From an uncultured bacterium (lineage in GTDB: Bacteria > Patescibacteriota > Minisyncoccia > Moranbacterales > UBA2206): a stretch of 64,000 bases of DNA. Of this stretch, positions 1 through 64,000 are shown one piece after another. The position numbers were made by a program, and so were the translations under genes. The notes under the pieces are model-generated. The model was not told the origin of the DNA, did not search any database, and saw only the letters and a list, made by a program, of their open reading frames with translations. Where the stretch lies: assembly GCA_903937035.1 (NCBI GenBank), contig CAIZXS010000004.1, positions 4,693-68,692 on the forward strand, given 5' to 3'. Each line of letters opens with the position of its first letter. Position 1 is the first letter of the stretch.

Positions 1-56
1 ATTGACCGGTGAATATTCACCTGCTATGATATGGGCATAAGCATTAAGGGAAAAAT

Positions 57-1037
57 ATGGAGAACATGTCCAAAGAGGCAGAGAAAATATTAGAGGCAAT
101 AAAGCGCTATGGGCCCTTGCGGTCGGTCGAACTTGTGAAAATGCTTAGTGTTTCTACGAAAACGATTTATAAACATTTGACGAAATTGCTCGACGAGCAA
201 TTGATAAAAAAAACCGGAATGACTCCCAGGGTTTTTTATGTCGCGCTTGAAAATCATGCGGATGGTTTGGTGGTTTTTGACGAAGGCGATCGGATCATTG
301 AACAAAATTATATTTATGTTTCTCCGAGCGGGGAAATGACGCGGGGCGTGGCTGGATTTCAATTGTGGTGCGAAAGAAATAAATCTGATTTTTCAAAAGA
401 AAAAAAGTTATTTTACCAAAGATTCAAATCGATCCAAAAAATGAAAAGCGGAAAAGTGATTTCCGCAAAAAAAACCATTCTTTCAGGCAAAGGAGCGTTT
501 CATTTGGATGATATTTTTTTCAGTGATTTTTATACATTTGATCATTTTGGAAAAACGAAAATCGGGCAGTTGGTGTATCTAGGAAAAACTTCCCAGAACA
601 AAGAGCTGATTGGAGAAATTGCAAAAAATATCCGACCAGCAATCGAGGGCATTATGGGAAAATATGACATCAAGTTTGTTTGTTTCATTCCACCGACCAT
701 TGATCGCAAAGTGCAATTTTTGGATGTGTTGAAAAAAAGATTGAAGCTCGAATTGCCTGAGGTGATTGCAACAAAAATTCCGAGCGTGACCAGAGTACCG
801 CAAAAGACATTGCGGAAATTGGAAGATAGAATCATGAATGCCAAGACGACGATAGCGATTAATCCCAATCAAAAAATTGATGCGAATGTTCTCATTATCG
901 ATGATGCGACCGGATCGGGGGCGACGCTCAATGAAACCGCCGGAAAACTTAGGAATGTGGCGAAGAAAAAAATAAAAATCATCGGTTACTCGGTAGTGGG
1001 GAGTTATAAGGGATTTGATGTGATTAGTGAAGTTTAG
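57..1037 (+). CDS. winged-helix HTH + type I phosphoribosyltransferase (PRTase) domain protein, PurR-like architecture
   Basis: N-terminal ~70 aa looks like a winged-helix DNA-binding domain (ILEAIKRYGPLRSVELVKMLSVSTKTIYKHLTKL). C-terminal VLIIDDATGSGATLNETAG matches the PRPP-binding loop of type I PRTases. Long uninterrupted ORF. Confidence 0.6.
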   Translation: MENMSKEAEKILEAIKRYGPLRSVELVKMLSVSTKTIYKHLTKLLDEQLIKKTGMTPRVFYVALENHADGLVVFDEGDRIIEQNYIYVSPSGEMTRGVAGFQLWCERNKSDFSKEKKLFYQRFKSIQKMKSGKVISAKKTILSGKGAFHLDDIFFSDFYTFDHFGKTKIGQLVYLGKTSQNKELIGEIAKNIRPAIEGIMGKYDIKFVCFIPPTIDRKVQFLDVLKKRLKLELPEVIATKIPSVTRVPQKTLRKLEDRIMNAKTTIAINPNQKIDANVLIIDDATGSGATLNETAGKLRNVAKKKIKIIGYSVVGSYKGFDVISEV

Positions 1038-1174
1038 CTGAGGCTTAAAACCGCAGCCAGCCGAGTGAGGATGTTTCTTTGGTGAAATCCACCTCACCCT
1101 TTCAATCCCACGCCGGTGGAATTGAAGTCTCCTTATAAAGGAGAGGGGATGGGTGCGGGGGATGATAATATGGA

Positions 1175-1207
1175 AAGCGCTTCGATGAAAATCGGGGCGC
1201 TTTTTTT
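1175..1207 (+). terminator. intrinsic terminator-like hairpin (GCGCUUCGAU..AUCGGGGCGC with G.U wobbles) followed by U7; module copy 1
   Basis: Stem-loop followed by ttttttt directly downstream of the first CDS. A diverged second copy lies at 1447-1479. Confidence 0.5.
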
Positions 1208-1212
1208 ATGCA

Positions 1213-1418
1213 TGTCATCCTCGCGGATGCGGGGATCCAGTGTGAAGGCTTAATAAAAAAAATATCAGCCAGATGTTTTGATAGTTGAAGAAGCACAGAG
1301 AACTAATCAAAAAAGTAGAGCCACCCAGAAAGAGTTACATTCTAATATGGCCTTGAGACTGGATTCCCGCCTTGCTCCACCGCTAAAGCTAAGGCGGCAC
1401 GCGGTCGCGGGAATGACA
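1213..1418. mobile_element. MITE-like element, family A, copy 1 (two ~28-bp hairpin-forming terminal inverted repeats flanking ~130 bp)
   Basis: Left end tgtcatcctcgcggatgcggggatccag. Right end ctggattcccgcc...gcgggaatgaca is its reverse complement, with a 38-bp insertion in the loop. Same architecture recurs at 58956-59144. Confidence 0.6.
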
Positions 1419-1446
1419 CAGAAAAAAGAGGGATGGCACGGGGAAA

Positions 1447-1479
1447 GCGCTTCGATTTCGGTCGGGGCGCTTTATTTTT
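1447..1479 (+). terminator. terminator-like hairpin, module copy 2 (GCGCUUCG..CGGGGCGC + U-rich tail)
   Basis: gggatggcacggggaaagcgcttcgatttcggtcggggcgctttattttt is a diverged duplicate of 1150-1207. Followed by tggtataat. Confidence 0.45.
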
Positions 1480-1489
1480 CCCAAAATAC

Positions 1490-1498
1490 TGGTATAAT
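1490..1498 (+). promoter_or_regulatory. extended -10 promoter element TGgTATAAT upstream of SPFH gene
   Basis: tggtataat lies 30 nt upstream of ATG 1528. The same TGnTATAAT motif recurs upstream of many genes in the window. Confidence 0.4.
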
Positions 1499-1527
1499 AA
1501 AAACATAATAATTTAAAACTTAAACAT

Positions 1528-2301
1528 ATGGTAGTGCTCGCTGCTTTAATGCCAATCATTATTCCCGCCTTTATTTTCTTGGTCTTGCCAGGATTTCGGG
1601 TGGTGCAACAATATGAAAAGGGCGTGGTCTTTCGTTTTGGAAAAATCATTTCCAGTCGTGAGCCGGGATTGAATTGGATTATTCCTTATGTTGACCGGAT
1701 GCGAAAAATTGATTTTCGCACAGTGACCTTGCCAATTCCACCGCAAAAGATTATTACCAAAGACAATGTTTCGGTGGACATCTCGGCTGTGGCTTATTAC
1801 AAAATAGTCGATGCGGAAAAAAGTATTGTGTCGATTGAAGATGTGAGGAGCGCGATCAATCAGATTGCGCAAACAACAGTGCGCAATATTGTTGGTCGTT
1901 TTCAATTGGATGAAGTGCTTTCTGAGCGAGATGAGATTAACAAAGAAATTAGTACGGTGCTTGATAGTAATACTGAGCCATGGGGCGTATTGGTTTCTGT
2001 GGTGGAAATTAAAGATATTGAACTGCCGGAAAATATGCAAAGAGCAATGGCTAAACAAGCGGAAGCGGAAAGAGAGAAGCGGGCAAAAATTATCGCAGCG
2101 GAAGGTGAGCTTTTGGCGAGTCAAAAATTGGCTGAAACGGCTGACGTGATGGCAGCGCATCCGATTGCGCTCCAGCTGCGCAATTTGCAAACAATGGCGG
2201 AAATCTCAGTTGAGAAAAATTCCACCATCATTTTCCCGGCGCAGTTTATGGGAACAGTCAATGATATCCAGGCTTTTCTTGCTAAGGAGAAGATAAAATA
2301 A
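1528..2301 (+). CDS. SPFH/band-7 (stomatin/prohibitin-like) membrane protein
   Basis: N-terminal TM segment, then a band-7 core ([15 protein letters not shown]...[21 protein letters not shown]...[17 protein letters not shown]) and a C-terminal coiled coil ([17 protein letters not shown]). Confidence 0.9.
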
Positions 2302-2413
2302 AGCTTATTTTGAACTTTTAAAAAAGTGTTCTGGTATGAACTGGAGCGCTTTTTTTGTTGACTTTTTGTGCTATAATTCACCCAGAAGTTTTTAATTAAC
2401 TAATAAAAAGCCT

Positions 2414-4249
2414 ATGTGTGGAATTGTTGGTTATATTGGGAAAAGAAATGCTCTGCCGGTCCTGATGGACGGGCTAAAGCGCTTGGAGTATCGTGGGTAT
2501 GACAGTGCGGGAATTTCGCTCGTGCAAAAGAAGCGGATCAAAACTTGGCGTGCGGTTGGGCGGGTGAGTGAGTTGGAAAAGAAAATTAATATAGAAGAAA
2601 TGGGTAATGTGGGAATTGCGCACACTCGTTGGGCGACGCATGGCGAGCCATCGGAAAAGAATGCGCATCCGCACTCGGATTGTGGGAAAAATATCAGTCT
2701 TGTGCATAATGGAATTATTGAAAATTATGCGGAACTGAAAAAACTGCTCAGCAAAAAGGGTCACCGCTTCTCATCAGAGACAGACACGGAAGTGGTGGTG
2801 CATTTGATTGAAGAACTTGCCAAGAAAAAAACTTTTATGGAGGCGCTCACGGAGGCGGTTAGGCTCTTGGAGGGGACTTATGGATTGGCTATCATAACGA
2901 GCAAGGAGCCCGGGAAACTTTATTGTGCGCGAAAAGGCAGCCCGCTGATTTTGGGAGTAGGGACGGATGAGTTTATTGTGGCTTCTGACGCGTCAGCTAT
3001 TGTGAGTCATACTAAAAAAATCGTCTATCTGGAGGACGGAGAGATTGCGGAAATCAGCCCGGATGGTTTCAATATTTTTAATGCTAAAAATCACAAAACA
3101 GCTAAGCAAATCTTTGAGGTTAATCTGACTGACGAGCAAGTGAAAAAACAAGGCTTTCCTCACTTCATGCTCAAGGAAATTTTCCAGCAGCCAGATGCTG
3201 TGCGAAATGCTTTGCGTGGTCGGGTGGAGAAGTTTCTCAGTGAAGATGGTGGGCCGATTCCCGGGGGATTACTCTGCGTGGAAAAGCGTTTGAAAAAAAT
3301 TAGACGCATTGTGATTGTGGCTTGCGGCACTTCCTATTACGCCGGTCTCGCGGGGAAATATCTCTTGGAGGAATTTTCCGGCCTGCCAACCGAAGTGGAG
3401 AGCGCCAGTGAATTTCGTTATCGCAAAAATACGATCGATGAACACACGGCGGTGCTGGCGATTTCTCAATCAGGAGAGACGGCTGATACACTCGAAGCGA
3501 TCCGCGAAGCGAAACTGAAAGGGGCACTTACGCTCGGCATTGTGAACACGGTTGGTTCAACGATTGCGCGGGAAACTGACGCGGGGATTTATTGTCATGC
3601 GGGACCAGAAATTGGCGTTGCTTCGACGAAAGCTTTTTCTTCTCAGCTTTCGATTTTAGTTCTTCTGACACTCACTCTTGGTCGCCAACGAAGATTATCT
3701 TTCTCAGAGTCAAAAGCCTTAGCCACGGAATTGCAGAAAATTCCAGAAAAAATTGAGGCAATTCTCCGTGACAAAAACACAATCAAAAAACTGGCCAAAA
3801 AATATGCGCATTTTAGTGATTGGTTGTATCTGGGGAGAAAATATAGTTTTCCCATTGCGCTTGAAGGCGCTCTGAAGATCAAAGAAATTTCCTATGTGCA
3901 CGCTGAGGGCTATGCGGCCGGGGAGATGAAGCATGGTCCGATTGCTCTCATTGATGAAAAATTCCCTTCTTTTTTTATCGCTCCAACGGATAGTGTTTAT
4001 GAAAAAACGATGAGCGGAATGCAAGAAGTCAAAGCGCGCAAAGGAAAGATTTTGGCTGTGGCAACAGCGGGAAACAAAAAAATCAAGGATTTAGTGGATG
4101 ATGTGGTCTATATTCCAGCTGCGCCTGAGGCTTTTTCCTCATTTCTCAGCGCCACCGTCACCCATCTTTTTGCCTATTATGTCGGGACTGCTAAGGGCTA
4201 TGACGTGGATCGGCCGAGAAATCTGGCCAAAAGCGTGACAGTGGAGTAG
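2414..4249 (+). CDS. glmS: glutamine--fructose-6-phosphate aminotransferase (isomerising)
   Basis: MCGIVGYIG class-II glutamine amidotransferase N-terminus with catalytic Cys2, two SIS domains, 611 aa full length. Confidence 0.95.
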   Translation: MCGIVGYIGKRNALPVLMDGLKRLEYRGYDSAGISLVQKKRIKTWRAVGRVSELEKKINIEEMGNVGIAHTRWATHGEPSEKNAHPHSDCGKNISLVHNGIIENYAELKKLLSKKGHRFSSETDTEVVVHLIEELAKKKTFMEALTEAVRLLEGTYGLAIITSKEPGKLYCARKGSPLILGVGTDEFIVASDASAIVSHTKKIVYLEDGEIAEISPDGFNIFNAKNHKTAKQIFEVNLTDEQVKKQGFPHFMLKEIFQQPDAVRNALRGRVEKFLSEDGGPIPGGLLCVEKRLKKIRRIVIVACGTSYYAGLAGKYLLEEFSGLPTEVESASEFRYRKNTIDEHTAVLAISQSGETADTLEAIREAKLKGALTLGIVNTVGSTIARETDAGIYCHAGPEIGVASTKAFSSQLSILVLLTLTLGRQRRLSFSESKALATELQKIPEKIEAILRDKNTIKKLAKKYAHFSDWLYLGRKYSFPIALEGALKIKEISYVHAEGYAAGEMKHGPIALIDEKFPSFFIAPTDSVYEKTMSGMQEVKARKGKILAVATAGNKKIKDLVDDVVYIPAAPEAFSSFLSATVTHLFAYYVGTAKGYDVDRPRNLAKSVTVE

Positions 4250-4278
4250 AATAGAGGGTGCCTGATTGGAGCGCGAAT

Positions 4279-4307
4279 TTGACAATTTGGCTGATTTGTG
4301 CTAAGAT
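4279..4307 (+). promoter_or_regulatory. sigma70-like promoter (TTGACA-17-TAAGAT) upstream of receiver genes
   Basis: ttgaca atttggctgatttgtgc taagat with exact 17-nt spacer. RBS gaaggaaggag precedes ATG 4427. Confidence 0.45.
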
Positions 4308-4426
4308 TTGGAGTTGTTAGTTCATTCAAGTCAGTTTTTTTGTTGTCCTTTGGGGCAATGAGGAAGCTGATTTGAATGGATTACATGATAAAGTATATTA
4401 ACAATTTGAAGGAAGGAGTTTGATAG

Positions 4427-4789
4427 ATGAAAATTCTAGTAGTGGATGATGAGGCTTTTGGCACGATATTGTTTATGATGCTGGAGTATTTATTTCCAGC
4501 GTGCGTTGACGTTGCCAGTAATTTGGTCGAAGCGCAGGAATATCTGCGGAGTTATCCGTATGATTTTGTCTTGAGTGATCTTAATTTAGGCAAAGGCGCT
4601 GAGCGGGATGGAATTGAAATTCTTCGCGAAGCAAAGAAAAATAACATCGATGTTGTGGCAATCCTTATGTCGGCTGAAAGAATGAAAGCGGAAGAAATTA
4701 CAGCGGCAGGGATCGATCAATTTTTGGAAAAGCCCATTGAGATGGAGCTGATTAAAAAGACAATTCAAAATTTCTGGAAAAGGAGTTGA
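4427..4789 (+). CDS. single-domain response-regulator receiver (CheY-like)
   Basis: VVDDE acidic pocket, phosphoacceptor Asp in FVLSDLNLG, conserved Ser (ILMSAE) and Lys (EKP). No output domain. Confidence 0.85.
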   Translation: MKILVVDDEAFGTILFMMLEYLFPACVDVASNLVEAQEYLRSYPYDFVLSDLNLGKGAERDGIEILREAKKNNIDVVAILMSAERMKAEEITAAGIDQFLEKPIEMELIKKTIQNFWKRS

Positions 4790-4793
4790 AGCG

Positions 4794-5168
4794 ATGAAAT
4801 TTCTTGTTGTTGGCGCAGAATCTTTCGGCCAGCTGATCGCTGGAATGCTCAAGATGCTGCCTGTTGGATGGGATGTTGATTTCGCAAAAACAACAGCAGA
4901 AGCCTTCGAATTGATGGATAGTGGCTGCTATGATTTCGTGATCAGCGAGCTGAACTTTGATGCTGAGGCGAACTGCAATGGAATCGGCATTCTCATCAAG
5001 GAAAAGAGGATAAATCCAAGAGCAGTGGTAATTCTTGTCTCGGCTGAAGATATTCATGTTGAGGCAATCAAAAAGCTCGGGATAGATTACATCCTGGAAA
5101 GGCCAATCACTTCGGATCAAGTTCAGGAAGCTGTGGGAAATTTTCTCGAAAAAATGGAGGAGACGTGA
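4794..5168 (+). CDS. degenerate receiver-domain protein (pseudo-receiver)
   Basis: Paralog of the upstream receiver. VVGAES replaces VVDDE, ISELN has Glu at the phosphoacceptor position, ERP replaces the conserved Lys. Confidence 0.8.
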   Translation: MKFLVVGAESFGQLIAGMLKMLPVGWDVDFAKTTAEAFELMDSGCYDFVISELNFDAEANCNGIGILIKEKRINPRAVVILVSAEDIHVEAIKKLGIDYILERPITSDQVQEAVGNFLEKMEET

Positions 5169-5500
5169 ATAATATCCTTTGGTATCATGAACTGTTGGGG
5201 AGGTTATCTTGGTTGATGGGGTCATTATTTTTGCTTGGTGGGTTCATGCTTCTAGCAAGGGGTACATTATGGAAAAACTTGATTGGAAAAAACGGTCCTC
5301 CGGTGAACCGCCGGAAGACTGCGTCATTGGAGGTGCTGATAATCCTCCCATGAACACCAAGAAGGGTGATGTCGCAGTTATGGTAGTTGTTTTGATAAAT
5401 ACTGTGACAGAGAAAAAGGTAGGAAGAAAATCAGGGATGATTCAGATCCCGATTGATTTTCGAAAGAGCGCTTAATGTCACGCGAAAGGAGGTAGGGATG

Positions 5501-5650
5501 ATGGAAGTCTGTCTGACAATCGTCAGGAGCCCTACTTTCTTTATCGGAGTGGGAGCAGTATTTGTTTTTTTACGGGTAAATGGATTTTTTCGCTTCCGTA
5601 GAAAGAAGAAATTTTCCCTTGAAAGGAGGGGTGTTCCATGGGACGAGTAA
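5501..5650 (+). CDS. small hydrophobic peptide ORF (49 aa), SD-preceded
   Basis: gaaaggagg SD 7 nt upstream of ATG. MEVCLTIVRSPTFFIGVGAVFVFLRV... has one predicted TM and a basic tail RFRRKKK. No similarity recognised. Confidence 0.3.
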   Translation: MEVCLTIVRSPTFFIGVGAVFVFLRVNGFFRFRRKKKFSLERRGVPWDE

Positions 5651-5805
5651 TAAAATTTGTTCTTGTTGGCATAGCAGGGTTGGGGTTGCTTTTCTTGGCG
5701 ATACCAAATCCATTTGTTTCATTGTTCGGTCAGATTTTTGGCACAGTAGCTTTTTCCACTGCTGCCATTAAATTTCTGGATACTGCCGACAAAAATGGCC
5801 AATGA
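5638..5805 (+). CDS. small hydrophobic peptide ORF (55 aa), SD-preceded, overlaps previous ORF by 13 nt
   Basis: gaaaggagggg SD 8 nt upstream of ATG. MGRVIKFVLVGIAGLGLLFLAIPNPFVSLFGQIFGTVAFSTAAIKFLDTADKNGQ has a predicted TM helix. Confidence 0.35.
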   Translation: MGRVIKFVLVGIAGLGLLFLAIPNPFVSLFGQIFGTVAFSTAAIKFLDTADKNGQ

Positions 5806-5952
5806 CTTGGAGGAGTCTTGGCAAAAAGGAATTAGGAGCTGAATTCGCCCCTGGTTCCTTTTTTCTTTGGGAAAAAATAAAATTCATCTCATCTTCGACG
5901 CGGCAAAGATGAAGTGGATTTGGGGATATTTTTGTGGTATTCTTGGGATATC

Positions 5953-6672
5953 ATGGACTATAAATACACCAGCCTAATAATATCCAAAAGAGACATCTCG
6001 GAAGTGGACCGGATCTATAATTGCTATACTTTGGAAGATGGAAAAATCCAAGCTGTTGGGCGTGGTGTGCGTCGTCCAAACGCAAAGTTGGCAGGGAATT
6101 TGGAGCCACTAACGCATTGTGAAATCTATGTTTCCAAGCGGAAAGGTTTGGGTAATATTACCGGTGCGATTGCTGTGAATAACTTTTTATCCATAAAAAA
6201 CGATTTTTCGGCGATTAGTCGGGTCTTTTGGGCGCTTTCCCATTTCGACAAGTTGATCTCTCAGCAAGAGAAAGATGCGTATGTTTTCGAGCTGCTTATT
6301 GCCTACCTAGAAGCAATGGAAAAATTAAGTGGGGAAAAGAAAGCGGAGTATAAATTTGACATTGTTACTTTGGGATTTCTTTTTCGGCTCACTGAAAATT
6401 TGGGGTATAAAATTCGAGTGGAGAATTGTGCCAACTGCGGAAGGAAAATCACAGCGGGGAATGAGAATTTTTTTAGCGCTGAGCGAGGTGGGGCGTTGTG
6501 CGCCATTTGCGCCAAGACAGAAAGAAAAAAAGTCAAAAATAGCGACACGTCAATAAAGCTCGTGAAAATATTTTTAAAAAATAAAATTAGCAGTTTTTCC
6601 AAGCTGGAGGTGGCGGAAAAAGATTTGCGTGAGTTGAAGCTGATTTGGAATGAATTGATTAACTGGGTGTAG
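5953..6672 (+). CDS. recO: DNA repair protein RecO
   Basis: N-terminal OB-fold region (SLIISKRDISEVDRIY...GKIQAVGRGVRRPNAKLAGNLEPL) and C-terminal Cys4 zinc finger (CANCG...CAICA). Start placed at MDYKY, which aligns with RecO N-termini; the ORF track's 5914 start is an upstream extension. Confidence 0.85.
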   Translation: MDYKYTSLIISKRDISEVDRIYNCYTLEDGKIQAVGRGVRRPNAKLAGNLEPLTHCEIYVSKRKGLGNITGAIAVNNFLSIKNDFSAISRVFWALSHFDKLISQQEKDAYVFELLIAYLEAMEKLSGEKKAEYKFDIVTLGFLFRLTENLGYKIRVENCANCGRKITAGNENFFSAERGGALCAICAKTERKKVKNSDTSIKLVKIFLKNKISSFSKLEVAEKDLRELKLIWNELINWV

Positions 6673-6712
6673 GGGCTCTTGCGCGAATGGATTTTTTTGG
6701 TATAATATAAAT

Positions 6713-7462
6713 ATGAAAAAAGAAATCAAAAAAAATAAAAAAGTAGTTACGTTGAATCTGCCGAAAGAAATTCCAGCTGAGAAAAAAATAGTGGGATTGG
6801 GTGAGAAAATGAACAAAGATATTTCCGTCATTTTTGCGTTGGTAGCTGTGATTGTGGTGGTGGTTTTTTTTGGTGGATGGGCGTGGCATCTGAACAATCA
6901 AATAAAAAATTGCTCATCTGCAAATTTCACAAAAAATTTACCTGAAAAAAACGCATTGAAAAAAAAGAATAATTTGCTTGAAAAACAAGTAGTAAGCAAT
7001 GAGGTAGTTTACACTAATAAGGAGCTGGGCTTTGAATTGCTCATACCAAAAGATGGTAAGCGGTTTGCGGTCAAAGAAATTTCTCCCAAGGGCATGAATT
7101 CAGCAGTCACTTTCGGATTGCCCTTTGCTGACAGTGAAGTTAGGAAAGTTAAAAAGGAGGATTATAGTGAGATATTTCGGATAGAATTGGTGCCGGTAGT
7201 CGATTTGGAGAAAGCTAAAAAAACGTGTCGCGATAAAAATAGGCAGTTTCCTCTTTGTGACAATGATGATCGGGAATTGGGGCGAAATGCTCAATTTGTG
7301 TTTGTGTATACGCGGTATGACAAGTTGGACGTAGTGGAAAAGAGCAAAACAAAGCTGATTCCTGATGATTTTGATGAGTCTGTCTTCTCCGAGGCGGATG
7401 ATATTATCAAGAGTTTTCGCTTAATTCCAGTGCAAGTTGGAGTGGGAGATCGTAATTTATAG
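6713..7462 (+). CDS. hypothetical membrane-anchored protein
   Basis: Lys-rich N-terminus, single TM (VIFALVAVIVVVVFFGGWAW), ~180-aa extracytoplasmic domain. TATAAT ends 6 nt before the ATG, so it may be leaderless. Confidence 0.55.
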   Translation: MKKEIKKNKKVVTLNLPKEIPAEKKIVGLGEKMNKDISVIFALVAVIVVVVFFGGWAWHLNNQIKNCSSANFTKNLPEKNALKKKNNLLEKQVVSNEVVYTNKELGFELLIPKDGKRFAVKEISPKGMNSAVTFGLPFADSEVRKVKKEDYSEIFRIELVPVVDLEKAKKTCRDKNRQFPLCDNDDRELGRNAQFVFVYTRYDKLDVVEKSKTKLIPDDFDESVFSEADDIIKSFRLIPVQVGVGDRNL

Positions 7463-7545
7463 ATTTTTTTTGATTTTTTTGGTGGAGACAGAGCTTTTTT
7501 GTCTTCACTTTTATTTTTCTGCGAATGTTGCTATAATATCAAAGT

Positions 7546-8763
7546 ATGAGTTATCAAAAAACAATAAAAAATTTAGCATTAACCATTTTTGTGGTTTGGT
7601 TAATTGTTTTTGATTTCAGGATCTATCAGGAAAAAGCCTTTGCGGCAGATGATGCGGAGGATATTAAGGAGGATATCGAAAAGGTGCAAAGTAAGGCAGA
7701 GAAGGTGAAAAAAGAACTGAATACTTCTCAAACATTGCTTCAAAAAAAGAATGTAGAATTAGGAGTGACAAAAAATTTATTGCAAAAAACACAGAGTGAG
7801 ATTGGAAGAAAGGAAGTTGAGGTTAATAATCTTAATCAGCGGATAAAATTAAGTAGAGAGATGTTAGAAGGCTATATTCTAGAAGCCTATTATGCCGACG
7901 AAGATCCTCTTTCCGGATTACTCTTGGGTGATGTTAGAGATTATGGTATGTCAGGAGATTTCGATCAAATTTTAAATGTGAAAGAAAGGATAGTGCTCAC
8001 GCTTGGTGAAATTAAGAAGGCCAAAGAAGACGTTGCTAAGACTAAAGAGGAATTGGATAGTAAAAAAGAGGATCATGAAAAGTTGATTACTATTCAACAG
8101 AGTCAGCAGGTTGAGATTAAGACTGATATCAATCAAGCGCAGGCGACACTGTCTGAGCTTAATGCTAAGATTGATAAATTGAAAAGCGAATTGTCGAGTC
8201 TGCTCACTACTGCGGTTAGTTTTAAGAATGTAACAGACGCGGCGACTTTTGCGGCCAAGGTAACTGGTATTCGCAAGGACTATCTTCTAGGTGTTTTGGT
8301 TGTGGAGTCTAACCTTGGGCGCTATACCGGAGGCTGTAACTTTAAGGAAAGTCGGATGAGTGGTTATCGGGCATCAGTTTTTAAGGAGATTTGCAATGAG
8401 CTTAAGTATGATTATAATAAGCAAAAAGTTTCTTGCCCACCCAAAGGGTATAAGGGTACTGGTGGTGCGATGGGTGTGGCACAATTCATGCCAGATACTT
8501 GGGCTGGATATAAGAGTTCGATTGCTTCGGTGACTGGGCATAAGACGCCCGATCCATGGAGCTTGACTGACGGTGTGGTGGCGATGGCGCTAAAACTTAC
8601 AAAGGTTGATGGCGTAAAAGAGCACAAAAAATCCGCTGAAGCTAAGGCCTATTGTGTGTATTTGGCTGGTGGCAATTGGCCGGCATATTGCGATTCAAAA
8701 GGGGTTAACTATGGTGAAAAAGTGCTATATTGGGCTGATAATTATGAACGGGTAATGAATTAA
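7546..8763 (+). CDS. membrane-anchored coiled-coil protein with C-terminal lysozyme-like/SLT (lytic transglycosylase-like) domain
   Basis: N-terminal TM, ~200 aa coiled coil, then GIRKDYLLGVLVVESNLG...GAMGVAQFMPDTW, resembling the catalytic Glu-Ser and AQFMP motifs of SLT-family muramidases. Confidence 0.7.
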   Translation: MSYQKTIKNLALTIFVVWLIVFDFRIYQEKAFAADDAEDIKEDIEKVQSKAEKVKKELNTSQTLLQKKNVELGVTKNLLQKTQSEIGRKEVEVNNLNQRIKLSREMLEGYILEAYYADEDPLSGLLLGDVRDYGMSGDFDQILNVKERIVLTLGEIKKAKEDVAKTKEELDSKKEDHEKLITIQQSQQVEIKTDINQAQATLSELNAKIDKLKSELSSLLTTAVSFKNVTDAATFAAKVTGIRKDYLLGVLVVESNLGRYTGGCNFKESRMSGYRASVFKEICNELKYDYNKQKVSCPPKGYKGTGGAMGVAQFMPDTWAGYKSSIASVTGHKTPDPWSLTDGVVAMALKLTKVDGVKEHKKSAEAKAYCVYLAGGNWPAYCDSKGVNYGEKVLYWADNYERVMN

Positions 8764-8777
8764 TTTTAGTATTTTAT

Positions 8778-8921
8778 GACTTACGCCTACCCCAAAAACA
8801 ATCTTCAACGCGCGTGACTGTCTAAGACTTACTTTTGCTTCTTTTAGCTCTCAATACTACTGAAATTTTCCAGACTAATCTTGGCTATAGAGAAGCTTGC
8901 TTTTGGCAAACGCGTAAGGCC
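8778..8921. mobile_element. MITE-like element, family B, copy 1 (~144 bp, imperfect 17-bp terminal inverted repeats)
   Basis: Left end gacttacgcctacccc. Right end ggcaaacgcgtaaggcc is the reverse complement of the family consensus GGACTTACGCGTTTGCC. An internal 12-bp perfect hairpin agagacgctcca/tggagcgtctct lies just 3' at 8933-8965. Confidence 0.55.
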
Positions 8922-9039
8922 TGTATTTATAAAAAGAGACGCTCCACTATGGAGCGTCTCTTCTAATAAAGGTTGCTTTAAAGCCTTGTTTGGTGTATAG
9001 TCGATATATAGGCGAGATATAATATTTAAAACTAAATCA

Positions 9040-10308
9040 ATGGAAACGTTTAAAATATTGGGAGGAAAGAAATTGAAAGGGGAGATTGAGGTCCGTGGTT
9101 CGAAAAATGCGACAACGCCGATTCTTGCTGCGACGCTACTGACTAAGGAAGAGTGTATTATCTCGAATATTCCGCTTATCGAAGACGTTTACCGCATGCT
9201 TGAAATACTAGTGAGTATGGGCTCGGAGATTAGATGGTTGGGAAAAAGAAAGATTAGTATTAAAAATGAGAAAATTGACCCAAGGAAGATGGATCTCATG
9301 ACAGTGAAAAAATTGCGTTCTTCAATTTTGCTTTTGGGCTCTCTTAGCGCGCGCTTTGATAAGTTTGAATTTTATCGTCCCGGTGGCTGTGTAATTGGTG
9401 CGAGGCCACTTGGCACGCATTTTGAAGCTTTGCGGAAGATGGGAGTGGATATCTTGCAGAGCGAGCAGGGCTATTCGGTGATGGCAAAAAATAGAAAATG
9501 CGCAAAATTTACGTTAGGAGAGATGTCTGTGACTGCGACGGAAAATGCGATGATGCTTGCTGCTGCTCTTCCAGGAAAAACGATAATCAAAGTGACAGCC
9601 TGCGAGCCGCATGTTGAGGACTTGGGAAGATTTTTGGTGTCACTTGGTGCAAAAATTAAAGGCTTGGGAACGCATAGCTTGGAAATTACTGGCGCGAAAA
9701 AAACACATAAAACAAGCCATGTGATTATTCCGGATGCTAATGAGGCAGCTACTTTTCTTATCTTAGGTGTAACAACGGGGAGTAATATTGTGGTGAAAAA
9801 TGCCAGGGAGGAGCATCTTGATTTGGTTTTAGAAAAATTACGTGAGTTTGGAGCAGATTTTAAGATTAGCAAAAATGCTATTGAGGTTATTCCAGCAAAA
9901 AAACTAAAGGCGGTATCCAAAGTGGACACAAGAACGTATCCTGGCGTTCCTTCAGATGTTCAAGCTCCTTTTGGTGTTTTGGCCACACAGGCCCAAGGGG
10001 AGACACTCATCCATGACTCACTCTATGAAAGTCGCTTCAACTATGTAGGGGAGCTAAAAAAGATGGGGGCCAAGGCAAAAATTCTTGATCCACATCGGGT
10101 GCTTATCAGTGGTCCAACGCAATTGAAGGGCAAAACGATTACAAGTTTTGATCTGCGAGCTGGCGCAACATTAATTATTGCAGCGCTTATTGCCGACGGT
10201 GAAACTACGATAAAGGAAATTTATCAGGTCGACAGGGGTTATGAAAAAATTGAAGAGCGGTTGCAAAAGTTGGGCGCTGATATCAAAAGAATCGCTGAAA
10301 AAAAGTAG
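9040..10308 (+). CDS. murA: UDP-N-acetylglucosamine 1-carboxyvinyltransferase
   Basis: METFKILGGKKLKGEIEVRGSKNATTPILAATLLT N-terminus and EPSP-synthase fold length (422 aa). Confidence 0.95.
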   Translation: METFKILGGKKLKGEIEVRGSKNATTPILAATLLTKEECIISNIPLIEDVYRMLEILVSMGSEIRWLGKRKISIKNEKIDPRKMDLMTVKKLRSSILLLGSLSARFDKFEFYRPGGCVIGARPLGTHFEALRKMGVDILQSEQGYSVMAKNRKCAKFTLGEMSVTATENAMMLAAALPGKTIIKVTACEPHVEDLGRFLVSLGAKIKGLGTHSLEITGAKKTHKTSHVIIPDANEAATFLILGVTTGSNIVVKNAREEHLDLVLEKLREFGADFKISKNAIEVIPAKKLKAVSKVDTRTYPGVPSDVQAPFGVLATQAQGETLIHDSLYESRFNYVGELKKMGAKAKILDPHRVLISGPTQLKGKTITSFDLRAGATLIIAALIADGETTIKEIYQVDRGYEKIEERLQKLGADIKRIAEKK

Positions 10309-10324
10309 CAAGTAATATGAATCT

Positions 10325-10780
10325 ATGCTTACAGAAAAATCTAAGCTAAAACCTGGGAGAGACTATATCGGAGTTGGCGGTGGAATTTTAATATTCAATG
10401 ATAAGAAGGAGGTTCTTCTCGCAAGAAGAAAGGGGACAAAAAATGAAGACGGTTTGTGGTCAAAGCCAGGAGGAGGAATTGATTATGGGGAGAAAGTTGA
10501 GGTGGCACTGAAGAGAGAGATTAAAGAAGAGGTTGGAATTGCTGTTGATATTTGGGGATACTCGCTACATACTGATCACATTATTAAAAAGGATAAACAG
10601 CACTGGGTGGCATTTAATTATTTGGCCAAAATTAAATCAGGTGTGCCAAAAAATCGGGAACCAGAAAAATGTGACAGAGTCGAATGGTTTAGTCTGGAAA
10701 AACTTCCGAGAAAGCTCAATCAGACAACGAGAGAAACAATTAAAAATTATCTAGCTGGGAAATATATTAAGTTAAAATAA
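10325..10780 (+). CDS. NUDIX hydrolase
   Basis: Nudix box GGGIDYGEKVEVALKREIKEEVGI (GX5EX7REUXEEXGU). Confidence 0.85.
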   Translation: MLTEKSKLKPGRDYIGVGGGILIFNDKKEVLLARRKGTKNEDGLWSKPGGGIDYGEKVEVALKREIKEEVGIAVDIWGYSLHTDHIIKKDKQHWVAFNYLAKIKSGVPKNREPEKCDRVEWFSLEKLPRKLNQTTRETIKNYLAGKYIKLK

Positions 10781-10790
10781 GGAAATTATC

Positions 10791-11798
10791 ATGCTTGTAC
10801 GAAAAATAGGAATAGATTTGGGCACAGCTAATGTTTTAGTTTTTGTCCCTGGCAAGGGCATTGTTTCTAATGAGCCATCAGTAGTGGCGATATCGCTTTT
10901 GGAGAATAAGGTTCTTGCGATTGGCAATGAGGCGAAAGAAATGCTCGGGAGAACACCAGACACTATTGTGGCGAGTCGTCCGATGCGTGACGGTGTGATT
11001 GCGGATTATAAAATCACTGAGGCGATGCTTAAGTATTTTATCAACAAGGTCAGTGGAAGATTCCGTTTGATTCGTCCCGAGGTGATGGTGTCTATTCCGG
11101 CAGGCGTAACTTCAACAGAAAGAAGGGCAGTGATTGACGCAACAATCAGGGCGGGAGCGAAAATGGCCTATGTTGTGAAAGAGCCAATCCTAGCGGCAAT
11201 TGGGGCGGGGATTCCGATTAACAATGCAGCGGGCAATATGATTATTGATATTGGGGGAGGAACATCAGAGGTGGCCGTGGTATCTCTCGGTGGTGTTGTT
11301 TCCGCGCATAGCGCACGGGTTGGTGGAAACAAGATTGATCAAGCTATCGCAGATTATATCAAGCGAAAATACAGTCTTTCAATTGGAGACCGTACGGCGG
11401 AAGACGTGAAGATTAAGATCGGCTCAGCTTTGCCTCAGGTCAAGGAGGATTATATGGATGTGCGGGGGCGTGATTTGACTGGGGGGCTTCCGCGGACGGT
11501 ACGCATTTCCTCTAATGAAGTGACGGAAGCGATTCAAGATGAACTGAGAGAAGTTATCAATGCGATAAAAAAGGTATTACAAGAAACTCCTCCAGAGTTG
11601 GCGGCCGATATTATGGATAAGGGCATGGTCCTTTCTGGTGGCGGGGCGCTTCTTCGCAATCTCGATCAATTGATTACTAAAACCATTGGTGTCCCGTGTT
11701 ATGTTGCAGATGACGCACTTTATTGCGTGATCAAAGGAATTGGGATTGCTTTGGAAAATCTGGATATGTATAAGAGGACAATGATGCTTTCGAAATAG
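10791..11798 (+). CDS. mreB: rod-shape-determining actin homologue MreB
   Basis: IGIDLGTANVLVFV phosphate-1 motif, DIGGGTSEVAV phosphate-2 motif, 335 aa. Confidence 0.95.
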   Translation: MLVRKIGIDLGTANVLVFVPGKGIVSNEPSVVAISLLENKVLAIGNEAKEMLGRTPDTIVASRPMRDGVIADYKITEAMLKYFINKVSGRFRLIRPEVMVSIPAGVTSTERRAVIDATIRAGAKMAYVVKEPILAAIGAGIPINNAAGNMIIDIGGGTSEVAVVSLGGVVSAHSARVGGNKIDQAIADYIKRKYSLSIGDRTAEDVKIKIGSALPQVKEDYMDVRGRDLTGGLPRTVRISSNEVTEAIQDELREVINAIKKVLQETPPELAADIMDKGMVLSGGGALLRNLDQLITKTIGVPCYVADDALYCVIKGIGIALENLDMYKRTMMLSK

Positions 11799-11809
11799 CG
11801 GACGTTTGT

Positions 11810-11918
11810 TTTCGGCGCATTTCTTCGTTAAAACCTCCGCTACTCGTTCGTCGTAGCAGTAATTACGTCTCACTCACTGCTCGATTTTGCCTCGAACTGC
11901 ACTCAAAAACAAACGTCC
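11810..11918. mobile_element. MITE-like element related to family B (109 bp, 13-bp perfect terminal inverted repeats GGACGTTTGTTTT / AAAACAAACGTCC)
   Basis: Perfect inverted termini immediately after the mreB stop. Internal hairpin gctac..gtagc. Shares GGAC..GTCC termini with family B. Confidence 0.5.
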
Positions 11919-11954
11919 TTAGTCTTATAATAAAACTAAAGTTCAAAAACTCTT

Positions 11955-13037
11955 ATGAAAATCGGTATTGATGGCTCGCGGGCTTTTTTAAAACAAAGAA
12001 CGGGTGTTGAAGAGTATTCCTATCAGGTGATTAGGCAGTTACGTACGCGCTTGAAAGAGCATCGCGTTATTCTTTATCTGCGAGGGACACAGAGGGTGGA
12101 TTTTTCTGTGCCAAAAAATTGGCAGATTAAAAAGATTCGATTTCCGCGCCTTTGGACGCAAATCGGACTATCCATGGAACTTTTTCTTCATCCAATCGAT
12201 GTCCTTTTTGTCCCGGCACACACTGTGCCGGTTTTTCATCCTAAAAAAACTGTTGTGACAATCCATGGCTTGGAATATGAAATTATGCCAGAGGCGTATT
12301 CTCCTTTCGAGCGATTTTATATGCGCTTCTCGATTAAAAATTCTTGTCGTTGGGCAACTAAGATTATTTGTGTTTCCAAAAACACTAAAAGAGATTTAAT
12401 GAATCTCTACGAGGTTCCGGAAGATAAAATTAATATTGTCTATGAGGGTTATGAAGATAAAACGGGAGAGCTTGATTGGGAAGATGGCAGCGAGGTTGAG
12501 GAAATGAAGCCATATTTATTCTTCATGGGACGCTTGGAAAAACGCAAAAATATTTTAGGCATAGTAGAAGCCTTTGATTTATTCAAAAAAAAGACCAAGG
12601 CTAAGCATAAATTGGTCTTAGGTGGTAAATTTGGTTTTGGAGAGGCTGAGATACGAGAGCGCATCGAAAAGTCCGAGTATAGAAAAGATATTATTATATT
12701 GGGCTATGTGAAGGATGTCAAAAAATGGCAATTGTTTAAAAACGCAGCTGTTTTTCTTTTCCCCACGCTCTACGAAGGTTTTGGCTTGCCTGTCTTGGAA
12801 GCGCAAAGTCAGGGCGTTCCAGTTGTCACTTCCAATACATCATCACTTCCCGAAGTGGCCAATGGGAGCGCGTATTTAGTTGATCCAACAGAGCCAGAAA
12901 TGATTTCTGAGGCGATGATTACTCTCGTACAGAATGAGAAGATGGCTAAGGATATGATTAAAAGAGGCTATGAAAATATCAAGCGGTTCAGTTGGAAAAA
13001 CTGTGCCGATTTGATTGCGACGGTCTTGACGGAATAA
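11955..13037 (+). CDS. glycosyltransferase family 4 (GT-B, GT1-like)
   Basis: C-terminal EGFGLPVLEAQSQGVPVVTS motif typical of GT4 retaining glycosyltransferases. Confidence 0.85.
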   Translation: MKIGIDGSRAFLKQRTGVEEYSYQVIRQLRTRLKEHRVILYLRGTQRVDFSVPKNWQIKKIRFPRLWTQIGLSMELFLHPIDVLFVPAHTVPVFHPKKTVVTIHGLEYEIMPEAYSPFERFYMRFSIKNSCRWATKIICVSKNTKRDLMNLYEVPEDKINIVYEGYEDKTGELDWEDGSEVEEMKPYLFFMGRLEKRKNILGIVEAFDLFKKKTKAKHKLVLGGKFGFGEAEIRERIEKSEYRKDIIILGYVKDVKKWQLFKNAAVFLFPTLYEGFGLPVLEAQSQGVPVVTSNTSSLPEVANGSAYLVDPTEPEMISEAMITLVQNEKMAKDMIKRGYENIKRFSWKNCADLIATVLTE

Positions 13038-13082
13038 TTTTTTGTGTGATTTTTGAGTGGGGTCTTGATCCAGCGAGATGGC

Positions 13083-13478
13083 TTATGTTTCAAATATTTC
13101 GAGATCAGCTTTTGTAGCTTTTTTTCTGCTCGATAAAGTCTCTAGCTCAGTTTTTAATTTTAAAATAGTGGCAGAATTAGACGCTTCATCTTGCTTTGTG
13201 GTGGGTTGGCCTGCTAGTTGTTTTATGCTTTTGGCTATGCGATTTTCCTCTTCTTCGATTTTACTGAGCTCTTCATTTATTGCAGCGGCCTCCGCCTGCG
13301 CAACATCAACTTTCGAAAGTTTATTTTTTCTCAGTAATTGATCCATTATTGGGCGACTATCATTGTGGATATTTGCCACAAGCGCATTCCTGTCATCTTC
13401 AATCATTCTTAAATCTCTTTTCGTGAAATCATCTTTAGGCTTAGTGGTGGCCTCTCTTCTTTGAGAATTAGGATTCAA
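13083..13478 (-). CDS. hypothetical coiled-coil protein
   Basis: 131-aa ORF, charged and coiled-coil-like. Preferred over the overlapping + strand 87-aa ORF, which is Ser/Phe-rich low-complexity. Confidence 0.35.
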   Translation of the reverse strand: MNPNSQRREATTKPKDDFTKRDLRMIEDDRNALVANIHNDSRPIMDQLLRKNKLSKVDVAQAEAAAINEELSKIEEEENRIAKSIKQLAGQPTTKQDEASNSATILKLKTELETLSSRKKATKADLEIFET

Positions 13479-13716
13479 TTCCTTAGTGCTTGGTGCATGT
13501 TAGGAAAACATATTTTTTCTATCGATTAATTATTTAGTTGCTTTTGCATTGAAAACGTATAAATATGGTCAGGAGATGCTTTGCTTTATGTCGGGGGGAG
13601 AACTTATTGAGCACATTTTAGCATGTCCCCGGTTTTGGTGCAAAAACTGTTGATTTATGCTAGAATTGGAATTACTGAAATATTTACTAAAATGACTAAT
13701 TTGGGTCTCAAATGAT

Positions 13717-14880
13717 ATGTTTGATAAAAAAGAATTGAAAGTTGCTTTGGTGCACGATTTTCTTGTTGAATTTGGCGGGGCAGAGCGAGTCCTGAAAACG
13801 CTTTCAGAAATGTTTCCAAATGCGCCAATCTATACCTTACTTTCAGAGAAAGATAAATTTCCCGATTGGCTGAAGAATAAAAAAGTGGAAGTTTCCTTTT
13901 TGCAAAAGTGGCCCAGGTTCTTGCGTAATAGAAAAAAGTGGCTTTTGCCATTTTTGCCAGTAGCACCAGAAACTTTCAATTTGCGTGATTTCGATCTGAT
14001 CATCTCCAGCTCCGGGGCATGGTCCAAGGGAATTGTGACTCGTCTTGATACGATCCATATCTCCTATCTGCATAGTCCGATGCGTTTTGCTTGGGATATG
14101 AATGGGGAGTATTTGCGTCAGCAAAATAAAGGTGGAATCATTAATTTTTTCAGTCGATATATGTTGAATTATATCCGTCTTTGGGATTTTGCTGCTGCAG
14201 ATCGACCAGAATATTTAATTGCTAATTCTCATTATACGAAAGACAGGATTAAAAAATACTATAATCGTGAAGCCCCTGTGATTTATCCGCCCGTATCGTT
14301 ATGCGAAACGTTACGGACAAATCCTCCAGTTTCTGCTAATGAGTCTGGTGGATCTAAGCTTGCAGAAAAGAAATACTTTCTTGTTGTTTCACGACTTTCT
14401 GCTTATAAAAAAATTGATGTAGTTGTGGAGGCATTTAATAAATTGGAACTACCATTGGTGATTGTGGGTACCGGTGAGCAAGAAAAATATCTCAAATCAA
14501 TAGCGGGGAAAAATATTAAGTTTTTAGGTTTTCAGTCTGACATGGAATTGTCAAAAATCTACGCTGGAGCATGGGGCTTTATTTTTCCAGCACTTGATGA
14601 TTTTGGCATTGCGCCAGTGGAGGCGATGTTGCATGGTGTTCCTGTGATAGGTCTTAGGATGGGCGGAATGAGGGAGATCTTGCTTGAGGGAAAGACAGGC
14701 GAGTTCTTCGACAGTGTTACTTCGGAGATTATTGCTGATGGCGTGCGTAGATTTAGGGAAAAAGAAAGTACCTATAGCAAGGAAGTGATTGTCGCGCGAG
14801 CCAAAGAATTTAGCGAAGAAAGATTCGTGAGGGAATTGGAGCTGTTTATTAATAATATATATGAAAATCCTGGGAAATAA
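13717..14880 (+). CDS. glycosyltransferase family 4
   Basis: GIAPVEAMLHGVPVIG motif and GT-B architecture. Confidence 0.85.
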   Translation: MFDKKELKVALVHDFLVEFGGAERVLKTLSEMFPNAPIYTLLSEKDKFPDWLKNKKVEVSFLQKWPRFLRNRKKWLLPFLPVAPETFNLRDFDLIISSSGAWSKGIVTRLDTIHISYLHSPMRFAWDMNGEYLRQQNKGGIINFFSRYMLNYIRLWDFAAADRPEYLIANSHYTKDRIKKYYNREAPVIYPPVSLCETLRTNPPVSANESGGSKLAEKKYFLVVSRLSAYKKIDVVVEAFNKLELPLVIVGTGEQEKYLKSIAGKNIKFLGFQSDMELSKIYAGAWGFIFPALDDFGIAPVEAMLHGVPVIGLRMGGMREILLEGKTGEFFDSVTSEIIADGVRRFREKESTYSKEVIVARAKEFSEERFVRELELFINNIYENPGK

Positions 14881-15742
14881 GAAAATCGTTGATTCGCTGA
14901 ATAGAGCGATAGAGAAGAAAGTTTTTGTGCAAAGTTATCTTTTTTGTGGTCCTGAGGCGCTTGGGAAATTTCTAGTGGCCAAGGAATTTGCAGAAAAGCT
15001 GACCGGAAATGGGGATGGAGCGGTAGATCTGAATCTTCTTGTAATCGAGCCGGAAATTGAAGAAAAAGACGACATTTTAAAAGAAAAAGAAATTAAATTA
15101 GAATCAATCAAGAAATTGCAAAAAGAATTCAGTCTAACTTCTTTTTCGAAAAATCATCGCGTGGCAATTATTCGCAGTGCGCAGAAGTTAAATATATCAG
15201 CACAAAATTCATTATTGAAAATACTTGAAGAGCCACCTGAAAATACGATCATCATCCTTATCGCTGAAGACGAGAAAAAGCTTCTGCCAACAATTATCTC
15301 TCGTTGTCAGATCAAGCGGTTTAGTCTTTTGTCCGAAGCTGAATTGAGCGGAATGATCGATGAGGCGTTACCTAATAGAGAAGAATTAATTTTTTGGTCA
15401 CTTGGTCGTCCAGGCTTAGCGTGTAATTTGTTAGACAAAAAGGTTGGACTGGAAGAAAAGCGAGAGCTGGTCAGGGAATTGCAATCACTGTTTTCTATGA
15501 GCGGAAATGAAAAACTACTTTGCGCCGAAGCTTTGAGCAAAAATACGCCACTGCTCTTGGAAAAAATGGATTTCTGGATTATTCTTTTGCGCGGCGTGAT
15601 TTTGGGTCAAAAAAGCTTAATTACGAGCTCTCCAGTGAAAGCATTGAAATTAATAGAAAGGATAGAGGGGAGTAAACGGACAATTAAAAGCACAAATTCT
15701 AATGTGCGTTTGGTGGTAGAAAACTTGGTTTTGGCTTTCTGA
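14861..15742 (+). CDS. holB: DNA polymerase III delta-prime subunit
   Basis: AAA+ clamp-loader fold: LFCGPEALGKF P-loop-like, ILEEPPENTIIILIAEDEKKLLPTIISRCQ sensor/SRC motif. Confidence 0.8.
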   Translation: MKILGNKKIVDSLNRAIEKKVFVQSYLFCGPEALGKFLVAKEFAEKLTGNGDGAVDLNLLVIEPEIEEKDDILKEKEIKLESIKKLQKEFSLTSFSKNHRVAIIRSAQKLNISAQNSLLKILEEPPENTIIILIAEDEKKLLPTIISRCQIKRFSLLSEAELSGMIDEALPNREELIFWSLGRPGLACNLLDKKVGLEEKRELVRELQSLFSMSGNEKLLCAEALSKNTPLLLEKMDFWIILLRGVILGQKSLITSSPVKALKLIERIEGSKRTIKSTNSNVRLVVENLVLAF

Positions 15743-15794
15743 TTGGTGTTAATTTTATGGCGCTGGTGCTGGTGCGTTGAAGTGAGGTTTCTTT

Positions 15795-16763
15795 TTGAGT
15801 GAGTGGAGTTGTGATACGAGATTTTTTGTTAAGGCGAGCGTTAGTATGTTCAAAATCATTAATCACAAGGAACGTCGAAAAAAGGTCGATTTGCCACGGA
15901 GTAAAAAGCCGTTTTCCGGCAAATGGGTTTATCGTCTAGTGGCGGTATTGTTTTTTGCAACCGTAATTTTTACGCTATTTTTTTCTGACTATTTGACAAT
16001 AATAGACATGAGAATTTCCGGTTTAAATAAATTGGAAGAGGCGCTAATCCGAAATGCGATTGAAAATGAGTTGCGGGGTAAATATGCAGGATCAGTCCGC
16101 AGGGATAATTTGATTGTATTTAGCGGGAAAAAAACGACGGAGATGCTTTTGGCTAACTTCAAGCGAATAAAAGCCGCACGGATTGAGAAGAATTTTCCAA
16201 ATGGCTTGAGTGTGACAATCGAAAAGAGGAAGCTCACAATGTTGTTTTGTAGTTTGGGCAACTGTTATGTTTTGAATGAGAAGGGCGAAACATATGGAGC
16301 TTTAAATTTCACTGCAGAAGAGTTGGAAAAGGAAAATATTGTAACCCTTAACGATTCAGGCGGTGTGCAAATTGATGCAGAAACCAGCCCTCTCGAAAGC
16401 TCTTTTCAGGAATTTATCTTGAAACTAGAAAAGGCGGTCTTTGATGGTACCGGAATTGTACTCAAAAAGCAATATGAAACACCAAGTCGGATGTCGGGTG
16501 ATTTGAAGGTGGAAACAGAAGATGGTTGGAAAATCTATTTTAGCGAGTCTGTGGGAATAGAGCGGGAAATATTGATGCTGAGGACTGCAGTTATTGATAA
16601 AATTGAAAAAGAGCGCCAAAAAGATCTTGAATACGTGGATTTACGCATCGCTAACAAGGTTTTCTATAAATTTAAAGAGGGGCTTGAGCAGTCCCAAGCA
16701 GTGGAAAATGTCGTGGTGCCAGAGGTGAAAAAGGAGGAAAAGAAAGAAAAGAAAAAGAAATAA
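15795..16763 (+). CDS. FtsQ/DivIB-like cell division protein (TM + POTRA-like) with Lys/Glu-rich C-terminal tail
   Basis: Single TM (LVAVLFFATVIFTLFF) followed by a region resembling the POTRA/FtsQ beta domain (RIEKNFPNGLSVTIEKRKLTMLF..YVLNEKG). Tail is KKEEKKEKKKK. Confidence 0.5.
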   Translation: MSEWSCDTRFFVKASVSMFKIINHKERRKKVDLPRSKKPFSGKWVYRLVAVLFFATVIFTLFFSDYLTIIDMRISGLNKLEEALIRNAIENELRGKYAGSVRRDNLIVFSGKKTTEMLLANFKRIKAARIEKNFPNGLSVTIEKRKLTMLFCSLGNCYVLNEKGETYGALNFTAEELEKENIVTLNDSGGVQIDAETSPLESSFQEFILKLEKAVFDGTGIVLKKQYETPSRMSGDLKVETEDGWKIYFSESVGIEREILMLRTAVIDKIEKERQKDLEYVDLRIANKVFYKFKEGLEQSQAVENVVVPEVKKEEKKEKKKK

Positions 16764-18620
16764 TTAGTTCAAGTTTTTCAAATCATTCTCATTGACTCGA
16801 TAGATGAGAAGAGATGTGCCTACTTGATATGTGGGTTTAAGTTTTTGAGTCCAGCGATAAGTTTCCTGGTCTTTTTTTGTTGCGTCATAGATACTACCCT
16901 GGAGGAAATTAGTTGAGATGGCATACCAACCAGCTTCGATGGGGCGCTTGGAATCGTACCACATAATATATTTATCTTTGACGTAGTATTTTATATCTGC
17001 TCCACCAAAATAATCAACACGGATTTTATCAATTTCTGGGTGTTCGTCAAGAAATGGTTGTAGTCTTTTCAAATCTTGTCCCCAATCAGCATTGGAATCT
17101 GTGACAAAATTATAGCCATTTTTCGGTCCACCAGCGGTTTGATTGAAATAGGACATATAATAGGGGTAGGCGGTCACAGTCTCGACGATAAGTAGTAGTG
17201 AAAAAATAAGTACGATTGACAGCGATAGTATTTTTGCGGGAATATTTCTTCTTTTTTCACAAAAGTCGATGATGATTTTAGCAGTAAGGATGTAGGCAAA
17301 GGGCAAGATTGGAAAGAGATGGCGAAAGCCAATATTGAGGTTTCCAGTAATGCTGATGTAGGCATAGAGTAGGATGAAAGCGAACATCGCTAGTGTTTCA
17401 ATGTTGTGCCTAAGATAGTCTCTGAACGCCGTGAGCCATGGTGATTTTTGGGCAGATTCTTTGAAGCGATCAAAGAATGCTTTAATATTATTCCAAAAAC
17501 CGATGACGGCAGCAAATAGCATCAGCAGTAACATTATTATCGGTTCTTTAAGCGCGAAAACTGTTGGGAAATAGGCAGGAAAGGCAGCATTGGAAACTTG
17601 ACCCATGAAATAGGCGCCATTGCCACCAGCTACTCTTTTGAAAACCATAGCGATGCCAAGGAAATATTCTGATAGCGGGCGTAATAGGGCTGTTTCATTG
17701 AGAACAAGGAGTGTTTTATTGGTGTAGATGTTTTTGATGTTTTCTGTGTCCGTAGGACTAAAATAGAAGTTGATTGTTTCAGCCAATTTTTCTTTGGGCA
17801 TATCAAAGTTATTGAAGGCATAGAATAGCCAAACAATAAGGAGGGAAAAAGCGATAGCGACAAGGCTTTTTCCTAGGTATTCTCCTAATTTTTTTAGCTT
17901 AAAAAGCCAGGCGCTTTTCTCTTCGGGAGGAATTTTTTTGACCAGAGGGTAGATGATTGCGATAAGACCGAAAATGGGAAAGAGCATGATGGAAGAAAAT
18001 TTCGTCAGTTGGACAAGAGCAAGGAAGAGTCCGCCGAGCGCGACATTTTTCCAGGAAGGGTCTTTGATGAATTTCAAAAAATAATAAAATGACAGCATCA
18101 TGAATCCAGCAATGCCAAGGTCGGTTGTAACGAAATGATTATGGCCCAAAATATTGGGATCAAATGCGTAGAGGGTTAGGGCGAGGAGTCCGCCGATTGT
18201 TCCTGCAAGTTCTTTGCTCCATTTGAAAATGAATAGGCCAAAAAGCAGAGAAAGTAGGACAAATGGAATGCGCGCCCAAAAAATAAGTAGATCAGGATCG
18301 TTACCATTTAGCCAGAAAAGATTGTGACCAGCCACCCATTGACCATTAACATCGGTGGTCCAAAAATTTTGCGTGGTATCAAAGTTTAAGTTTAAAAAAA
18401 GCAAAGGAAATGCGGCGAGGTCTTTCAGCAGTGGCGGATGTTCTGGGTTAAGGCGCATGTCATGCATCGTCAGGTAGGAATAGCCGGCAGGGATGTGGGC
18501 AGTTTCATCGAAAATGGCACTGTCCCACCAAGCATTCAGGACGGAAACCGTAAAGATGAAAGCGAGGATGACTCCAATAACTAGCTTGTAGTTTTTTTCC
18601 AAAAATTTTTGGATTGACAT
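16764..18620 (-). CDS. GT-C family membrane glycosyltransferase (GT39/ArnT/PMT-like, polyprenyl-phosphate-sugar dependent)
   Basis: 618 aa with >10 TMs. First loop FDETAHIPAGYSYL..RLNPEHPPLLKDLAAFP resembles the PMT/ArnT DE-loop. Confidence 0.75.
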   Translation of the reverse strand: MSIQKFLEKNYKLVIGVILAFIFTVSVLNAWWDSAIFDETAHIPAGYSYLTMHDMRLNPEHPPLLKDLAAFPLLFLNLNFDTTQNFWTTDVNGQWVAGHNLFWLNGNDPDLLIFWARIPFVLLSLLFGLFIFKWSKELAGTIGGLLALTLYAFDPNILGHNHFVTTDLGIAGFMMLSFYYFLKFIKDPSWKNVALGGLFLALVQLTKFSSIMLFPIFGLIAIIYPLVKKIPPEEKSAWLFKLKKLGEYLGKSLVAIAFSLLIVWLFYAFNNFDMPKEKLAETINFYFSPTDTENIKNIYTNKTLLVLNETALLRPLSEYFLGIAMVFKRVAGGNGAYFMGQVSNAAFPAYFPTVFALKEPIIMLLLMLFAAVIGFWNNIKAFFDRFKESAQKSPWLTAFRDYLRHNIETLAMFAFILLYAYISITGNLNIGFRHLFPILPFAYILTAKIIIDFCEKRRNIPAKILSLSIVLIFSLLLIVETVTAYPYYMSYFNQTAGGPKNGYNFVTDSNADWGQDLKRLQPFLDEHPEIDKIRVDYFGGADIKYYVKDKYIMWYDSKRPIEAGWYAISTNFLQGSIYDATKKDQETYRWTQKLKPTYQVGTSLLIYRVNENDLKNLN

Positions 18621-18814
18621 AGGTTTAGTATGTTTAGTTTATTATCATTTTTTAAGCTTTAAATTCATCGTAAGATTAGTATATCATATTTTTATGTTAT
18701 CCACAGCAGGAAGTCATTTGGCTTGTAGCAAGAATTGTTTTTTTGTTGTATAATTTAAACAAGAGAAAGTTTTAGTTATCTTTTTAATATTTATAATAAA
18801 TTAGAAATAAAAAA

Positions 18815-21634
18815 ATGAAAGAAAGTTTTGCATTTAATAATCAACCAGCAGCTAAAAAAAATAAAATAATTGAGTTCCCTCAAACTGAGGAAAAAAGAAA
18901 GCAGCTTGAACTTGCTAAGGCAAAATCTGGAATGGCTAGCGGTGAAAAAAAACACATTGGCGTCGATGCAGAAACTGATATGATTAGAAAAAAAGGTGAT
19001 GAGGTTCAAGAAGGTGCTTTCGCGGCTTATCAAGGAGAGGACACGCAGGAAGTGGCAGTCGAGCCAGTTTCAAAAGGCATTGACGCAAAGACGGATCACA
19101 TCAGGAGAGATGCTGATGATATGCAGGAAAATGCTTTCGCAGCTTATCAGGTGGAGGATGCTGAAAATGGGACAAAAACTGATCCAGTTTCGAGAGGTAT
19201 CGATGCGAAGGCAGATATCATTAGAAGAGAGGATGATGAAATGCAAGGAAGCGCTTTTGCGGCCTATCAAGAAGAGGCTGGCGATACTGGCAAGAAAAAA
19301 ACTGATGGTGTTAAGCCTGAAGCAGATATCATTAGAAGAGAGGATGATGAAATGCAGGAGGGTGCTTTTGCAGCTTATCGAGGGGAGGTTGGTGATATTA
19401 TTCCTGCTGGAGAAAAAGAGAAGACTGACGCCAAGAGAGAGGCTCGGAAAGATATGGGCAGAAAAATTGGCAAGAGCATGGAGGAAAAGGACGATGGTCG
19501 GTTTAAGATGGGCGAAGAAAAAGAGTATAGCCCTGAAGAGCAAGAAAAGCTTGGCAAGCTCGAAGAGCTGACGATTTTAGTGGAAGAAAAAAGAAAGGCC
19601 TATGCCGCTGAGGATTATAGGACAACAAATATTTTCACAAAGCTCAAAAGCGTGCTGGGCATGAAGACTGAAAATTTACCGACTGGTGCCAAGGATTCAT
19701 TTGCTTATCAGCAATATCAGGGAGCATTGAATGAGTTGCGAAATTTACAAATCCAGACGCTGCGAGATAAATATGCCAACATGGATAATTTGCCACCAAC
19801 TGAAAAAGCGGCGGCGATGACGGAAATGAAAAAAGAGATGGGCGAGATGGCGACATATTTTGGATTCACCGAGAAACTTGATTTAGCGGGAGCAAGGACG
19901 GATGCGCGAACAGCAGCTTGGTCAGAAACGAAGATGGGAAGATTTGGAGAGAAAGCTTTGAAATGGAGCGCTGAACGGATTAACGAATACCGCAAGTTGG
20001 ATCCAAAAATTAAAATGGCTATTGCGATAACTCTTTTCTCGGTTGGAGGTATCGCCGCATTTACGGGATCAGCTGGTGTAGTGGCTGGTGTGGCTGGTGT
20101 GAACTTAGTTCGCAGATGGCTTGGCGGTGCGGCACTTGGCGCTGGAATAACAGAGGGCATGGAGGCACGTTCAAGGAACAAGGTGAGCAAAAAAGCAGAA
20201 AAAGACAAGCATGAAATGACGGGAAATGTGGAAAGAAGTTTGCAAGAGCAAATTCAGGCGCTTAATGAATATTGTGGTAAGGAAATGAAGACCTATCATG
20301 ATGGTTTGCAAAAAGAGAAGAGTCAAGCGAGAAACAGAAAATTAATTGGAATGAGCGCTGGTGTTGCAGTGGGATCGGGGGCAGCCGGGTGGCTTATCGG
20401 GAAGGGATTTGGTCTCGTGAAAGATGGGGCAACTAGTCTTTGGGAGCATGTGAATGTGGGTGGCGCAGATGAATCTGGAGGGCTAGCTTTTGCTAGTGAA
20501 CCGGCGCCGGTCGAAGTCAGCACGAATCCTATCGACCATGCAGATTCTGCTCATGAAGCGACGCATGCTGGGGCGTCTGATGGTGACAGGTTTGGTTCGG
20601 CTGAGGTGCCAGTGTCAACACATGGGGCCTCTGAGTATGTCGCAGCAAAGGGCGATAGTGTTGAGAGGATAATGATAAATCAGAAAATTGCCGAAGGCAT
20701 GAGCCCTCATGACGCAGAAACATTGGCTCATCAGATAGCGTCAAATCCTGATAATGAAGAAACTCTTAAAGAGCTGGGTAAAATTAAACCGGGACAGAAG
20801 GTTATCGTTGATTGGGAAAAGGGAACTGTTAAGGTGGATCGCATCCTTAGTGCTCATATCAACAATCCAGATGCGCATGCAGAAGGAGCAGGGGTTCATC
20901 AGCCTTCGGTTGAAAAAGCGATTCCGGTTGGGCCAGATGTCAGCGCCACTTCAGAAGCACCAATCTCCGCAGGTGTAGGGCCAGATGTGGAACCTCATTC
21001 CAGTTCGGTTGACAGTGGTGTGGGTACGCAAGAGGGAGTAGAAAATGGTAGTCCGGACTCAAGTGCACAATCACATGCTTCGGCTGATGGAGATCGAATG
21101 CATCAAGAATTAAGCAATGAGTATCAAAAAGTTTACGGCAAGGGTGGCGCTGAAATATTAAGAAATATTCAGTCGATGCCGGAATCTATGCAAGCCCACA
21201 GAGAGGAACTACTAGATCTTGGTAGATTAAAGGTTGCAGCGGAAGAGGCATACACAAGAGCTGTGGGTGATACTAGTGATGTCAGTGGCGCAAGAGCGGC
21301 AGCGCTCGAATCAGCTAAAGTTGGTTATGAAAAGGCTTACGCGAAGGCCTTTAATTCACTTGCCAGAGAGACTTTTGCTGGACAGCAGATTGAAGGTGGG
21401 GTAGCGGGGCTAAAAGCTGTTGGGGCGGCTGAATTTTTGAGTAGCGAAAATGGACAGAGTTCAAAGCTCGTAGAATTGAAGGGCTATGTGGCCAAGCAAT
21501 TTGGAACTAATTTTTCTAATCCACGTCCCGGAGAGAATATGTTTTCTTGGACAACTAGAATGATTAAGTCATCGCTCGAAGCTGGCGGCGTAGAATATAA
21601 AAACTTTAAGTTGTTAGATCGTGGCGGGAAATAG
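18815..21634 (+). CDS. large hypothetical protein with N-terminal tandem 40-aa repeats, central hydrophobic/Gly-Ala-rich segments and acidic C-terminal region
   Basis: 939-aa ORF. Four to five repeats of D..IRR[ED]DDEMQEGAFAAYQ.E. TM-like segments AIAITLFSVGGIAAFTGSAGVVAGVAGV and LIGMSAGVAVGSGAAGWLIG. Confidence 0.7.
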   Translation: MKESFAFNNQPAAKKNKIIEFPQTEEKRKQLELAKAKSGMASGEKKHIGVDAETDMIRKKGDEVQEGAFAAYQGEDTQEVAVEPVSKGIDAKTDHIRRDADDMQENAFAAYQVEDAENGTKTDPVSRGIDAKADIIRREDDEMQGSAFAAYQEEAGDTGKKKTDGVKPEADIIRREDDEMQEGAFAAYRGEVGDIIPAGEKEKTDAKREARKDMGRKIGKSMEEKDDGRFKMGEEKEYSPEEQEKLGKLEELTILVEEKRKAYAAEDYRTTNIFTKLKSVLGMKTENLPTGAKDSFAYQQYQGALNELRNLQIQTLRDKYANMDNLPPTEKAAAMTEMKKEMGEMATYFGFTEKLDLAGARTDARTAAWSETKMGRFGEKALKWSAERINEYRKLDPKIKMAIAITLFSVGGIAAFTGSAGVVAGVAGVNLVRRWLGGAALGAGITEGMEARSRNKVSKKAEKDKHEMTGNVERSLQEQIQALNEYCGKEMKTYHDGLQKEKSQARNRKLIGMSAGVAVGSGAAGWLIGKGFGLVKDGATSLWEHVNVGGADESGGLAFASEPAPVEVSTNPIDHADSAHEATHAGASDGDRFGSAEVPVSTHGASEYVAAKGDSVERIMINQKIAEGMSPHDAETLAHQIASNPDNEETLKELGKIKPGQKVIVDWEKGTVKVDRILSAHINNPDAHAEGAGVHQPSVEKAIPVGPDVSATSEAPISAGVGPDVEPHSSSVDSGVGTQEGVENGSPDSSAQSHASADGDRMHQELSNEYQKVYGKGGAEILRNIQSMPESMQAHREELLDLGRLKVAAEEAYTRAVGDTSDVSGARAAALESAKVGYEKAYAKAFNSLARETFAGQQIEGGVAGLKAVGAAEFLSSENGQSSKLVELKGYVAKQFGTNFSNPRPGENMFSWTTRMIKSSLEAGGVEYKNFKLLDRGGK

Positions 21635-21714
21635 GCTTTTTTGCTAAAAAATAAAAAGTTCAATTTAAAAAATTAATCTTACTCGCCGAATTATTTGGCG
21701 GTAACAAAAATAAG

Positions 21715-22014
21715 ATGACAGATCAAGCGCAATTGCAAAAGGAGTTGTTAGAAGAATTGGGACTGGCGAGTCTTCCGCCAGACAAGCAAGAAGAGATTCT
21801 GATTAAAATGACGGAAGTCCTGTTGAAGCGAATTTTCGTGGAAACAATGGAGAAGTTGAGTGAGGCAGATCGTGAGATGTACGAGAAGATGGTTGATGAA
21901 AAAAGCGAACCAGAAAAGATTGGTGAATTTCTAAAGGAAAAAGTATTAAATTATGATGAAATGGTGCAAAAGATTATTGCTGATTTTAAAGAAGAAATGA
22001 AGAAAGTGGAGTAG
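21715..22014 (+). CDS. hypothetical acidic protein
   Basis: 99-aa ORF, Glu/Lys-rich, no recognisable motif. Confidence 0.45.
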   Translation: MTDQAQLQKELLEELGLASLPPDKQEEILIKMTEVLLKRIFVETMEKLSEADREMYEKMVDEKSEPEKIGEFLKEKVLNYDEMVQKIIADFKEEMKKVE

Positions 22015-22039
22015 CTAATATTTTTTTAAGTATAATTTT

Positions 22040-22480
22040 ATGTTAGAGCCAATTGAAGATGGAGATTTGGATTTGAAAAATAAGTTCATAAAAGGTGGGA
22101 TTGAGGGTGAAAAGAGAGTTGTGTCAAACTTACCTAAAGATGATTCGGAAATTATTCCAACTCCAGAAGCGCCAGAAAGAAAAGAGGGAAGGGTGGAGCG
22201 GGATGATACCTATGCCAAGATTCTTGCTAAGGTGAAGAGCTCTAATCCTGCGGCCCAGAGTGATGTTTCGGCGGATGCCAAAATAGCTGGTGAAGGAACG
22301 GACTATGAAAATAAAATTATAAAATTAGTTGAATTAGCTGAGGCAAAGGGTGTTGTGCACGCAGTCAAGGTGGCACAACACATGGAGGATAATTATTTGC
22401 TTGACGAATTGCATGATCGACTTCTAGCGACAGATTTGCATGACGCGTTGGTAAAGAAAGGGATGATTGTGGAAGAATAA
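22040..22480 (+). CDS. hypothetical protein
   Basis: 146-aa ORF, no recognisable motif. Confidence 0.45.
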   Translation: MLEPIEDGDLDLKNKFIKGGIEGEKRVVSNLPKDDSEIIPTPEAPERKEGRVERDDTYAKILAKVKSSNPAAQSDVSADAKIAGEGTDYENKIIKLVELAEAKGVVHAVKVAQHMEDNYLLDELHDRLLATDLHDALVKKGMIVEE

Positions 22481-22533
22481 CTTCCGAACCATGATTCGTC
22501 TGATTAATTGAGGGGCTATGATTTTTCAAGGGA

Positions 22534-22929
22534 ATGATTATTGAGGAGAAATATAAATATTCGGATTTGACGGGTAAAATTATCGGCGCAGCAATGGAGG
22601 TGCACAAGATTTTGGGTAATGGTTTCCAGGAGGTTATCTATCAAAGAGCGCTAGCAATTGAATTAGATAATCAGAATTTGTCTTTCGTTCGAGAACAAGA
22701 AATGCAAATTGAGTATAAATGCCAAGAAATTGGGCTAAGAAGAGTTGATTTTTTTGTTGAAAAGAAGGTGATGGTGGAAATTAAAGCGTTAATTCAGCTT
22801 GAGGATGTGCATTTGGCTCAAGCGATTAATTATCTGGAGGCGTACAATCTGGAAATAGGTTTGCTTATAAATTTTGGTTCAAAAAGTTTACAGTTTAAGA
22901 GGCTGATGAGAAAAATTAAGAAATCATAG
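22534..22929 (+). CDS. GxxExxY family protein (PD-(D/E)XK-like)
   Basis: LGNGFQEVIYQRALAIEL carries the G-x-x-E-x-x-Y signature; the downstream ..RVDFFVE..VMVEIKA.. pattern also fits this family. Confidence 0.75.
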   Translation: MIIEEKYKYSDLTGKIIGAAMEVHKILGNGFQEVIYQRALAIELDNQNLSFVREQEMQIEYKCQEIGLRRVDFFVEKKVMVEIKALIQLEDVHLAQAINYLEAYNLEIGLLINFGSKSLQFKRLMRKIKKS

Positions 22930-22968
22930 CCTATCAAATAATCATTTTAATCATAGTTCAAGATAATT

Positions 22969-25428
22969 ATGGATTACGCATGGCTTATTAGTAGTGTGCT
23001 TTTGGTTTCAGGAATAGCGACTTTGCTTAGTGGCGCTTGGCTTGTTGTAGCAAGCTTTTTGGGTTTTCGCGCTCAGGTCAATCAATCAATGAATCTGGAT
23101 CTTGATGTGATTCGCGTTTCAAAAATCAATAAGAGTGAGGAGGAAAAAACCAAAGAAGGGGAAAATTGGAAAGGCGAGATTGGAGCGATGGAGCAAATGC
23201 TTACGGCTTTTTCCTCAATTAGGGACACGCGGAGTTTTTTCAAAAAGCTGCTCTATGGTTCGCCTGCAATCTCATTGGAGATTGCTAATTCTTCCAAGAG
23301 TGAGGAAATCGTTTTTTTTATTGCGGTGCCAAGAAAATTTAGGGAAAATATCGAAAAACAGATTCATAGTTTTTTCCCATATGCATCTTTGGAAAAGACA
23401 ACTGATTTCAATATTTTTTTTCCTGGGAGTAAGACTGAGGCGTCAATTATTAAGTTGAAAAATAAATTCGCTTTGCCGATTCGTACCTATGAAAATCAAG
23501 AAATGGATCCGCTAAATGCCATTGCTAATGCACTTAGCAAGCTTGATACCGTGAGCGAGGGAGCAGCAATTCAATTAGTCTTGCGGCCAGCTGGAACGGC
23601 TTGGCGCGGAGAAGGGCGGCGCATTGCTCATGAGATGCAGCAAGGGAAAAGACTGCGCGATGTTGATAAATCTTTTATGGCAAAAGTGGGAAGTGAGCTT
23701 GGTTCTGCGGCGCTATCCGTTATCACTCCTACAAAAAAAGACGATCCAATGTCGGGGGATAAAAAAAATGTGCAGCTTACTCCAGAAGAACAAGAGTTGG
23801 TGAAGGGAATTGAAAAAAAAGCCTCAAAAACCGGATTTGAAACTAATATTCGTTTAGTGACGTCGGCTGCGACAAGCGAGCGAGCTCAGGAAATTTTAGC
23901 GCATCTTGAAAATGCTTTTGCGCAATATGAAAATGCGGATATAAATTGTTTCCAAGTGCAAAGAAAGAACAAGAAGGTAATTGCTTTTGATTTTATCTTC
24001 CGCAACTTTAAATCGGAAGAAAAAATGATTCTGGGAGTCGAGGAGATTTCTAGCATTTTTCATATTCCAATCTCCACCACTGAAGCGCCAAAAATTAAAT
24101 GGCTCAAAGCGAACGCTGCTCCACCTCCAGTTGGTATTCCTACTGAAGGGATACTTATTGGTTTTAATGAATATCGCGGAGCAAAAACAGACATTCGCCT
24201 AACAGAGAATGATCGAAGAAGACATCTCTATGCCATTGGCCAGACTGGAACGGGAAAGACAACCATTTTACAGGAAATGGCCAAGCAGGATGCCAAGGAA
24301 GGACGAGGATTTTGTTTTATTGATCCGCACGGTGATGCGATTGAGGATATTTTGGCTTGCATTCCCAAGGAGCGCGCCCAGGATGTGGTCGTATTTGATC
24401 CATCGGATGTTGAGCGGCCATTTGGGCTTAATATGCTCGAATATGACCCAGCCTTTCCAGAACAGATGACTTTTGTGATTAATGAAATGATTGGCATTTT
24501 CGATCAGCTCTATGACCTCAAAGCGACAGGCGGACCGATGTTTGAGCAATATATGCGCAATGCGATGTTTCTTGTGATGAGTGACCCGGATTCAGGATCG
24601 ACTTTAATGGAAATTTCCAAAGTGATGGCGGATGAGGATTTTCGTGCAATGAAACTTTCCAAATGTACCAATCAAACAGTGATAGATTTTTGGACCAAGG
24701 AAGCGGAGAAAGCCGGCGGTGAAGCGGCACTGGCTAATATGGTGCCCTACATCACCTCCAAGCTGACGCCGTTTATTTCCAATGACATGATGCGTCCGAT
24801 TATCTCTCAACAAAAAAGCACGATCAATTTTCGCGATATCATGGATAATAAGAAAATTTTGCTTGTTGCTCTTTCTAAGGGAAAAATCGGGGAAATTAAT
24901 GCGCGACTTTTAGGCATGGTGATTGTGGGAAAAATTTTGATGTCAGCGCTTGCGCGTACAAATATTCCGGAAAATGATCGTGTTGATTTTTATTTATATC
25001 TCGATGAGTTTCAAAATGTCACAACGAATTCTATCGCGCAAATTCTATCCGAGGCGAGAAAATATCGACTCTGTCTTAATATTGCCCATCAATTTATTGC
25101 TCAGCTCAAGGAAGAGATTTCAAAGGCTGTGTTTGGGAATATTGGTTCTATGATTCTTTATCGTGTTGGCCCGGAAGATGCGGAATTCCTAGAGAAGCAA
25201 GTGGCGCCGACTTTTACGCGGAATGATTTGGTGAATGTGGATAATCACAAGGGATTTGCCAAGGTTCTGATTGATGGCGTGCTTACTAAGCCTTTTAATA
25301 TTCAGGGTTTTCCTCCGACCAGAGGTGACCAGGAAGTGGCTAATGCTATCAAGGAACTCTCGCGACTCACCTATGGTCGCGACCGGCACGTTGTCAATCA
25401 AGAGATTATCGCTCGGACGAGATTTTAG
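22969..25428 (+). CDS. membrane-anchored VirD4/TraG/TraD-like (type IV coupling protein family) FtsK/HerA-superfamily ATPase
   Basis: N-terminal TM. HLYAIGQTGTGKTT Walker A, then CFIDPHGDAIEDIL and VVVFDPSD...FGLNMLEY as in T4CP nucleotide-binding domains. Walker B YLYLDEFQNV. Confidence 0.7.
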   Translation: MDYAWLISSVLLVSGIATLLSGAWLVVASFLGFRAQVNQSMNLDLDVIRVSKINKSEEEKTKEGENWKGEIGAMEQMLTAFSSIRDTRSFFKKLLYGSPAISLEIANSSKSEEIVFFIAVPRKFRENIEKQIHSFFPYASLEKTTDFNIFFPGSKTEASIIKLKNKFALPIRTYENQEMDPLNAIANALSKLDTVSEGAAIQLVLRPAGTAWRGEGRRIAHEMQQGKRLRDVDKSFMAKVGSELGSAALSVITPTKKDDPMSGDKKNVQLTPEEQELVKGIEKKASKTGFETNIRLVTSAATSERAQEILAHLENAFAQYENADINCFQVQRKNKKVIAFDFIFRNFKSEEKMILGVEEISSIFHIPISTTEAPKIKWLKANAAPPPVGIPTEGILIGFNEYRGAKTDIRLTENDRRRHLYAIGQTGTGKTTILQEMAKQDAKEGRGFCFIDPHGDAIEDILACIPKERAQDVVVFDPSDVERPFGLNMLEYDPAFPEQMTFVINEMIGIFDQLYDLKATGGPMFEQYMRNAMFLVMSDPDSGSTLMEISKVMADEDFRAMKLSKCTNQTVIDFWTKEAEKAGGEAALANMVPYITSKLTPFISNDMMRPIISQQKSTINFRDIMDNKKILLVALSKGKIGEINARLLGMVIVGKILMSALARTNIPENDRVDFYLYLDEFQNVTTNSIAQILSEARKYRLCLNIAHQFIAQLKEEISKAVFGNIGSMILYRVGPEDAEFLEKQVAPTFTRNDLVNVDNHKGFAKVLIDGVLTKPFNIQGFPPTRGDQEVANAIKELSRLTYGRDRHVVNQEIIARTRF

Positions 25429-25464
25429 AAAATGTTTATTTTTAGTCGGTTATTTATAGACATA

Positions 25465-25601
25465 GGACTTACGTGTTTGCCAAATAATTATTATTGAAAG
25501 CGACACTTTTCCCTTTTAGTTAGTTTGTTGCTGGTTTACCAAAAGCTTTTTCAGCTAAATAAGCTATGCGTGCGAATAATTCTTCGATAAGCGCGTAAGT
25601 C
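25465..25601. mobile_element. MITE-like element, family B, copy 2 (137 bp)
   Basis: Left end ggacttacgtgtttgcc, right end gataagcgcgtaagtc (reverse complement gacttacgcgcttatc). Sits between convergent genes. Confidence 0.6.
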
Positions 25602-25623
25602 GTGAGATAAAAATAAAACTAAT

Positions 25624-25667
25624 GAAAAAACAGGAACGAGCTATGAGCTCCGTTCCTGTTTTTTTAA
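25624..25667. terminator. bidirectional intrinsic terminator (A6-hairpin-T7) between convergent genes
   Basis: aaaaaacaggaacgagctatgagctccgttcctgttttttt has a 9+4 bp stem with A-tract upstream and T-tract downstream. Confidence 0.7.
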
Positions 25668-25677
25668 AAGATGCTAA

Positions 25678-28167
25678 TTACTGATTTATTGCGAAACTCT
25701 TTATTCCGTTCGTATCTGAGAGGTAAACCAAGTTAGTCTTTTCGCTGACTGAGAAGTTGATTGTATCGGCAATACTCGCATTATAGTATTGGGCGAGGAT
25801 TTTTCCGTCACCATCTAACTTTATTATTCTTGCGTTGGTTTTGTCTAGGATATATAGGTTGGTGCTCGTATTTTGGGCGTAGAGTTTATCTGGTGAGATT
25901 GGTGTTACAGTTTTTTCTGGTGTGTAGGGCTGATTTTTTCCGCGGAATAATTTTAGGATATTTTGGCCGTTTATGACGAAGATATTTTCATTAATGGCGA
26001 GGCTTTTGGCACCGGATAGGTCTAGGGTTTCTTTTAGCCAGGTGCTTTTTTCGCCAAAGCCACCTTCAGCTCTTGGGTAGCGATAAATTTGATTATTATT
26101 TCCATCAAGAAGGTATAGGTAGGTGAGGTAGGTCTTAGCATCAGCTATTTTGGCTTTTTCGGGAAAAGCGATGGAATTAGCTTGGAATTTCCCTGAAGTA
26201 GGCGCGAGAGATGTGACTTTATTATTTTTAACAATAAAAATTAAATTTAAATCGTCCATTCCGAGCGATAATTCCGGATTTTGGAAGTTTGAAGAAAGCG
26301 GAAAACTTTTCTTCGTTTCCAGGTCAATAATTTCTGAGTCTTTTTGGGCGAAAAATTTATCGTTGAGATTTATGATTTGCGCGACGTTTCCGACATAGAT
26401 CTCATTTAATGTTTCAATGCGCTGGACGTTCAAATCATTTTCTAGCGGTAGGATGATTACTGGGATTTCTTCGACAATTTCTGGTTTTTTCTCGACTTTT
26501 CTGTTTTCCAATTTCACAATCCAATATGGGACAACTAGGAGGATGACTAGTGCTGCCAAGGCTGATAGCTTTTGTTTTCGATCAAGGCTTTTTGAAATTT
26601 GTTTTAGACGAGAAAAATTTGGCAGAATTTTTTTTGGCTCAATGAATTGCCCGAGATTTGTGGTCTTTTGCACCGGTGTGGTTGTGATTTTTTGGGGTTC
26701 TGTGTCGGATGAAGTTGGCGAGTTCTCCCAGGGGTATCTTTGATTTTTCGTTTCGTTTTGGTTTTTAATTTTGTGATCGCGCCACTTGTTTTTTAATGAT
26801 TCAATTAGCTGTATGGTGAGATTGGTGGGCTTTCTTAGGATAAAAATTAAGCCATCAGCAGTTTTTTCTTCTAGCCACTCAACTCCTGGCTTTATTTTTT
26901 TTATAAGCGATTCTGCCCTTGCTTTGATTTCTAATTTGGAATATGCATGATTTAATCTTTCTAGTGGGGTGATTCCTGGTTCAGTCTGGTCGAATACTAT
27001 TTTTGATTCATCGAGTTTTGCAGTTTTTTGGTCCAAAAATCCAATTTCTGGAGGAGTTTTTTTAATTTTAATCTGGGAAATTTTAGTGCGGCTCTTCTCC
27101 CAAAATAAGATAGATTGATCTTTTATTGTGCCTGTCGCACTTTTGAGTAACTTTGCAGTTGATTGCCCCAAGTTAGAGAGCTTTTCTTTGAAAAGGGGGA
27201 GTGGGTCAAATTCAATTTTCTCAGCATGATTTTCTTCAGGCGCATTGTGAGTTTCTTTTATATAGATATGTCCAGTTTTTTTATCAACGAAATCTTTTGC
27301 CTCATCTTTGAGCTCTTGGATTATTTCTTGTCTTTCCTTTCTTAAAATATCTTCCTTGGCTCTTTCTTTCTCTAGCATTTTTGGAGAAGATTCTTTTTGA
27401 AAGGCGGTTTGGCTAAAAACATTCACATCTTCCCTTCTTGTAGCTGTTGGGACCTCGGGAAGCTCATCGGTTTTTTCGTCTATATCGATAACGAGAGAGG
27501 CCACCTGGTCAAGTTCGTTGACGAGAGCGGTATTTAGGAACTGGATGAAATTTTCACGTGAAAATTTGAGTGCGCTTTTTTTGATTTCTTCTAGGGAAAA
27601 GATGTCAAAAATTTCTTTTGTAGTGAGCAGTAGTTTGTCATTTTTTTCGATTTTCCCCGAAATGACATCCTGAAAGGTTTTTAAGGGGTTGGAATCGATG
27701 TTTTCATCTTGAATTTCCGTAATCTCGGTGAAGGTATTTCCGCGCAAAAGAAAAGCTGAGGCATTTCCAGTTTGAGAAAGGAGGATGTTATTTTTTTCGA
27801 TTACAGCGCAAATAGCATTGATGCGCCCGATCCAGCCGATATTTTCATGTGTGGCGAGTTTAGCGAGAGCGAGGTTGGCTTTATGCAAGGCTGATTCGAA
27901 GTTTTCAACAGGACCGCGGTTGGCACGGGAAAAATACTCCTTCTTGATGATGGAGATTAGGTAATTTACGACATACGAGGAATCTTCACTTCTGTCGTCA
28001 ATCTGGAAAATTCCCACCAGAGTCCCAAGACTATGATGTGAAATATTTTCTGGCTCTTCGATTAGTATTTCAAGAAATGGTCGACAATCATTTTTTTTGC
28101 AGATTAAAATATCATGAAAGTTTGGTTCCAGATGAGGCATTCTTTTGTCGATTTTTTTTCTGGTCAT
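25678..28167 (-). CDS. large hypothetical membrane protein (possible PP2C/SpoIIE-like N-terminal domain, central TM, C-terminal beta-propeller-like domain)
   Basis: 829 aa. N-terminal GRINAICAVIEKNNILLSQTGNASAFLLRGNTF resembles PPM phosphatase core strands (weak). TM is LSALAALVILLVVPYWIV. C-terminus has repeated ..NQIYRYP..IFVINGQNILKLF..NLYILDKTNARIIKLDGDGK. Confidence 0.6.
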   Translation of the reverse strand: MTRKKIDKRMPHLEPNFHDILICKKNDCRPFLEILIEEPENISHHSLGTLVGIFQIDDRSEDSSYVVNYLISIIKKEYFSRANRGPVENFESALHKANLALAKLATHENIGWIGRINAICAVIEKNNILLSQTGNASAFLLRGNTFTEITEIQDENIDSNPLKTFQDVISGKIEKNDKLLLTTKEIFDIFSLEEIKKSALKFSRENFIQFLNTALVNELDQVASLVIDIDEKTDELPEVPTATRREDVNVFSQTAFQKESSPKMLEKERAKEDILRKERQEIIQELKDEAKDFVDKKTGHIYIKETHNAPEENHAEKIEFDPLPLFKEKLSNLGQSTAKLLKSATGTIKDQSILFWEKSRTKISQIKIKKTPPEIGFLDQKTAKLDESKIVFDQTEPGITPLERLNHAYSKLEIKARAESLIKKIKPGVEWLEEKTADGLIFILRKPTNLTIQLIESLKNKWRDHKIKNQNETKNQRYPWENSPTSSDTEPQKITTTPVQKTTNLGQFIEPKKILPNFSRLKQISKSLDRKQKLSALAALVILLVVPYWIVKLENRKVEKKPEIVEEIPVIILPLENDLNVQRIETLNEIYVGNVAQIINLNDKFFAQKDSEIIDLETKKSFPLSSNFQNPELSLGMDDLNLIFIVKNNKVTSLAPTSGKFQANSIAFPEKAKIADAKTYLTYLYLLDGNNNQIYRYPRAEGGFGEKSTWLKETLDLSGAKSLAINENIFVINGQNILKLFRGKNQPYTPEKTVTPISPDKLYAQNTSTNLYILDKTNARIIKLDGDGKILAQYYNASIADTINFSVSEKTNLVYLSDTNGIKSFAINQ

Positions 28168-28398
28168 ATTGAAAACTAACAGGAGGCTTGTCTATTAATA
28201 TAATTTAGCATAATTTGGCAAAAAATAGAAATAGCGAGGTAGCCAGAATGAATATTTGGAAGTTTTTGCATTTTATGATATTATGTAGTCATAAGAATGC
28301 GCACTTTTTAGGGTGGGGAATTTCTAGGTGAAGTCAAAAAATAATATAACTTATTATTCGGTATGAAGTTGGGGGGCAACTTCTAGTAAAACAAAAAG

Positions 28399-31300
28399 AT
28401 GAAAAAAAAATTAAATGGAGGCTTGATAATCGTGTGTATAGTGTCTTTTATTTTCTCTGGACAGTTGGTAACCGCTGCAGAACCTTCAGCGGACATTTCC
28501 CCCGATAAGGCTTTGGAAACACGGCGTGAGCCAGGAGGGTCTGCAGGAGGGGCAATTGCGTCAGAACAGATGGATGTTGTCGCTGATATCAATTTTCGCA
28601 GCCCCCTTCTTTTAAAGCAAGAAAGTAATAAGCTGGAGCTTTTTTTTCGCCTGGAAAATAATTATTCCAAAAGCGAAGCCGGCATTCGTTATGGCGTTCG
28701 ATTGATTAAGGATGAGACGTTGTATGACGAGAGAGTGTATTCCGCTGATGTGCTTTCAATTGAGGGAAATAGCTCTACTCAAAAAGTGTTTTCTTACCAG
28801 GCTCCAAGTTATCTCGCTGGTGATTTTGAGTTGTGGCTAGTAGCTAAAAATGAAAGTGGTCTGCCGCTAGCTGTTTTAAAATTAGAAAAGCCTATAGCGC
28901 TTAGTGGTTCTGGTGAGTATTTGGAAATCAATACCGATGCTTGCGGATTAAAAATCGAGGGAGGTGGGAATAGTAAGGTTTATTCATTACCTCAAGGGGC
29001 ACCGCTTAAGCCAGAAGAAGACTTGACATTTAGTTGCGAAGTTATCAGTCATTTCAAGGAAGCTGCTTCGATCTATCCTTTGCTGAGTACTTTTAAGTAT
29101 TCTCTCTATGGCAGTTCAGCCGACAATGATCAGCGAGGGGCGGAGCTAGTTCTCCAACCGGGAGAGAAGAAATTTGTCGATTTGACGATTGATAAGCCCG
29201 CCGCGCCTCAGACATATGAAGCGAGGGTTATTTTTTTGAAAAGTAATGCCCTGGCAGTTGTTTCTCGTCCAGTAATTTTGCGCTATGTTGTTTCCGGCGA
29301 AAGTGCCATGATCCAAAAATTAGATTTAGACAAAATTAGTTATCAGAAAGGAGAAATAATTGACGCTACTTTATTGTGGTCTGGTTCAGTGGGCAATTCT
29401 GATGATTCGCACATTGTCAATGCAGCTAGGAAAAAGGTAACAGCTGATTTGGCGATAACCAATCAGGGCAATCAACTCTGCGCGCAAATTCAGGGACAAG
29501 CCTTGGATCAAAATTCAAACACAGCTAAGTTTGAGCTTAAATCTGATATTGATTGCCCTAATCTGAATGTTAAAATAATCCTCAAAGATGAGCAAGGCAA
29601 AGTCTTGGCGGAAAGAGACTTGCATTTTCAAAAAAATAAAATCAGCGAAGGTGGAGCTCAAAAAAGTAGTCCAAATAATATCAAAAAAACAGTGTTATTG
29701 ATAGTATTCATAATTCTGTTATTTTTAGTAATTGCCATTGTTGCTAAAATACTTTTTTCTTACAAAAAAAACAAAACTGAAAATTTATTATTACTTTTGC
29801 TTTTGTTCGGGGCTTTGTTTAATTGGAGATTACAAAATGTGGGAGCTCTTACACTTTCTAAGCCATTTAATAGTTGGGGAGCTTTTAGTTATTCTGTAAA
29901 TTTAAATAAAGGATCAGGAATCTACAACCCAGGAGAGGAGATATCCGTGATATATGACGGAAGTGCAGCCCTCACTGGTTGCGTTAATTATTCTGGTGGG
30001 AATACTACACTATTAGCTGCAACGAACACATCGGGTAGCTGGTCTGGTTTTGGCTGGAAGGGCAATGACCAGTTCACTGATGCGAACGGTTGTACCGTTA
30101 GCAATTTTGGTTCTTGGAGTGCTGGTAATGCGCCATCGTCAAGTGGTGTCATTTCTCTCAAGGCTTGTATAACTGGAGAAGGCTCTGGGGGTGTTGCCGC
30201 TAATTGCTCCGGCACAACATCTGGTGGTGGCAATTTTGATTTAGCGACTGGTGATATTTATTACACGGTTGCCCCTCCCTCCAATCCTACTTGTGAAATT
30301 CATTTTAGCGATAGTTCTTATACTGTCAATAATTGGGGGCCTTTGACTTGGTCGACTTATGATTCAACAGGAGGGACGCTTTATTGTACCGGTCTTTCGC
30401 CGATATTAAATGATCCTAATACTGCTACGAGTTATACTAATTATGGTATTTATTTAAATCAAACAGGTGCGGTTTATTGCACATTTACTCCTTATAATGG
30501 GACAAATGCCGGAACGCCTTGTTATGCTTCTGCGGTAGTTAGCGCGGTAATTCCCACTCCTACGTGTACTGTTTCATTTTCTGACACAGACATTCAAGCT
30601 CCTGGTACGGTATATCTTACCTGGAATTCTTCCAATGCGGATAAGACAATCGGTTCTTGCTCTGGTATTGGAAGTCCGGTTCCAGCGGCTGATTATGGCT
30701 TGGCTTATAGTAATTATCCTGTTGCTTTTGTTGCGACGGATAGTGGGACAGAGACTTGTACTTTCACGCCATATATTGGCGCAACTGCTGGAACTCCTTG
30801 TTCGGCGAGTGTGCTGGTGAGGCCACGAGGGGTTTGTGGTATTGCCAATGGAACATCCTCATGCACGCAGCCGACTACTGGCCTTTGTGATTCATCGAGT
30901 ACTGCTTCTACAGTTGCTGGCTCTGGTCCATGGATTTGGACTTGTGCGGGAGCTAATGGTGGTGGCAGTGTGAGTTGTTCCGCTACTAAGAGTTGCGCGC
31001 CAGCTTCATGTCATGCTTCATTTTCTCCTTCTAGTATAACCACTACATTAGCCACTCCCGCTGCTTCTGTTCTTGCGTGGGATTCCACGGGTGATTCAAT
31101 GACGGTTTCCTGCACAGGGCCAATGCCGATTAGCCCTGCGGTGAATGTTACTAATCCTGCGAGTGGTTCTGGATCTGTTCCCTTTACTGTCGATCAAACT
31201 GGAACAGAGACATGCACATTTACTCCATATAATGGAGCAACTCCAGGCACTACTTGCGAAGCGACCGTTTCCGTTAAGGCTGATGCAGTCTGCGGTTCTT

Positions 31301-32475
31301 CAAATGGAGGCACTTCCTGTTTGGCGCCAACTAGCAATCTTTGCACCTTGGGCACATTGCAAGGAGCTCCGGTGGTATATTCTGGTACATGGTGGGGATG
31401 GACATGCTTGGGATTGAACGGTGGTGCTAATAAGGTTTGTAGTACAATAATAAACTGCACTAGTCCTTCTTGTGTTGCGAATTTTTCACCAACGAGCTTG
31501 ACTGCTCCGGGAACTTCTTATCTTACATGGACTCCTTCTAATGCTGATAAGATGCTTGGTACATGCTTTGGAATTGGCGCAACAATTCCGGAGGGTGATT
31601 ATGGACTGTCCAATACTGTTGGTTATCCTTTCGCTTTTACTGCCTTGCAAACTGGAACAGAAACTTGTACGTTCACTCCATATATGGGAGCAGTAAAAGG
31701 CGCCCCTTGCTCTGCTAGTGTAGTAGTTAATGATACTTGTGAATGCAGCACGATATTCAGCGGTGGGACACCTTGTCCATCGGGATCAACTTGTGACGGT
31801 TGCCATTGTATTCCCGCTACTTCATATACTTGTATGCCAGTAGCTCCACCTGTTGGTACAACAAAGTGTCCCTTGACTAGAGAAACAGGTTTTAGTTCTG
31901 CTCAGCCATGGACGAATCGCGGAACCTTTTCTGTTTGCACCGGAGCGCTTGGAATATGTGAGTATTATATTCCTAGTGGAACATTCGGTTGTAATCCGGT
32001 CGCTCCACCGGTAGGAACAATAAAATGCCCTGGAACGAGAGAGTCAGGTTTTAGCTCTGCTCAACCATGGACTCCCGTGGGAGCAGTTTCTTCTTGCAAT
32101 GGATTGAGTGGTATATGTGAATATTATACCCCAGCTGGAACATTTGGTTGTAATCCAATAGCGCCACCGGCAGGAGCAACAAAATGCCCCGGAACTCAAG
32201 AGGCGGGTTTTAGTTCTTTGCAACCATGGACAAATAGGGTGACTTTTGGTGCTTGCACTGGTGCAAGCGGAGTTTGTGAATATTATTCTTGTCCATCAGT
32301 GCCTCAATGTTACTATCCAACCACTTGCACTCCTGGTATTTGCGGAACTCAAAATGAAGAATGTCTCCCTGTCTCTCCACCTGGATGCGCTGTTCCAGCT
32401 TGCCTCGCAACTTCTTGCACAGGAACGGTGTATTGTCCTTGCAATTCGGGAGGATGGCAGGAGATTTCTCATTAA
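28399..32475 (+). CDS. giant Cys/Thr/Gly-rich modular surface protein (signal peptide, central TM, tandem Cys-bearing modules)
   Basis: 1358 aa. Signal peptide MKKKLNGGLIIVCIVSFIFSGQLVTAAEP. TM TVLLIVFIILLFLVIAIVAKILF near residue 440. Four ~150-aa modules ending ETCTFTPY.GA.GTPC.ASV, two CG..NG.TSC..PT..LC modules, and three 51-aa C-terminal repeats CNPVAPPVGT.KCPGTRESGFSSAQPWT. Confidence 0.8.
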   Translation: MKKKLNGGLIIVCIVSFIFSGQLVTAAEPSADISPDKALETRREPGGSAGGAIASEQMDVVADINFRSPLLLKQESNKLELFFRLENNYSKSEAGIRYGVRLIKDETLYDERVYSADVLSIEGNSSTQKVFSYQAPSYLAGDFELWLVAKNESGLPLAVLKLEKPIALSGSGEYLEINTDACGLKIEGGGNSKVYSLPQGAPLKPEEDLTFSCEVISHFKEAASIYPLLSTFKYSLYGSSADNDQRGAELVLQPGEKKFVDLTIDKPAAPQTYEARVIFLKSNALAVVSRPVILRYVVSGESAMIQKLDLDKISYQKGEIIDATLLWSGSVGNSDDSHIVNAARKKVTADLAITNQGNQLCAQIQGQALDQNSNTAKFELKSDIDCPNLNVKIILKDEQGKVLAERDLHFQKNKISEGGAQKSSPNNIKKTVLLIVFIILLFLVIAIVAKILFSYKKNKTENLLLLLLLFGALFNWRLQNVGALTLSKPFNSWGAFSYSVNLNKGSGIYNPGEEISVIYDGSAALTGCVNYSGGNTTLLAATNTSGSWSGFGWKGNDQFTDANGCTVSNFGSWSAGNAPSSSGVISLKACITGEGSGGVAANCSGTTSGGGNFDLATGDIYYTVAPPSNPTCEIHFSDSSYTVNNWGPLTWSTYDSTGGTLYCTGLSPILNDPNTATSYTNYGIYLNQTGAVYCTFTPYNGTNAGTPCYASAVVSAVIPTPTCTVSFSDTDIQAPGTVYLTWNSSNADKTIGSCSGIGSPVPAADYGLAYSNYPVAFVATDSGTETCTFTPYIGATAGTPCSASVLVRPRGVCGIANGTSSCTQPTTGLCDSSSTASTVAGSGPWIWTCAGANGGGSVSCSATKSCAPASCHASFSPSSITTTLATPAASVLAWDSTGDSMTVSCTGPMPISPAVNVTNPASGSGSVPFTVDQTGTETCTFTPYNGATPGTTCEATVSVKADAVCGSSNGGTSCLAPTSNLCTLGTLQGAPVVYSGTWWGWTCLGLNGGANKVCSTIINCTSPSCVANFSPTSLTAPGTSYLTWTPSNADKMLGTCFGIGATIPEGDYGLSNTVGYPFAFTALQTGTETCTFTPYMGAVKGAPCSASVVVNDTCECSTIFSGGTPCPSGSTCDGCHCIPATSYTCMPVAPPVGTTKCPLTRETGFSSAQPWTNRGTFSVCTGALGICEYYIPSGTFGCNPVAPPVGTIKCPGTRESGFSSAQPWTPVGAVSSCNGLSGICEYYTPAGTFGCNPIAPPAGATKCPGTQEAGFSSLQPWTNRVTFGACTGASGVCEYYSCPSVPQCYYPTTCTPGICGTQNEECLPVSPPGCAVPACLATSCTGTVYCPCNSGGWQEISH

Positions 32476-32508
32476 AAAAGTAACTTATCGAAATAATTAA
32501 ATAATTCT

Positions 32509-32946
32509 ATGGATAGAAAAAAAATTCTTATTTTATGTTTCGCGCTTTTCATGCTCCTGGTTGGACTTTTTGTGGTAGCTAAAAGCAGCAATAAGAAGGA
32601 TGAAAAAACAAGTTCTCCTCAAAAAATGATTGCTGAAAAAAAAGAAGTTAATGTCTCATCAAAACAAGATGCTGGTAATGTAAAACGAGACGATACCGTG
32701 AGTATTATGGGCAGTATCAGTGCGATTGATGAAAAAACCTTGAGCATAAGACAGATGAGAGAGGCGGTGTCTGTCAACATTAATAGCTCAATCGCCGTGT
32801 CGAATGTTGATCTTGATGGAAAAAAATTGGGAGCTGCTAAATTGTCCGATCTTAAGACGGGTGACTCTGTCAGGGTGACTTATGATAGGGCCACGAAGAA
32901 TGCGACAGAGATTTTCATAACAAGAGTTCAGACGCAAGAGAAATAG
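32509..32946 (+). CDS. hypothetical membrane-anchored/secreted protein
   Basis: N-terminal TM/signal sequence ILILCFALFMLLVGLFVVA, 145 aa. Confidence 0.5.
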   Translation: MDRKKILILCFALFMLLVGLFVVAKSSNKKDEKTSSPQKMIAEKKEVNVSSKQDAGNVKRDDTVSIMGSISAIDEKTLSIRQMREAVSVNINSSIAVSNVDLDGKKLGAAKLSDLKTGDSVRVTYDRATKNATEIFITRVQTQEK

Positions 32947-33057
32947 AAATTAGGCCGGAATAGGCAATAAAAAAAAGTTGAGCTGGACAAAAAATTGACA
33001 TATATTTCTAGCTTATATTCTCAGGGATGAATTTCGTATTTGTTTTTTTGAAAAGTA

Positions 33058-33066
33058 TGGTATAAT
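33058..33066 (+). promoter_or_regulatory. extended -10 promoter TGGTATAAT upstream of pilM
   Basis: tttgaaaagtatggtataataaa is nearly identical to the motif upstream of pilC (38837-38845). Confidence 0.45.
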
Positions 33067-33106
33067 AAATTTAAGGAAAGATAAAAAGCAAAAATTACTT
33101 ATAACA

Positions 33107-34240
33107 ATGTTTGATTTTAGTTTCAAAAAAAATGTGTTTGTTGGTGTCGACATTGGAACAGCTGCTATTAAAGTAGTTGAGCTTACTGTTGTGGAGGGAA
33201 AACCGATACTTTCAAATTACGCCTGGATGTCTCTTGATGGGAATAATATTGGAAAAGGAGACGAAAACGTTGAATATTTTCAGGTTATTCTTCCGCAATG
33301 CTTAAAGAGAATCATCAAAAAGGCTAAGTTTTCAGGGCGAGATGCCTATGTTTCTTTGCCAGCTTTTGGAGGGCTCATAACACTTATTGATTTTCCCGAA
33401 ATGGCTGATAATGACATGGAGCAAGCAATCAAGTTTGAGGCGCACAAATATATTCCAACCTCACTAGATGAAGTGGTGATTAGTTGGGAGATTGTGGAGA
33501 GGGAAAATCGTTCTGCGTCTTTGATTAAAGAGATTCCTGTTTCTGGTAATTCTGGAGATGCCAAGGAGACTGATTCTGGCGTACGGGTCAAGGTTTTGCT
33601 CGTAGCTGCTTCACGAAAAAAGGTTTTGAAATATGAAAATCTAGTCAAGCTTTCTGGATTGGACTTGAAATCGATTGATATTGAAACATTTTCAGTTGTG
33701 CGCTCGCTGGTGGGTAATGATATGGGTAGTTTTGTTATTGTGGATATTGGTGCGCGAGTTTGCAATATTATCCTGGTTGAAAAAGGGGTGATTAGGATTA
33801 ATCGAAATATTGATGCGGGTGGAGCGGAAATGACCAAGACAATTGCCAAAGCCATGGGAATTGATACAGAAAGAGCAGAAGCGCTCAAGGTTTCTGGTAA
33901 GAATTTTTTTGAAACTGAATCAGCGATTAGTTTTTTCACACTTGAGCTGATTACGGGTGAAGTGGAACGAATGATTCGTGCATATTGCAAAGATGGTGAA
34001 CGGGACAAAATTGAGGAGATTATCCTTTCTGGCGGAACATCAAGGCTGACAGGTATTGAGGATTATTTTTCCAATAAGTTGAAAATAAAAACAACGGTTG
34101 GTAATCCTTTTGCACGAATCAGCTATGACAGTCGGCTGAAATCAACCATCGCAGATATTCAAAATAATCTGAATATTGCAGTAGGATTGGCATTGAAAGG
34201 TGTGGATGAATATTTGAAAGATAATTTAAATAAAAAATAG
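33107..34240 (+). CDS. pilM: type IV pilus assembly protein PilM (actin-like ATPase fold)
   Basis: VGVDIGTAAIKVVEL N-terminal actin-fold phosphate motif, DIGARVCNI second motif, 377 aa. Confidence 0.85.
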   Translation: MFDFSFKKNVFVGVDIGTAAIKVVELTVVEGKPILSNYAWMSLDGNNIGKGDENVEYFQVILPQCLKRIIKKAKFSGRDAYVSLPAFGGLITLIDFPEMADNDMEQAIKFEAHKYIPTSLDEVVISWEIVERENRSASLIKEIPVSGNSGDAKETDSGVRVKVLLVAASRKKVLKYENLVKLSGLDLKSIDIETFSVVRSLVGNDMGSFVIVDIGARVCNIILVEKGVIRINRNIDAGGAEMTKTIAKAMGIDTERAEALKVSGKNFFETESAISFFTLELITGEVERMIRAYCKDGERDKIEEIILSGGTSRLTGIEDYFSNKLKIKTTVGNPFARISYDSRLKSTIADIQNNLNIAVGLALKGVDEYLKDNLNKK

Positions 34241-34329
34241 TTAAAACAATTTAAAATATTTCGCTGAGCTTGCTTTTAAGCAGGGTCGTCTAGGATGATG
34301 GACGAATCTAGCGAAGTAGGAATAAAAAA

Positions 34330-34842
34330 ATGGCAAATATAAATTTAGTTACAGACAGAGAAAATGCGAGAATGCTTGGAACCGGCACTACAGTGCTTCT
34401 GGTAGCATTCTTTGTTGTCATACTGATTTATGGAGGACTGATTTTCTATGGAAATAAGCTGGGGACTGATTTGACAACAGCTAAGGAAGAATATGCAGCT
34501 AAATTCAATATTTTCGCTATTGGTGATTCTAAAAAAGTTTTAGATTTTCAAAGCAGATTAACAATTTCAAATGAGCTTCTTGCGACGGAACGGGACAATG
34601 GAAAGGACCTGGAAAACATTGAAAGCGTAATGATTGATGGTGTATATCTTGATTCCTATGTCTACGATGAGTCAACTAAATCAATTAAGATTGATTGCTT
34701 TGCCGACAGTTATGAAACGGTGGCAAAGCAAATTTTGAGTTTCAAGGGTGATGACTATTTCTCAACCGTACTTGCAGGCGAGACTAAGATTGATACGAGA
34801 AGAAAGATGATTAATTTCCCCGTTGTTTTAACGATTAAATAA
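34330..34842 (+). CDS. pilN: type IV pilus assembly protein PilN-like
   Basis: Short cytoplasmic N-terminus, single TM (TTVLLVAFFVVILIYGGLIFYG), periplasmic domain. Position between pilM and pilO. Confidence 0.65.
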   Translation: MANINLVTDRENARMLGTGTTVLLVAFFVVILIYGGLIFYGNKLGTDLTTAKEEYAAKFNIFAIGDSKKVLDFQSRLTISNELLATERDNGKDLENIESVMIDGVYLDSYVYDESTKSIKIDCFADSYETVAKQILSFKGDDYFSTVLAGETKIDTRRKMINFPVVLTIK

Positions 34843-34847
34843 AAAAT

Positions 34848-35639
34848 ATGAAAATAAAAATACTATTAGCTCCGGGACTAATCGTTGTTATCGTAGTTGC
34901 AATTATCTGGTATGTCTATCCGGCCTATGATGGTGTGGATGGTGTTAGAGAGAGGGGTGCGAAAATGGCAGGTCAGGAAGCGCTTATGGCTAAATTGGAT
35001 GGTAATATTAGTAACGCGGAAAAATTAGGAGCAGAATTGAGTGCTAATGCTACTCAAAATGCAGTTGTTTTTGATTATATTCCCAAGAGTAAAGAGGAGG
35101 AGAAAATTATTGAAAATCTGAACTTGCAAGCAACAGGAAGCACTTTGGCTGTATTGGAAATTTCGGTTTCCGAGTTGTCGGATGTTGCCGCTGCCGCAGA
35201 GGTTAGTACGCTTTCAATTGCGCCGCCCATTACTGATCCTGTTACAGGAGCTGTTGTGCCCGAAGCGCCAAAATTGGTGCCTAAGAAATTGAAAGTAAAG
35301 TATTCCGTTGTTGGTGATTATGCGAATATTAAAGTTTTAATAGGAAAAATCCAAAAGCTGAAAAGATTTAACAAGTTCTTGGGACTGGACATAAAAACAC
35401 TAATGACGGAAGGGCAGGAGGTAAGTAATTCCTTGCAAGCGAATATGATGCTAGAGTTTAACTATTTAAATGAACCAAAGCGACTGACCGATGCTGATTT
35501 GGGTAATGAGATTTTTTCAGCCACAGAAGGTTTTGATAAGCAGATTATTGGAAAAATACGTGAGAGTAGAAATGTTGAAGTTAATAATGTTATGCCGGGA
35601 CAAAAAAGAGGGAATAATCCTTTTATCATTACAAAATAA
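34848..35639 (+). CDS. pilO: type IV pilus assembly protein PilO-like
   Basis: N-terminal TM (LLAPGLIVVIVVAIIWYV), coiled coil plus ferredoxin-like region. Stop overlaps the pilB start (TAATG). Confidence 0.6.
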   Translation: MKIKILLAPGLIVVIVVAIIWYVYPAYDGVDGVRERGAKMAGQEALMAKLDGNISNAEKLGAELSANATQNAVVFDYIPKSKEEEKIIENLNLQATGSTLAVLEISVSELSDVAAAAEVSTLSIAPPITDPVTGAVVPEAPKLVPKKLKVKYSVVGDYANIKVLIGKIQKLKRFNKFLGLDIKTLMTEGQEVSNSLQANMMLEFNYLNEPKRLTDADLGNEIFSATEGFDKQIIGKIRESRNVEVNNVMPGQKRGNNPFIITK

Positions 35640-37303
35640 TGACTCCGAAAGATGATGATGTAAAAAAAGAAGAAGCGGTTGCTGCGGAGGGACTTCGGCA
35701 GAATATTTTGCGTGAGGCGCCGAAAACTGTTGCGGGCAGTCTTGTTAATATGCTTCCCAAGGAAGTTGCGGAGAAATATAGCATGATGGTTTTTGACAAG
35801 GTAGGAGATGTTTTGAAGGTGGCAATGGCTGATCCAGAAGATGCGCAAGCCTTGAATACTTTGAATTTTGTAGCGGAAAAAGAGAGGGCCAGAATCGAAA
35901 CTTATGCGGTTTCGCAAAAAGTATTTGCTGATTTATTTGCTTTCTATAACGAAACGAACGAAGCACTAAAGGAAGCAGTTGATTCTTTTGAAGATGAGAA
36001 GGATCAATTGGCGATTGAGGATAGTAATAATGATTCACTGGGAAAGAAGAAGGAGGCGGAAGTGTTGAAAGATGCTCCTGTTACGAAGTTGGTCGAGGTG
36101 ATCATCAGCCATGCTGTAGAGGGAAAGGCGAGTGACATCCACATTGAACCGATGGACAAGGATTATCGCGTGCGTTTTCGAGTGGACGGCGTGTTGCATG
36201 TTAGTTTGATTTTTCCAATTGAGATTGGTCCGGTGGTGATTTCTCGCATAAAGATTTTGGCTAATTTAAAAATTGATGAAAAGAGAAAACCGCAAGATGG
36301 TCGGTTCCGACTGAATTTTAACAAAAAAGATATTGACTTTCGCGTCTCATCCTTGCCTGTTGTTGGTGGAGAAAAGATTGTAATGAGAATCTTAGATAAG
36401 GATAGCGGCACAAGTAGCATTGAGAATCTTGGACTCGTGGGGATGGCAAAACATGATATTAGCGTAGCAATTCATGAGACATACGGGATGATTTTGATGA
36501 CTGGGCCGACTGGTAGTGGAAAATCAACCACGCTCTACACTCTTTTGAAAATTTTGAATAACGAGGAGCGCAATATCATCACACTGGAGGATCCGGTGGA
36601 GTATTTCATTGAAGGACTAAATCAAAGCCAGATCAAGCCGGAAATCGGCTATACTTTTGCTTCAGGTTTGCGAACTGTTTTGCGTCAAGATCCCAATGTA
36701 ATTATGGTAGGAGAAATTCGTGACGCGGAAACGGCAGAACTGGCGGTTCACGCCGCTCTCACAGGACATTTGATGTTTTCTACGTTGCATACGAACACGG
36801 CGATTGGCGCTATTCCGCGTCTAATTGACATGAAAATTGAGCCATTCTTGCTTTCTTCGTCACTTCGAATGGTGATTGCTCAACGTTTGGTGAGGCGAAT
36901 TTGTGAAAAATGCAAAAAAGAGATTACGGTTTCTCCTGTGGTCAGCGGGGGGATAGCGGAAAAAATAAAGAATATCAACGAGAAAGAATTGGAAAGCTAC
37001 GGAATAAAGTTGGAGGATGGACTTAAATTTTATCATGGCGACGGATGTGACGCTTGTAATGGAACGGGGCTCAAAGGGCGCGTGGCAATCTATGAGGCAG
37101 TGCCGGTGACAGAGGAAATTAGGAATATCATTATCGAAAAAAGAGGCAGCGAGGAATTGATCAAAAAAGAACGCGATCGGATGGGAGTGATTACAATCGA
37201 GCAAGATGGCATCTTGAAGATTATCCAAGGTCTCACAACGATCGAAGAGGTGGAACGAGTAACGGAGTGTAACTTCACAACTCTGACCGAGGAAAATGAC
37301 TAA
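35639..37303 (+). CDS. pilB: type IV pilus assembly ATPase PilB (GspE family)
   Basis: N-terminal GspII_E_N-like domain, Walker A LMTGPTGSGKSTTLYT, Asp/His boxes, C-terminal tetracysteine CEKC...CDAC. Confidence 0.95.
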   Translation: MTPKDDDVKKEEAVAAEGLRQNILREAPKTVAGSLVNMLPKEVAEKYSMMVFDKVGDVLKVAMADPEDAQALNTLNFVAEKERARIETYAVSQKVFADLFAFYNETNEALKEAVDSFEDEKDQLAIEDSNNDSLGKKKEAEVLKDAPVTKLVEVIISHAVEGKASDIHIEPMDKDYRVRFRVDGVLHVSLIFPIEIGPVVISRIKILANLKIDEKRKPQDGRFRLNFNKKDIDFRVSSLPVVGGEKIVMRILDKDSGTSSIENLGLVGMAKHDISVAIHETYGMILMTGPTGSGKSTTLYTLLKILNNEERNIITLEDPVEYFIEGLNQSQIKPEIGYTFASGLRTVLRQDPNVIMVGEIRDAETAELAVHAALTGHLMFSTLHTNTAIGAIPRLIDMKIEPFLLSSSLRMVIAQRLVRRICEKCKKEITVSPVVSGGIAEKIKNINEKELESYGIKLEDGLKFYHGDGCDACNGTGLKGRVAIYEAVPVTEEIRNIIIEKRGSEELIKKERDRMGVITIEQDGILKIIQGLTTIEEVERVTECNFTTLTEEND

Positions 37304-37332
37304 GTATATTTTTTATTTTTAATTATAATTTT

Positions 37333-37722
37333 ATGGAAGAGCAGAAAAAGAAGATCATGATTATCGAAGATGACTATTTTGTTATGGACATCTATCACAC
37401 AAAACTTACACAGTCCGGCTTTGATGTGATTAGTGCAAATAACGGACTTGACGCGTTAAAAAAGTTACAAGAAGAAAAACAAATTCCCGATTTGATTTTG
37501 CTAGACATTATCATGCCCTATCTTGGCGGATTGGAAGTTTTGGAGCGGATCAAAGCCGATGAGCAATTAAAAAGTATCCCAGTAATTTTGCTCACCAATT
37601 TGAGTCAAAAAGCTGAGATTGATAAGGGAATGGGGTTGGGAGCAAAAGATTATTTAATCAAATCTCATTTCACGCCATCAGAAGTTTTGGAAAAAATAAA
37701 TTTACTCATTGGTAATGCTTAA
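37333..37722 (+). CDS. single-domain response-regulator receiver (CheY/PilH-like) embedded between pilB and pilT
   Basis: IEDD, LLDIIMP (phosphoacceptor Asp), LLTNLS and KDYLIK are all canonical. Confidence 0.85.
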   Translation: MEEQKKKIMIIEDDYFVMDIYHTKLTQSGFDVISANNGLDALKKLQEEKQIPDLILLDIIMPYLGGLEVLERIKADEQLKSIPVILLTNLSQKAEIDKGMGLGAKDYLIKSHFTPSEVLEKINLLIGNA

Positions 37723-37728
37723 ACATTT

Positions 37729-38799
37729 ATGTTACGAACTGAACAAAAAATAAAAAATTTGCTAAGAATTGCCGCGCAACGCGGGGCTTCAGATTTACAT
37801 TTGGTGGTTGGTCGCTATCCGACCTATCGAATTGACGGAAAACTCATCTCGCTCAATCAAGATGAGATTATTACGCCTGAGGTTACGCGTGAAATTTGCG
37901 ATGTTGTTTTGAATGAAGAGAAAAAAAAGCAACTGGAAAAGGAAGGGCAAGTTGACCTGTCCTATAATTTTGAAGACAAGGTGCGTTTTCGTGTCAATGC
38001 TTTTTTTCAACAGGGCTATACGAGCATGGCATTTCGTCTGATTTCCAAAGATATCCGGACACTAGAGGAATTGGGTGTACCAGAAATTCTTTATGATTTC
38101 ACCAGAGTTTCCCAAGGATTATTTTTAATGGTGGGGCCGGTGGGACATGGAAAGTCGACGACGCTAGCAGCCATGATTGATGACATTAATCATAACCAAG
38201 AAAAGCATATTTTGACCATTGAAGATCCAATCGAATATGTCTATGAACAAGATCGTTCAATCATCAATCAAAGAGAGGTCTACCAGGATACGAATTCTTT
38301 TCAATTGGCACTTAAGGGGCTGTTTCGGGAAGATGCCAATGTGGTGCTTATTGGTGAGCTGCGAGACCTGGACACGATTTCTGCGGCAATGACGGCTGCT
38401 GAAACAGGGCATTTGATTTTTGGGACACTTCACACTAATGATGCTCCGCAAACTATTGATCGGATCGTAGATGTCTTTCCGGCTCATCAGCAAAATCAAG
38501 TTAGAGCGCAATTGGCCAGCGTGCTTTTGGCCGTTGTCTCTCAGCGCTTGATTCCCAGAGTTGATGAGGGTCGGTCTCCAGCGGTCGAGATTATGATTAA
38601 AAATCACGCGGTGGAAAACTTGATTCGAGAGAATAAAAGTTATCAAATCGGCAATGTGATTGAAACAAGTTCACAAGAGGGGATGGTGACAATGGACCGT
38701 TCACTGGCAGATTTAGTTAGGCGGGGCTTGGTTTCACTTGAAATTGCTTCGGCCTATGCAAGGGACACAAAAAATTTCGAAACGCTGCTCAGATACTAG
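37729..38799 (+). CDS. pilT: twitching-motility/retraction ATPase PilT
   Basis: LMVGPVGHGKSTTLAAMI Walker A, 356 aa, lacks the GspE N-domain. Confidence 0.9.
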   Translation: MLRTEQKIKNLLRIAAQRGASDLHLVVGRYPTYRIDGKLISLNQDEIITPEVTREICDVVLNEEKKKQLEKEGQVDLSYNFEDKVRFRVNAFFQQGYTSMAFRLISKDIRTLEELGVPEILYDFTRVSQGLFLMVGPVGHGKSTTLAAMIDDINHNQEKHILTIEDPIEYVYEQDRSIINQREVYQDTNSFQLALKGLFREDANVVLIGELRDLDTISAAMTAAETGHLIFGTLHTNDAPQTIDRIVDVFPAHQQNQVRAQLASVLLAVVSQRLIPRVDEGRSPAVEIMIKNHAVENLIRENKSYQIGNVIETSSQEGMVTMDRSLADLVRRGLVSLEIASAYARDTKNFETLLRY

Positions 38800-38836
38800 T
38801 TGGAAATTTGCTAAATTTTCTATTTATTTGAAATGA

Positions 38837-38845
38837 TGGTATAAT
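38837..38845 (+). promoter_or_regulatory. extended -10 promoter TGGTATAAT upstream of pilC
   Basis: tttgaaatgatggtataataaaa. Internal promoter within the pilus cluster. Confidence 0.4.
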
Positions 38846-38905
38846 AAAAAAGTTGTAGAGTTGGAAATTTTGAAAAAATAAAAAAAATGATTGAGGGTGA
38901 AAAAT

Positions 38906-40114
38906 ATGAAATTTAAGTTTAAGGCTAAAACAAAAACCGGAGAAGTGAGCACTGGCTACATCAGCGCTGCTAGTCGCGATTTAGCTGCGGCTATTTTGCA
39001 AAAAAATGAACTTTTTCCAATCAGTCTCGAAGAAGAAGTGGGAAATTCAGTTAAGAAGGTGGTTGCTCAATATTTTGACAAAGTCACAAGCAAAGAATTG
39101 GTGATCTTTTTTCGACAATTGGCAATTTTGATTGAAGCAAGGGTGCCGATTGTGGTGGCTCTCACAGCTATTGGCGAGCAAACAACGAGCAGTTTTTTGA
39201 AAATCATTTTGGCTGAAGCGATGAAAGACATTGAGGATGGCGTTCCACTATCTGATGCTTTTGCGAAACATAAGGAAGTTTTTTCTGATTTGGTTATTAA
39301 TATTATAAAAGCCGGTGAAGCCTCGGGAAATTTGAAAAAATCGGTGGAATATGTGGCGGATAATATTGAGAAAAACTATAATCTGACCAACAAAGTGAAA
39401 TCGGCCATGCTCTATCCGGCAATAATTATGATAGTGTTTTTCATTATTGGTTTTTTAGTGATTACGCTTATTATCCCTAAACTTACAGTAATGATTAAGG
39501 AACTAGATGCAGCTGTTCCTTGGTATACGAATGTGCTCATCAAAACCGGAGATTTCATGGTGAACTATTGGTGGGCAGTGCTTGTGCTTATTTTTGGCTT
39601 CATTGCCGGTATCGCCTATTATCTGAATACGCCAGAGGGGAAAAAAGAATGGGACCAGATAAAATTAAAGTTACCAATCATGGGAACGCTGTTTCGCTAT
39701 GTCTATATTACAAGATTTTCTGAAAACTTAGCCGTGCTCTTAGCTGGTGGTATTCCGATTATTAAGGCACTCACGATTGTGAGCGCGGTGATTGGAAATT
39801 CGGCTTACGAGGAATTACTTTTGCGCACGGCGGAAAATGTGAAAAGAGGGGAGACAATGAGTGATATTTTGCGCAGAAGCCCACTTTTCCCACCGATGGT
39901 TTCGCATATGATCAAGATTGGTGAAGATTCCGGTCAGGTTGATGCGGTGCTTGGACATATCACCAAATTTTACAGTCAAGAAGTGGAACTGATGGCAAAA
40001 AACATGTCCACATTGATTGAACCGGTTTTAATGATTATGATTGGGCTCGGTGTCGGCTTTATGGCTGTGGGAGTTCTCATGCCGATATATAATATTGCGG
40101 GACAGATAAAATAG
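38906..40114 (+). CDS. pilC: type IV pilus inner-membrane platform protein PilC (GspF family)
   Basis: Two T2SSF repeats and three TMs. Start set at ATG 38906, with gaggg SD 10 nt upstream; the track's 38891 start is a TTG extension. Confidence 0.9.
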   Translation: MKFKFKAKTKTGEVSTGYISAASRDLAAAILQKNELFPISLEEEVGNSVKKVVAQYFDKVTSKELVIFFRQLAILIEARVPIVVALTAIGEQTTSSFLKIILAEAMKDIEDGVPLSDAFAKHKEVFSDLVINIIKAGEASGNLKKSVEYVADNIEKNYNLTNKVKSAMLYPAIIMIVFFIIGFLVITLIIPKLTVMIKELDAAVPWYTNVLIKTGDFMVNYWWAVLVLIFGFIAGIAYYLNTPEGKKEWDQIKLKLPIMGTLFRYVYITRFSENLAVLLAGGIPIIKALTIVSAVIGNSAYEELLLRTAENVKRGETMSDILRRSPLFPPMVSHMIKIGEDSGQVDAVLGHITKFYSQEVELMAKNMSTLIEPVLMIMIGLGVGFMAVGVLMPIYNIAGQIK

Positions 40115-40148
40115 AAAAAATTTTAAAAACTAGAAAGGCGGGTGAAAT

Positions 40149-40544
40149 ATGAAAAATAAAAACAAAAAAGGTTTTACGCTGATTGAACTTTTGATCGTGA
40201 TTGCGATTATCGGAATTTTGGCTTCAATTGTGCTCGTTAGTTTGAATAGTGCGAGAACTAAGGCTAAATATGCTTCATTTGAGGCATCGGTTTCGTCTAT
40301 AAAGGGTGTGGCGGTTGTATGTGTTGATGGCGGAGGAGCTCCTAGCACTGCAGCCGCGGGAGCAGCAATTTGCGATGATACTGCAATTACGGACGCTGTT
40401 TATCCAACTTTGCCAATTGGATGTACTAGCGCGGGAGATTTTACTGTAGGCGGAAGTGGTGATGATTGGACAATTACTCAATCATGCGATGCAACGTGTT
40501 CCGGTGTTTGCAGTTCTACTGGTTGCGTTTACACTGGATGCTAG
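40149..40544 (+). CDS. type IV major pilin (prepilin, class III signal peptide)
   Basis: MKNKNKKGFTLIELLIVIAIIGILASIV has G/FTLIE with Glu+5. Cys-rich C-terminal domain (8 Cys). Confidence 0.9.
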   Translation: MKNKNKKGFTLIELLIVIAIIGILASIVLVSLNSARTKAKYASFEASVSSIKGVAVVCVDGGGAPSTAAAGAAICDDTAITDAVYPTLPIGCTSAGDFTVGGSGDDWTITQSCDATCSGVCSSTGCVYTGC

Positions 40545-40611
40545 GGTTATGAAAAATAATGATGGATATGTAATATAAAAAATTTATATAACTAGAAGGA
40601 GAGGTGAATTT

Positions 40612-41067
40612 ATGAAAAATAAAAAATTAAAAGGTTTTACACTGATTGAGCTTTTGATCGTAATCGCGATCATCGGAATTTTGGCTTCGATTGTGTTGGT
40701 TAGTTTGAATGCAGCTAGAGCGAAAGCAAAATCGGCAGCGTTTAAGGCTGGTCTATCCAGTATGATGCCCGCCCTTGCTATGTGTGAGGATATCGGAAGT
40801 ACGGTTACTACTCCGACCGTAGCGAGTCTTACATCTGGAACCGTTAACGTTTGTGCTGGTATTACTACGTCAAAAGTTCCCATGTTGATACCTAAGACAT
40901 GCTCTACTATCGCCGCTGCGAGTATCGTTGGTACTGGTATTGGCGCTGCAGATGCAACTAATTCTGATGGCCTATATTCATTAAGTATGATATGTAATGT
41001 TGGAACAGGAACTGTTTCTGCTGCTTGTACCGAGGCTGGATGTACATATACTGAAGTCGGACTATAG
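40612..41067 (+). CDS. type IV pilin paralog 2
   Basis: MKNKKLKGFTLIELLIVIAIIGILASIVLVSLNAAR is near-identical at the N-terminus to the upstream pilin. Divergent C-terminal domain. Confidence 0.9.
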   Translation: MKNKKLKGFTLIELLIVIAIIGILASIVLVSLNAARAKAKSAAFKAGLSSMMPALAMCEDIGSTVTTPTVASLTSGTVNVCAGITTSKVPMLIPKTCSTIAAASIVGTGIGAADATNSDGLYSLSMICNVGTGTVSAACTEAGCTYTEVGL

Positions 41068-41111
41068 CTCGCTTAGGGAAGTTGATTATCTTACTGATTG
41101 AAAATGTTGTC

Positions 41112-41145
41112 TCCCGCTCCGTTTAGCTTGATTGCGCGGAGCGGG
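41112..41145 (+). terminator. hairpin (9-bp stem CCCGCTCCG/CGGAGCGGG) downstream of pilin genes
   Basis: ctcccgctccgtttagcttgattgcgcggagcggg followed by ttggtatatt. May attenuate read-through from the pilin genes. Confidence 0.4.
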
Positions 41146-41232
41146 TTGGTATATTGATGAGTTTTTTAATTTGTTAAAAAAGCGAATTGCTAACCGTTTT
41201 TTCTGTTTATAATTTTTTCTGGTTGTCTTCTT

Positions 41233-42930
41233 ATGCCTTCTTTTCTTTCCGTCTTGCTAGGTAAAGTTAAATCTACATATTCGAATTATCCGGCACTTAT
41301 TTCCATTGGTGTTTTTTTGGTTGTTGCGTTTTTTTATTCATTGGTATATTTGGATAATTCGGGGATATCAACGATTGATGACCATTTTTTCTATTTTGAA
41401 TATGCAAAAATGGTAAAAAATGAAGGATGGGACGGAGTAAAAACTTTCGAAGGGGGCTATCTGACGAAAAAGGAAAATGGTCAAAGTAAATTTGGACTTT
41501 CTTTATTTAATATCGTCAACATTCCTTTTACGTATATTAAGAATGAAATAGATGGATTGAAATTGAGTGATATATTTGTTGCCTCTAGCGCATTGGCGCT
41601 TTTCTATTACGTATTAAGAAAAGCAAAAATTAATTATCCTTTATTTTTTACTTTTTTTCTCATTGTTTCTCCTTTTTTCATGCATCGATTATTAATGGGT
41701 AGGCCTTATGTATTGACGACTAGCTTGATTTTTTTAGAAATTTTTCTGGCAAGCAGGAAAGAATATAGAATATTGTTTTTGGTGACCCTGGTGCATCTTT
41801 TTTGGCACAATTCGACTTTTTGGCTCCCGCTTGTTATGGTTGGTGCGGTTGAAATGGCAAGATTTTTGGTTGTGCAAAAGTTTTTTTATAAAAATATTTT
41901 TGCAGTTTCAGTCGCGACTATCTTGGGAATGGCTTTTTTGCCTAATTTTTTTAATCTTTGGACTTGGCTTAGAACGATTTTTATTGTGCAAGAGGGAATA
42001 ATGGATAATTCCCTGAAGGTGTCAGGCGTGGAATTGCAAACCAGTGATGCTTTCAGTGGCCGTTTTATTGGAATTGACATTTTTTTTATTGTGGCTGTGG
42101 CGAGTATCACAATCGTCATATTTTTATATTTGAGACAGCGGAAGATATTGAGTGATGATATGAAGAGAGATTCTGCATTGGCGGAATACTATATTATGGC
42201 ATATGCCTCTTTTATATTTTTTCTGATCGTTGTGTTTGGAACAATGATTATTTCTGGAAGATTTTATGATTATTATCAGACAACGCTAGTTTTTTTATTT
42301 GCGGTTGTTGTGACGATATTGCAAAAAGAAAGATTGATTATTTTTAAGGATGTGTTGCATAAATACATTATTGTTGGCTCAACAGTTTTTATTTTATTGG
42401 TTTTATTGAATAATTTCATTGAATTGAAGAAGACGATTGGTAATATACAGTATGGAAATCTAATCGAGGCGGCAAAATGGATAGAATTGAATTCGGATGG
42501 GAAGGAGTCGGTTTTTATCCACAATTGGAGTGACTTTCCTAGACTGTTTTTTGGTAGCAGTAAAAATGTTTATACTGCAGGGATGGAACCTACGGCCCTC
42601 AAGCAATATAATGAGGTGCTCTATTGGCGATGGTATAATATGTATAGGTATAATTTTTATTGCGAGGAGTTGAGGGACTGTGAAGATAATTTGAGAATGG
42701 TTAGCGATAAATTGGCCAAGCAGAAGCCGGAATTGGGCAAGGAATATGCCAAGGAAAGTGGTCGGAAAATGATCGTCTCGATTAGAAAAGAATTTGGCTC
42801 TCGTTTTATTGTTTCTGATAATGAAAATTTTAGTCGAATAATTGATTCAAATCCAGATTTGATTGAAGAGCATTTTGAGGCAAAGTCTGGCGAAGATGTT
42901 AGCAATGTGGATGTATTTAAGCTCAAATAA
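41233..42930 (+). CDS. polytopic membrane protein, candidate GT-C-type glycosyltransferase / oligosaccharyltransferase-like
   Basis: 565 aa, ~12 predicted TMs. DD in the first extracytoplasmic loop (STIDDHFFYFEY). ~130-aa soluble C-terminal domain. First gene of the glycosylation island next to the pilins. Confidence 0.6.
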   Translation: MPSFLSVLLGKVKSTYSNYPALISIGVFLVVAFFYSLVYLDNSGISTIDDHFFYFEYAKMVKNEGWDGVKTFEGGYLTKKENGQSKFGLSLFNIVNIPFTYIKNEIDGLKLSDIFVASSALALFYYVLRKAKINYPLFFTFFLIVSPFFMHRLLMGRPYVLTTSLIFLEIFLASRKEYRILFLVTLVHLFWHNSTFWLPLVMVGAVEMARFLVVQKFFYKNIFAVSVATILGMAFLPNFFNLWTWLRTIFIVQEGIMDNSLKVSGVELQTSDAFSGRFIGIDIFFIVAVASITIVIFLYLRQRKILSDDMKRDSALAEYYIMAYASFIFFLIVVFGTMIISGRFYDYYQTTLVFLFAVVVTILQKERLIIFKDVLHKYIIVGSTVFILLVLLNNFIELKKTIGNIQYGNLIEAAKWIELNSDGKESVFIHNWSDFPRLFFGSSKNVYTAGMEPTALKQYNEVLYWRWYNMYRYNFYCEELRDCEDNLRMVSDKLAKQKPELGKEYAKESGRKMIVSIRKEFGSRFIVSDNENFSRIIDSNPDLIEEHFEAKSGEDVSNVDVFKLK

Positions 42931-43845
42931 ATGAATGATAAAATTGTAGTAGCAATTCCTTGCTACAATGAAGAACTGACAATTAGTAAGGTGATAGTGG
43001 ATTTTAAAAGAGAGCTGTCAGAAGCGAAAATTTTGGTTGTGGATAATAATTCGAAAGATCAAACGGCGCGTGTAGCAAGGGAAGCTGGGGCGGAGGTCAT
43101 TAGTGAAAAAAGACAGGGCAAGGGTTTTGCTGTGCAAAAAATATTTGATGAGTTTTGTGGTGACGTACTTATTTTGGTTGATGGTGATGATACTTATGAT
43201 GCTAGAAATGTGCAAAGCCTATTACTGCCGGTATTAAATGATGAAGCTGATATGACGGTGGGGAATCGAATTCATTCAAAAAATGAAGGCGCTTTTACTG
43301 GTAGTCATTGGCTGGGAAATAAATTTCTCACTAAATCGCTGAACTTCTTGTTTGGAACAAAACTCCGTGACATGGAATCAGGCTTTCGAGTAATTGATAA
43401 GAAATTCGTGAATTCAAGTGCGCTTTTGGCTGGTGGCTTTGGAATTGAACCAGAATTAACCATCCAAGCTTTAGAAAGAGGGATGCGAATAAGGGAGGTT
43501 CCGATAAAGCTTTATCCAAGAAAAGAAGGAAGCCATTCAAAACTTAACGCTGTGAGAGATGGGACAATAGTTTTATACACAATTGTCTCGTTATTTCGGG
43601 ATTATAAGCCATTGCAATTTTTTACTTTGTTAGCATCCATCTTTTTTTTGATAGGCGTACTGTTGGGCTGGTTTAGTATCCGGGATTACGTGCATACGGG
43701 TATTGTTTCGCGCATCCCGACGTTGATTGTTTCTGGGTTATCTATGATTTCGGCATTTATTAGTTTCATTGCTGGGTTGATTTTAAGTTCGATTAAGCGG
43801 AGACACGAAGAGTTGCTGGTGATTTTAAGGAGAAGCTCTAAATAA
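42931..43845 (+). CDS. GT2 polyprenyl-phosphate glycosyltransferase (GtrB/ArnC/DPM1-like)
   Basis: VAIPCYNEELTI...VVDNNSKDQT...VDGDDTYD GT-A motifs plus two C-terminal TMs characteristic of GtrB-like enzymes. Confidence 0.85.
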   Translation: MNDKIVVAIPCYNEELTISKVIVDFKRELSEAKILVVDNNSKDQTARVAREAGAEVISEKRQGKGFAVQKIFDEFCGDVLILVDGDDTYDARNVQSLLLPVLNDEADMTVGNRIHSKNEGAFTGSHWLGNKFLTKSLNFLFGTKLRDMESGFRVIDKKFVNSSALLAGGFGIEPELTIQALERGMRIREVPIKLYPRKEGSHSKLNAVRDGTIVLYTIVSLFRDYKPLQFFTLLASIFFLIGVLLGWFSIRDYVHTGIVSRIPTLIVSGLSMISAFISFIAGLILSSIKRRHEELLVILRRSSK

Positions 43846-43865
43846 TTTATTAAAACTTCCTGTGT

Positions 43866-44789
43866 ATGGAAAAAATCAGTTGTCCTATCTGTGGTGGCGA
43901 TGGTTTTGACTTACTGTTTAAAGCGCAAGATAATATTTGTCATATTGATGGTGAATTCGATATTGTTAAATGCGAGAAGTGCTCGCTTATTATTACCAAT
44001 CCAAGGCCCGACAAAGAAGAGATTAATCGTTATTATCCCAAGGAATATCAATGCTATAATTTGAATCATAGCAGAACTGAGTTGGTGGTTAAGTTGAGAA
44101 GATTCCTTGGAAGATTTACTGACCTATTCTATAGCGAAACAATCATCTTGCCATTAGAAGAAACAACGCCGATTATTCTTGAAATTGGTTGTGGCGGCGG
44201 GAATTTTTTGTATGAGTATAGTCGTCTGAATCCACAACATAAAATTATAGGTTCGGATTTCAATCTAGAGGTCATAAAAGCTTTGAAAAAACAAAATCTA
44301 GATGTTTTCCAGTCTGATTTGACCTCAATAGCATTGGAGACAGGCCATGTTGATTGTGTATATGGCTGGATGGTTTTGGAGCATGTGCACGACATCAATA
44401 AGGCTCTTGGTGAAATTGGCCGAGTTTTGAAAAAGCAGGGTAAATTTATTTTCTCAATACCTAACGCGGCAAGTTGGGAATTTAAGTTATTTCGGGGTGA
44501 TTGCTATTCAAATCATGTGCCTAACCACTTATATCATTTCACGCCAAAGACAATCAAACAGCTTTTGAAAAAAAATGGATTTAGGATTGAGCGAATCTTA
44601 TACCAAAAAACTTTGCGAGATGCCGTTGAAAGCTTCAGGCTTGTATGCGCGAGAAAGAAATACTATAGATTGGAGTCTGTTTTGAGTTGGAATTTGGTGC
44701 TATTTGTGCTTACTTATCCTTTGGCATTTGTATTGTCAATTTTCCATAAATCTTCCCGAATGACTATTATTGCTAAAAAATATGACTAA
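43866..44789 (+). CDS. class I SAM-dependent methyltransferase with N-terminal Cys4 zinc ribbon
   Basis: CPICGG...CEKCS zinc ribbon; ILEIGCGGGNF motif I. Confidence 0.8.
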   Translation: MEKISCPICGGDGFDLLFKAQDNICHIDGEFDIVKCEKCSLIITNPRPDKEEINRYYPKEYQCYNLNHSRTELVVKLRRFLGRFTDLFYSETIILPLEETTPIILEIGCGGGNFLYEYSRLNPQHKIIGSDFNLEVIKALKKQNLDVFQSDLTSIALETGHVDCVYGWMVLEHVHDINKALGEIGRVLKKQGKFIFSIPNAASWEFKLFRGDCYSNHVPNHLYHFTPKTIKQLLKKNGFRIERILYQKTLRDAVESFRLVCARKKYYRLESVLSWNLVLFVLTYPLAFVLSIFHKSSRMTIIAKKYD

Positions 44790-45600
44790 TGGACTTGTGA
44801 GTATTCTTATCGTGGCCTATAATGCTGAAAAGTATATCAAAGACACGATAGTAAGTTGCCTGAATCAGACATATGAGAAAACTGAGTTATTAATTTTGGA
44901 TAATAATTCTTCCGACAAAACTATTGAGATTATTAGATCAATGAAAGATAGTCGGATCAAGCTGTTCATTGGGAGTGAGAATCTCGGACCATTTGCTGGC
45001 TTGAATTATTTATTGGATAGGGCAGCAGGAGAATATGTGGCCATACAGGACCATGATGATTTGTGGTTTCCTGAAAAAATTAAAAAGCAAATTACATTAC
45101 TTAGTCGAAACAAAGACATTATTGCTTGCGGAGCTAGAACCTTCTATTTTTACGAAAATTTCGGCTTATTTATTTTGAATAATAAGAAATTTTTGGTCGA
45201 TTGCTATGATCACACATCCCTTTTCTTTAGGAATATGGGTTTTCGTTATCAATATAAGCACGTCTTGCCGGATCAGCATTTTCAAAAAGTTATTTTGAGT
45301 GAGAAAGGAAAAAGGGTCTGTTTGCAGGAGATCCTCGCTATTCATCGTATTAGAGATGATGGCAAAAATTATTCGCGATACATATTTAAATTTACATTAA
45401 AAAATATTCGAGATTTAATTGAGATGAATGGCGTGAGCGTGAAAAATCTATTTTTTTTTCTTACTTTGGTTGTGAATAGAATCTTTCCCCCATCTCTGTC
45501 TTATCGTCTGGCGTTTAGGATTTTCAAATCCAATTTGATTCAGTTGACCATGGAAGAATTCAAAATGGATTATCCTGATTCTAATCTTTTTATTCGGTAG
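44770..45600 (+). CDS. glycosyltransferase family 2
   Basis: VSILIVAYNAEKYIKDTIVSCLNQTY, LILDNNSSDKT and DHDD fit the GT-A fold. Confidence 0.85.
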   Translation: MLKNMTNGLVSILIVAYNAEKYIKDTIVSCLNQTYEKTELLILDNNSSDKTIEIIRSMKDSRIKLFIGSENLGPFAGLNYLLDRAAGEYVAIQDHDDLWFPEKIKKQITLLSRNKDIIACGARTFYFYENFGLFILNNKKFLVDCYDHTSLFFRNMGFRYQYKHVLPDQHFQKVILSEKGKRVCLQEILAIHRIRDDGKNYSRYIFKFTLKNIRDLIEMNGVSVKNLFFFLTLVVNRIFPPSLSYRLAFRIFKSNLIQLTMEEFKMDYPDSNLFIR

Positions 45601-45622
45601 GAAAGTGATGATTCGCACGTAG

Positions 45623-46768
45623 CTAAATGATGAGTTTTTTGTAGGTATTGATTGATTTATCCCAGCTAAATTTCTTAATTACATTGCCTCTCATTTTTTT
45701 CCCAAGAAGAACTCTTTTTTCTTTATCAGAAGCGATATTTTCTAGCACTTCCTTTATTCTGGTTATATTTGGTATTTCCATAAGAGTATCCTCTCTTAGG
45801 TCAATAACTTCATCCGCTCCTTCATTTGGCGTGGCGATGACTGCGCAGCTGCAATACATTGCTTCTAAAAGGGACGTGGAAAGTCCGCCACCGTGCAGGG
45901 CGGAATGAATGTATATGTCCGACACCTTCATTATCCCAATTGCTTTTTCTCTCGACATGCTTCCAAGTAGGATGGTTGATTCATCGCATAATTTTTGTAG
46001 TCTAGAGAAATCTTCTCCATCACCAATGACAATAAAAATTATTTGTTTTTTTATATTTTCCGAGAGGTTTTTGATTGCCTCTATGCTGTATTCAATCCCT
46101 TTCCATTTATAAAGTCTGGCTACGGTCAGGATGATTATTTTATCTTTAAATCTGTTTTTGAAATCAATATCGGGATGGATGGAATCTATCGAGTCTAAAT
46201 TTAGTCCGCGGTAAATTATTGGAGAATGTCTTTTGTCAAACTTATGGACAAATTTCTGAACTGCCCTTGAGATGGAGATATTTAAATCTGATGATCGGAA
46301 AATGAGTCTACCGATCGTTAGGTCATATATTTTTGCGATGAATGATTTTAGTGGGCTTGATAGGATAGTGAAGTTGGAAGTGTGCTCGATGTGGATCCAT
46401 CTGATTCTTTTGATTTTGGCGAGCAACATGGCCAGAAGCGATGTGTTGAAAAATCTAATACGTGAGATGATAAGCTCGTAGTCTGTTTTGAATAGGCCAA
46501 GATATAGTTTCCAAAACTTAAATTTCCAAAATTTTGGCAGGGGATAGTTGGGAACAATTTCAAAGGCCGGAAATCTGATGATGTCTAGGTGTTCATTGAT
46601 TTTTTCATATTCGGCCGAGTCTTTGATGAGTAGGCAGGTAAAAACAGTGATTTTTGTATTTTCACTAGCTAGGTGTCTATTGAACTCATCGGCATGACTG
46701 CCTAGCCCTCCAATGCAGGGGGGGTATATCGCAGTAAAAACAAGTATTTTCATGGTATTTTTAGTCAA
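45623..46768 (-). CDS. glycosyltransferase family 4
   Basis: HGGGLSTSLLEAMYCSCAVIAT C-terminal GT4 motif. Confidence 0.85.
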   Translation of the reverse strand: MTKNTMKILVFTAIYPPCIGGLGSHADEFNRHLASENTKITVFTCLLIKDSAEYEKINEHLDIIRFPAFEIVPNYPLPKFWKFKFWKLYLGLFKTDYELIISRIRFFNTSLLAMLLAKIKRIRWIHIEHTSNFTILSSPLKSFIAKIYDLTIGRLIFRSSDLNISISRAVQKFVHKFDKRHSPIIYRGLNLDSIDSIHPDIDFKNRFKDKIIILTVARLYKWKGIEYSIEAIKNLSENIKKQIIFIVIGDGEDFSRLQKLCDESTILLGSMSREKAIGIMKVSDIYIHSALHGGGLSTSLLEAMYCSCAVIATPNEGADEVIDLREDTLMEIPNITRIKEVLENIASDKEKRVLLGKKMRGNVIKKFSWDKSINTYKKLII

Positions 46769-48653
46769 AATATTTTCTAAACCAATTTTCTAAAATTATC
46801 ATCGACCAGATTTTATGGGATAGGTCAACCGAGGTATTCTGTTGAATATGGAGCAGCTTTTTCACAGTAGCTTCGTTGAAGATATTTCTATTTCTAGTTC
46901 TTTCGGAAAGTAATAGGTCATTAGAATAATCTTTCATCTGATTTTTAAGCCAAATATTCAGGGGTGTTTCAAAGCCTTTTTTGGACCGGTTAATTATTTG
47001 ATCAGGCAAGAGGTCTTTCAACGCTTCCTTCAAAATCCATTTTGTTTGATTGAAGTTTTTAATCTTTAGGTTGGACGGGATCTTGGCTGTTAGCTCAATA
47101 AACTCATGGTCTAGAAAGGGCGATCGTGTTTCCAGGGCAACAGACATGCTGGCAAGATCCACTTTTGTCATTAGGTCGTCTGGTAGATAGGTGGCGAAAT
47201 CGGCATAGAGAGTTTGATCTAATTTGTTTTCAGTTGCCGATTCATTGAATTTATCGACTATCAGATCAAGACTATTTTCTCTCGATGTGATTTTTTGAAA
47301 GTTTTCGGTGAATAAATTATTTTCAATATGATTATTTTGGCGATACATGTAGCTTGCATAGCGCTTTCGATAAGCTAGTGGCAGATAACTTAAGAAAAGA
47401 AATATCTTAGACAGTAGTTCGCTTTTTATATTTTCAAGGGGAATCCTGGCAATAATATTGGCCGGGAGTTTGTTAAAAAAACGCAAGTAATCAAGTTGAA
47501 GGGACAGTTTTTGGATGGTGTGTCTGAAATATCCGGCGAAGTTTTCATCTCCGCCGTCTCCTGACATAGCAACTGTGACGTGTTCGCGGGTTAATTTGCT
47601 TAAATAATATGTTGGGATGGCGCTGGAATCAGCAAAGGGTTCTTCGTAGAGACGGACAAGTTCAGGTAGGATTTCCATCGCCTCGGGCTTGACGATAAAC
47701 TCGGTGTGATCAGTTTTGAATTTATGGGCTACTATTTTTGCGTACTCCAGCTCATCATATTTTTTTTCCGAAAATCCAATGGAAAAAGTTTTGATTGGCG
47801 TGGGGCTGAATTTGCTCATCATTCCAATGATGGCGCTAGAGTCAATTCCTCCCGAGAGGAAAGCACCCAGAGGAACATCGGCGATCATGCGCAGTTTCAC
47901 GGATTCCTCCAATTTATTGATAATTTTTTCTTTCCAGCCGCCGATAGATAGGTCTAATTTTTCGGAATAATCTAGTTTCCAATAGCGCTCAAGCTTGGTC
48001 TGGTTTGTTTTGAGATCGATTAATAAATAGTGGGCTGGTTCAAGTTTTTTGATATTTTTAAATCCAGTAAATGGCGCTGGACAATATTGAAACGTTAAAT
48101 AATGGCGGATAGCCACGTAGTCTGGTTCTTTTTTGTAATCCGTTTGGGTTAGGATTGCCTTGAGCTCTGATGCGAAAATGAAGATCTTGTCATCAAGGTA
48201 ATATTTGAAGGGTTTTTTTCCGACTCTATCTCTGGCGCAGAATAGGGTTTTTTCTTTGTCGTCATAGATGGCGAAAGAAAACATCCCTCGTAGATGTTGG
48301 AGACAATCGGTGCCGTATTTGTGATATAGCGCCATGATTACCTCTGTGTCTGTATCTGATTTGAAGGTGTATATTTTTTCTTTTTGTAGATTTTTTTTTA
48401 AGGCTTGAAAATTATATATTTCGCCATTGAATACAATCCAATAGCGATTCATGTAGTTCATTGGCTGATGTCCGAAATGAGAGAGGTCAATGATGGATAA
48501 TCTTTGATGTCCGAGTCCAATTTTTTGGTTAGGGGAGATGTATGTTCCACTATCATCTGGTCCGCGATGGGCGATAGCCAAATTCATTTTTTCCATATCT
48601 CCAGCTGAAACAGTCCCAGTGTTAAGATAAATTTTTCCTGTGATTCCACACAT
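46761..48653 (-). CDS. asnB: asparagine synthetase B-type glutamine amidotransferase
   Basis: MCGITGKI N-terminal nucleophile, SGGIDSS PP-loop, 630 aa. Embedded in the glycosylation cluster, so likely a sugar/glycan amidotransferase paralog. Confidence 0.85.
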   Translation of the reverse strand: MCGITGKIYLNTGTVSAGDMEKMNLAIAHRGPDDSGTYISPNQKIGLGHQRLSIIDLSHFGHQPMNYMNRYWIVFNGEIYNFQALKKNLQKEKIYTFKSDTDTEVIMALYHKYGTDCLQHLRGMFSFAIYDDKEKTLFCARDRVGKKPFKYYLDDKIFIFASELKAILTQTDYKKEPDYVAIRHYLTFQYCPAPFTGFKNIKKLEPAHYLLIDLKTNQTKLERYWKLDYSEKLDLSIGGWKEKIINKLEESVKLRMIADVPLGAFLSGGIDSSAIIGMMSKFSPTPIKTFSIGFSEKKYDELEYAKIVAHKFKTDHTEFIVKPEAMEILPELVRLYEEPFADSSAIPTYYLSKLTREHVTVAMSGDGGDENFAGYFRHTIQKLSLQLDYLRFFNKLPANIIARIPLENIKSELLSKIFLFLSYLPLAYRKRYASYMYRQNNHIENNLFTENFQKITSRENSLDLIVDKFNESATENKLDQTLYADFATYLPDDLMTKVDLASMSVALETRSPFLDHEFIELTAKIPSNLKIKNFNQTKWILKEALKDLLPDQIINRSKKGFETPLNIWLKNQMKDYSNDLLLSERTRNRNIFNEATVKKLLHIQQNTSVDLSHKIWSMIILENWFRKYFD

Positions 48654-48728
48654 AGAATGATCGAATTATGCTATACTGAAGATATTGTTTAGCTTATATG
48701 TAATTAGTCTATCAACTCTGTCGCTTTT

Positions 48729-49520
48729 ATGCAAAATAATACAATCGATATCGAGGTATGCGAGGGTTTGGTTGTGAAAAGAACTATTAAAGAAATCATC
48801 TCCGAGAGAATGAATCCGCGAATATGGCAGTGGGCATATTTAAGCCTTCGGGCGTTGCTTAGGGAAGTGAAGATTTTTTCCGGGATGCTTGAGCGAGAGA
48901 GAGCTGAAAAAATTCTTGATCTGGGCTGTGGGGTGAAGCCGTACCGGTCTCTATTCCCAGAGGTAAAAGCGTATGTTGGTTTCGACGTTAGCAAGAATAG
49001 TAGTGCAGATTTTTTTGGGTATAACTGGGACCTTCCTTTTGGTGAGAGCGAATTCGATGCTCTGATTTCGACTCAAGTATTGGAGCATACATCAAAAATA
49101 TCTGAGACTATCAAGGAAATTGGGCGGGTTGTGAAAAATGATGGGCTGATTTTTATTTCGGCGCCGCTGGCCTTTCCTGAACATGAAATTCCTCATGATT
49201 ATTATCGGTTTACTCAATATGGGCTCAGGGAGTTGTTTAAAGGTTTCGAGGTGATTCGGATTGTTCCGCTTAGTGGTTACATTAAAACTCTCATAATTCT
49301 TTGGAATAATTTTTTGCATTATTTACCAGGATCAAAATATTGGCTTTCCCCCCTTTTTATTATTAATAATTTATTGGCTCTTGTGATTGACAATGTTGCT
49401 TTATTGGTCTCGTCTATGTCGTCCAAAATGAGCGGTGGGGCAGTTATTAAGGAAATTTATGCCAAGTATTATGCTAGCTTCACTGAAAGTTATGTGATTG
49501 TCTTGAGAAATAAAAAATAA
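48729..49520 (+). CDS. class I SAM-dependent methyltransferase with C-terminal TM
   Basis: ILDLGCGVKPY motif I, FISAPLAFPE motif, C-terminal hydrophobic segment. Confidence 0.75.
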   Translation: MQNNTIDIEVCEGLVVKRTIKEIISERMNPRIWQWAYLSLRALLREVKIFSGMLERERAEKILDLGCGVKPYRSLFPEVKAYVGFDVSKNSSADFFGYNWDLPFGESEFDALISTQVLEHTSKISETIKEIGRVVKNDGLIFISAPLAFPEHEIPHDYYRFTQYGLRELFKGFEVIRIVPLSGYIKTLIILWNNFLHYLPGSKYWLSPLFIINNLLALVIDNVALLVSSMSSKMSGGAVIKEIYAKYYASFTESYVIVLRNKK

Positions 49521-49666
49521 TACGTTTGCAAAAAAAAGGAAGAAGCTTTGCTCTATCACGAAAATTATGCTATTCTTAGGACAAGATTATATGGAGAAGC
49601 AAGGAATCTTTTAAATGGAGATAAATAATGCTAGTGGTGTTTGAATAAAAAATTAATCCAAAAATA

Positions 49667-50452
49667 ATGCTTATCATTTTTTTTCTTTTTGGTCTGATTA
49701 TTGGCAGTTTTCTCAATGTCGTTGTTTATCGTATTCGCACGGCAGAAACAATAATGGGGCGCTCCCATTGTCGGCAATGCAAAAAAACTATCCGTTGGTA
49801 TGATAATATCCCGGTTTTGAGTTTTGTCCTTTTGAAATTTAAATGTCGTGATTGTGGGGAAAAGATTTCTTGGCAATATCCTTTGGTGGAGTTGCTCACG
49901 GGCGTTGTTTTTGCGCTTTTGGCAAATCAATACTTTATTCTAGAAAATCCTGTTACCTGGCTTATCACTGGTGTGATGATTGCTCTTGCTAGCGCGCTCT
50001 TGGTAATTTTCATCTACGACATATTATACATGGAGATTCCCAATTTAGTTCTTTGGCCAGCGATCATTTTGGCTTTGATTTTCAATCTCTACCTTGATTT
50101 TGGACAAATATTTTCAACTGTCTGGGAGCGAATGTCAGTTTCTGGGGTTATGGCTAGCGGAGGCGCATTTTTGTTTTTTTTCTCCTTGTCCTATTTTTCA
50201 AAAGAAAAATGGATGGGAATGGGTGATGCTTATCTCGTGATCCTGCTCGGGCTCATTTTGGGTTGGCCGAAAATTCTTCTGGGACTTTTTCTGGCTTTTG
50301 CGATTGGTGCTATTTATGGTATAATTCTTATTGGAATGAAGAAGAAAGATATGAAGAGTCAGCTTCCCTTTGCTCCATTTTTAATTGTCGGAACATTTTT
50401 TGCTCTTTTTTACTATGCTCCAATTGTGGGCTGGTATCTGGGCTTATTTTAG
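49667..50452 (+). CDS. pilD: prepilin peptidase (A24 family)
   Basis: N-terminal GSFLNVVVYRI, tetracysteine CRQC...CRDC, polytopic, conserved Asp-containing GMGDAYL. Confidence 0.9.
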   Translation: MLIIFFLFGLIIGSFLNVVVYRIRTAETIMGRSHCRQCKKTIRWYDNIPVLSFVLLKFKCRDCGEKISWQYPLVELLTGVVFALLANQYFILENPVTWLITGVMIALASALLVIFIYDILYMEIPNLVLWPAIILALIFNLYLDFGQIFSTVWERMSVSGVMASGGAFLFFFSLSYFSKEKWMGMGDAYLVILLGLILGWPKILLGLFLAFAIGAIYGIILIGMKKKDMKSQLPFAPFLIVGTFFALFYYAPIVGWYLGLF

Positions 50453-50464
50453 TACCACTTTTGT

Positions 50465-50980
50465 ATGTCTGATAATTTATTTTCAAAAAAAGAAGTGACA
50501 CCTGGAGACGAGCCTACCTGTGACGCGGTTGTTTCGGGCAATCAAGGATTTACAGTCTTAGAGCTGATTGTGATTATCGCTGTTGTGGCTATAATCACAG
50601 GAATGTCTTGGAGTGCGCTGAGCGGTATGAAAAATAGGGCAAGTGTGAATAACGCTTGTGGTCAGGTATCGGCAATGATTAATAAGACGCGGAACTATGC
50701 TTTGTCTGGGAAAATGGTTAGTGGAAGCGTTCCCGTTTCTTTTGCGATTATTATAAATGGATCTATAATTCAGATATCATCAAGTGCTGGTGGAACAATG
50801 GAATCATTTAGTATCCCCGGTGGTGTGAATTGTGCTTCTCCGGCATGGTCAGCTACATATACCACTCCTAATGCTATTGGCGCTCTCCCTGGTGGTGTTG
50901 CAACCTCGACTATCACTTGTTCTGGTTATGGAGGAAGTCGAAATATCGAAGTTACTCCTTATCAGGCAATATGCAAATAG
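50465..50980 (+). CDS. minor pilin / pseudopilin (prepilin-type N-terminus)
   Basis: GFTVLELIVIIAVVAIITGM class III signal with Glu+5. The long leader suggests the real start may be internal. Confidence 0.75.
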   Translation: MSDNLFSKKEVTPGDEPTCDAVVSGNQGFTVLELIVIIAVVAIITGMSWSALSGMKNRASVNNACGQVSAMINKTRNYALSGKMVSGSVPVSFAIIINGSIIQISSSAGGTMESFSIPGGVNCASPAWSATYTTPNAIGALPGGVATSTITCSGYGGSRNIEVTPYQAICK

Positions 50981-51112
50981 TTTTTTTGTTTGAATCCTCC
51001 TGCGCTGAAGCTTCGGCGGACGAGCTAATATTGAGTAAATTTTCTGTGGCTTGCCACAAATAAAGTACAGAACTCTCCCTGTGGTTAATGCCCTTAATTA
51101 AAAAAAGATAAA

Positions 51113-51703
51113 ATGCGAAAACGAGTTTTGGAAAATAAAAAAAACAAGTCTGCCTGCCCGAAGTTGCTACATCGTTGCAGTCGGGGCTATATGTTGATTG
51201 AGGCAGTGATCGCTACTTTCATTGTGGGAATTGTGCTTGTCACATTTTTGACTGTAATGGCGGCTTCATATCGTACGGAATTTTCCAAGCGAGATATTAT
51301 CATCGCTTCAAATTTGGCTCAGGAGGGGATTGAAATCGTTAGGAATATCCGGGATAATAATTGGAAAACTTGTGTCGTTGGCAATATACCTCCGTGTAAT
51401 GATGGGTTTCAGAGTCCTCCTTTTCCTGCTCCTGCTTCTGCAAATCTTTGTAATATTGCGTATAATTATAATTATAGTGGTGCCACAATGCCAGTGGCTG
51501 GTTGCGCCGAGACTGGACTAAGAAAGAGTGGTGATTTTTATACAATTGGCGGTGGTGGGACGGTGACAAAATTTTATAGAACAGTTAGTATTTCTGGAGC
51601 TGGTGAATCCAGAACGATAACTAGTCGGATAAGATGGGGCACTACTAGTGATAAGATTCTGACTATGACTGATACTATTTATTCATGGGGAAATACAGAA
51701 TAA
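51113..51703 (+). CDS. minor pilin / pseudopilin
   Basis: GYMLIEAVIATFIVGIVLV prepilin motif. Confidence 0.75.
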   Translation: MRKRVLENKKNKSACPKLLHRCSRGYMLIEAVIATFIVGIVLVTFLTVMAASYRTEFSKRDIIIASNLAQEGIEIVRNIRDNNWKTCVVGNIPPCNDGFQSPPFPAPASANLCNIAYNYNYSGATMPVAGCAETGLRKSGDFYTIGGGGTVTKFYRTVSISGAGESRTITSRIRWGTTSDKILTMTDTIYSWGNTE

Positions 51704-52287
51704 TGCAAAAAACTAAAATGAAAAATATTTCAAATAAAAACAAAAAATACTCTGCTGTTTGTAACGCCAAAGCTTTGATTGAGCCTGCAGGAAGACGAGG
51801 GTTGACTTTTATTGAGATGCTCATCGCGATTGCAATCATGAGTATTTTGACCATGGCGATTGTGGCGGTCACTATTTCTTACCTCAATAATCGCACGGCA
51901 GTTAAGCGATATCAGGCAAATAATGAAGAATTGTCGCTAGCTTTGAATTCTTTGGCGAAAGATATTCGTATGAGCGATTTTGCACCAGCACCAGCACCAG
52001 CACCAGTGCTTGGCAGTGCCATAAATAATATCTATTTAAAAAATAATGCTACTGGCAGTGCGGTAACATATATATTCGATCCTGCAGCTAGAACCCTATC
52101 GAGAGCTGAGACTCCAACAGCAGGAGCGTCAACGAACTATGTGATTGCGAGCGATGTCGCGGGAAATTTTTATGTGAGAGGAACTCCGATTGGCAGGATT
52201 ACGACGGTGCTTGTGAAGGTCGGGCCTCCGGGGATGACGGCGCAGACGACTGTTTCAATGCGAGCTAAGTATAAGGATGAAAATTAA
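51685..52287 (+). CDS. minor pilin / pseudopilin with APAPAPAP linker
   Basis: GLTFIEMLIAIAIMSIL prepilin motif. Contains (GCACCA)4 encoding APAPAPAP. Start probably internal (MQKTKMK). Confidence 0.75.
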   Translation: MGKYRIMQKTKMKNISNKNKKYSAVCNAKALIEPAGRRGLTFIEMLIAIAIMSILTMAIVAVTISYLNNRTAVKRYQANNEELSLALNSLAKDIRMSDFAPAPAPAPVLGSAINNIYLKNNATGSAVTYIFDPAARTLSRAETPTAGASTNYVIASDVAGNFYVRGTPIGRITTVLVKVGPPGMTAQTTVSMRAKYKDEN

Positions 52288-52316
52288 GAAGATTTTTAGC
52301 AATAATTTTTGAAAAA

Positions 52317-55187
52317 ATGAAGATTCAAAAAAACAAACGAGGAAGTTTCATGATTGGGGTTCTAATCATGCTTTTGGTGATTTCAGCGATTTCAATTGCG
52401 ATTGTCAACCGCGCAATTCAAGGAACGACCCTTGCGCTTGATTCCAAAAAAGGCTATAGCGCCTATCAGGCTTCAGACGCTGCTGCAGAATTATTTTTGA
52501 ATAATCTGAAGGCATTGGACAATGAGCTGACCGCAAGAATTCCCGAAAACGCGCGTTACAATGAAGCGGGTTTTTGTGATGGGACTACTATAAAATGTTT
52601 TGATGCAACCTCTCCTGTGCCATCGCAAGTCACCGCTGGCTATCTCTCGGAAGTATATAAGCTCCAAAGTCAAAGCGTGGATGGTAGTGGTGGTTTAAAT
52701 CGTAAGATTCAAGCGGACTTAAGTGATCGGATCAATAGTGGATTGGGAAGTGGTAATTTTACTGTAGCAAATTGTGGGGATGGCGTCGCTCCTTGCACAT
52801 GGAATAAGTGTGATATAAAGCTGACCGTCAATCCCAATGCTGACGCAGCTGTAGTGAAAAAAATTAAAGATTATGAAGTGAGAAAGTCAATGCAGGGAAG
52901 TTTGAGGGCTGATTATACTATTCCCGGTAATGGCTGGTGGATAACAACGAATAGGGATGCTTTCGATGTATTTGTTCCGTTCAGATTATCTGCCACAACG
53001 CCTAATATAATACTTAAAAACGGAGATGAGAAAATTAGTGGAGCGCTTTTTGGTTCTCCTGGCTCATTGGCTAATTCTGGGGGGCAATATGGTGAGGATT
53101 ATTTTTTCACAATCAAAGCGCGAAATAAATATCCATTGAGCCTTGATTCGCTTTATTTGGATACGAGTGGAACTGGAGTCGGAACAACAGATAAGAAGGT
53201 GACGATTTCGACCTTTGATTGTGACACAGGCGATCTTTTAGGTGGACTTAAATGTGTCAAGCTCTGTACTAGCCCCGGGCAAGTTAATTGTCAACCGGTG
53301 GGAACCATAACAGCGACACAATCATATAATTGCTGTAATGGCACCGAGTGTTTTCAGCCTGATCCTAATTGGACGCCAGAACCAGGAGAAAATTGTGCAT
53401 TGCAAAAATGTGTTAACAGAGAGGGCTATTTAACACCTTCTTCTACTCCTTATCCAAGCGTTACTGATACTGTGGGAATTGGTTTCGCTGCTGGTAGTGG
53501 GGTGGTATCAGGGCTTAATGAAGGTATTACTACCGGTCTTGGTTGGTGTAAAACAGCGCAGGCTTGTGTGCCTGGAGATGCTTGCTTGCATCCATATCGA
53601 ACGGTAGGGTATTGCTTGACTTGTCCCACGGCAGCTGAAGGTTCTGATCCATCAATAAAACTCAATTCTAGTTCATGGTCGCCACAGAATAAAATAGATG
53701 TTGATATGAATCCGGCAAATGGTCGTTATAATGGAGTGTTATTTACCTCTTATCATACAACTGAGTCAAATCCATCACAACCCCGATGTTGCAAGCAGGA
53801 ATGCCCAGTTCCGTCTGGTTCGCCAACTACGATTGTGGAATCTCCAGACACATATTGCGCGCTGAATCCTTTTAAGAAGGCTACTTGGGATACTCATGAT
53901 ACGACTTGCGCAAATACTAATAATTGTGGGCCATATACTATAACAAAGAGATGTGAATTAACGTGTGCGGCAAATTATAATCCTTTTATCGAGGCTGCTG
54001 ACCCTGAATATCCGAGTGGTAAATGTTGTTCTGAAACTTGTTCTTCTGCAGCAAACCCTCCATTTGTATCGCATGATAATGCGCCGACTGTTACGGAGGG
54101 AGATTGTGATTATGAATTAGATCCCTATCATGGAACGAGTTGGACCAATACTAGTACTTGTGCGTCTGATACAAAATGTGCAGCAGCGGGTGTTCCTGGG
54201 TATACCGTTACGGAGCGTTGTAGCTTAGTTTGCGATTATGATTTTGTAAAATATGGCGTTACGAATGCTGATCATTTTGTTGCTCCTAACAAGGCTTGCT
54301 GTTATCATAAATGCTCGGACTGGACTGAACCAGCTTGTACCCAGGCTATCCCGGAGCATAGTACTCGTATTGGCAAATATTCCTGTACTCCTCAAAGTTG
54401 TGGGGATTATGTTATAACTAATAACTGTGACTTTCTGTGTGATTATAACTATACTCGTTCAGGTTCAAGCTGTGTTCCTAATACTCGATCTGCGAGTTGC
54501 TCCTCTCAGCCTTCAAATACCGTCTGGAATACCACTTCAACATTTACTCAGACATGGAACGGGCATACGGCTGCATGGGAGCCTGCCACTAAGACTGCTG
54601 TGTATGATATAAATCCGACGGTAGGTGACTGTCATGTTAGGTGTGCGACCAATTATACTTGGGATGGCTGGAATTGTATTGGCAATACCCAAACATATAC
54701 GTGCTCTGCATCTAAACCTAGTAACACAGTCTGGAACCCATCTTCCTATGCTCAAACTTGGTATGGATATTGGAGTCCTGCTGCTGACCCTTGGCCGAGA
54801 TATAGCGTACCAGCATGTAGTGGTGAATGTTGTTATAAGTGCGCGTCGGGGTATACTTGGGATACATGGAATAGTATTTGTGCTTCAAGTACGCCTACGT
54901 GCACATATAGTTGGAATCCTACAACTATCACTACGAGTCAAGGCGTGACGTATACTTGGACATCTACAGTTGCGCTGGGACTAAAATCTGAGTGCTTTAA
55001 GAAGGTTAGTGGCGCATGGTCATCGCTTGGCGTCCCTGCGCCTATGGGCGCTCTTTCCGGGAGTGGATATATTCCCCCTGCCACACTTGGTGTTGGTTCA
55101 TATTATTGCCGCATGGACGCGTATTTAGATGCTGTATATAATTCATATGCTACGAGTTGTTATACTCAAGAATTAATTGTTAACTAG
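52317..55187 (+). CDS. large Cys-rich pilin-like protein (GspK/PilX-like N-terminus lacking Glu+5; candidate pilus-tip adhesin)
   Basis: 956 aa. N-terminus KRGSFMIGVLIMLLVISAISIAIV is pilin-like with Gly at +5. C-terminal ~600 aa has >60 Cys in repeated Trp/Thr-rich modules (SNTVWN..TW.G.W, C..Y.IT..C.L.C.YN). Confidence 0.75.
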   Translation: MKIQKNKRGSFMIGVLIMLLVISAISIAIVNRAIQGTTLALDSKKGYSAYQASDAAAELFLNNLKALDNELTARIPENARYNEAGFCDGTTIKCFDATSPVPSQVTAGYLSEVYKLQSQSVDGSGGLNRKIQADLSDRINSGLGSGNFTVANCGDGVAPCTWNKCDIKLTVNPNADAAVVKKIKDYEVRKSMQGSLRADYTIPGNGWWITTNRDAFDVFVPFRLSATTPNIILKNGDEKISGALFGSPGSLANSGGQYGEDYFFTIKARNKYPLSLDSLYLDTSGTGVGTTDKKVTISTFDCDTGDLLGGLKCVKLCTSPGQVNCQPVGTITATQSYNCCNGTECFQPDPNWTPEPGENCALQKCVNREGYLTPSSTPYPSVTDTVGIGFAAGSGVVSGLNEGITTGLGWCKTAQACVPGDACLHPYRTVGYCLTCPTAAEGSDPSIKLNSSSWSPQNKIDVDMNPANGRYNGVLFTSYHTTESNPSQPRCCKQECPVPSGSPTTIVESPDTYCALNPFKKATWDTHDTTCANTNNCGPYTITKRCELTCAANYNPFIEAADPEYPSGKCCSETCSSAANPPFVSHDNAPTVTEGDCDYELDPYHGTSWTNTSTCASDTKCAAAGVPGYTVTERCSLVCDYDFVKYGVTNADHFVAPNKACCYHKCSDWTEPACTQAIPEHSTRIGKYSCTPQSCGDYVITNNCDFLCDYNYTRSGSSCVPNTRSASCSSQPSNTVWNTTSTFTQTWNGHTAAWEPATKTAVYDINPTVGDCHVRCATNYTWDGWNCIGNTQTYTCSASKPSNTVWNPSSYAQTWYGYWSPAADPWPRYSVPACSGECCYKCASGYTWDTWNSICASSTPTCTYSWNPTTITTSQGVTYTWTSTVALGLKSECFKKVSGAWSSLGVPAPMGALSGSGYIPPATLGVGSYYCRMDAYLDAVYNSYATSCYTQELIVN

Positions 55188-55229
55188 CTAGTTTTAAGTT
55201 AAATTTATTTTTTCTATTAAATTATAAAA

Positions 55230-56450
55230 ATGATACAAATTAAATCAAATCAAAAATTACTTGCTTTCATCGGGTTATTTTTGGTTTTTGCTTTGGTGCT
55301 AACTGGATTATTTGAGCTTAAAAAAGGGATTTTATTTGGAGGCGGGAATAGTCGCGAGAAGGGGAACGGCATTGTTTTTACAAAGGATGTTTCTTTCGTG
55401 CGTTTTATTGACAATGAGCCGCACCTGATTAGTGATGGAAAAGATGTTGGAGGATTGGCTAATCGATATTTTGAGTTTTCCAATGGAAGACTGGTTTTTG
55501 AAAGAGATGTTGACGGCGAGAATCACGTTTTTTTTAACGGAAAAGACGTTGGCGTGGGTTTTAGACCGATGATCTCAGCTGATAATCTGGCTTTTTATCG
55601 TAAAATTGGTGATGACACTCACCTGATTTATAATGACATTGACTTGGGAGTTGTTTTTGCTGCAGAAGGCCATTACTCAGCTAGGATTGCTGGTAGCAAT
55701 ATTGCTTATGAGAAGCTAATTGATGGAGTGGTTCATGTTATCTATAACGACAAAGACTTGGGTGATGGACATAGCTTTGTTTTATCGGAAGATGGAAATG
55801 ATATTGCGTTTGAACGCGATAGCGATAAAGGTAGCGTGGTTATTTATAAGGGAAATATTTTTGCTCCCGGTGGCCTGATTTATGCCGTGAGTAATGATTC
55901 GGTTTGGTATGCATCAGCTGCAGCTTCTTCTATTTTTTCTTCGACCCATGCTAATGGTATTATTGGTCTGTCGGGTATTTCAAAAAATAGTGAAAGGATA
56001 GGCGAAGGCATCGGTTTTAGTTGTCTTGAAAAAAAATGTGCCTATCAAGCAATTGTGGAGGGTAAGCTGCATTTCATCTATGACGGAAAAGATTTTGGTG
56101 AAATCTGGAACACGGGCAATGCCTTTGGGATTGCAAAAAACAATTTCTTCTTCATGCGATTAAATGAGGCTGGGGAGATCATCGTTGTGCATAATGGAAA
56201 AGAATTGGGCGTTGGCTCTGATCCGGTGATTGGGGGCGAAGGCTTTGCTTATGTCAAAATGGTGAGTGGTAAAAAGCATGTGATTTATAATGAAAAAGAT
56301 TTAGGTGAAGGGGCTAAGCCGATTATTTCTGCTGATGGGAAGAGTATCGCTTTTGTGCGAGAGGTTGATGGGAAAAAACATGCCTTCGTGGGAACGGATG
56401 ATTTAGGTGAAATTGGCGGCGATGAGCTTATTTTGAAGTTTTCTAATTAG
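55230..56450 (+). CDS. secreted repeat protein (8-9 copies of a ~40-aa H[VLF]IYN.KD[LV]G module; beta-propeller-like)
   Basis: Signal/TM LLAFIGLFLVFALVLTGLF. Repeats HLISDGKDVG, HVFFNGKDVG, HLIYNDIDLG, HVIYNDKDLG, HFIYDGKDFG, IVVHNGKELG, HVIYNEKDLG. Confidence 0.75.
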   Translation: MIQIKSNQKLLAFIGLFLVFALVLTGLFELKKGILFGGGNSREKGNGIVFTKDVSFVRFIDNEPHLISDGKDVGGLANRYFEFSNGRLVFERDVDGENHVFFNGKDVGVGFRPMISADNLAFYRKIGDDTHLIYNDIDLGVVFAAEGHYSARIAGSNIAYEKLIDGVVHVIYNDKDLGDGHSFVLSEDGNDIAFERDSDKGSVVIYKGNIFAPGGLIYAVSNDSVWYASAAASSIFSSTHANGIIGLSGISKNSERIGEGIGFSCLEKKCAYQAIVEGKLHFIYDGKDFGEIWNTGNAFGIAKNNFFFMRLNEAGEIIVVHNGKELGVGSDPVIGGEGFAYVKMVSGKKHVIYNEKDLGEGAKPIISADGKSIAFVREVDGKKHAFVGTDDLGEIGGDELILKFSN

Positions 56451-56474
56451 AAATTGATTGATAGTCCACAGTAA

Positions 56475-58646
<2,172 letters not shown>

Positions 58647-58662
58647 GCTTAGAATTAATATT

Positions 58663-58944
58663 ATGTTAATCGCGGAAGAGGTAAAACATATTGCAGCTTT
58701 GGCTCGAGTGGGCCTGGAAGAAAAGGAGATTGAAAAATTCTCCCATGATTTGTCGTCTATTTTGGATTGGATCGCTCAACTTGACGAGGTGGATGTTGCT
58801 GGAGTTCTTCCGACAGCGCACATCACAGGGATGAATAATATCAGTCGTGAAGATCGGATGGAAGATTTTTTAAATAAAGAGAAAATTGTTGAATTGTTTC
58901 CGGAGGGTAAAAATGGGTATGATAAAGTTAAAAGTGTTTTGTAA
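58663..58944 (+). CDS. gatC: Asp/Glu-tRNA(Asn/Gln) amidotransferase subunit C
   Basis: MLIAEEVKHIAALARVGLEEKEIEKFSHDLSSILDWIAQLDEVDV is a typical GatC. Confidence 0.9.
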   Translation: MLIAEEVKHIAALARVGLEEKEIEKFSHDLSSILDWIAQLDEVDVAGVLPTAHITGMNNISREDRMEDFLNKEKIVELFPEGKNGYDKVKSVL

Positions 58945-58955
58945 TCTTCTCTTTG

Positions 58956-59144
58956 TGTCATCCCCGCACCCGTTTCACGAGCATAAACTCCGGCGGGGAT
59001 CCAGGCACCTTGAGTTGAAAATATAGAGAAGGCGAAATATTAAGGGATAGGCTAGTTAAAATATTAAGCCAGGATATTTATAAGCTCGATTTTCAAGAGT
59101 TTATAAATAGTGGAACCTGGATTCCCGCCTTCGCGGGAATGACA
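58956..59144. mobile_element. MITE-like element, family A, copy 2 (inverted hairpin termini, inserted between gatC and gatA)
   Basis: Left end tgtcatccccgc...gcggggatccag (with loop insertion). Right end ctggattcccgccttcgcgggaatgaca is its reverse complement. Same architecture as 1213-1418. Confidence 0.6.
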
Positions 59145-59193
59145 CTTGTTTTTCGTTTTTTTATGTAAAACTCGTAATTCGTAGAGAACCGAC

Positions 59194-60648
59194 ATGATTA
59201 GAGAACTCCACAATAAATTAATATCAGGTGAAATAACTTCAGTGAAATTGACGGAAGAATATTTTGCACGCATCGAAGAAAAAGATAAAGATATTTTTGC
59301 TTATCTGACTTTGACTAAAGACTTGGCGTTGGAGCAAGCCCGCAAAGTGGACGCAAAAATTGCCCGAGGTGAAAAAATTGAACTCTTGGAGGGAATTCCA
59401 GGGGCAATCAAGGATAATCTTTGTATTTCTGGTGTGAGAACAACGGCTGCTTCTAAAATTTTAGACAACTACATTGCCCCTTACGACGCGACAGTGATTG
59501 AAAGATTGAAAGAAGTTGGGGCAGTATTTTTGGGAAAAACCAATCTGGACGAATTTGCCATGGGATCATCGACAGAAAACAGTGCCTATGGTGTTACAAA
59601 AAATCCATTAGATTTGACTCGTGTATCTGGTGGTTCATCTGGCGGTTCAGCGGCAGCGATAGCTGCGGGCGAAGCTGTCTGGGCATTAGGGACAGATACG
59701 GGCGGTTCGATTCGTGAGCCAGCTTCTTTCTGTGGAGTGGTCGGTTTGAAGCCAACCTATGGTCGCGTTTCGCGCCATGGAGCAATTGCGATGGCATCAA
59801 GTCTTGACCAAATTGGACCAATAACAAAAAGCGTAGAAGACGCAGCAATTGTTCTTAGTGTGATTGCCGGACAGGATAAGCTGGACGCTACCTCAGCCCA
59901 TAGCTCAGGGAAGGATTATACAAAATATTTGACTGGAGAAGTCCAGGGACTTAGGGTTGGAATTGTGGCTGAATATATTGATGGACTGGATGAAAAAGAG
60001 AAGAAATCCATTCTTGAGGTTATCGAAACTTATAAGAAATTAGGGGCAGAAATTGTAGAGATTGATTTGCCACATTCAAAATATTCCTTAGCGACATACT
60101 ATATCATTCAGCCTTGCGAAGTCAGTTCAAATCTGGCAAGGTATGACGGAATTAGATATGGACTTAATGTTGATGACAAGAAGAACTCTGGTGTGAAGGA
60201 GGATGGTATGTCTAAAAAACTTCTGGAGACCTATCTCGATTCTCGTCAATATGGTTTTGGCAAGGAGGTGAAGAGAAGGATTATGCTTGGAACATACGCA
60301 CTTTCATCTGGTTATTATGATGCCTATTATCTCAAAGCGCAAAAAGTGCGAACGCTGATCAAAAGAGACTTTGAAAAAGCATTTGAAAAAGTTGATTTGA
60401 TTCTTGCTCCCACTGCGCCTACCCCAGCCTTTAGGATAGGAGAAAAAACCGAAGACCCCTTGAAAATGTATCTGGCTGATATGTTTTCCATTACAGCTAA
60501 TATTGTCGGTGTGCCAGCGATTTCTGTTCCGGGGCCGGAGGTTGAAGTTGATGGGAAGAAGCTTCCTTTCGGATTTCAGTTAATGGCAAAATGGTTTGAT
60601 GAAGAAAATATGTTGCGCGCGGCGCATGCTTATGAGATTAGTAAATAA
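59194..60648 (+). CDS. gatA: Asp/Glu-tRNA(Asn/Gln) amidotransferase subunit A
   Basis: Amidase signature GGSSGGSAAAIA and the Ser-cisSer-Lys region, 484 aa. Confidence 0.95.
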   Translation: MIRELHNKLISGEITSVKLTEEYFARIEEKDKDIFAYLTLTKDLALEQARKVDAKIARGEKIELLEGIPGAIKDNLCISGVRTTAASKILDNYIAPYDATVIERLKEVGAVFLGKTNLDEFAMGSSTENSAYGVTKNPLDLTRVSGGSSGGSAAAIAAGEAVWALGTDTGGSIREPASFCGVVGLKPTYGRVSRHGAIAMASSLDQIGPITKSVEDAAIVLSVIAGQDKLDATSAHSSGKDYTKYLTGEVQGLRVGIVAEYIDGLDEKEKKSILEVIETYKKLGAEIVEIDLPHSKYSLATYYIIQPCEVSSNLARYDGIRYGLNVDDKKNSGVKEDGMSKKLLETYLDSRQYGFGKEVKRRIMLGTYALSSGYYDAYYLKAQKVRTLIKRDFEKAFEKVDLILAPTAPTPAFRIGEKTEDPLKMYLADMFSITANIVGVPAISVPGPEVEVDGKKLPFGFQLMAKWFDEENMLRAAHAYEISK

Positions 60649-60694
60649 TTTTCGCTAAAATAAAAATTAAAAATTGGCGAAAGGTAGCTAAAAA

Positions 60695-61234
60695 ATGGAC
60701 GTTTTTTTAGAAAATTTTATCACCGGAATATTGTCTCTGGCAAAAGCGTTTTATGCTTCGCTCACTTTTTCTTTTTTGAAATTTTTCTTGGAAGTGTATG
60801 TGATCGTGATGTTTATTGATCTTGTACTGATGCTCAAGCAGCGTGGCTTGGGTGCTGATATCCGCGACACGCTTGTGGGAATGAATATCCCACCAGAGCT
60901 TGCGTATCGCAAGGGAAAATTGCGTGTGAAGTGGGCTAAGGTGAAAAGGAGGTTTGATAGTAAAAATGAATCGGATTATAAGGTGGCGATCATTGAAGCG
61001 GATAAGATTGTTGATGATCTTATCGCTGAGATGAATTATAAGGGTGAGAATATGACAGAGCGCTTGGATAATATTACTCCTGGTCAAATTGATAACATTG
61101 AAGAGCTGCGACGTGCGCATGAGACTCGGAACCTCATTATTCATGATGACAGCTTTGTGCTCACTCGAGAAGAGGCCCTAAAGACATTTGATTGTTATGA
61201 GGAATTTTTGAGATTTTTCTTGGTATTTGATTAG
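60695..61234 (+). CDS. hypothetical membrane protein
   Basis: 179 aa, two N-terminal hydrophobic segments, charged C-terminal domain. Confidence 0.5.
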   Translation: MDVFLENFITGILSLAKAFYASLTFSFLKFFLEVYVIVMFIDLVLMLKQRGLGADIRDTLVGMNIPPELAYRKGKLRVKWAKVKRRFDSKNESDYKVAIIEADKIVDDLIAEMNYKGENMTERLDNITPGQIDNIEELRRAHETRNLIIHDDSFVLTREEALKTFDCYEEFLRFFLVFD

Positions 61235-61239
61235 TTTTT

Positions 61240-61376
61240 GGACTTACGCATTTACCTTAAAAAGCTCCTAAAAGCACGGTTCCCTTGTTTTGATTGAGCC
61301 CCTCCTTGTTTACCGGAAATTCAGTGTGCTAGCAAAAATAATCGTGCAGAGCATTTTTCGGCAAACGCATAAGTCC
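61240..61376. mobile_element. MITE-like element, family B, copy 3 (137 bp)
   Basis: Left end ggacttacgcatttacc, right end cggcaaacgcataagtcc. Termini are reverse complements in 15 of 17 positions. Confidence 0.6.
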
Positions 61377-61454
61377 TAAGTTTTTGACAAGTTTTTGGGA
61401 ATAATTGACGTTTCAGATTTTTTGAGTTAGAATAGGGAATAGTTCAAAAAGATA

Positions 61455-61524
61455 GCGGGATGGAGCAATGGCAGCTCGTCTGGCTCATAACCAGAAGGTT
61501 CCAGGTTCGAATCCTGGTCCCGCA
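61455..61524 (+). tRNA. tRNA-Met (anticodon CAU; could also be tRNA-Ile2 if lysidinylated)
   Basis: Cloverleaf: acceptor GCGGGAU/GUCCCGC, anticodon stem UCUGG/CCAGA with loop CUCAUAA, T-arm CCAGG-UUCGAAU-CCUGG. G1-C72 paired, so elongator-type. No encoded CCA. Confidence 0.8.
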
Positions 61525-61658
61525 ACACTTCGACTCGCTGATGCTCGCTCAGTGCAGGCACAGCAAGCGTAGTAGTTTAAAAAAGAATCAAAATAATAAT
61601 ATCGTCGAAGTGTTGCCCTGAGCTTGTCGAAGGACAATTTTTCAAGTTTTTGCTCTAG

Positions 61659-62070
<412 letters not shown>

Positions 62071-62151
62071 CAAAAAACATACAGCATGTAGCATAAAACA
62101 TGTAACAAGCGAGTAGTTGTTATATGTTTCATGTTATATGTAACATGAATT

Positions 62152-62225
62152 GGGGGCGTAGCTCAGTTGGTTAGAGCGACTGCCTGTCACGCAGTAGGTC
62201 ACCGGTTCGAGTCCGGCCGTCCCCG
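62152..62225 (+). tRNA. tRNA-Asp (anticodon GUC)
   Basis: Acceptor GGGGGCG/CGUCCCC (one G.U), D-arm GCUC-AGUUGGUUA-GAGC, anticodon stem ACUGC/GCAGU with loop CUGUCAC, T-loop UUCGAGU, discriminator G. Confidence 0.85.
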
Positions 62226-62268
62226 CATCATAAGTCATCCCGCCAAGGCGGGACCGTCCCCGCAAACT

Positions 62269-62296
62269 ATACGGCTTTTATAGGCCGTATTTTTTA
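62269..62296 (+). terminator. intrinsic terminator after tRNA cluster (ATACGGC-loop-GCCGTAT + T6)
   Basis: tatacggcttttataggccgtatttttt. Confidence 0.6.
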
Positions 62297-62347
62297 TGTG
62301 CAAAAATATAATCTAACTGTGATATAATAAAACAGAGGAATATTGGA

Positions 62348-62998
62348 TTGAAGGGTATTGGTACAATAAATATGAAACTATTAAAAAAAGTGAAAAGTCT
62401 AGAGGTCAAGAGGTGTTTTGTGATTTCCAATAGGTTTACGTCAAAAAAAATGCGTAAAGACGCGTTAAAAAAACATATCACGACGCCAGCCAAAGAAACA
62501 TTTTCAAAAAATATAGCGATAAATAAAGATGCTGTTTTAAAGTTAGAAGAAGCTGCCCTTGATTTAATTATCTCTACGGAGTATAGAAAAAGGCTGAAAG
62601 TTTATGATAGCGTTGACTGGCATATTGGCTTTGTTGATTTGTCTGAAGTGGGTCTTTGGAAGGGTGCTGGTGGCATCCCGAAAACATGGACGCATGGCTC
62701 ACTCAGCGACTCGGCCAAGAAAATGTCTTCTGAACTGAAAAAGATTGATTTCAGGCTATCGAGAATTAGAGCAAGGAAAGTTGTGTCGGAAATAATAAGT
62801 TTAAGGACAATCATAAAAAAAGAAAAATATTTGTTGCCGATAATTCTTCCGGGCGGAACTATTTCAACTTGTCGCAAGGGTATGCTTAAAATGAAAGGGG
62901 ATATTGATGATGGATGCATGCGATCGTTAGCGTTTGCCATAAACGGAGACAAAAAAATAAAAGCCTATATTGGGACTAAGCGTGAAGAGAATGCCTAG
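62348..62998 (+). CDS. hypothetical protein
   Basis: 216-aa ORF downstream of the tRNA cluster. No recognisable motif. Confidence 0.45.
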   Translation: MKGIGTINMKLLKKVKSLEVKRCFVISNRFTSKKMRKDALKKHITTPAKETFSKNIAINKDAVLKLEEAALDLIISTEYRKRLKVYDSVDWHIGFVDLSEVGLWKGAGGIPKTWTHGSLSDSAKKMSSELKKIDFRLSRIRARKVVSEIISLRTIIKKEKYLLPIILPGGTISTCRKGMLKMKGDIDDGCMRSLAFAINGDKKIKAYIGTKREENA

Positions 62999-63086
62999 CG
63001 GCTGTATAGTTTTGGTAATTGATAGAATTGCATAGCATTTATGGTATACTAAAGCAGATAATTCAAAGAACTGAAGCATAATATAT

Positions 63087-63755
63087 ATGGCAGAATCTAA
63101 TGCTGGGTTTTTCGAGAGATCAACCGAAGCGAAGAAAAAATCTGAAATAGAATGTGCTCCGAAAAGGGAGCTTGTTGATTTTCAAAAATTGTCCCAAAAG
63201 CAGGAGGAATGGCTGAGGGAGCGAATTGAAAAGAGTAAGGGAGGGATAATTGTTTTTATACATCCATATTATCCCGAAAAAGAATCAGTTCATACTGATA
63301 TAGGATTTGCGAGTGCGGATAGCTTGAGGGGTATGCGGGAAGCATTAAAGAGATTACTTGCTGGTCAAAAAGAAGGCTATCCTCCAATTTTTATTTTCCA
63401 TGATGCGCAAAAGATGGCAGAGCTGGAAAGTTTATTGAAGGAAAGTTTATCCACATCCGCATTCGTTGTGGGAACACATACTGATGATCCCACTCCAGAG
63501 CAGGGCAATTGGGAAGAGCTTCTTAGAAAATTAAAATCCGTTGGTACGAGAAAAGTTACTTTGGCGGGAATGAACCTCGTTATTAGTTGGCCGGATGGTG
63601 ATGGCGAGCCTGAGTTGGCGGGTTGCGTGATGGAGGCAGCGAAGGAATTTTCGAAGGAATTCCAGGTGAGTGTATCAAGACGGGTTTATCCAAATTCACG
63701 TGAGGATTATTACTCTTATGGCGGTCCGACTGGAATAAAAAGGTGGGCGGATTAA
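63087..63755 (+). CDS. hypothetical protein
   Basis: 222-aa ORF. No recognisable motif. Confidence 0.45.
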   Translation: MAESNAGFFERSTEAKKKSEIECAPKRELVDFQKLSQKQEEWLRERIEKSKGGIIVFIHPYYPEKESVHTDIGFASADSLRGMREALKRLLAGQKEGYPPIFIFHDAQKMAELESLLKESLSTSAFVVGTHTDDPTPEQGNWEELLRKLKSVGTRKVTLAGMNLVISWPDGDGEPELAGCVMEAAKEFSKEFQVSVSRRVYPNSREDYYSYGGPTGIKRWAD

Positions 63756-63815
63756 TTGTGTTTAGCCAGAATTGTTGGATATTTTTTTAAGTAGTCCTAT
63801 TTAAAGTTAACAATA

Positions 63816-64000
63816 TGCAAAAATATTCTCGCATTTTTGAAAATGATAATGCGTCCCCAATTTACTTTATTGTTCCAGGGTTTTTGGGTAATTATTCCGA
63901 AGATTTTATTGGGAGGCTCTATGCTTTTCTGATTGAAAATAATTTTAGCGTGCAAGGTGTGACTTTTCGCGGACATGAAAAAGATGAGACCGAGCTCGCC
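63816..64000 (+). CDS. alpha/beta-hydrolase-like protein (5' partial, runs off window)
   Basis: MQKYSRIFENDNASPIYFIVPGFLGNYSEDFIGRLYAFLIEN resembles the N-terminus of alpha/beta hydrolases. Truncated by the window end. Confidence 0.4.

Follow-up and report, generated by a model that had tools for sequence, protein, structure and literature searches.

The 28-nt Neisseria Transformation Sequence (NTS) has been defined as CGTCATTCCCGCGMAVGCGGGAATCYRG and includes the dRS3 repeat, ATTCCC-N8-GGGAAT (Chenal et al., Nat Commun 2025, PMC11893778). Its hairpin is bound sequence-specifically, as single-stranded DNA (ssDNA), by SsnA, a single-domain GIY-YIG protein of 94 aa that has no action on double-stranded DNA or RNA and cuts the sense strand a few nucleotides 5' of the hairpin (PMC11893778). 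Cleavage and binding depend critically on the GTC that precedes the palindrome and on the C that follows it, and cleavage survives removal of the loop, its extension, and a change of its identity (PMC11893778). NTS hairpins in Neisseria lower the integration of NTS-bearing transforming DNA, and the motif has been generalized to "Ssn-related motifs" (SRM), which are found in many bacteria and for which a REP-like analogy has already been drawn (PMC11893778). dRS3 repeats also bound the NIME, a dRS3-RS-dRS3 unit with low-GC spacers of 50 to 150 bp that belong to many families and produce a GC wave; NIMEs form long arrays and have been held to be Neisseria-specific (Parkhill 2000; Bentley 2007, PMC1797815). 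In addition, dRS3 is a documented phage integration target (PMC1797815).

Hairpin modules in the window

The window, which is the whole 64-kb stretch of DNA that was analyzed, comes from a Moranbacterium (Candidatus Moraniibacteriota, Patescibacteria/CPR), as judged from GatC homologues, and contains four copies of a module, TGTCAT[C/T]C[C/T]CGC-loop-GCGGG[G/A]ATCCAG. The copies are arranged as two inverted pairs, at 1213-1418 (copy 1) and 58956-59144 (copy 2), both of which have the outer ends TGTCAT...ATGACA. The parts of the two elements are as follows.

1213-1240, + strand: compact NTS/SRM module, left end of copy 1, TGTCATCCTCGC-GGAT-GCGGGGATCCAG; SRM match, 8-bp stem, tetraloop
1241-1358, unstranded: spacer of copy 1 (RS-like), AT-rich, 118 nt, 35% GC
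1359-1418, - strand: NTS module, right end of copy 1, 36-nt loop
58956-59004, + strand: NTS module, left end of copy 2, long-loop variant with the 25-nt loop ACCCGTTTCACGAGCATAAACTCCG
59005-59116, unstranded: spacer of copy 2, AT-rich, 112 nt, 32% GC; contains a further palindrome, about 59075-59111
59117-59144, - strand: canonical NTS module, right end of copy 2, TGTCATTCCCGCGAAGGCGGGAATCCAG

A loop-tolerant NTS pattern was run on the window and on 200 dinucleotide-preserving shuffles of it, and it matched 4 window sites versus 0.0 expected. The published SRM pattern, HGTCWYN(0-2)YYVSBRHN(0-5)WNVSBRGN(0-2)RNCYNB, matched 2 window sites versus 0.12 in shuffles, and these are exactly the compact modules, 1213-1240(+) and 59117-59144(-); the long-loop modules, 1359-1418 and 58956-59004, fail the pattern solely by having a loop of more than 5 nt. 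An earlier note on this DNA, made from the letters alone, had described a shared architecture at the two loci with one long-loop and one compact hairpin at each. Both statements hold, with four modules in two inverted pairs, none of them in shuffles, and loops that measure 4, 36, 25, and 4 nt in window order (4/36 and 25/4 nt by locus).

Folding of the modules as ssDNA gave an 8-bp stem in all four, and the GTC 5' of the palindrome and the C 3' of it are kept in four out of four. Module 59117-59144(-) agrees with the Neisseria NTS consensus at 27 of 28 positions and holds an exact dRS3 at 59121-59140, and the left modules carry the dRS3 variants ATCCCC/GGGGAT. One stem position is C-G in the left modules of the window and T-A in the right modules. 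In 185 modules of other genomes, stem position 7 is T-A in 162, C-G in 21, C-A in 2, and T-G in none, a covariation which indicates that the hairpin itself is under selection, and the head (T)GTCAT is present in 169 of them. The G+C content is 61 to 64% in the modules, 32 to 35% in the spacers, and 40.5% in the window.

Judged by sequence, the modules belong to the NTS/dRS3-type Ssn-related motif family, since one of them matches the NTS at 27 of 28 positions, two fit the SRM pattern, and the other two fail on loop length alone. The earlier note had called such elements little documented in very small genomes; the family itself is a documented one, the hairpin being the NTS/dRS3 Ssn-related motif of Neisseria and many bacteria (PMC11893778, PMC1797815). 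A resemblance of the stem to type I-E CRISPR repeats was also considered and was dropped because the repeats are arranged as inverted rather than direct copies and lack regular spacers.

Spacers and surroundings of the two elements

The spacers had been put at about 130 bp with patchy similarity to each other. They measure 118 and 112 nt, and no above-chance similarity was found between them, the best local match being 9 nt long (E = 0.04). In copy 1, the inverted repeat runs 13 nt further into the spacer (CCAGTGTGAAGGC / GCCTTGAGACTGG), and the inverted repeats of the elements come to about 37 to 41 nt in all, the NTS included. With dRS3-type inverted repeats, spacers of 118 and 112 nt within the NIME range of 50 to 150 bp, and a GC wave, the window copies appear to be non-coding versions of the NIME type (dRS3-RS-dRS3). 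NIME-style arrays were absent from the window and the strain loci, where only isolated doublets occur. The copy 1 spacer is 97% identical to a spacer in a related Moraniibacteriota metagenome-assembled genome (MAG), L084 (comparison loci are given by L numbers). The right part of the copy 2 spacer, together with the right NTS, has an 84% identical counterpart, 70 nt long, in a half element that L084 carries at a different locus.

Copy 1 lies between an HTH-phosphoribosyltransferase (PRTase)-like gene (57-1037) and an SPFH gene (1528-2301), and copy 2 lies between gatC (58663-58944) and gatA (59194-60648), so that both full elements are intergenic, as had been supposed. Copy 1 is flanked by two hairpins.

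1173-1210, + strand: hairpin resembling an intrinsic terminator, with a T run, directly 5' of copy 1, a direct repeat of 1443-1480
1443-1480, + strand: terminator-like hairpin with a T run, 3' of copy 1, from the terminator scan

The hairpin at 1173-1210 is preceded by a remnant of an NTS right end (GCGGGGGATGA), and an intact NTS right end occupies this place in L084. The two hairpins are part of a repeated unit, [NTS right end]-[terminator], which is also found in L010 (upstream copy), L009, and L084. A hairpin with a perfect stem, 29 nt long (CTTTCAATCCCAC-GCCG-GTGGAATTGAAG), was noted at 1099-1127, after the PRTase gene; neither the upstream repeat unit nor strain L009 has it at the equivalent site, and no second copy was found among all comparison loci. 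Elsewhere in the window, tandem coding repeats at 18974-19397 and 30448-32286 lie within two very large ORFs (18815-21634 and 28399-32475), which have no Pfam match and are probably repetitive surface proteins.

Gain, loss, and recombination among relatives

The window has 4 modules in 64 kb (0.0 expected), and 2 more lie just outside it; all are intergenic. Every contig of this species carries both copy 1 and copy 2. From other samples, two contigs (L006 and L008) end at the same point, 34 nt past the gatC stop, which falls within the left module of copy 2.

The gatC-gatA pair had been regarded as split by copy 2, and this was borne out by the empty junction that the earlier note had proposed to look for in relatives. 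In L218, a related Moranbacterium whose GatC is 85% identical, the two genes share an ATGA overlap (L218:4279-4282) and no insert is present. Other relatives hold unrelated palindromic inserts of 70 to 221 nt at this junction. Copy 2 is accordingly a lineage-specific insertion, because the junction is empty in L218 and the inserts of the other relatives are unrelated to it. Inserts were noted at L215:4283-4503, L216:4283-4426, and L219:4283-4364; they differ in kind, being an AT-rich palindrome or an inverted repeat of the type GGTGAGGGCAAGGG...CCCTTGCCCTCA, and the L215 insert (GGTGAGGGCAAGGG type) also holds a CATCCCCGCCGTGGCGGGGC hairpin resembling the solo hairpin of the window described below. 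In Moranbacteria, the gatC/gatA junction is a hot spot into which small palindromic DNA has gone repeatedly, and the ATGA overlap is ancestral. No target-site duplication or precise insertion footprint was definable for the gatC/gatA insertion.

The site that is empty in L218 also bears on whether the elements are inserted DNA, as had been suggested, or an ancient conserved ncRNA, and it favors the former. A structured RNA or a transcription signal (terminator, attenuator, or mRNA stabilizer), kept for its RNA function, would agree with the strong RNA folding of both elements (z = -4.5 and -6.1), with the compensatory variation in the stem, and with copy 2, which is probably co-transcribed with gatCA since no promoter or terminator match was found there. 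Such a function is nevertheless highly improbable as the explanation, as both strands fold equally well, location and spacer vary, the elements are absent at orthologous sites, and the inverted pairs occur in any orientation relative to genes. There is also no Rfam match, searches at gathering and permissive thresholds having returned only tRNAs and far-sub-threshold noise, and SsnA does not bind the RNA form (PMC11893778).

The intergenic region between the first ORF and the SPFH gene had been named as a second place for empty-site alleles. Around the first ORF, the species has a third copy and a presence/absence polymorphism (L010 and L009). The third element, at L010:1169-1374 in the window's own strain, lies 100 to 305 nt upstream of window position 1 (L010 position 1474) and agrees with copy 1 at 197 of the 207 positions aligned, the two copies being about 1.5 kb apart; two direct copies therefore bracket the HTH-PRTase gene (57-1037). 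The co-occurring strain L009 has one element (L009:2687-2889) and lacks the HTH-PRTase gene, and its element has the variants of the upstream copy and the right flank of the downstream copy. To judge from these variants, this is the arrangement that recombination between two copies would produce. Recombination between copies removes or adds a gene cassette. In L084, which is a related MAG with about 86 to 89% nucleotide identity, an element stands upstream of the PRTase gene and a half element resembling copy 2 stands downstream of it.

The L084 orthologue of the right module of copy 1 (L084:1227-1254) is compact and has the loop CTTC. In the window (1363-1414 compared), a 32-nt segment that L084 lacks sits exactly in the tetraloop of this module, and the extra 32 nt are a later, lineage-specific insertion, because the L084 module is compact. 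The NTS hairpin loop seems to accept insertions.

The hairpin after tRNA-Asp

A further hairpin stands near the right end of the window.

62228-62253, + strand: solo GC hairpin GTCATCCCGCCAAGGCGGGAC after tRNA-Asp, 6-bp stem; family membership doubtful

This hairpin, given at 62235-62255 in the earlier note, had been counted as a solo copy of the family. It has a GTCAT prefix but a different stem, TCCCGCC/GGCGGGA, and fails the SRM pattern, and the assignment was not upheld. An 11-nt direct repeat of the tRNA-Asp 3' end (CCGTCCCCGCA, at 62217-62227 and 62254-62264) brackets the 26-nt segment and looks like an insertion footprint or an integrase-site scar. The tRNA-Asp of a related species (L133) has no solo hairpin, and a large serine recombinase gene follows it directly.

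Distribution and pairing in other genomes and on viral contigs

Other genomes were scanned for the exact 24 specified bases of the motif with one genome per species, and the figures refer to the matches listed. These matches include at least 13 Patescibacteria MAGs, Nitrospirota, Planctomycetota, and several proteobacterial classes, as well as a Rickettsia endosymbiont, Dehalococcoidia, Cloacimonas, a Nanoarchaeota MAG, and others, and they are also numerous on IMG/VR viral contigs (listed loci L221 to L340). The termini are thus conserved beyond this genome, in line with what had been predicted for other copies, with exact matches across many phyla and on viral contigs. Among the matches listed, 28-mers identical to module 59117-59144 occur at dozens of loci in many phyla. 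The long-loop variant of 58956-59004 (loop ...CGAGGRTAAACTCCG) recurs in Saccharibacteria (L053, 90% identity over 50 nt), Syntrophaceae, Nitrospirae, and others.

Among the matches listed at 120 genome loci, neighboring modules no more than 600 nt apart are oriented "+ then -" in 78 of 94 cases, and the same holds for 31 of 44 among those listed at viral loci. The spacers between paired modules are either 6 to 130 nt long or about 300 to 325 nt long with an SsnA-type GIY-YIG gene inside. Three genome loci with a spacer of about 300 nt (L023, L051, and L080) have a GIY-YIG gene of about 95 aa between the paired modules, and four further NTS-ssnA-NTS units were found on viral contigs (L239, L273, L274, and L282). 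The window elements have the geometry of these units, including the "+ then -" pairing, except that the gene is replaced by a short spacer without coding sequence. Some viral contigs (e.g., L227, L255, and L271) have several modules on one strand only, kilobases apart.

Within the NTS-ssnA-NTS units, the hairpins are 93 to 100% identical, whereas the enclosed genes have only 65 to 76% nucleotide identity. A comparison of the seven units found no near-identical units in different contexts, only orthologous or divergent ones; the sampled ssnA units are old and divergent and hence give no direct sign of recent transposition. Target-site duplications were found neither at 78 doublets elsewhere nor at the window copies. 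Doublet flanks tend to be T-rich 5' and A-rich 3' (on the sense strand, T-rich 5') or to be mutually complementary.

These results bear on the proposal of a MITE or REP-like mobile family made in the earlier note. The part of it that stands is that the family is repeated, forms hairpins, and has been inserted. The part that does not is the classical MITE, given that there is no target-site duplication, that the interiors are unrelated, and that no transposase was detected in the scanned window ORFs, so that MITE is an apt label only in part. A deletion derivative of a DDE-transposase insertion sequence (IS), moved by cut-and-paste through terminal inverted repeats starting with TGTCAT, could account for inverted repeats of about 37 to 41 nt with TG...CA-type ends, for the intergenic location, and for the empty site in a related species. 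It is very unlikely in view of 78 doublets from many genomes and the window copies without target-site duplication, of the unrelated interiors of the two copies, and of the gene inside such pairs elsewhere, which in all seven units among the matches listed encodes a GIY-YIG nuclease of about 95 aa. Among the window ORFs covered by a Pfam scan, no transposase or recombinase domain was found.

REP/RAYT systems have a conserved hairpin head, GTAG. A REP/REPIN doublet mobilized by a RAYT (an IS200/IS605-type Y1 transposase) would share with the window elements a directional hairpin, inverted doublets, recognition as a single strand, and the lack of target duplication, and the analogy is made by PMC11893778 itself. 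With a GTCAT head versus GTAG, no Y1 transposase in the scanned window ORFs, and a GIY-YIG gene as the flanked gene in seven independent loci, there is little to recommend this origin, which has a very low probability.

It is somewhat less improbable, though still unlikely, that NTS hairpins serve as insertion sites for phages or integrating elements and persist for that reason. dRS3 is documented as a phage integration target (PMC1797815), modules are frequent on viral contigs, and the right module of copy 1 carries a 32-nt insertion exactly in its loop. The scanned window ORFs include no recombinase, and none of the four modules contains a prophage, both of which count against such a role. 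This explanation is compatible with the derivation of the doublets from NTS-ssnA-NTS units that is preferred below and does not exclude it.

GIY-YIG nucleases and a second hairpin type

A six-frame HMM search found no SsnA-type gene (SsnA-type GIY-YIG being cd10448) in the 64-kb window. The window has one GIY-YIG gene, at 61659-62006 (PF01541, E = 1e-19), which was considered as the cognate SsnA and rejected, since it belongs to another clade, has no adjoining NTS in 80 homologues, and has another hairpin in 43 of them. An HMM made from NTS-adjacent enzymes gives this protein 39 bits, versus 126 bits from an HMM of its own clade, itself included. It lies closer to the UPF0213 structures 1zg2 and 1ywl than do enzymes of the NTS-adjacent type, and the GIY-YIGs found next to an NTS are all of another clade (YVYILAS.RNGTLYIGVT...NP.W.DL). 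No NTS adjoins the gene in any of its 80 closest metagenomic homologues, and SRM/NTS matches occur in 3 of the 80 homologue loci at about 1 to 2.7 kb from the gene. The window GIY-YIG is therefore probably not the cognate enzyme of the NTS pairs.

A different hairpin was found in 43 of the 80 homologue loci. It has a conserved loop of 14 to 15 nt, CTTCGACARGCTCAG, on a variable, covarying stem, and typically there is one copy on each side of the gene, about 40 nt away upstream and about 50 nt away downstream; arrays reach about 40 copies (L205). A hairpin of this type is present in the window at 61618-61632 on the - strand, 25 nt upstream of the GIY-YIG gene; it is kept in a related species and has a degenerate partner at 61529-61560. 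From its sequence and position, the window GIY-YIG together with the CTTCGACARGCTCAG-loop hairpin looks like a second nuclease-hairpin pair. Among the papers searched, none contained the sequence of this second motif.

The window also encodes a 131-aa PD-(D/E)XK nuclease (ORF 22534-22929; PDDEXK_3, E = 2.5e-37). On either side of this ORF lie 44-nt inverted repeats (22486-22529 and 22916-22959) with 77% complementarity, which resemble IS flanks.

Proposed mechanism and significance

The explanation preferred here, with a probability of roughly 0.72, is that the elements are inverted NTS/SRM doublets, non-autonomous derivatives or relics of NTS-ssnA-NTS units, that act as nuclease sites and as homology for recombination. 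Each element consists of two directional 28-nt hairpins placed face to face around a low-GC spacer. In the Moranbacterium, such derivatives or relics may have spread horizontally, possibly on phages. The doublets would serve mainly as hairpin-forming sites to be cut at both outer borders by an Ssn-type nuclease, which may be encoded elsewhere in the genome or be brought by an incoming element. For copy 1, cuts are predicted near 1205-1212 on the + strand and near 1419-1426 on the - strand. As the sense-strand cut sites would fall just outside both ends of a doublet, the element borders could be severed whenever they are single-stranded, and uptake, replication, and phage infection may be the states that expose them. 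The doublets may also provide portable homology, through which recombination would insert or delete the cassettes they flank.

Genes that may be related to DNA transfer are present in the window.

33107-41067, 49667-50452, 5914-6672, and 22969-25428, jointly: type IV pilus set, recO, and TraG/TrwB-like genes

The type IV pilus set consists of PilM, two T2SSE ATPases, a T2SSF protein, two N-methyl pilins, and a prepilin peptidase, and recO and a gene for a TraG/TrwB-like coupling protein accompany it in the window. The pilus cluster and recO make DNA uptake plausible on circumstantial grounds. CPR organisms are thought to depend on DNA uptake, and because of this dependence, the pilus cluster, and recO, control of incoming DNA could involve an ssDNA-cleavage hairpin.

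A more far-reaching joint reading is that the NTS doublets are mobile through an SsnA-type GIY-YIG acting in trans, with the UPF0213-like GIY-YIG and the CTTCGACARGCTCAG hairpin as a parallel second system. The SsnA-type nuclease would then cut each strand just outside both hairpins, NTS-ssnA-NTS would be an insertion sequence of a new class of GIY-YIG-driven single-strand transposition, and spread across phyla, including CPR bacteria and DPANN archaea, would take place via phages or transforming DNA. This reading is tentative and rather doubtful, with about one chance in four left to it by our estimate.

NTS/dRS3, long held to be Neisseria-specific, was connected only in 2025 with a nuclease that is specific for single strands and restricts transforming DNA (PMC11893778). 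The present data place this hairpin system in ultra-small, episymbiotic CPR genomes and on viral contigs, almost without sequence drift. At the strain level, doublets bracket a gene cassette that comes and goes, and a doublet can come between the genes of an essential operon (gatCA) that otherwise overlap, and the operon survives. The clean division into two GIY-YIG clades with different hairpin types is a practical lead to new ssDNA-specific nucleases; further leads are the second GIY-YIG-hairpin pair and the mobility that NTS units may possess.

Comparison with known systems

Like REPIN/BIME-RAYT systems, the elements are multi-copy inverted hairpin doublets that involve recognition as ssDNA by one associated gene and no target duplication. 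They differ in the head (GTCAT versus GTAG) and in the associated protein (a GIY-YIG nuclease versus a Y1 HUH transposase), and NTS units are at most putative transposing elements. Shared with the NIME are a low-GC spacer of variable family between inverted dRS3-type hairpins, ties to variable or exchangeable neighboring genes, and homologous recombination between units. NIMEs form long arrays, whereas single units occur here, some with loop expansions of 25 to 36 nt.

In contrast to the NTS/SRM-Ssn system as published, the host is a Moranbacterium (Patescibacteria/CPR), the 64-kb window has no SsnA-type gene, and the copy number appears low, with lone doublets and no clusters. The main text of PMC11893778, in which RefSeq representative genomes were used, makes no mention of Patescibacteria/CPR. 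The likenesses to that system are the directional 28-nt hairpin (27 of 28 positions in one module), the retained GTC and C, the intergenic position, the "+ -" inversion as in NTS-ssnA-NTS, and long loops of a kind that SsnA tolerates. What is described here is a known, recently characterized system in a lineage outside the published survey, that is, the extension of a known system and not a new one.

Follow-up and report, generated by a model that had tools for sequence, protein, structure and literature searches.

The open reading frame at 28399..32475 on the forward strand of the window (the whole 64-kb stretch of DNA analysed here) is one genuine, intact gene. We consider it likely, with a probability of about 0.7, that this gene is an in-frame fusion of two extracytoplasmic proteins, a base and a stalk that carries an internal signal peptide, and that it represents a large CPR family. 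As the preliminary description had it, the ORF list gives a single unbroken frame of 1358 aa. Exactly the same protein is encoded on at least four contigs, two different JGI metagenomes among them, and full-length homologs share 85, 63 and 43% identity with it. The fused layout is kept in 12 of 12 close homologs, and 139 of 146 distant family representatives have both hydrophobic segments in this layout. A frameshift once suspected near 29.7 kb is thereby excluded. The features of the gene and its flanks are the following.

28176..28204 (+), promoter-like site CTAACA-17-TATAAT, within the divergent intergenic region (231 nt) that precedes the gene (consensus scan)
28399..32475 (+), whole ORF, 1358 aa plus stop, putative fused two-part surface-protein precursor (ORF list; homologs)
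28399..28479 (+), putative N-terminal Sec signal peptide, aa 1-27: MKKK, hydrophobic core, VTA before the cut and A after it (hydropathy; sequence; alignment)
28579..28908 (+), base beta-sandwich 1, aa 61-170 (AF2 all strands, pLDDT 84-95)
28921..29292 (+), base beta-sandwich 2, aa 175-298, with family-invariant C182 and C213 (AF2; invariant columns)
29296..29628 (+), base beta-sandwich 3, aa 300-410, with family-invariant C361 and C386 (AF2; invariant columns)
29689..29763 (+), TM1, aa 431-455, predicted membrane anchor of part 1, oriented out-to-in (Kyte-Doolittle; AF2; split homologs)
29764..29784 (+), short, predicted cytoplasmic loop, aa 456-462, YKKNKTE N (family loop charge; K/R columns 449-453)
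29785..29847 (+), predicted internal signal peptide, h- and c-regions, aa 463-483, LLLLLLLFGALFNWRLQNVGA (conservation; family logo; split genes)
29848..30285 (+), X domain, first of part 2, conserved beta-sandwich, aa 484-629 (AF2 pLDDT 51-82, beta strands)
30286..30546 (+), A0, Ig-like beta-sandwich ending YCTFTPY...C.AS, aa 630-716 (motif, repeats; AF2 pLDDT ~60-80)
30559..30822 (+), A1 module, aa 721-808 (motif, repeats, AF2; 60% aa identity to A3)
30829..31002 (+), B1, aa 811-868, six-Cys CG..NG...C..P...LC...W.WTC..NGG..C (motif; 43% aa identity to B2)
31003..31278 (+), A2 module, aa 869-960 (motif, repeats, AF2)
31285..31464 (+), B2 module, aa 963-1022 (motif, repeats)
31465..31734 (+), A3 module, aa 1023-1112 (motif, repeats; AF2 pLDDT 63-83)
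31735..31824 (+), D module, small, Cys knot-like CEC...C..G..CDGC.C, aa 1113-1142 (sequence; module census)
31825..32289 (+), three tandem C repeats, aa 1143-1297, four Cys each, ending CEYY (TRF; repeat families)
32290..32454 (+), E module, terminal Cys-rich segment before the tail, aa 1298-1352 (sequence)
32455..32472 (+), tail W-Q-E-I-S-H, aa 1353-1358 (local variant of the W-x-E-[VI]-x-P-COOH family tag)
32509..32946 (+), small downstream gene, 145 aa, N-terminal TM and ~70-aa C-terminal region (co-conserved homologs)

The junction between the two parts carries the argument. A TM helix at about aa 440 and a poly-Leu stretch had been described, and both are found: aa 431-455 form a strong TM segment (Kyte-Doolittle mean up to 3.52) and seven Leu stand in a row at aa 463-469. 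The central TM, regarded at first as unusual, is indeed present and is explained as a gene-fusion junction, because three lineages (L015, L017 and L019, each split pair found in 4-5 contigs) carry the two parts as separate, overlapping genes. There, the N-half gene stops just after TM1 and its K/R tail, and the downstream gene overlaps it by 4-11 nt. The segment homologous to the poly-Leu stretch is the ordinary N-terminal signal peptide of this second gene (MNLKNFKILLFVVAFLILLPAGSAKA followed by DSF, MFKITTKSIKTPLLFIFALFVFFAAPQDVKA followed by VTF, and MKKSLYIF...SAQDADA followed by SG). The second genes go on into the X-domain motif and the L017 protein ends with the family tail. By this comparison TM1 would be the anchor of part 1 and the poly-Leu segment the signal peptide of part 2. 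Loop 456-462 would serve as stop-transfer of the former and n-region of the latter; its charge in the family has a median of 4 K+R and 0 D+E (representatives, n=146).

The leader of part 2 would comprise this K/R n-region, a Leu-rich core of ~14 residues and a polar c-region ending V-G-A. The family cleavage logo has A/V/T/S at position -3 in 94/95, a polar or charged residue at -2, Ala at -1 in 86/92 and a hydrophobic core of 14 residues. A483 never varies among close homologs, and among distant ones it is conserved to at least 90%, although the surrounding membrane segments vary; Thr at +2 and a hydrophobic residue at +3 are likewise conserved. Signal peptidase I is predicted most likely to cut after A483 (between 29847 and 29848), separating base from stalk and leaving L484 as the mature N-terminus of part 2 (LTLSKPFNSWGAF...); the enzyme itself did not turn up in the window, which covers only part of the genome. 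The internal signal peptide would re-insert the chain, placing all residues beyond it outside the membrane again. This topology is suggested by the positive-inside rule and by the Cys distribution: the C-region has 60, the loop and membrane region has none, and the base has four invariant ones, the latter columns being read from alignments of 47-50 distant members. The whole protein has 65 Cys; the 60 counted in the post-membrane 875 aa (6.9%) replace an earlier figure of about 90.

Part 1, the base, would extend from aa 1 to ~459. An N-terminal signal peptide had been proposed and hydropathy agrees, with a signal-peptide-like segment at aa 5-28. Three tandem Ig-like beta-sandwiches would follow, modelled by AF2 as all-beta with pLDDT ~90, the first having only generic Ig/Fn3/MG-like fold matches. 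The base would end in a single TM anchor with a K/R-rich stop-transfer and would hold the stalk at the membrane. Part 2, the stalk (aa ~460-1358), would consist of the internal signal peptide, the X domain, variable Ig-like and disulfide-rich modules, and the tail. The X-domain motif V.L.K..Y.PGE.I is conserved in the family consensus. AF2 draws X and the A modules as beta-sandwiches, and for the B, C, D and E modules pLDDT is below 50 (B1 below 40), giving no usable model.

Repetition in the stalk is far beyond chance: the TRF score is 420, and the module families show 40-70% aa identity. As first reported, there are four modules that end in (E)TCTFTPY, at aa 693, 785, 937 and 1088, and two CG..NG...W.WTC modules, at aa 813-849 and 965-1003. 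The ~150-aa module with its 450-bp period holds in part: the units are ~88 aa long, and the ~150-aa period appears only where a ~58-aa Cys module is interleaved (ETCTFTPY start-to-start spacings of 279, 456 and 453 nt). The three C-terminal repeats do end in CEYY, with a period of 159 nt, or 53 aa, rather than 51 aa (TRF, 2.5 copies). At the DNA level they are 76% identical according to TRF and 69-72% in global nt alignment, below the ~80% first given, and their aa identity is 63-70%. The D module was found in 8 of 11 homologs censused, and the Cys-rich context ahead of the tail is conserved in the family.

The preliminary description had also called these repeats a recombination hotspot, which the comparison does not support. 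Copy number is three in all three close relatives, similarity between orthologous copies (76-85% identical) equals or exceeds that between paralogous ones (63-74%), and intragenic recombination signals sit in the N-domain and the X domain, not in the C repeats. Module content varies among homologs, and the organisation is one of constant ends and a variable middle. Two tandem paralogs in L007 are 97% identical across their first 1830 nt, including the X domain, and unrelated beyond; both nonetheless end CPCNSGKWQE... Compared with its neighbours, the gene is fast-evolving (dN/dS 0.19 vs 0.02-0.10, the VirD4-like, PilB and PilM genes having 0.02-0.05), with a gene-wide value below 1 and so no direct sign of positive selection. 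In L003 the N-domain is only 51% identical, and the pil genes there are 89-98% identical.

The gene belongs to a large undescribed family of surface proteins, about 1,700 sequence clusters of Parcubacteria-type CPR. A profile of aa 1-485 retrieved 1,694 cluster representatives at E<=1e-3; with E<=1e-30 as the limit, 900 remained. Most matches extend through the membrane segments. The source is an ultrasmall CPR bacterium; homologs and related loci are named Candidatus Moraniibacteriota. A modular, Cys-rich, extracytoplasmic protein, as proposed from the sequence, is supported as well. The constant region has no Pfam, NCBIfam or PDB sequence match, and the modules match neither EGF/laminin, which had been raised as a possibility, nor any curated domain. 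The only recognisable domains in the relatives' variable regions are TSP1, InlB B-repeat, PKD, Big and CARDB, all of them of adhesion or binding type, and no enzyme domains were found there. Fold matches are generic tandem Ig/MG/Fn3 arrays only.

All complete close homologs carry the W-x-E-[VI] tail, as does the L007 paralog; over 144,380 family residues there are 57 terminal and no internal occurrences. The window protein ends ...WQEISH, without the terminal Pro that is frequent across the wider family. The W-x-E-[VI]-x-P tail has no matching NCBIfam or Pfam model, and no processing enzyme is known for it. The same tail closes unrelated secreted proteins of the clade. It resembles LPXTG/sortase, PEP-CTERM/exosortase, PGF-CTERM, GlyGly-CTERM and MYXO-CTERM signals in being short, conserved and strictly C-terminal on otherwise unrelated secreted proteins of one clade. 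The known cases combine a motif, a TM helix and a basic tail (bioRxiv 10.1101/2023.06.07.544157), whereas this tail is the protein's very end, with no hydrophobic segment.

Other systems offer partial parallels. The Bradyrhizobium japonicum FbcH cytochrome b/c1 precursor reportedly has an internal signal peptide whose cleavage was shown experimentally (Thony-Meyer and colleagues, 1991). The likeness is that of one ORF with a membrane-anchored part and then an internal signal sequence that exports what lies downstream and is cut, giving two proteins from genes that are separate elsewhere; the proteins are unrelated, one of a respiratory complex and the other of the surface, and cleavage here is predicted only. 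Peribacteria and Peregrinibacteria genomes encode large, signal-peptide-bearing, very Cys-rich predicted extracellular proteins without functional annotation, which vary between strains and for which attachment to other cells was proposed, T4P genes being present (PMC4736985). Compared by description only, and theirs is compositional and generic, these CPR proteins are alike in size, Cys content and signal peptide, but no triple-Ig base, internal signal peptide, split/fused pair or W-x-E-V tail is reported for them. Monoderm adhesins of the MSCRAMM/Sdr, Big_2/invasin-like and CARDB/PKD types share beads-on-a-string beta-sandwich modules projecting a distal region, variation of repeat number and modules among relatives, and relaxed constraint. 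The window protein has no sequence match to those Pfam families and no LPXTG/sortase signal; its anchoring comes from a distinct N-terminal base that has a TM helix, and its interleaved small disulfide-rich modules are unusual there. The Aureispira GhpA grappling-hook neck, complement/alpha2-macroglobulin MG arrays and an archaeal S-layer protein have a similar tandem beta-sandwich shaft (Foldseek E 1e-6 to 1e-9, TM-scores 0.1-0.2, identity 7-13%), which is generic fold resemblance with no sign of homology or shared function.

Upstream, the promoter-like site has 10 of 12 consensus matches and is weak, the number of such sites not exceeding shuffled expectation. Downstream, the 145-aa gene follows after 33 nt with no terminator, has a dN/dS (0.22) similar to that of the big gene and has homologs directly downstream in L003, L005, L007 and L012. 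The two are probably co-transcribed as a unit apart from the pil operon, whose pilM has its own promoter-like site. Placing the gene immediately upstream of a T4P cluster was right as to PilM, N, O, B, T, C and a pilin downstream, and wrong in that the 145-aa gene intervenes before pilM.

Two alternatives concern the junction. The membrane segments may form an uncleaved hairpin, a permanent TM pair by which one 1358-aa chain shows base and stalk on one shared membrane anchor. In that case the A-x-A/T motif, which is conserved, would be structural and mark where the X domain starts. This predicts the same topology; AF2 models two helices, 426-454 and 459-480, at low pLDDT, the conserved +2 Thr and +3 hydrophobic residue fit a first beta-strand, and covalent linkage may matter because the fused form predominates in the family. 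We nevertheless hold it rather unlikely: the second segment, with a core of 12-15 residues and then a polar c-region, is typical of a cleaved signal peptide and short for a TM helix, the near-invariant small -3/-1 residues are a signal peptidase I signature without obvious structural reason, and the split genes have the homologous segment as a bona fide N-terminal signal peptide. Alternatively, two genes might have been joined by an error of sequencing or assembly at the A-rich junction, given an A8 run within the loop codons and the truly separate genes of some lineages. The identical fused ORF on contigs from different samples and the fused layout across the representatives speak against this, the A8 run is not conserved and orthologs in which it is interrupted (AAGAAAAAC in L008) are also fused, and in-frame downstream starts would yield a leader without n-region. 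The hidden pair of genes is not borne out, and an artefact is effectively refuted by the independent identical ORFs and these orthologs.

The others concern function. That the protein belongs to the neighbouring type IV pilus machine as a functional component or as cargo, for instance as a pilus-associated adhesin or platform protein, is quite improbable. The pilMNOBTC operon and pilins begin 630 nt downstream, the arrangement is retained in L003 and L008, a PilM-N fusion lies upstream in L007 and L017 has a pilin-like gene after its split pair. However, the leaders are Sec-type only, with no class III (prepilin) signal, the partner of the big gene is the small gene that follows it, tblastn with the window Pil proteins and a pilin-motif scan found no pil genes in L005/L006, L012 or L015, and pilin-like genes lie near just 4 of 32 other loci encoding tail-bearing proteins. 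T4P adjacency is a feature of the sub-lineage only, not of the family, and chance is likely because CPR genomes carry many pilin genes. An envelope or S-layer-type role, in which the family forms a surface layer or spacer and not a partner binder, draws on its very wide distribution, its conserved membrane-anchored base and its tandem Ig-like arrays, among whose fold matches are an S-layer protein and the shafts of mastigonemes or grappling hooks. It is unlikely: the distal region is highly variable and mosaic and the tandem paralogs differ only distally, which fits partner recognition or antigenic diversification better than a uniform lattice, and relatives have adhesion-type domains.

For the fused base and stalk, the most likely function is that of a surface-displayed binding or attachment structure, of which the variable Cys-rich stalk would be the interacting end. 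A role as an adhesin in host attachment is plausible.

The gene at 28399..32475 on the forward strand fuses two proteins that are encoded elsewhere by separate, overlapping genes. In the window ORF listing it is a single unbroken frame of 1358 aa. The exact protein was found on at least four contigs, two different JGI metagenomes among them, and homologs at 85%, 63% and 43% identity span 100% of its length. These observations rule out the sequencing error that, in the preliminary description, might have made one gene of two, and reduce an assembly artefact to a negligible explanation. The N-terminal signal peptide, central transmembrane (TM) helix and poly-Leu stretch first noticed in the sequence are all present: hydropathy places a signal-peptide-like segment at aa 5-28 and a single very hydrophobic helix at aa 431-455, followed by YKKNKTEN, seven Leu (aa 463-469) and ...FGALFNWRLQNVGA|LTLS. 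Of the 65 cysteines, five lie in aa 1-440 and the other 60 in aa 491-1358, with none between (aa 441-490), so that the ~90 first attributed to the C-terminal region was an overestimate. The three announced repeat families exist; the four ETCTFTPY modules measure ~88 aa instead of 150 aa, the three C-terminal repeats 53 aa instead of 51 aa, and the DNA identity of the latter falls short of the ~80% first proposed.

Repeat modules of the Cys-rich region of the 1358-aa protein
A module: ends (E/Y)TCTFTPY...C.AS; four copies of ~88 aa; 40-60% aa identity; start-to-start distances of 279, 456 and 453 nt
B module: CG..NG...W.WTC; two copies of ~58 aa; 43% aa identity; alternates with the A modules
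C module: ends CEYY; three copies of 53 aa (159 nt); 63-70% aa identity and 69-76% nt identity

The protein belongs to a Parcubacteria family composed of a base (here aa 1 to ~459) and a stalk (aa ~460-1358, with X as its first domain), which we defined by a profile built from an alignment (A2) of its constant region. A word-indexed search with this region returned a single match, words from the membrane segments probably swamping the candidates, and an exhaustive HMMER search was used instead. It retrieved 1,694 representatives of clusters at 50% identity with E<=1e-3, 900 of them with E<=1e-30, and most matches cover the whole profile, membrane segments included. The 1358-aa protein carries the constant N-terminal region with its motifs SEAGIRYGV, NESGLPL and GESATIQKLDLDK and its four invariant cysteines (C182, C213, C361 and C386), conserved among 47-50 members sharing just 21-29% identity. 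AF2 models aa 61-410 as three successive all-beta domains (61-170, 175-298 and 300-410; pLDDT ~90) followed by two helices. Foldseek matches of the base in the PDB are solely generic tandem beta-sandwich arrays (TM 0.15-0.23, ~10% identity) such as the MG domains of alpha2-macroglobulin and complement, transglutaminase barrels and FnIII. For the 875 aa beyond the membrane, AF2 models X (aa 484-629) and the four A modules as beta-sandwiches, with moderate confidence and equally generic matches: C5 MG arrays, the GhpA neck, an S-layer protein and cadherins. The B1, B2, D, C1-C3 and E modules of the stalk gave no confident model, their pLDDT below 50 precluding any assignment of fold or disulfides.

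Pfam and NCBIfam scans of the 1358-aa protein returned no family at cut-off (best Pfam E = 0.013, in the TM region); the EGF/laminin-like or other curated match envisaged at the outset is thus missing from these scans, and a PDB sequence search produced no match at E<=1. None of the Ig-like adhesin domains sought (CARDB, Big_2/5, PKD, fn3) exceeded its Pfam gathering score, with Big_5 at E=0.53 only. Among 47 family members scanned with Pfam no enzyme domain appeared, and the sole matches were TSP1 (four members), InlB B-repeat (three), PKD (two), Big_2 and Big_7 (two each) and CARDB (one). The ORF has no sortase (LPXTG) or exosortase-type signal: no hydrophobic segment lies past aa 483, the C-terminus reads WQEISH and no NCBIfam sorting domain matches.

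The junction between base and stalk has a constant layout. All 12 close homologs share the order signal peptide, ~400-aa conserved region, TM helix, K/R-rich loop and short hydrophobic stretch, the last leading through a small-x-small motif (VGA|L, VEA|L, VRA|I, AEA|L, ANA|A, VDA|I or TEA|A) into the Cys-rich region. The 1358-aa protein fits it with TM1 at aa 431-455, the loop at 456-462, the hydrophobic segment at 463-483 and X at 484-629, and Ala483 is invariant in the alignment of the close homologs' constant region. Both hydrophobic segments occur in 139 of the 146 best matches longer than 520 aa, the loop containing a median of four K+R and zero D+E. In the profile-aligned family logo, five successive K/R positions precede a 14-residue hydrophobic core and a polar stretch, with A/V/T/S at -3 (94/95), a charged or polar residue at -2, Ala at -1 (86/92) and Thr at +2 (72/80). 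This n-h-c organization with its (-3,-1) pattern is, at the sequence level, the signature of a predicted signal peptidase I substrate. Judged by a basic n-region, an h-region of 7-15 residues, a polar c-region, small uncharged residues at -3 and -1 and the absence of Pro at +1, aa 456-483 qualify as a Sec signal peptide: KKNK / LLLLLLLFGALF / NWRLQNVGA | L.

Short family members stop just past TM1, and three unrelated loci (L015, L017 and L019), each represented in 4-5 contigs, carry the two halves as separate genes. Their N-half genes end after the K/R tail (...AAYFRHKKNQNES*, ...IIKKIRLSKNT* and ...IIRKKIILEKNV*) and are overlapped by 4-11 nt by downstream genes that begin with an ordinary N-terminal signal peptide bearing the same site (MNLKNFKILLFVVAFLILLPAGSAKA|DSF..., MKKSLYIFSVISFVFLGIILSFLYSAQDADA|SG... 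and MFKITTKSIKTPLLFIFALFVFFAAPQDVKA|VTF...) and run on into the X-domain motif (...NKTTYAPGESII...). The second protein of L017 terminates in ...KWEEIFPW, the family tail.

Overlaps between N-half and C-half genes, each in different frames at an A-rich junction
L015:7325-7335, 11 nt
L017:1390-1393, 4 nt (ATGA)
L019:1670-1677, 8 nt

The overlapping genes are probably translationally coupled. We regard the split loci as decisive: by comparison with them, the poly-Leu segment appears to be the signal peptide of the second protein, which the fusion places in frame after the first protein's membrane anchor. The central TM that had seemed unusual is indeed there, and the same loci explain it as a gene-fusion junction. 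The A8 run in the loop was considered as a site of phase variation by slippage and rejected, since it is not conserved (interrupted in the close relative L008, AAGAAAAAC, and missing from others) and the AT-rich window contains 23 such runs.

The opposite end of the protein, ...NSGGWQEISH, conforms to the family tail W-x-E-[VI]-(x-P), and all complete close homologs end in CPCNSGxWQE[VI]... W-x-E lies inside the last 12 residues of 78 of 154 family representatives, with the consensus C..C...(N/G)-W-(K/R/Q)-E-V-x-P-COOH, and some further sequences end in aromatic-x-E-hydrophobic variants. Within 144,380 family residues, all 57 occurrences of W.E[VI].P are terminal and none is internal; composition predicts 0.003 and 0.5, respectively. 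A scan of metagenome contigs for DNA encoding W-K-E-V-A-P-stop delivered at least 120 stretches with 111 ORFs so ending. Among the matches listed, neither these ORFs nor others of their loci contain a base or X domain (0 of 120 loci), so the tail is neither private to the base and stalk family nor always found beside an N-half gene. About one third of the listed ORFs are tiny, as chance predicts for a 32-bit pattern, and a Cys-free class of 63-69% GC was set aside as probably the coincidental C-terminus of an unrelated high-GC family. We judged real the recurrent low-GC classes, ...FP..L..R[KR]..WKEVAP, KYL..LNSLLGSP..SWKEVAP and the Cys-rich ...C.GT[KR].C..NWKEVAP, each of which keeps a longer C-terminal context (for instance D-x-x-x-x-FP..L..R[KR]..WKEVAP).

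Examples of ORFs ending in WKEVAP
L033:2788-4188
L051:10088-12163
L063:1438-3078
L072:4718-6787
L137:1689-6158
L083:407-5539
L061:9132-11879

Among the listed matches, Sec signal peptides occur in 18 of the 21 full-length examples, CARDB, fn3 and Big are the most that domain searches return, and no NCBIfam or curated model covers the tail; two examples are named, as Parcubacteria group and Candidatus Moranbacteria. The low-GC families lacking base and X, their predominant Sec signal peptides and these names together suggest that the tail is a strictly C-terminal tag common to unrelated secreted proteins of the clade, and it looks like an undescribed tag of Parcubacteria-type bacteria. In the C-terminal sorting signals described so far, the motif is followed by a TM helix and then by a basic tail (bioRxiv 10.1101/2023.06.07.544157); the W-x-E-[VI] tail resembles such a sorting or retention tag but has no TM segment.

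Between these constant ends, the numbers of A, B, C and D motifs differ among homologs, some of which have other Cys-rich modules in their place. At L007:10001-17219, two tandem paralogs separated by a small conserved gene are 97% identical across their first 1830 nt (signal peptide, base, membrane pair and X) and unrelated thereafter, and yet both end in CPCNSGKWQE... The pair points to a duplication whose 3' part was then replaced, or to gene conversion keeping the 5' constant region uniform. Two close relatives compare with the window as follows.

Identity of close relatives to the window
L008: neighbours 88-98% (145-aa gene 75%); big protein, N region 84%, C region 86%
L003: neighbours 88-98% (145-aa gene 83%; pilin and 565-aa gene 68%); big protein, N region 51%, C region 71%

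Against L008, the Nei-Gojobori dN/dS ratio is 0.19 for the big gene, showing no gene-wide positive selection, and 0.22 for the 145-aa gene downstream; neighbours range from 0.02 (VirD4-like) through 0.03 (PilB) and 0.05 (PilM) to 0.09-0.10 (PilN and the 829-aa gene). In the same comparison dS amounts to 0.10 in X, 0.32 in the base and ~0.69 in neighbouring genes. This unevenness and the 51% identity of the N domain in L003 indicate probable recombination inside the big gene, and the X segment (29848-30285), with a dS about seven-fold below the flanking genes, suggests a recent recombinational exchange between two Moraniibacteriota populations. The C-terminal repeats, proposed initially as a recombination hotspot, do not behave as one: their copy number is constant (3/3/3) and identity between orthologs (76-85%) equals or exceeds that between paralogs (63-74%), which also rules out concerted evolution. 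The big gene is under relaxed constraint and evolves as a mosaic, with base, X and tail constant.

Homologs and related loci are all labelled Candidatus Moraniibacteriota, remoter members bearing names such as Candidatus Campbellbacteria and "Parcubacteria group". The window is ordinary chromosome (GlmS, RecO, MurA, MreB, DNA ligase, GatA), with a VirD4/TraG-like ATPase and a divergent 829-aa gene upstream of the big gene. Downstream, the 145-aa gene (32509..32946, forward strand) follows after a 33-nt gap without terminator, and a 160-nt gap with promoter-like sites, TGGTATAAT included, separates it from pilM; on these grounds, the big and 145-aa genes look like one unit apart from the pil operon. 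Alone among the neighbours, the 145-aa gene stays with the family from one Moraniibacteriota context to another (the window, L003, L005, L007 and L012). Further features of the surroundings were recorded in their own right, and the 939-aa and 829-aa ORFs, considered as paralogs of a 937-aa gene of L007, show no similarity to it.

Other features of the window and of related loci
18815-21634, forward: 939-aa ORF without Pfam match, unlike the base and stalk family
22969-25428, forward: VirD4/TraG-like coupling ATPase (TrwB_AAD_bind, TraG-D_C; DUF8128 in the precomputed annotation), solitary, with no other recognisable T4SS genes nearby; 98% aa identity and dN/dS 0.02 against L008
25678-28167, reverse: 829-aa ORF without Pfam match, hydrophobic around aa 525-545 and repeat-like in its C-terminal half; kept beside the big gene in L003 and L008 (88-90% identity), not in remoter contexts
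37303-37729, forward: gap between pilB and pilT, by analogy probably holding the ~129-aa response-regulator receiver gene found between pilB and pilT at L002:9003-9392 and L003:10846-11235
49667-55187, forward: second block related to type IV pili, 9 kb from the main pil operon, with glycosyltransferase and methyltransferase genes between
49667-50452: PilD prepilin peptidase of this block, followed by small ORFs, among which 51685-52287 at least carries an N_methyl pilin motif; another pilin-like motif is at 50546
52317-55187, forward: 956-aa ORF without Pfam match, ending this block, which could be a pilus-tip or accessory protein

From the layout of the junction, a topology can be proposed. 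The N-terminal signal peptide would export the base, TM1 would halt transfer with the K/R loop kept inside, and the internal signal peptide would restart export, placing X and the Cys-rich stalk outside, where disulfides could form. Signal peptidase I would then cut after A483, the predicted site, a reading to which we give a probability of about 0.6; the base would stay anchored in the membrane and the freed stalk would need retention by some interaction, in which X, the tail or the small membrane protein encoded downstream may take part. The pair of hydrophobic segments around a basic loop could alternatively persist as an uncleaved hairpin, which, set beside the near-invariant residues at -3 and -1, we consider unlikely. 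As to function, our best guess, held tentatively, is a surface structure for binding or attachment, given that the cultivated members of the clade are all episymbionts (PMC11623550), that the distal region is variable and that relatives contain adhesion-type domains. A structural role in the envelope, of S-layer type, would also suit beta-sandwich arrays with an S-layer protein among their generic fold matches; next to the variable distal modules we find it rather improbable.

A role as accessory of type IV pili seems very doubtful. The downstream cluster reported at the outset is real (PilM, PilN, PilO, PilB, PilT, PilC and pilins), and in L007 a PilM-N fusion lies a few kb upstream of the family gene. 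The pil operon adjoins the big gene only in the sub-lineage of the window (L003 and L008), no pil genes occur in the available sequence of L005/L006, L012 and L015, and pilin-like genes lie near only 4 of 32 tail-bearing loci among the matches listed, so that tail-bearing genes are not pilus-linked. The ORF itself has no N_methyl (class III signal) match in Pfam, a motif scan placing pilins at 40170, 40633 and 50546 only. A bolder proposal, to which we assign little probability, makes the membrane-anchored triple-Ig base the receptor for the W-x-E-[VI]-x-P-COOH tail, the two forming a new surface-display system of Parcubacteria. The base would capture tail-bearing secreted proteins at the surface, non-covalently or via an undescribed enzyme, its cargo being the stalk freed by signal peptidase and the unrelated tail-bearing families; fusion in one ORF would secure 1:1 delivery, and the display would be diversified by tandem paralogs that have the same base but different stalks.

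Bacterial fusion precursors with an internal signal peptide have a precedent in B. japonicum FbcH but are rare, and the fusion of an anchor gene with a secreted-protein gene described here offers a bacterial example of how such a peptide was created. Every cultivated member of the Patescibacteria/CPR lives on other microbes to which it is attached, and the means of recognizing and holding these hosts are described as largely obscure (PMC11623550). A 2016 study of CPR genomes drew attention to large, strain-variable, Cys-rich extracellular proteins and proposed that they mediate attachment (PMC4736985), so this general kind of protein was already known. What is new is the definition of one particular, very large family built on a triple-Ig membrane base that stays constant; the recognition, from natural split and fused forms, of the mid-protein hydrophobic pair as anchor plus internal signal peptide; and the constant/variable organization of paralogs, with a terminal tag extending beyond the family. 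The availability of both forms for comparison makes the processing directly testable. The ~1,700 clusters (50% identity) of very widespread, unannotated surface proteins of Parcubacteria-type CPR are candidate host-contact proteins, for which an annotation profile now exists. Among the leads, the unexplained tail holds the most promise: if functional, it would point to an undescribed mechanism of surface retention in organisms whose envelopes have hardly been studied.

Follow-up and report, generated by a model that had tools for sequence, protein, structure and literature searches.

The window analysed here is a stretch of 64,000 nt from an ultra-small uncultured bacterium of Candidatus Moraniibacteriota, in the Candidate Phyla Radiation (CPR). 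Its region 33107-56450 is a conserved single-locus type IV pilus (T4P) system of this group, encoded on the plus strand except for two genes indicated below. The gene order and coordinates given in a preliminary description of this DNA are right: pilM-N-O-B, a CheY-type receiver, pilT, pilC and two major pilins are followed, beyond a group of sugar genes, by pilD and three minor pilins.

The locus opens with pilM (33107-34240), which encodes an actin-like pilus alignment protein (PilM_2, 158.6 bits). The pilN-like (34330-34842) and pilO-like (34848-35639) genes score below the cut-offs (PilN, 19.8 bits; PilO, 19.7 bits); each product has one N-terminal transmembrane (TM) helix, and the position of the first is kept in all related loci, that of the second being likewise conserved. 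The extension ATPase gene pilB (35639-37303; T2SSE, 436 bits, plus MshEN), the retraction ATPase gene pilT (37729-38799, 356 aa; T2SSE, 142.8 bits), the platform gene pilC (38891-40114; T2SSF, 200 bits in two stretches; 402 aa from the gene caller's start at 38906) and the prepilin peptidase gene pilD (49667-50452; A24_N_bact, 115 bits, and Peptidase_A24, 52 bits) were all identified by Pfam and complete a T4aP-like core. Pfam revealed no secretin domain (PilQ) among the proteins of 28399-60648, as expected for the CPR envelope, which has no outer membrane. Between the two ATPase genes lies a stand-alone receiver (37333-37722; Response_reg, 82.8 bits) with all the key residues of a CheY-like protein (acidic pocket E12-D13-D14, D58, T88 and K110). 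It occupies this place in 23 of the 42 PilC-anchored loci; the related loci that we fetched are not all independent genomes and are phylogenetically non-independent. The backbone conserved in them consists of the pilus genes, the receiver and a ligA-gatCA flank.

A complete single-locus T4P, the pilB-receiver-pilT arrangement and a modular PilX-like pilin are ordinary for CPR bacteria. A complete single-locus T4P with large modular PilX pilins has already been described for the CPR in locus one of TM7x (Saccharibacteria), which likewise gathers pilM/N/O/B/T/C/D and pilins in one place (PMC11623550). The TM7x report differs from our locus in describing no glycosylation genes there and in making no mention of a response regulator or CheY (PMC11623550). 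The parts in host-cell attachment and DNA uptake earlier suggested for the unit are conjectural. TM7x is the one CPR system with genetics, and competence was not significantly changed in its T4P-2 pilin mutants (PMC11623550).

The backbone comprises at least four transcription units: pilM-N-O-B-receiver-T; pilC with the two major pilins; the island of sugar genes; and pilD with the three minor pilins and a large PilX-like modular pilin. Since a GT4 and an AsnB-like gene of the island run on the minus strand, the region is not one operon. Nearly identical promoters had been proposed for pilM and pilC. The extended -10 element TGGTATAATAAA is indeed exact at both (33058-33069 and 38837-38848), but TTGAAA lies 4 nt (pilM) and 3 nt (pilC) upstream of the TG instead of 6-7 nt, which is not a -35 spacing. 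TGGTATAATAAA is also exact at 1490 and, since TGnTATAAT precedes many unrelated genes, it represents the general extended -10 promoter of this genome. Conservation of TTGAAA is limited to the closest relatives, TTGAAATGATGGTATAAT of the pilC promoter being kept only in L013 and L014.

Major pilin 1 (40149-40544, 131 aa; N_methyl, 42.5 bits, KKGFTLIELL) and its paralog, major pilin 2 (40612-41067, 151 aa; N_methyl, 36.6 bits), both carry a class III signal peptide (G↓F-x-x-x-E) and a hydrophobic alpha-1 helix, KKGFTLIELLIVIAIIGILA. The first 138 nt of pilin 2 are 82% identical to those of pilin 1. Ser and Thr make up 24% of the globular part of pilin 1, which has 8 Cys, and 27% of that of pilin 2. 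Neither major pilin contains an N-X-S/T sequon; AglB-type N-glycosylation is thereby excluded, and any glycosylation of them must be O-linked. The pilin genes are followed by a GC-rich hairpin (41113-41145; -27.8 kcal/mol, z -4.85), either an attenuator or a terminator, and by a promoter-like site, TTGATT-16-TG-TATATT (41128-41155), ahead of the first island gene, which starts 166 nt after pilin 2. A strong hairpin follows the last pilin in most related loci; that of L008 is weak.

Downstream of pilD, the minor pilins are a 171-aa protein (50465-50980; GFTVLE motif, N_methyl 20.5 bits against a cut-off of 21.2), a PilV/ComGE-like protein of 196 aa (51113-51703; ComGE, E 9e-5, and PilV, E 0.005, both below cut-offs; TM 31-49) and a protein of 200 aa as ORF or 194 aa as called (51685-52287; N_methyl, 27.3 bits, GLTFIE motif). 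The Cys-rich protein and the repeat protein announced at the 3' end of the cluster are both present. The former, encoded by the fourth gene after pilD (52317-55187), is a putative PilX-like modular minor pilin of 956 aa and 58 Cys, with predicted N-terminal helices (5-34 and 47-69) followed by beta strands and a Cys-rich, beta-rich C-terminal region. Its N-terminus reads KRG↓SFMIGV, without Glu5. It had been called GspK-like, a label with a weak basis, the match to PilX_N being 13.6 bits (E 0.07, under the cut-off of 25.5). Its counterpart at the same position in L008, with PilX_N (31 bits) and Laminin_G_3, aligns with it through its N-terminus (hhalign 79%, E 1.5e-5). Named homologs belong to Moraniibacteriota only, and nothing related to the Cys-rich domain was detected beyond its own family. 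In TM7x, PilX1 and PilX2 are the biggest minor pilins and carry additional domains at the C-terminus (beta-jelly roll, beta-propeller) along with atypical signal peptides; they were proposed to be lectin-like adhesins (PMC11623550). The last gene (55230-56450; PD40, 27.2 bits) encodes a membrane-anchored or secreted, beta-propeller-like protein of 406 aa with an N-terminal TM (10-28) and nine copies of an H-x-I-Y-N-x-K-D-L-G repeat. No homolog was found in any related locus, and whether it is part of the pilus system is uncertain. The cluster does end at the terminator previously placed at 56478-56501 (56479-56501; -15.8 kcal/mol, z -3.9), with the ligA promoter TGTTATAAT next at 56505.

The 8.3-kb island (41233-49520) is inserted, as an accessory element, at the junction between the pilins and pilD. 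It had been credited with eight glycosylation and modification genes; the ORF count is seven. The first encodes a polytopic membrane glycosyltransferase of GT-C fold and 565 aa (41233-42930), our candidate pilin glycosyltransferase. Immediately downstream, a 304-aa GT2 (42931-43845; Glycos_transf_2, 77.5 bits) resembles polyprenyl-phosphate hexose synthases: it has two C-terminal TMs (230-248 and 266-284) and matches Dol-P-hexose transferase (E 1e-27) and AglJ (TIGR04182, 225.9 bits, under the cut-off of 325). Its orthologs, 53-84% identical, adjoin the GT-C gene in other loci. Then come a SAM-dependent methyltransferase of 307 aa (43866-44789; Methyltransf_23, 81.3 bits) and a soluble GT2 of 276 aa as ORF or 272 aa as called (44770-45600; Glycos_transf_2, 108.8 bits), which is also TuaG-, EpsE- and AglG-like with every score below its own cut-off. 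The two minus-strand genes encode a GT4 (45623-46768; Glycos_transf_1, 95 bits, and Glyco_transf_4), whose orthologs (46-47% identical) stand alongside the GT-C in L005, L019, L020 and L023, and an AsnB-type glutamine amidotransferase (46761-48653; Asn_synthase, 342 bits; asn_synth_AEB, 494.9 bits, above cut-off). A second SAM-dependent methyltransferase, of 263 aa (48729-49520; Methyltransf_23 and Methyltransf_11), closes the island. The window holds further GT4 genes and a PMT_2 GT-C outside it.

The 565-aa protein has no Pfam or NCBIfam match at E <= 0.01. Structure comparison places it among GT-C glycosyltransferases of the AftA/AglB/Pmt/ArnT type. A DDx motif lies in extracytoplasmic loop 1: D49-D50-H51 is invariant in A1 and D50 in 16 sequences, with the variants DDQ and GDQ. 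A WWDYG-type motif is not evident by eye, the conserved segment being WRWYN. The C-terminal 160 aa are modelled as an alpha/beta domain whose membrane side is not fixed by the model, and Pfam detected no TPR there. The family counts 1,941 cluster representatives at E <= 1e-3 and 195 at E <= 1e-30, and pilin-linked members are both basal and crown in a neighbour-joining tree. TfpO/PilO and PglL are enzymes of the Wzy_C/O-antigen-ligase type. Identity with such O-oligosaccharyltransferases was rejected, given the lack of a Wzy_C match at E <= 0.01 (Pfam, NCBIfam) and the type of the structural neighbours.

Alternatively, rather than modifying proteins, the 565-aa protein could be an EpsG/Wzy-type polymerase or another glycan-to-glycan transferase, building an exopolysaccharide (EPS) or capsule under joint control with pili, in the way that Myxococcus couples EPS and T4P. 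Three GT-C homologs have a weak precomputed Pfam match to EpsG (PF14897), but the protein of the window itself has none. Several of the top structural matches (AftA, AftB, AftD, PimE and ALG enzymes) act on glycans or lipids, although protein-modifying GT-Cs (AglB, Pmt1/2/4, STT3, PglB and DPY19) match equally well. Cytoplasmic GT2 and GT4 enzymes are present in the island, and its amidotransferase matches an EPS-type model (TIGR03108, 583.7 bits, below the cut-off of 816.9); however, Wzx, Wzz and export genes are absent, and the minimal islands of L021, L060 and L008 contain no cytoplasmic glycosyltransferases to build a repeat unit. We thus consider a polymerase improbable.

The combination of T4P and sugar genes in one place is real and recurs in related loci; it is not a one-off. 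The GT-C gene lies directly 3' of the last major pilin in the window, L013, L014, L005, L008, L016, L018, L021, L054 and L060, the last of which looks near-identical to L021. In L024, with a GT-C 25% identical, it is found about 1.6 kb downstream of the last pilin with one gene between. Elsewhere the island ranges from one gene to about ten: the GT-C alone in L021 and L060, the GT-C and GT2 in L008, epimerase, FdtA and dehydratase genes in L005. The pilins abut pilD, with no island, in 29 of the 35 informative PilC-anchored metagenome loci; among these 35, all the non-mobile inserts at the junction (L054, L060, L084 and L091) begin with a GT-C gene. In L084 and L091, from a distant lineage, this GT-C belongs to an unrelated family, PMT_2 with C-terminal TPR, which is the TfpW architecture, suggesting independent recruitment to the same junction.

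This synteny bears on a further explanation, a general cell-envelope glycan cluster (wall polymer, glycolipid or S-layer) lodged by chance in a recombination-tolerant gap between two pilus units, functionally unrelated to pili. The junction also holds MNT/HepT toxin-antitoxin pairs and an IS66 transposase (L003, L029 and L072), and thus tolerates unrelated insertions. The GC content of the island (36.9%, against 40.5% in the window) is the second lowest of 223 windows of 8.3 kb, and its GT4 and AsnB genes run on the opposite strand; its flanks, however, are free of repeat and integrase signatures. Glycosyltransferases abound in CPR genomes (PMC5220378), and the window has additional ones. Relatives with glycosylation genes unlinked to pili had been named as evidence against the association, and here the outcome is mixed: linkage is commoner, but in four lineages (L007/L015, L019, L020 and L023) the GT-C/GT2 pair, with the GT4 as well in the last three, has no pilus gene in the fetched flanks. 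In L017 the GT-C module is on the other side of the pilus cluster. From these loci, the acceptor may be a lipid, a wall polymer or the S-layer. Against a chance neighbourhood, the GT-C keeps the first slot after the last pilin at only 30-39% identity (in L024, at 25%, a gene intervenes) while the rest of the island is fully replaced; the smallest inserts are the GT-C alone or with GT2, and the unrelated PMT_2-TPR enzyme took the same slot. Taken together, we regard a mere juxtaposition as unlikely, though less so than a polymerase.

Most likely, then, the island is a pilin O-glycosylation cassette, by analogy with pilA-tfpW of Pseudomonas aeruginosa. This reading builds on the genes present, the fold of the GT-C enzyme and its DDx motif, the family to which the donor synthase belongs, the hairpin and the recurrent synteny; from these we infer the pilin as acceptor, the linkage through oxygen, the sugar donated and the biological role. 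The module had been called dedicated to pili: the co-location recurs, but the dedication is presumptive. Besides the modules away from pili and the junction's tolerance of unrelated insertions, pilin O-glycosylation has against it the opposite strand of GT4 and AsnB, the absence of a flippase gene from the island, and a Ser/Thr content of the pilins that does not differ between island-bearing and island-free genomes.

An internal glycosylation island had been thought undescribed, which is wrong in general, as pilin-accessory cassettes (pilA-tfpO, pilA-tfpW) are well known in Pseudomonas and others, and those of Pseudomonas have a terminator after pilA (PMC11841053; bioRxiv 10.1101/2020.04.19.049825). 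As in P. aeruginosa group IV pilA-tfpW(-tfpX), a GT-C membrane glycosyltransferase gene immediately follows the major pilin, and a stem-loop behind the pilin gene separates expression of the pilin from that of the accessory genes. In both enzymes the first extracytoplasmic loop carries a DDx motif, which is essential or conserved, and the C-terminus forms a large non-membrane domain; separate enzymes make the donor, a monosaccharide linked to polyprenyl phosphate, as proposed for the Moraniibacteriota cassette (bioRxiv 10.1101/2020.04.19.049825; PMC11841053). The likeness to TfpW is one of gene position, fold and motif, and the TPR of the TfpW C-terminal domain, present in the L084 and L091 proteins, is missing from the 565-aa GT-C. 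Here, moreover, the donor synthase GT2 and up to five more sugar genes lie inside the pilus locus, whereas the Pseudomonas D-Araf genes are elsewhere, and the host is a monoderm-like CPR bacterium whose cassette is a predicted one. TfpO/PilO and PglL (P. aeruginosa group I, Acinetobacter, Neisseria) also O-glycosylate pilins, tfpO being directly after pilA (PMC11841053), but they are structurally distinct from the GT-C TfpW and move preassembled undecaprenol-linked oligosaccharides (PMC11841053; bioRxiv 10.1101/2020.04.19.049825). The archaeal Agl pathway (AglJ, further glycosyltransferases, the AglP methyltransferase and AglB) glycosylates S-layer proteins, archaellins and type IV pilins; the 304-aa GT2 stays below the AglJ equivalog cut-off of 325 bits.

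We hypothesize that a hexose would be attached to polyprenyl phosphate, on the cytoplasmic side of the membrane, by the 304-aa GT2, which is like AglJ, DPM1 and GtrB and has two C-terminal TM helices. Elongation or decoration of the glycan, or synthesis of its precursor, may be the task of the soluble GT2, the GT4, both methyltransferases and the AsnB-type amidotransferase. The lipid-linked sugar would be flipped across the membrane by a flippase, and the GT-C, whose gene sits directly behind the last pilin gene and its putative hairpin attenuator, would then, on the outer side, attach it to Ser/Thr residues of the major pilins before pilus assembly. Glycosylation would change the surface of the pilus, with evasion of phages or recognition of partners as possible uses. 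It is tempting to propose, more tentatively, that this GT-C family, so far encountered in Moraniibacteriota- and Parcubacteria-like MAGs, forms with the archaeal-like AglJ-type synthase a portable pilin O-glycosylation cassette, settling repeatedly at the pilin/pilD junction with exchangeable sugar genes, and that at least two unrelated GT-C families, the other being the TfpW-like PMT_2-TPR one, were recruited independently. That the cargo varies and the distribution is patchy suggests that the pilus surface diversifies at strain level, comparable to Pseudomonas under phage pressure.

Protein glycosylation in CPR/Patescibacteria is essentially unexplored; pilin glycosylation there has so far been a software prediction, made with GlycoPP for TM7x (PMC11623550), and we found no description in the literature of this GT-C family or of its pilin linkage in the CPR. 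Type IV pili are how these bacteria contact host cells, and a compact cassette of pilin, GT-C and Pol-P-hexose synthase offers a directly testable candidate for CPR pilin glycosylation. A GT-C family for which neither Pfam nor NCBIfam has a model would thereby gain a candidate function. If our proposal is true, the portable cassette would give the Candidate Phyla Radiation its first defined system of protein glycosylation, and would be a way to diversify the surface of the pilus, which is the partner-finding tool of these episymbionts and a receptor for phages.

The gene map that the preliminary description had claimed for 33107-56450 was borne out, with small corrections, by ORF listing and Pfam/NCBIfam scans. 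The order is pilM, a pilN-like gene, a pilO-like gene, pilB, a receiver gene, pilT, pilC and two major pilins, followed by seven sugar-related genes, pilD, three minor pilins, a 956-aa protein, a 406-aa protein and a terminator. This terminator, as had been proposed for the end of the cluster, is a hairpin with a T-run (56479-56501; -15.8 kcal/mol, z -3.9); the ligA promoter TGTTATAAT lies directly past it, and then come ligA, gatC and gatA. The products of the pilN-like and pilO-like genes score below the Pfam cut-offs, and both are bitopic and conserved in position. The glycosylation island between pilin 2 and pilD is present (41233-49520), with seven ORFs instead of the eight genes first counted. 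Two of them are minus-strand genes, encoding a GT4 glycosyltransferase (45623-46768) and an AsnB-type amidotransferase (46761-48653). The two major pilins are paralogs with KGFTLIELL N-termini. The first 138 nt of their genes are 82% identical (40148-40285 versus 40611-40748) and the sequences diverge beyond; in related genomes the number of tandem pilin paralogs ranges from one to four, which suggests that pilins diversify by duplication.

To the left, a 1358-aa secreted protein with 65 cysteines and no Pfam match (28399-32475) and a 145-aa membrane-anchored protein (32509-32946) are encoded directly upstream of pilM. Both are kept there in two related loci, L003 and L013, and the leftward limit of the pilus cluster may be at 28399. 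Further upstream, a VirD4/TraG-like coupling ATPase (22969-25428) is located between a 939-aa and an 829-aa protein, neither of which matches Pfam; this region (18815-28167) may represent what is left of a conjugation or DNA-transfer module, or a variant form of one. A 618-aa PMT_2 family GT-C protein (16764-18620, minus strand) and two GT4 glycosyltransferases (11955-13037 and 13717-14880) are encoded amid genes for cell division and the wall (mreB, ftsQ-like, holB). The genome is rich in glycosyltransferases.

We compared the contexts of homologs of the 956-aa protein and of the 565-aa product of the first island gene, 14 species-representative genome loci and 80 PilC-anchored metagenome loci, annotated by BLASTP/HMM using the window proteins (loci are denoted by L-numbers, and not all are independent genomes). 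The closest named homologs of the 565-aa protein belong to MAGs of 'Candidatus Moraniibacteriota', a phylum that falls in the Parcubacteria group of Patescibacteria/CPR. The shared backbone is pilM-N-O-B-receiver-T-C-pilins-pilD-three minor pilins-large PilX-like protein-ligA-gatCA. The receiver (37333-37722) is a stand-alone protein of 129 aa with a full phospho-acceptor pocket. Of 42 PilC-anchored loci, 23 have it between pilB and pilT, with identities of 49-72%, and the more distant ones lack it. It is typical of the clade's backbone and not peculiar to this genome. The scanned regions of the window showed no histidine kinase. The type IV pilus/receiver/ligA-gatCA synteny of Moraniibacteria type was also observed in L021, and parts of it in L015, L020 and L022; the title 'uncultured Bdellovibrionales bacterium' of these four MAGs is probably a taxonomic mislabel.

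Two loci, L010 and L011, keep the whole backbone without the island. Moreover, pilD lies no more than 600 bp past the last pilin in 29 of the 35 PilC-anchored loci in which the junction to the next gene is readable. It follows that the island is an accessory insert, placed at a single precise junction. At 36.9%, its GC content ranks second from the bottom among the 223 8.3-kb windows of the 64 kb. There are no repeats, integrase or tRNA beside it, and a search for direct and inverted repeats gave no mobile-element signature. The pilin-pilD junction carries other cargo elsewhere, namely MNT/HepT toxin-antitoxin pairs, an AAA/DUF4143 ATPase and an IS66 transposase (L003:17222-20482; L072:13724-14612; L029:3001-5444). 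The toxin-antitoxin genes and IS66 indicate, therefore, a permissive site, and the junction is a hot spot for insertions.

Island content varies from locus to locus around a constant start. In the loci listed below, a homolog of the 565-aa protein is always the first gene past the last pilin (in a further locus, L024, one gene intervenes), and the second is usually a homolog of GT2_304, a 304-aa polyprenyl-phosphate hexose synthase-like protein (42931-43845). The GT-C gene stands alone in L021 and, with an unannotated 175-aa ORF, in L060; L008 has GT-C and GT2. To this pair, L054 adds a GT4, L016 two methyltransferases, and L018 a second GT-C and more. L003 and L013 contain GT-C, GT2, methyltransferase, GT4, AsnB and methyltransferase (L003 also toxin-antitoxin genes), while L005 contains GT-C, GT2, two GT4, a UDP-GlcNAc-2-epimerase, an FdtA-type isomerase, dehydratases and a methyltransferase.

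The 565-aa protein (41233-42930) and its profile have no match in Pfam, NCBIfam or PDB sequences; the fold search was the sole informative one, and three of its homologs match EpsG (GT-C clan) weakly. Within the close family, D49-D50-H51 just past TM1 does not vary, and D50 is constant across 16 sequences; the triplet sits where GT-C enzymes have their catalytic DxD/DDx motif. HMMER over 1.84 billion cluster representatives retrieved 1,941 relatives at E <= 1e-3, of which 195 at E <= 1e-30, and a separate homology search with a 16-sequence profile found no further members. The family is real, sizeable and unannotated. GT2_304 has two C-terminal TM helices and is matched best by AglJ (225.9 bits, short of the 325-bit equivalog cut-off) and a haloarchaeal dolichyl-phosphate hexose transferase. 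A polyprenyl-phosphate sugar synthase beside a GT-C follows the classical scheme in two steps that is seen in the Gtr, ArnC/ArnT, Ppm1/Pmt and AglJ/AglB systems. GT2_304 orthologs are 53-84% identical where the GT-C falls to 30-39%; against the window, L005, L008, L016, L019, L022 and L023 show 53-76% identity for GT2 and 32-56% for the adjoining GT-C. Evolution is much faster in the membrane transferase than in its donor synthase.

The linkage of glycosylation genes to pilins, as first described, stands, and it recurs among related loci; glycosylation of the pilin is a step further. We lean towards the view that the linkage reflects pilin O-glycosylation by the GT-C, fed by the polyprenyl-phosphate hexose synthase. 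N-X-S/T sequons are absent from both major pilins, whose globular parts are 24-27% Ser/Thr. If the major pilins are the acceptors, the linkage would therefore be O-linked. AglB-like N-glycosylation of the major pilins is excluded, with zero sequons in either. In L084 and L091, from a distant CPR-like lineage with PilC 31-32% identical, the one gene between pilin and pilD encodes a 559-aa PMT_2 GT-C with C-terminal TPR repeats (L084:11836-13515). This protein shares the architecture described for TfpW, a GT-C with C-terminal TPR (bioRxiv 10.1101/2020.04.19.049825). The HMM of the window's GT-C family does not match it, and it is a second GT-C family at the same junction, pointing to independent recruitment. 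It is difficult to account for two unrelated GT-C families in one slot if the pilin is not the substrate. However, the junction is permissive and also holds toxin-antitoxin genes and IS66 (L003, L029, L072), the module is upstream of pilM in L017, and GT-C/GT2 pairs homologous to the core of the island occur without any pilus gene in the fetched flanks in L007/L015, L019, L020 and L023. A GT4 is also part of the non-pilus module in L019, L020 and L023, whose GT-Cs form a separate clade in an NJ tree, with GDQ/DDQ motifs; however, the GDQ-bearing GT-C of L054 is linked to pilins, and pilin-linked members occupy basal as well as crown positions. Also against pilin as acceptor, pilin Ser/Thr content, cysteine number and sequons are alike in island-bearing and island-free genomes.

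At the entrance of the island, a GC-rich 10-bp hairpin lies 3' of pilin 2 (41113-41145; -27.8 kcal/mol, z -4.85), overlapped by a TTGATT-16-TG-TATATT promoter-like site. In most related loci, whether or not an island is present, a strong hairpin comes next after the last pilin; that of L008 is weak. This layout matches that of the Pseudomonas pilin-accessory cassette, where the accessory gene is attenuated by a terminator downstream of pilA (PMC11841053). Only individual sites were used from a scan of 32900-52800, and no wider operon calls were made: terminators were at background level (19 versus 16.2) and promoters in modest excess over shuffles (73 versus 54.9). Of the near-identical promoters reported at pilM and pilC, TGGTATAATAAA is exact at both but not pilus-specific, with a further exact copy at 1490. 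Many unrelated genes have TGnTATAAT in front of them, and it is therefore the genome's general extended -10 promoter. TTGAAA was ruled out as a -35 box: 3-4 nt separate it from the extended -10 TG, and only the closest relatives keep it.

The 956-aa protein (52317-55187), initially called GspK-like, has 58 cysteines, and its model (pLDDT 70) shows beta structure behind a long N-terminal helix. Its N-terminus, KRG|SFMIGV, lacks Glu5, and its PilX_N match is sub-threshold. Its family profile aligns (hhalign 79%, E 1.5e-5) with the N-terminus of an L008 protein at the equivalent position, which has PilX_N above cut-off and a Laminin_G_3 lectin domain. Therefore, the 956-aa protein is best read as a fourth, PilX/GspK-like minor pilin, with a C-terminal module that would be swappable, in keeping with the PilX pilins of Saccharibacteria, which are modular and lectin-like (PMC11623550). 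Nineteen homologs have no Pfam match, a PDB sequence search was empty, and Foldseek returned only generic Ig-like pieces. Beyond its own family, in which all named members are Moraniibacteriota, the Cys-rich region has no relative. The neighbouring proteins of 1358 aa and 939 aa are similar to the 956-aa protein marginally (E 0.02) or not at all, the marginal case being the repeated module 'TPTCT.SF.P..I..G...LTW.S' of the 1358-aa protein against residues 852-940. The 406-aa protein (55230-56450), with nine H-x-I-Y-N-x-K-D-L-G repeats, has no homolog in any related locus, and it is doubtful that it belongs to the pilus system.

The principle of pilin glycosylation is already known from Pseudomonas (TfpW, TfpO), as is a complete single-locus type IV pilus in CPR. 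What is new is the unannotated GT-C family, the donor synthase encoded alongside it together with sugar genes that can be exchanged, and their CPR setting.
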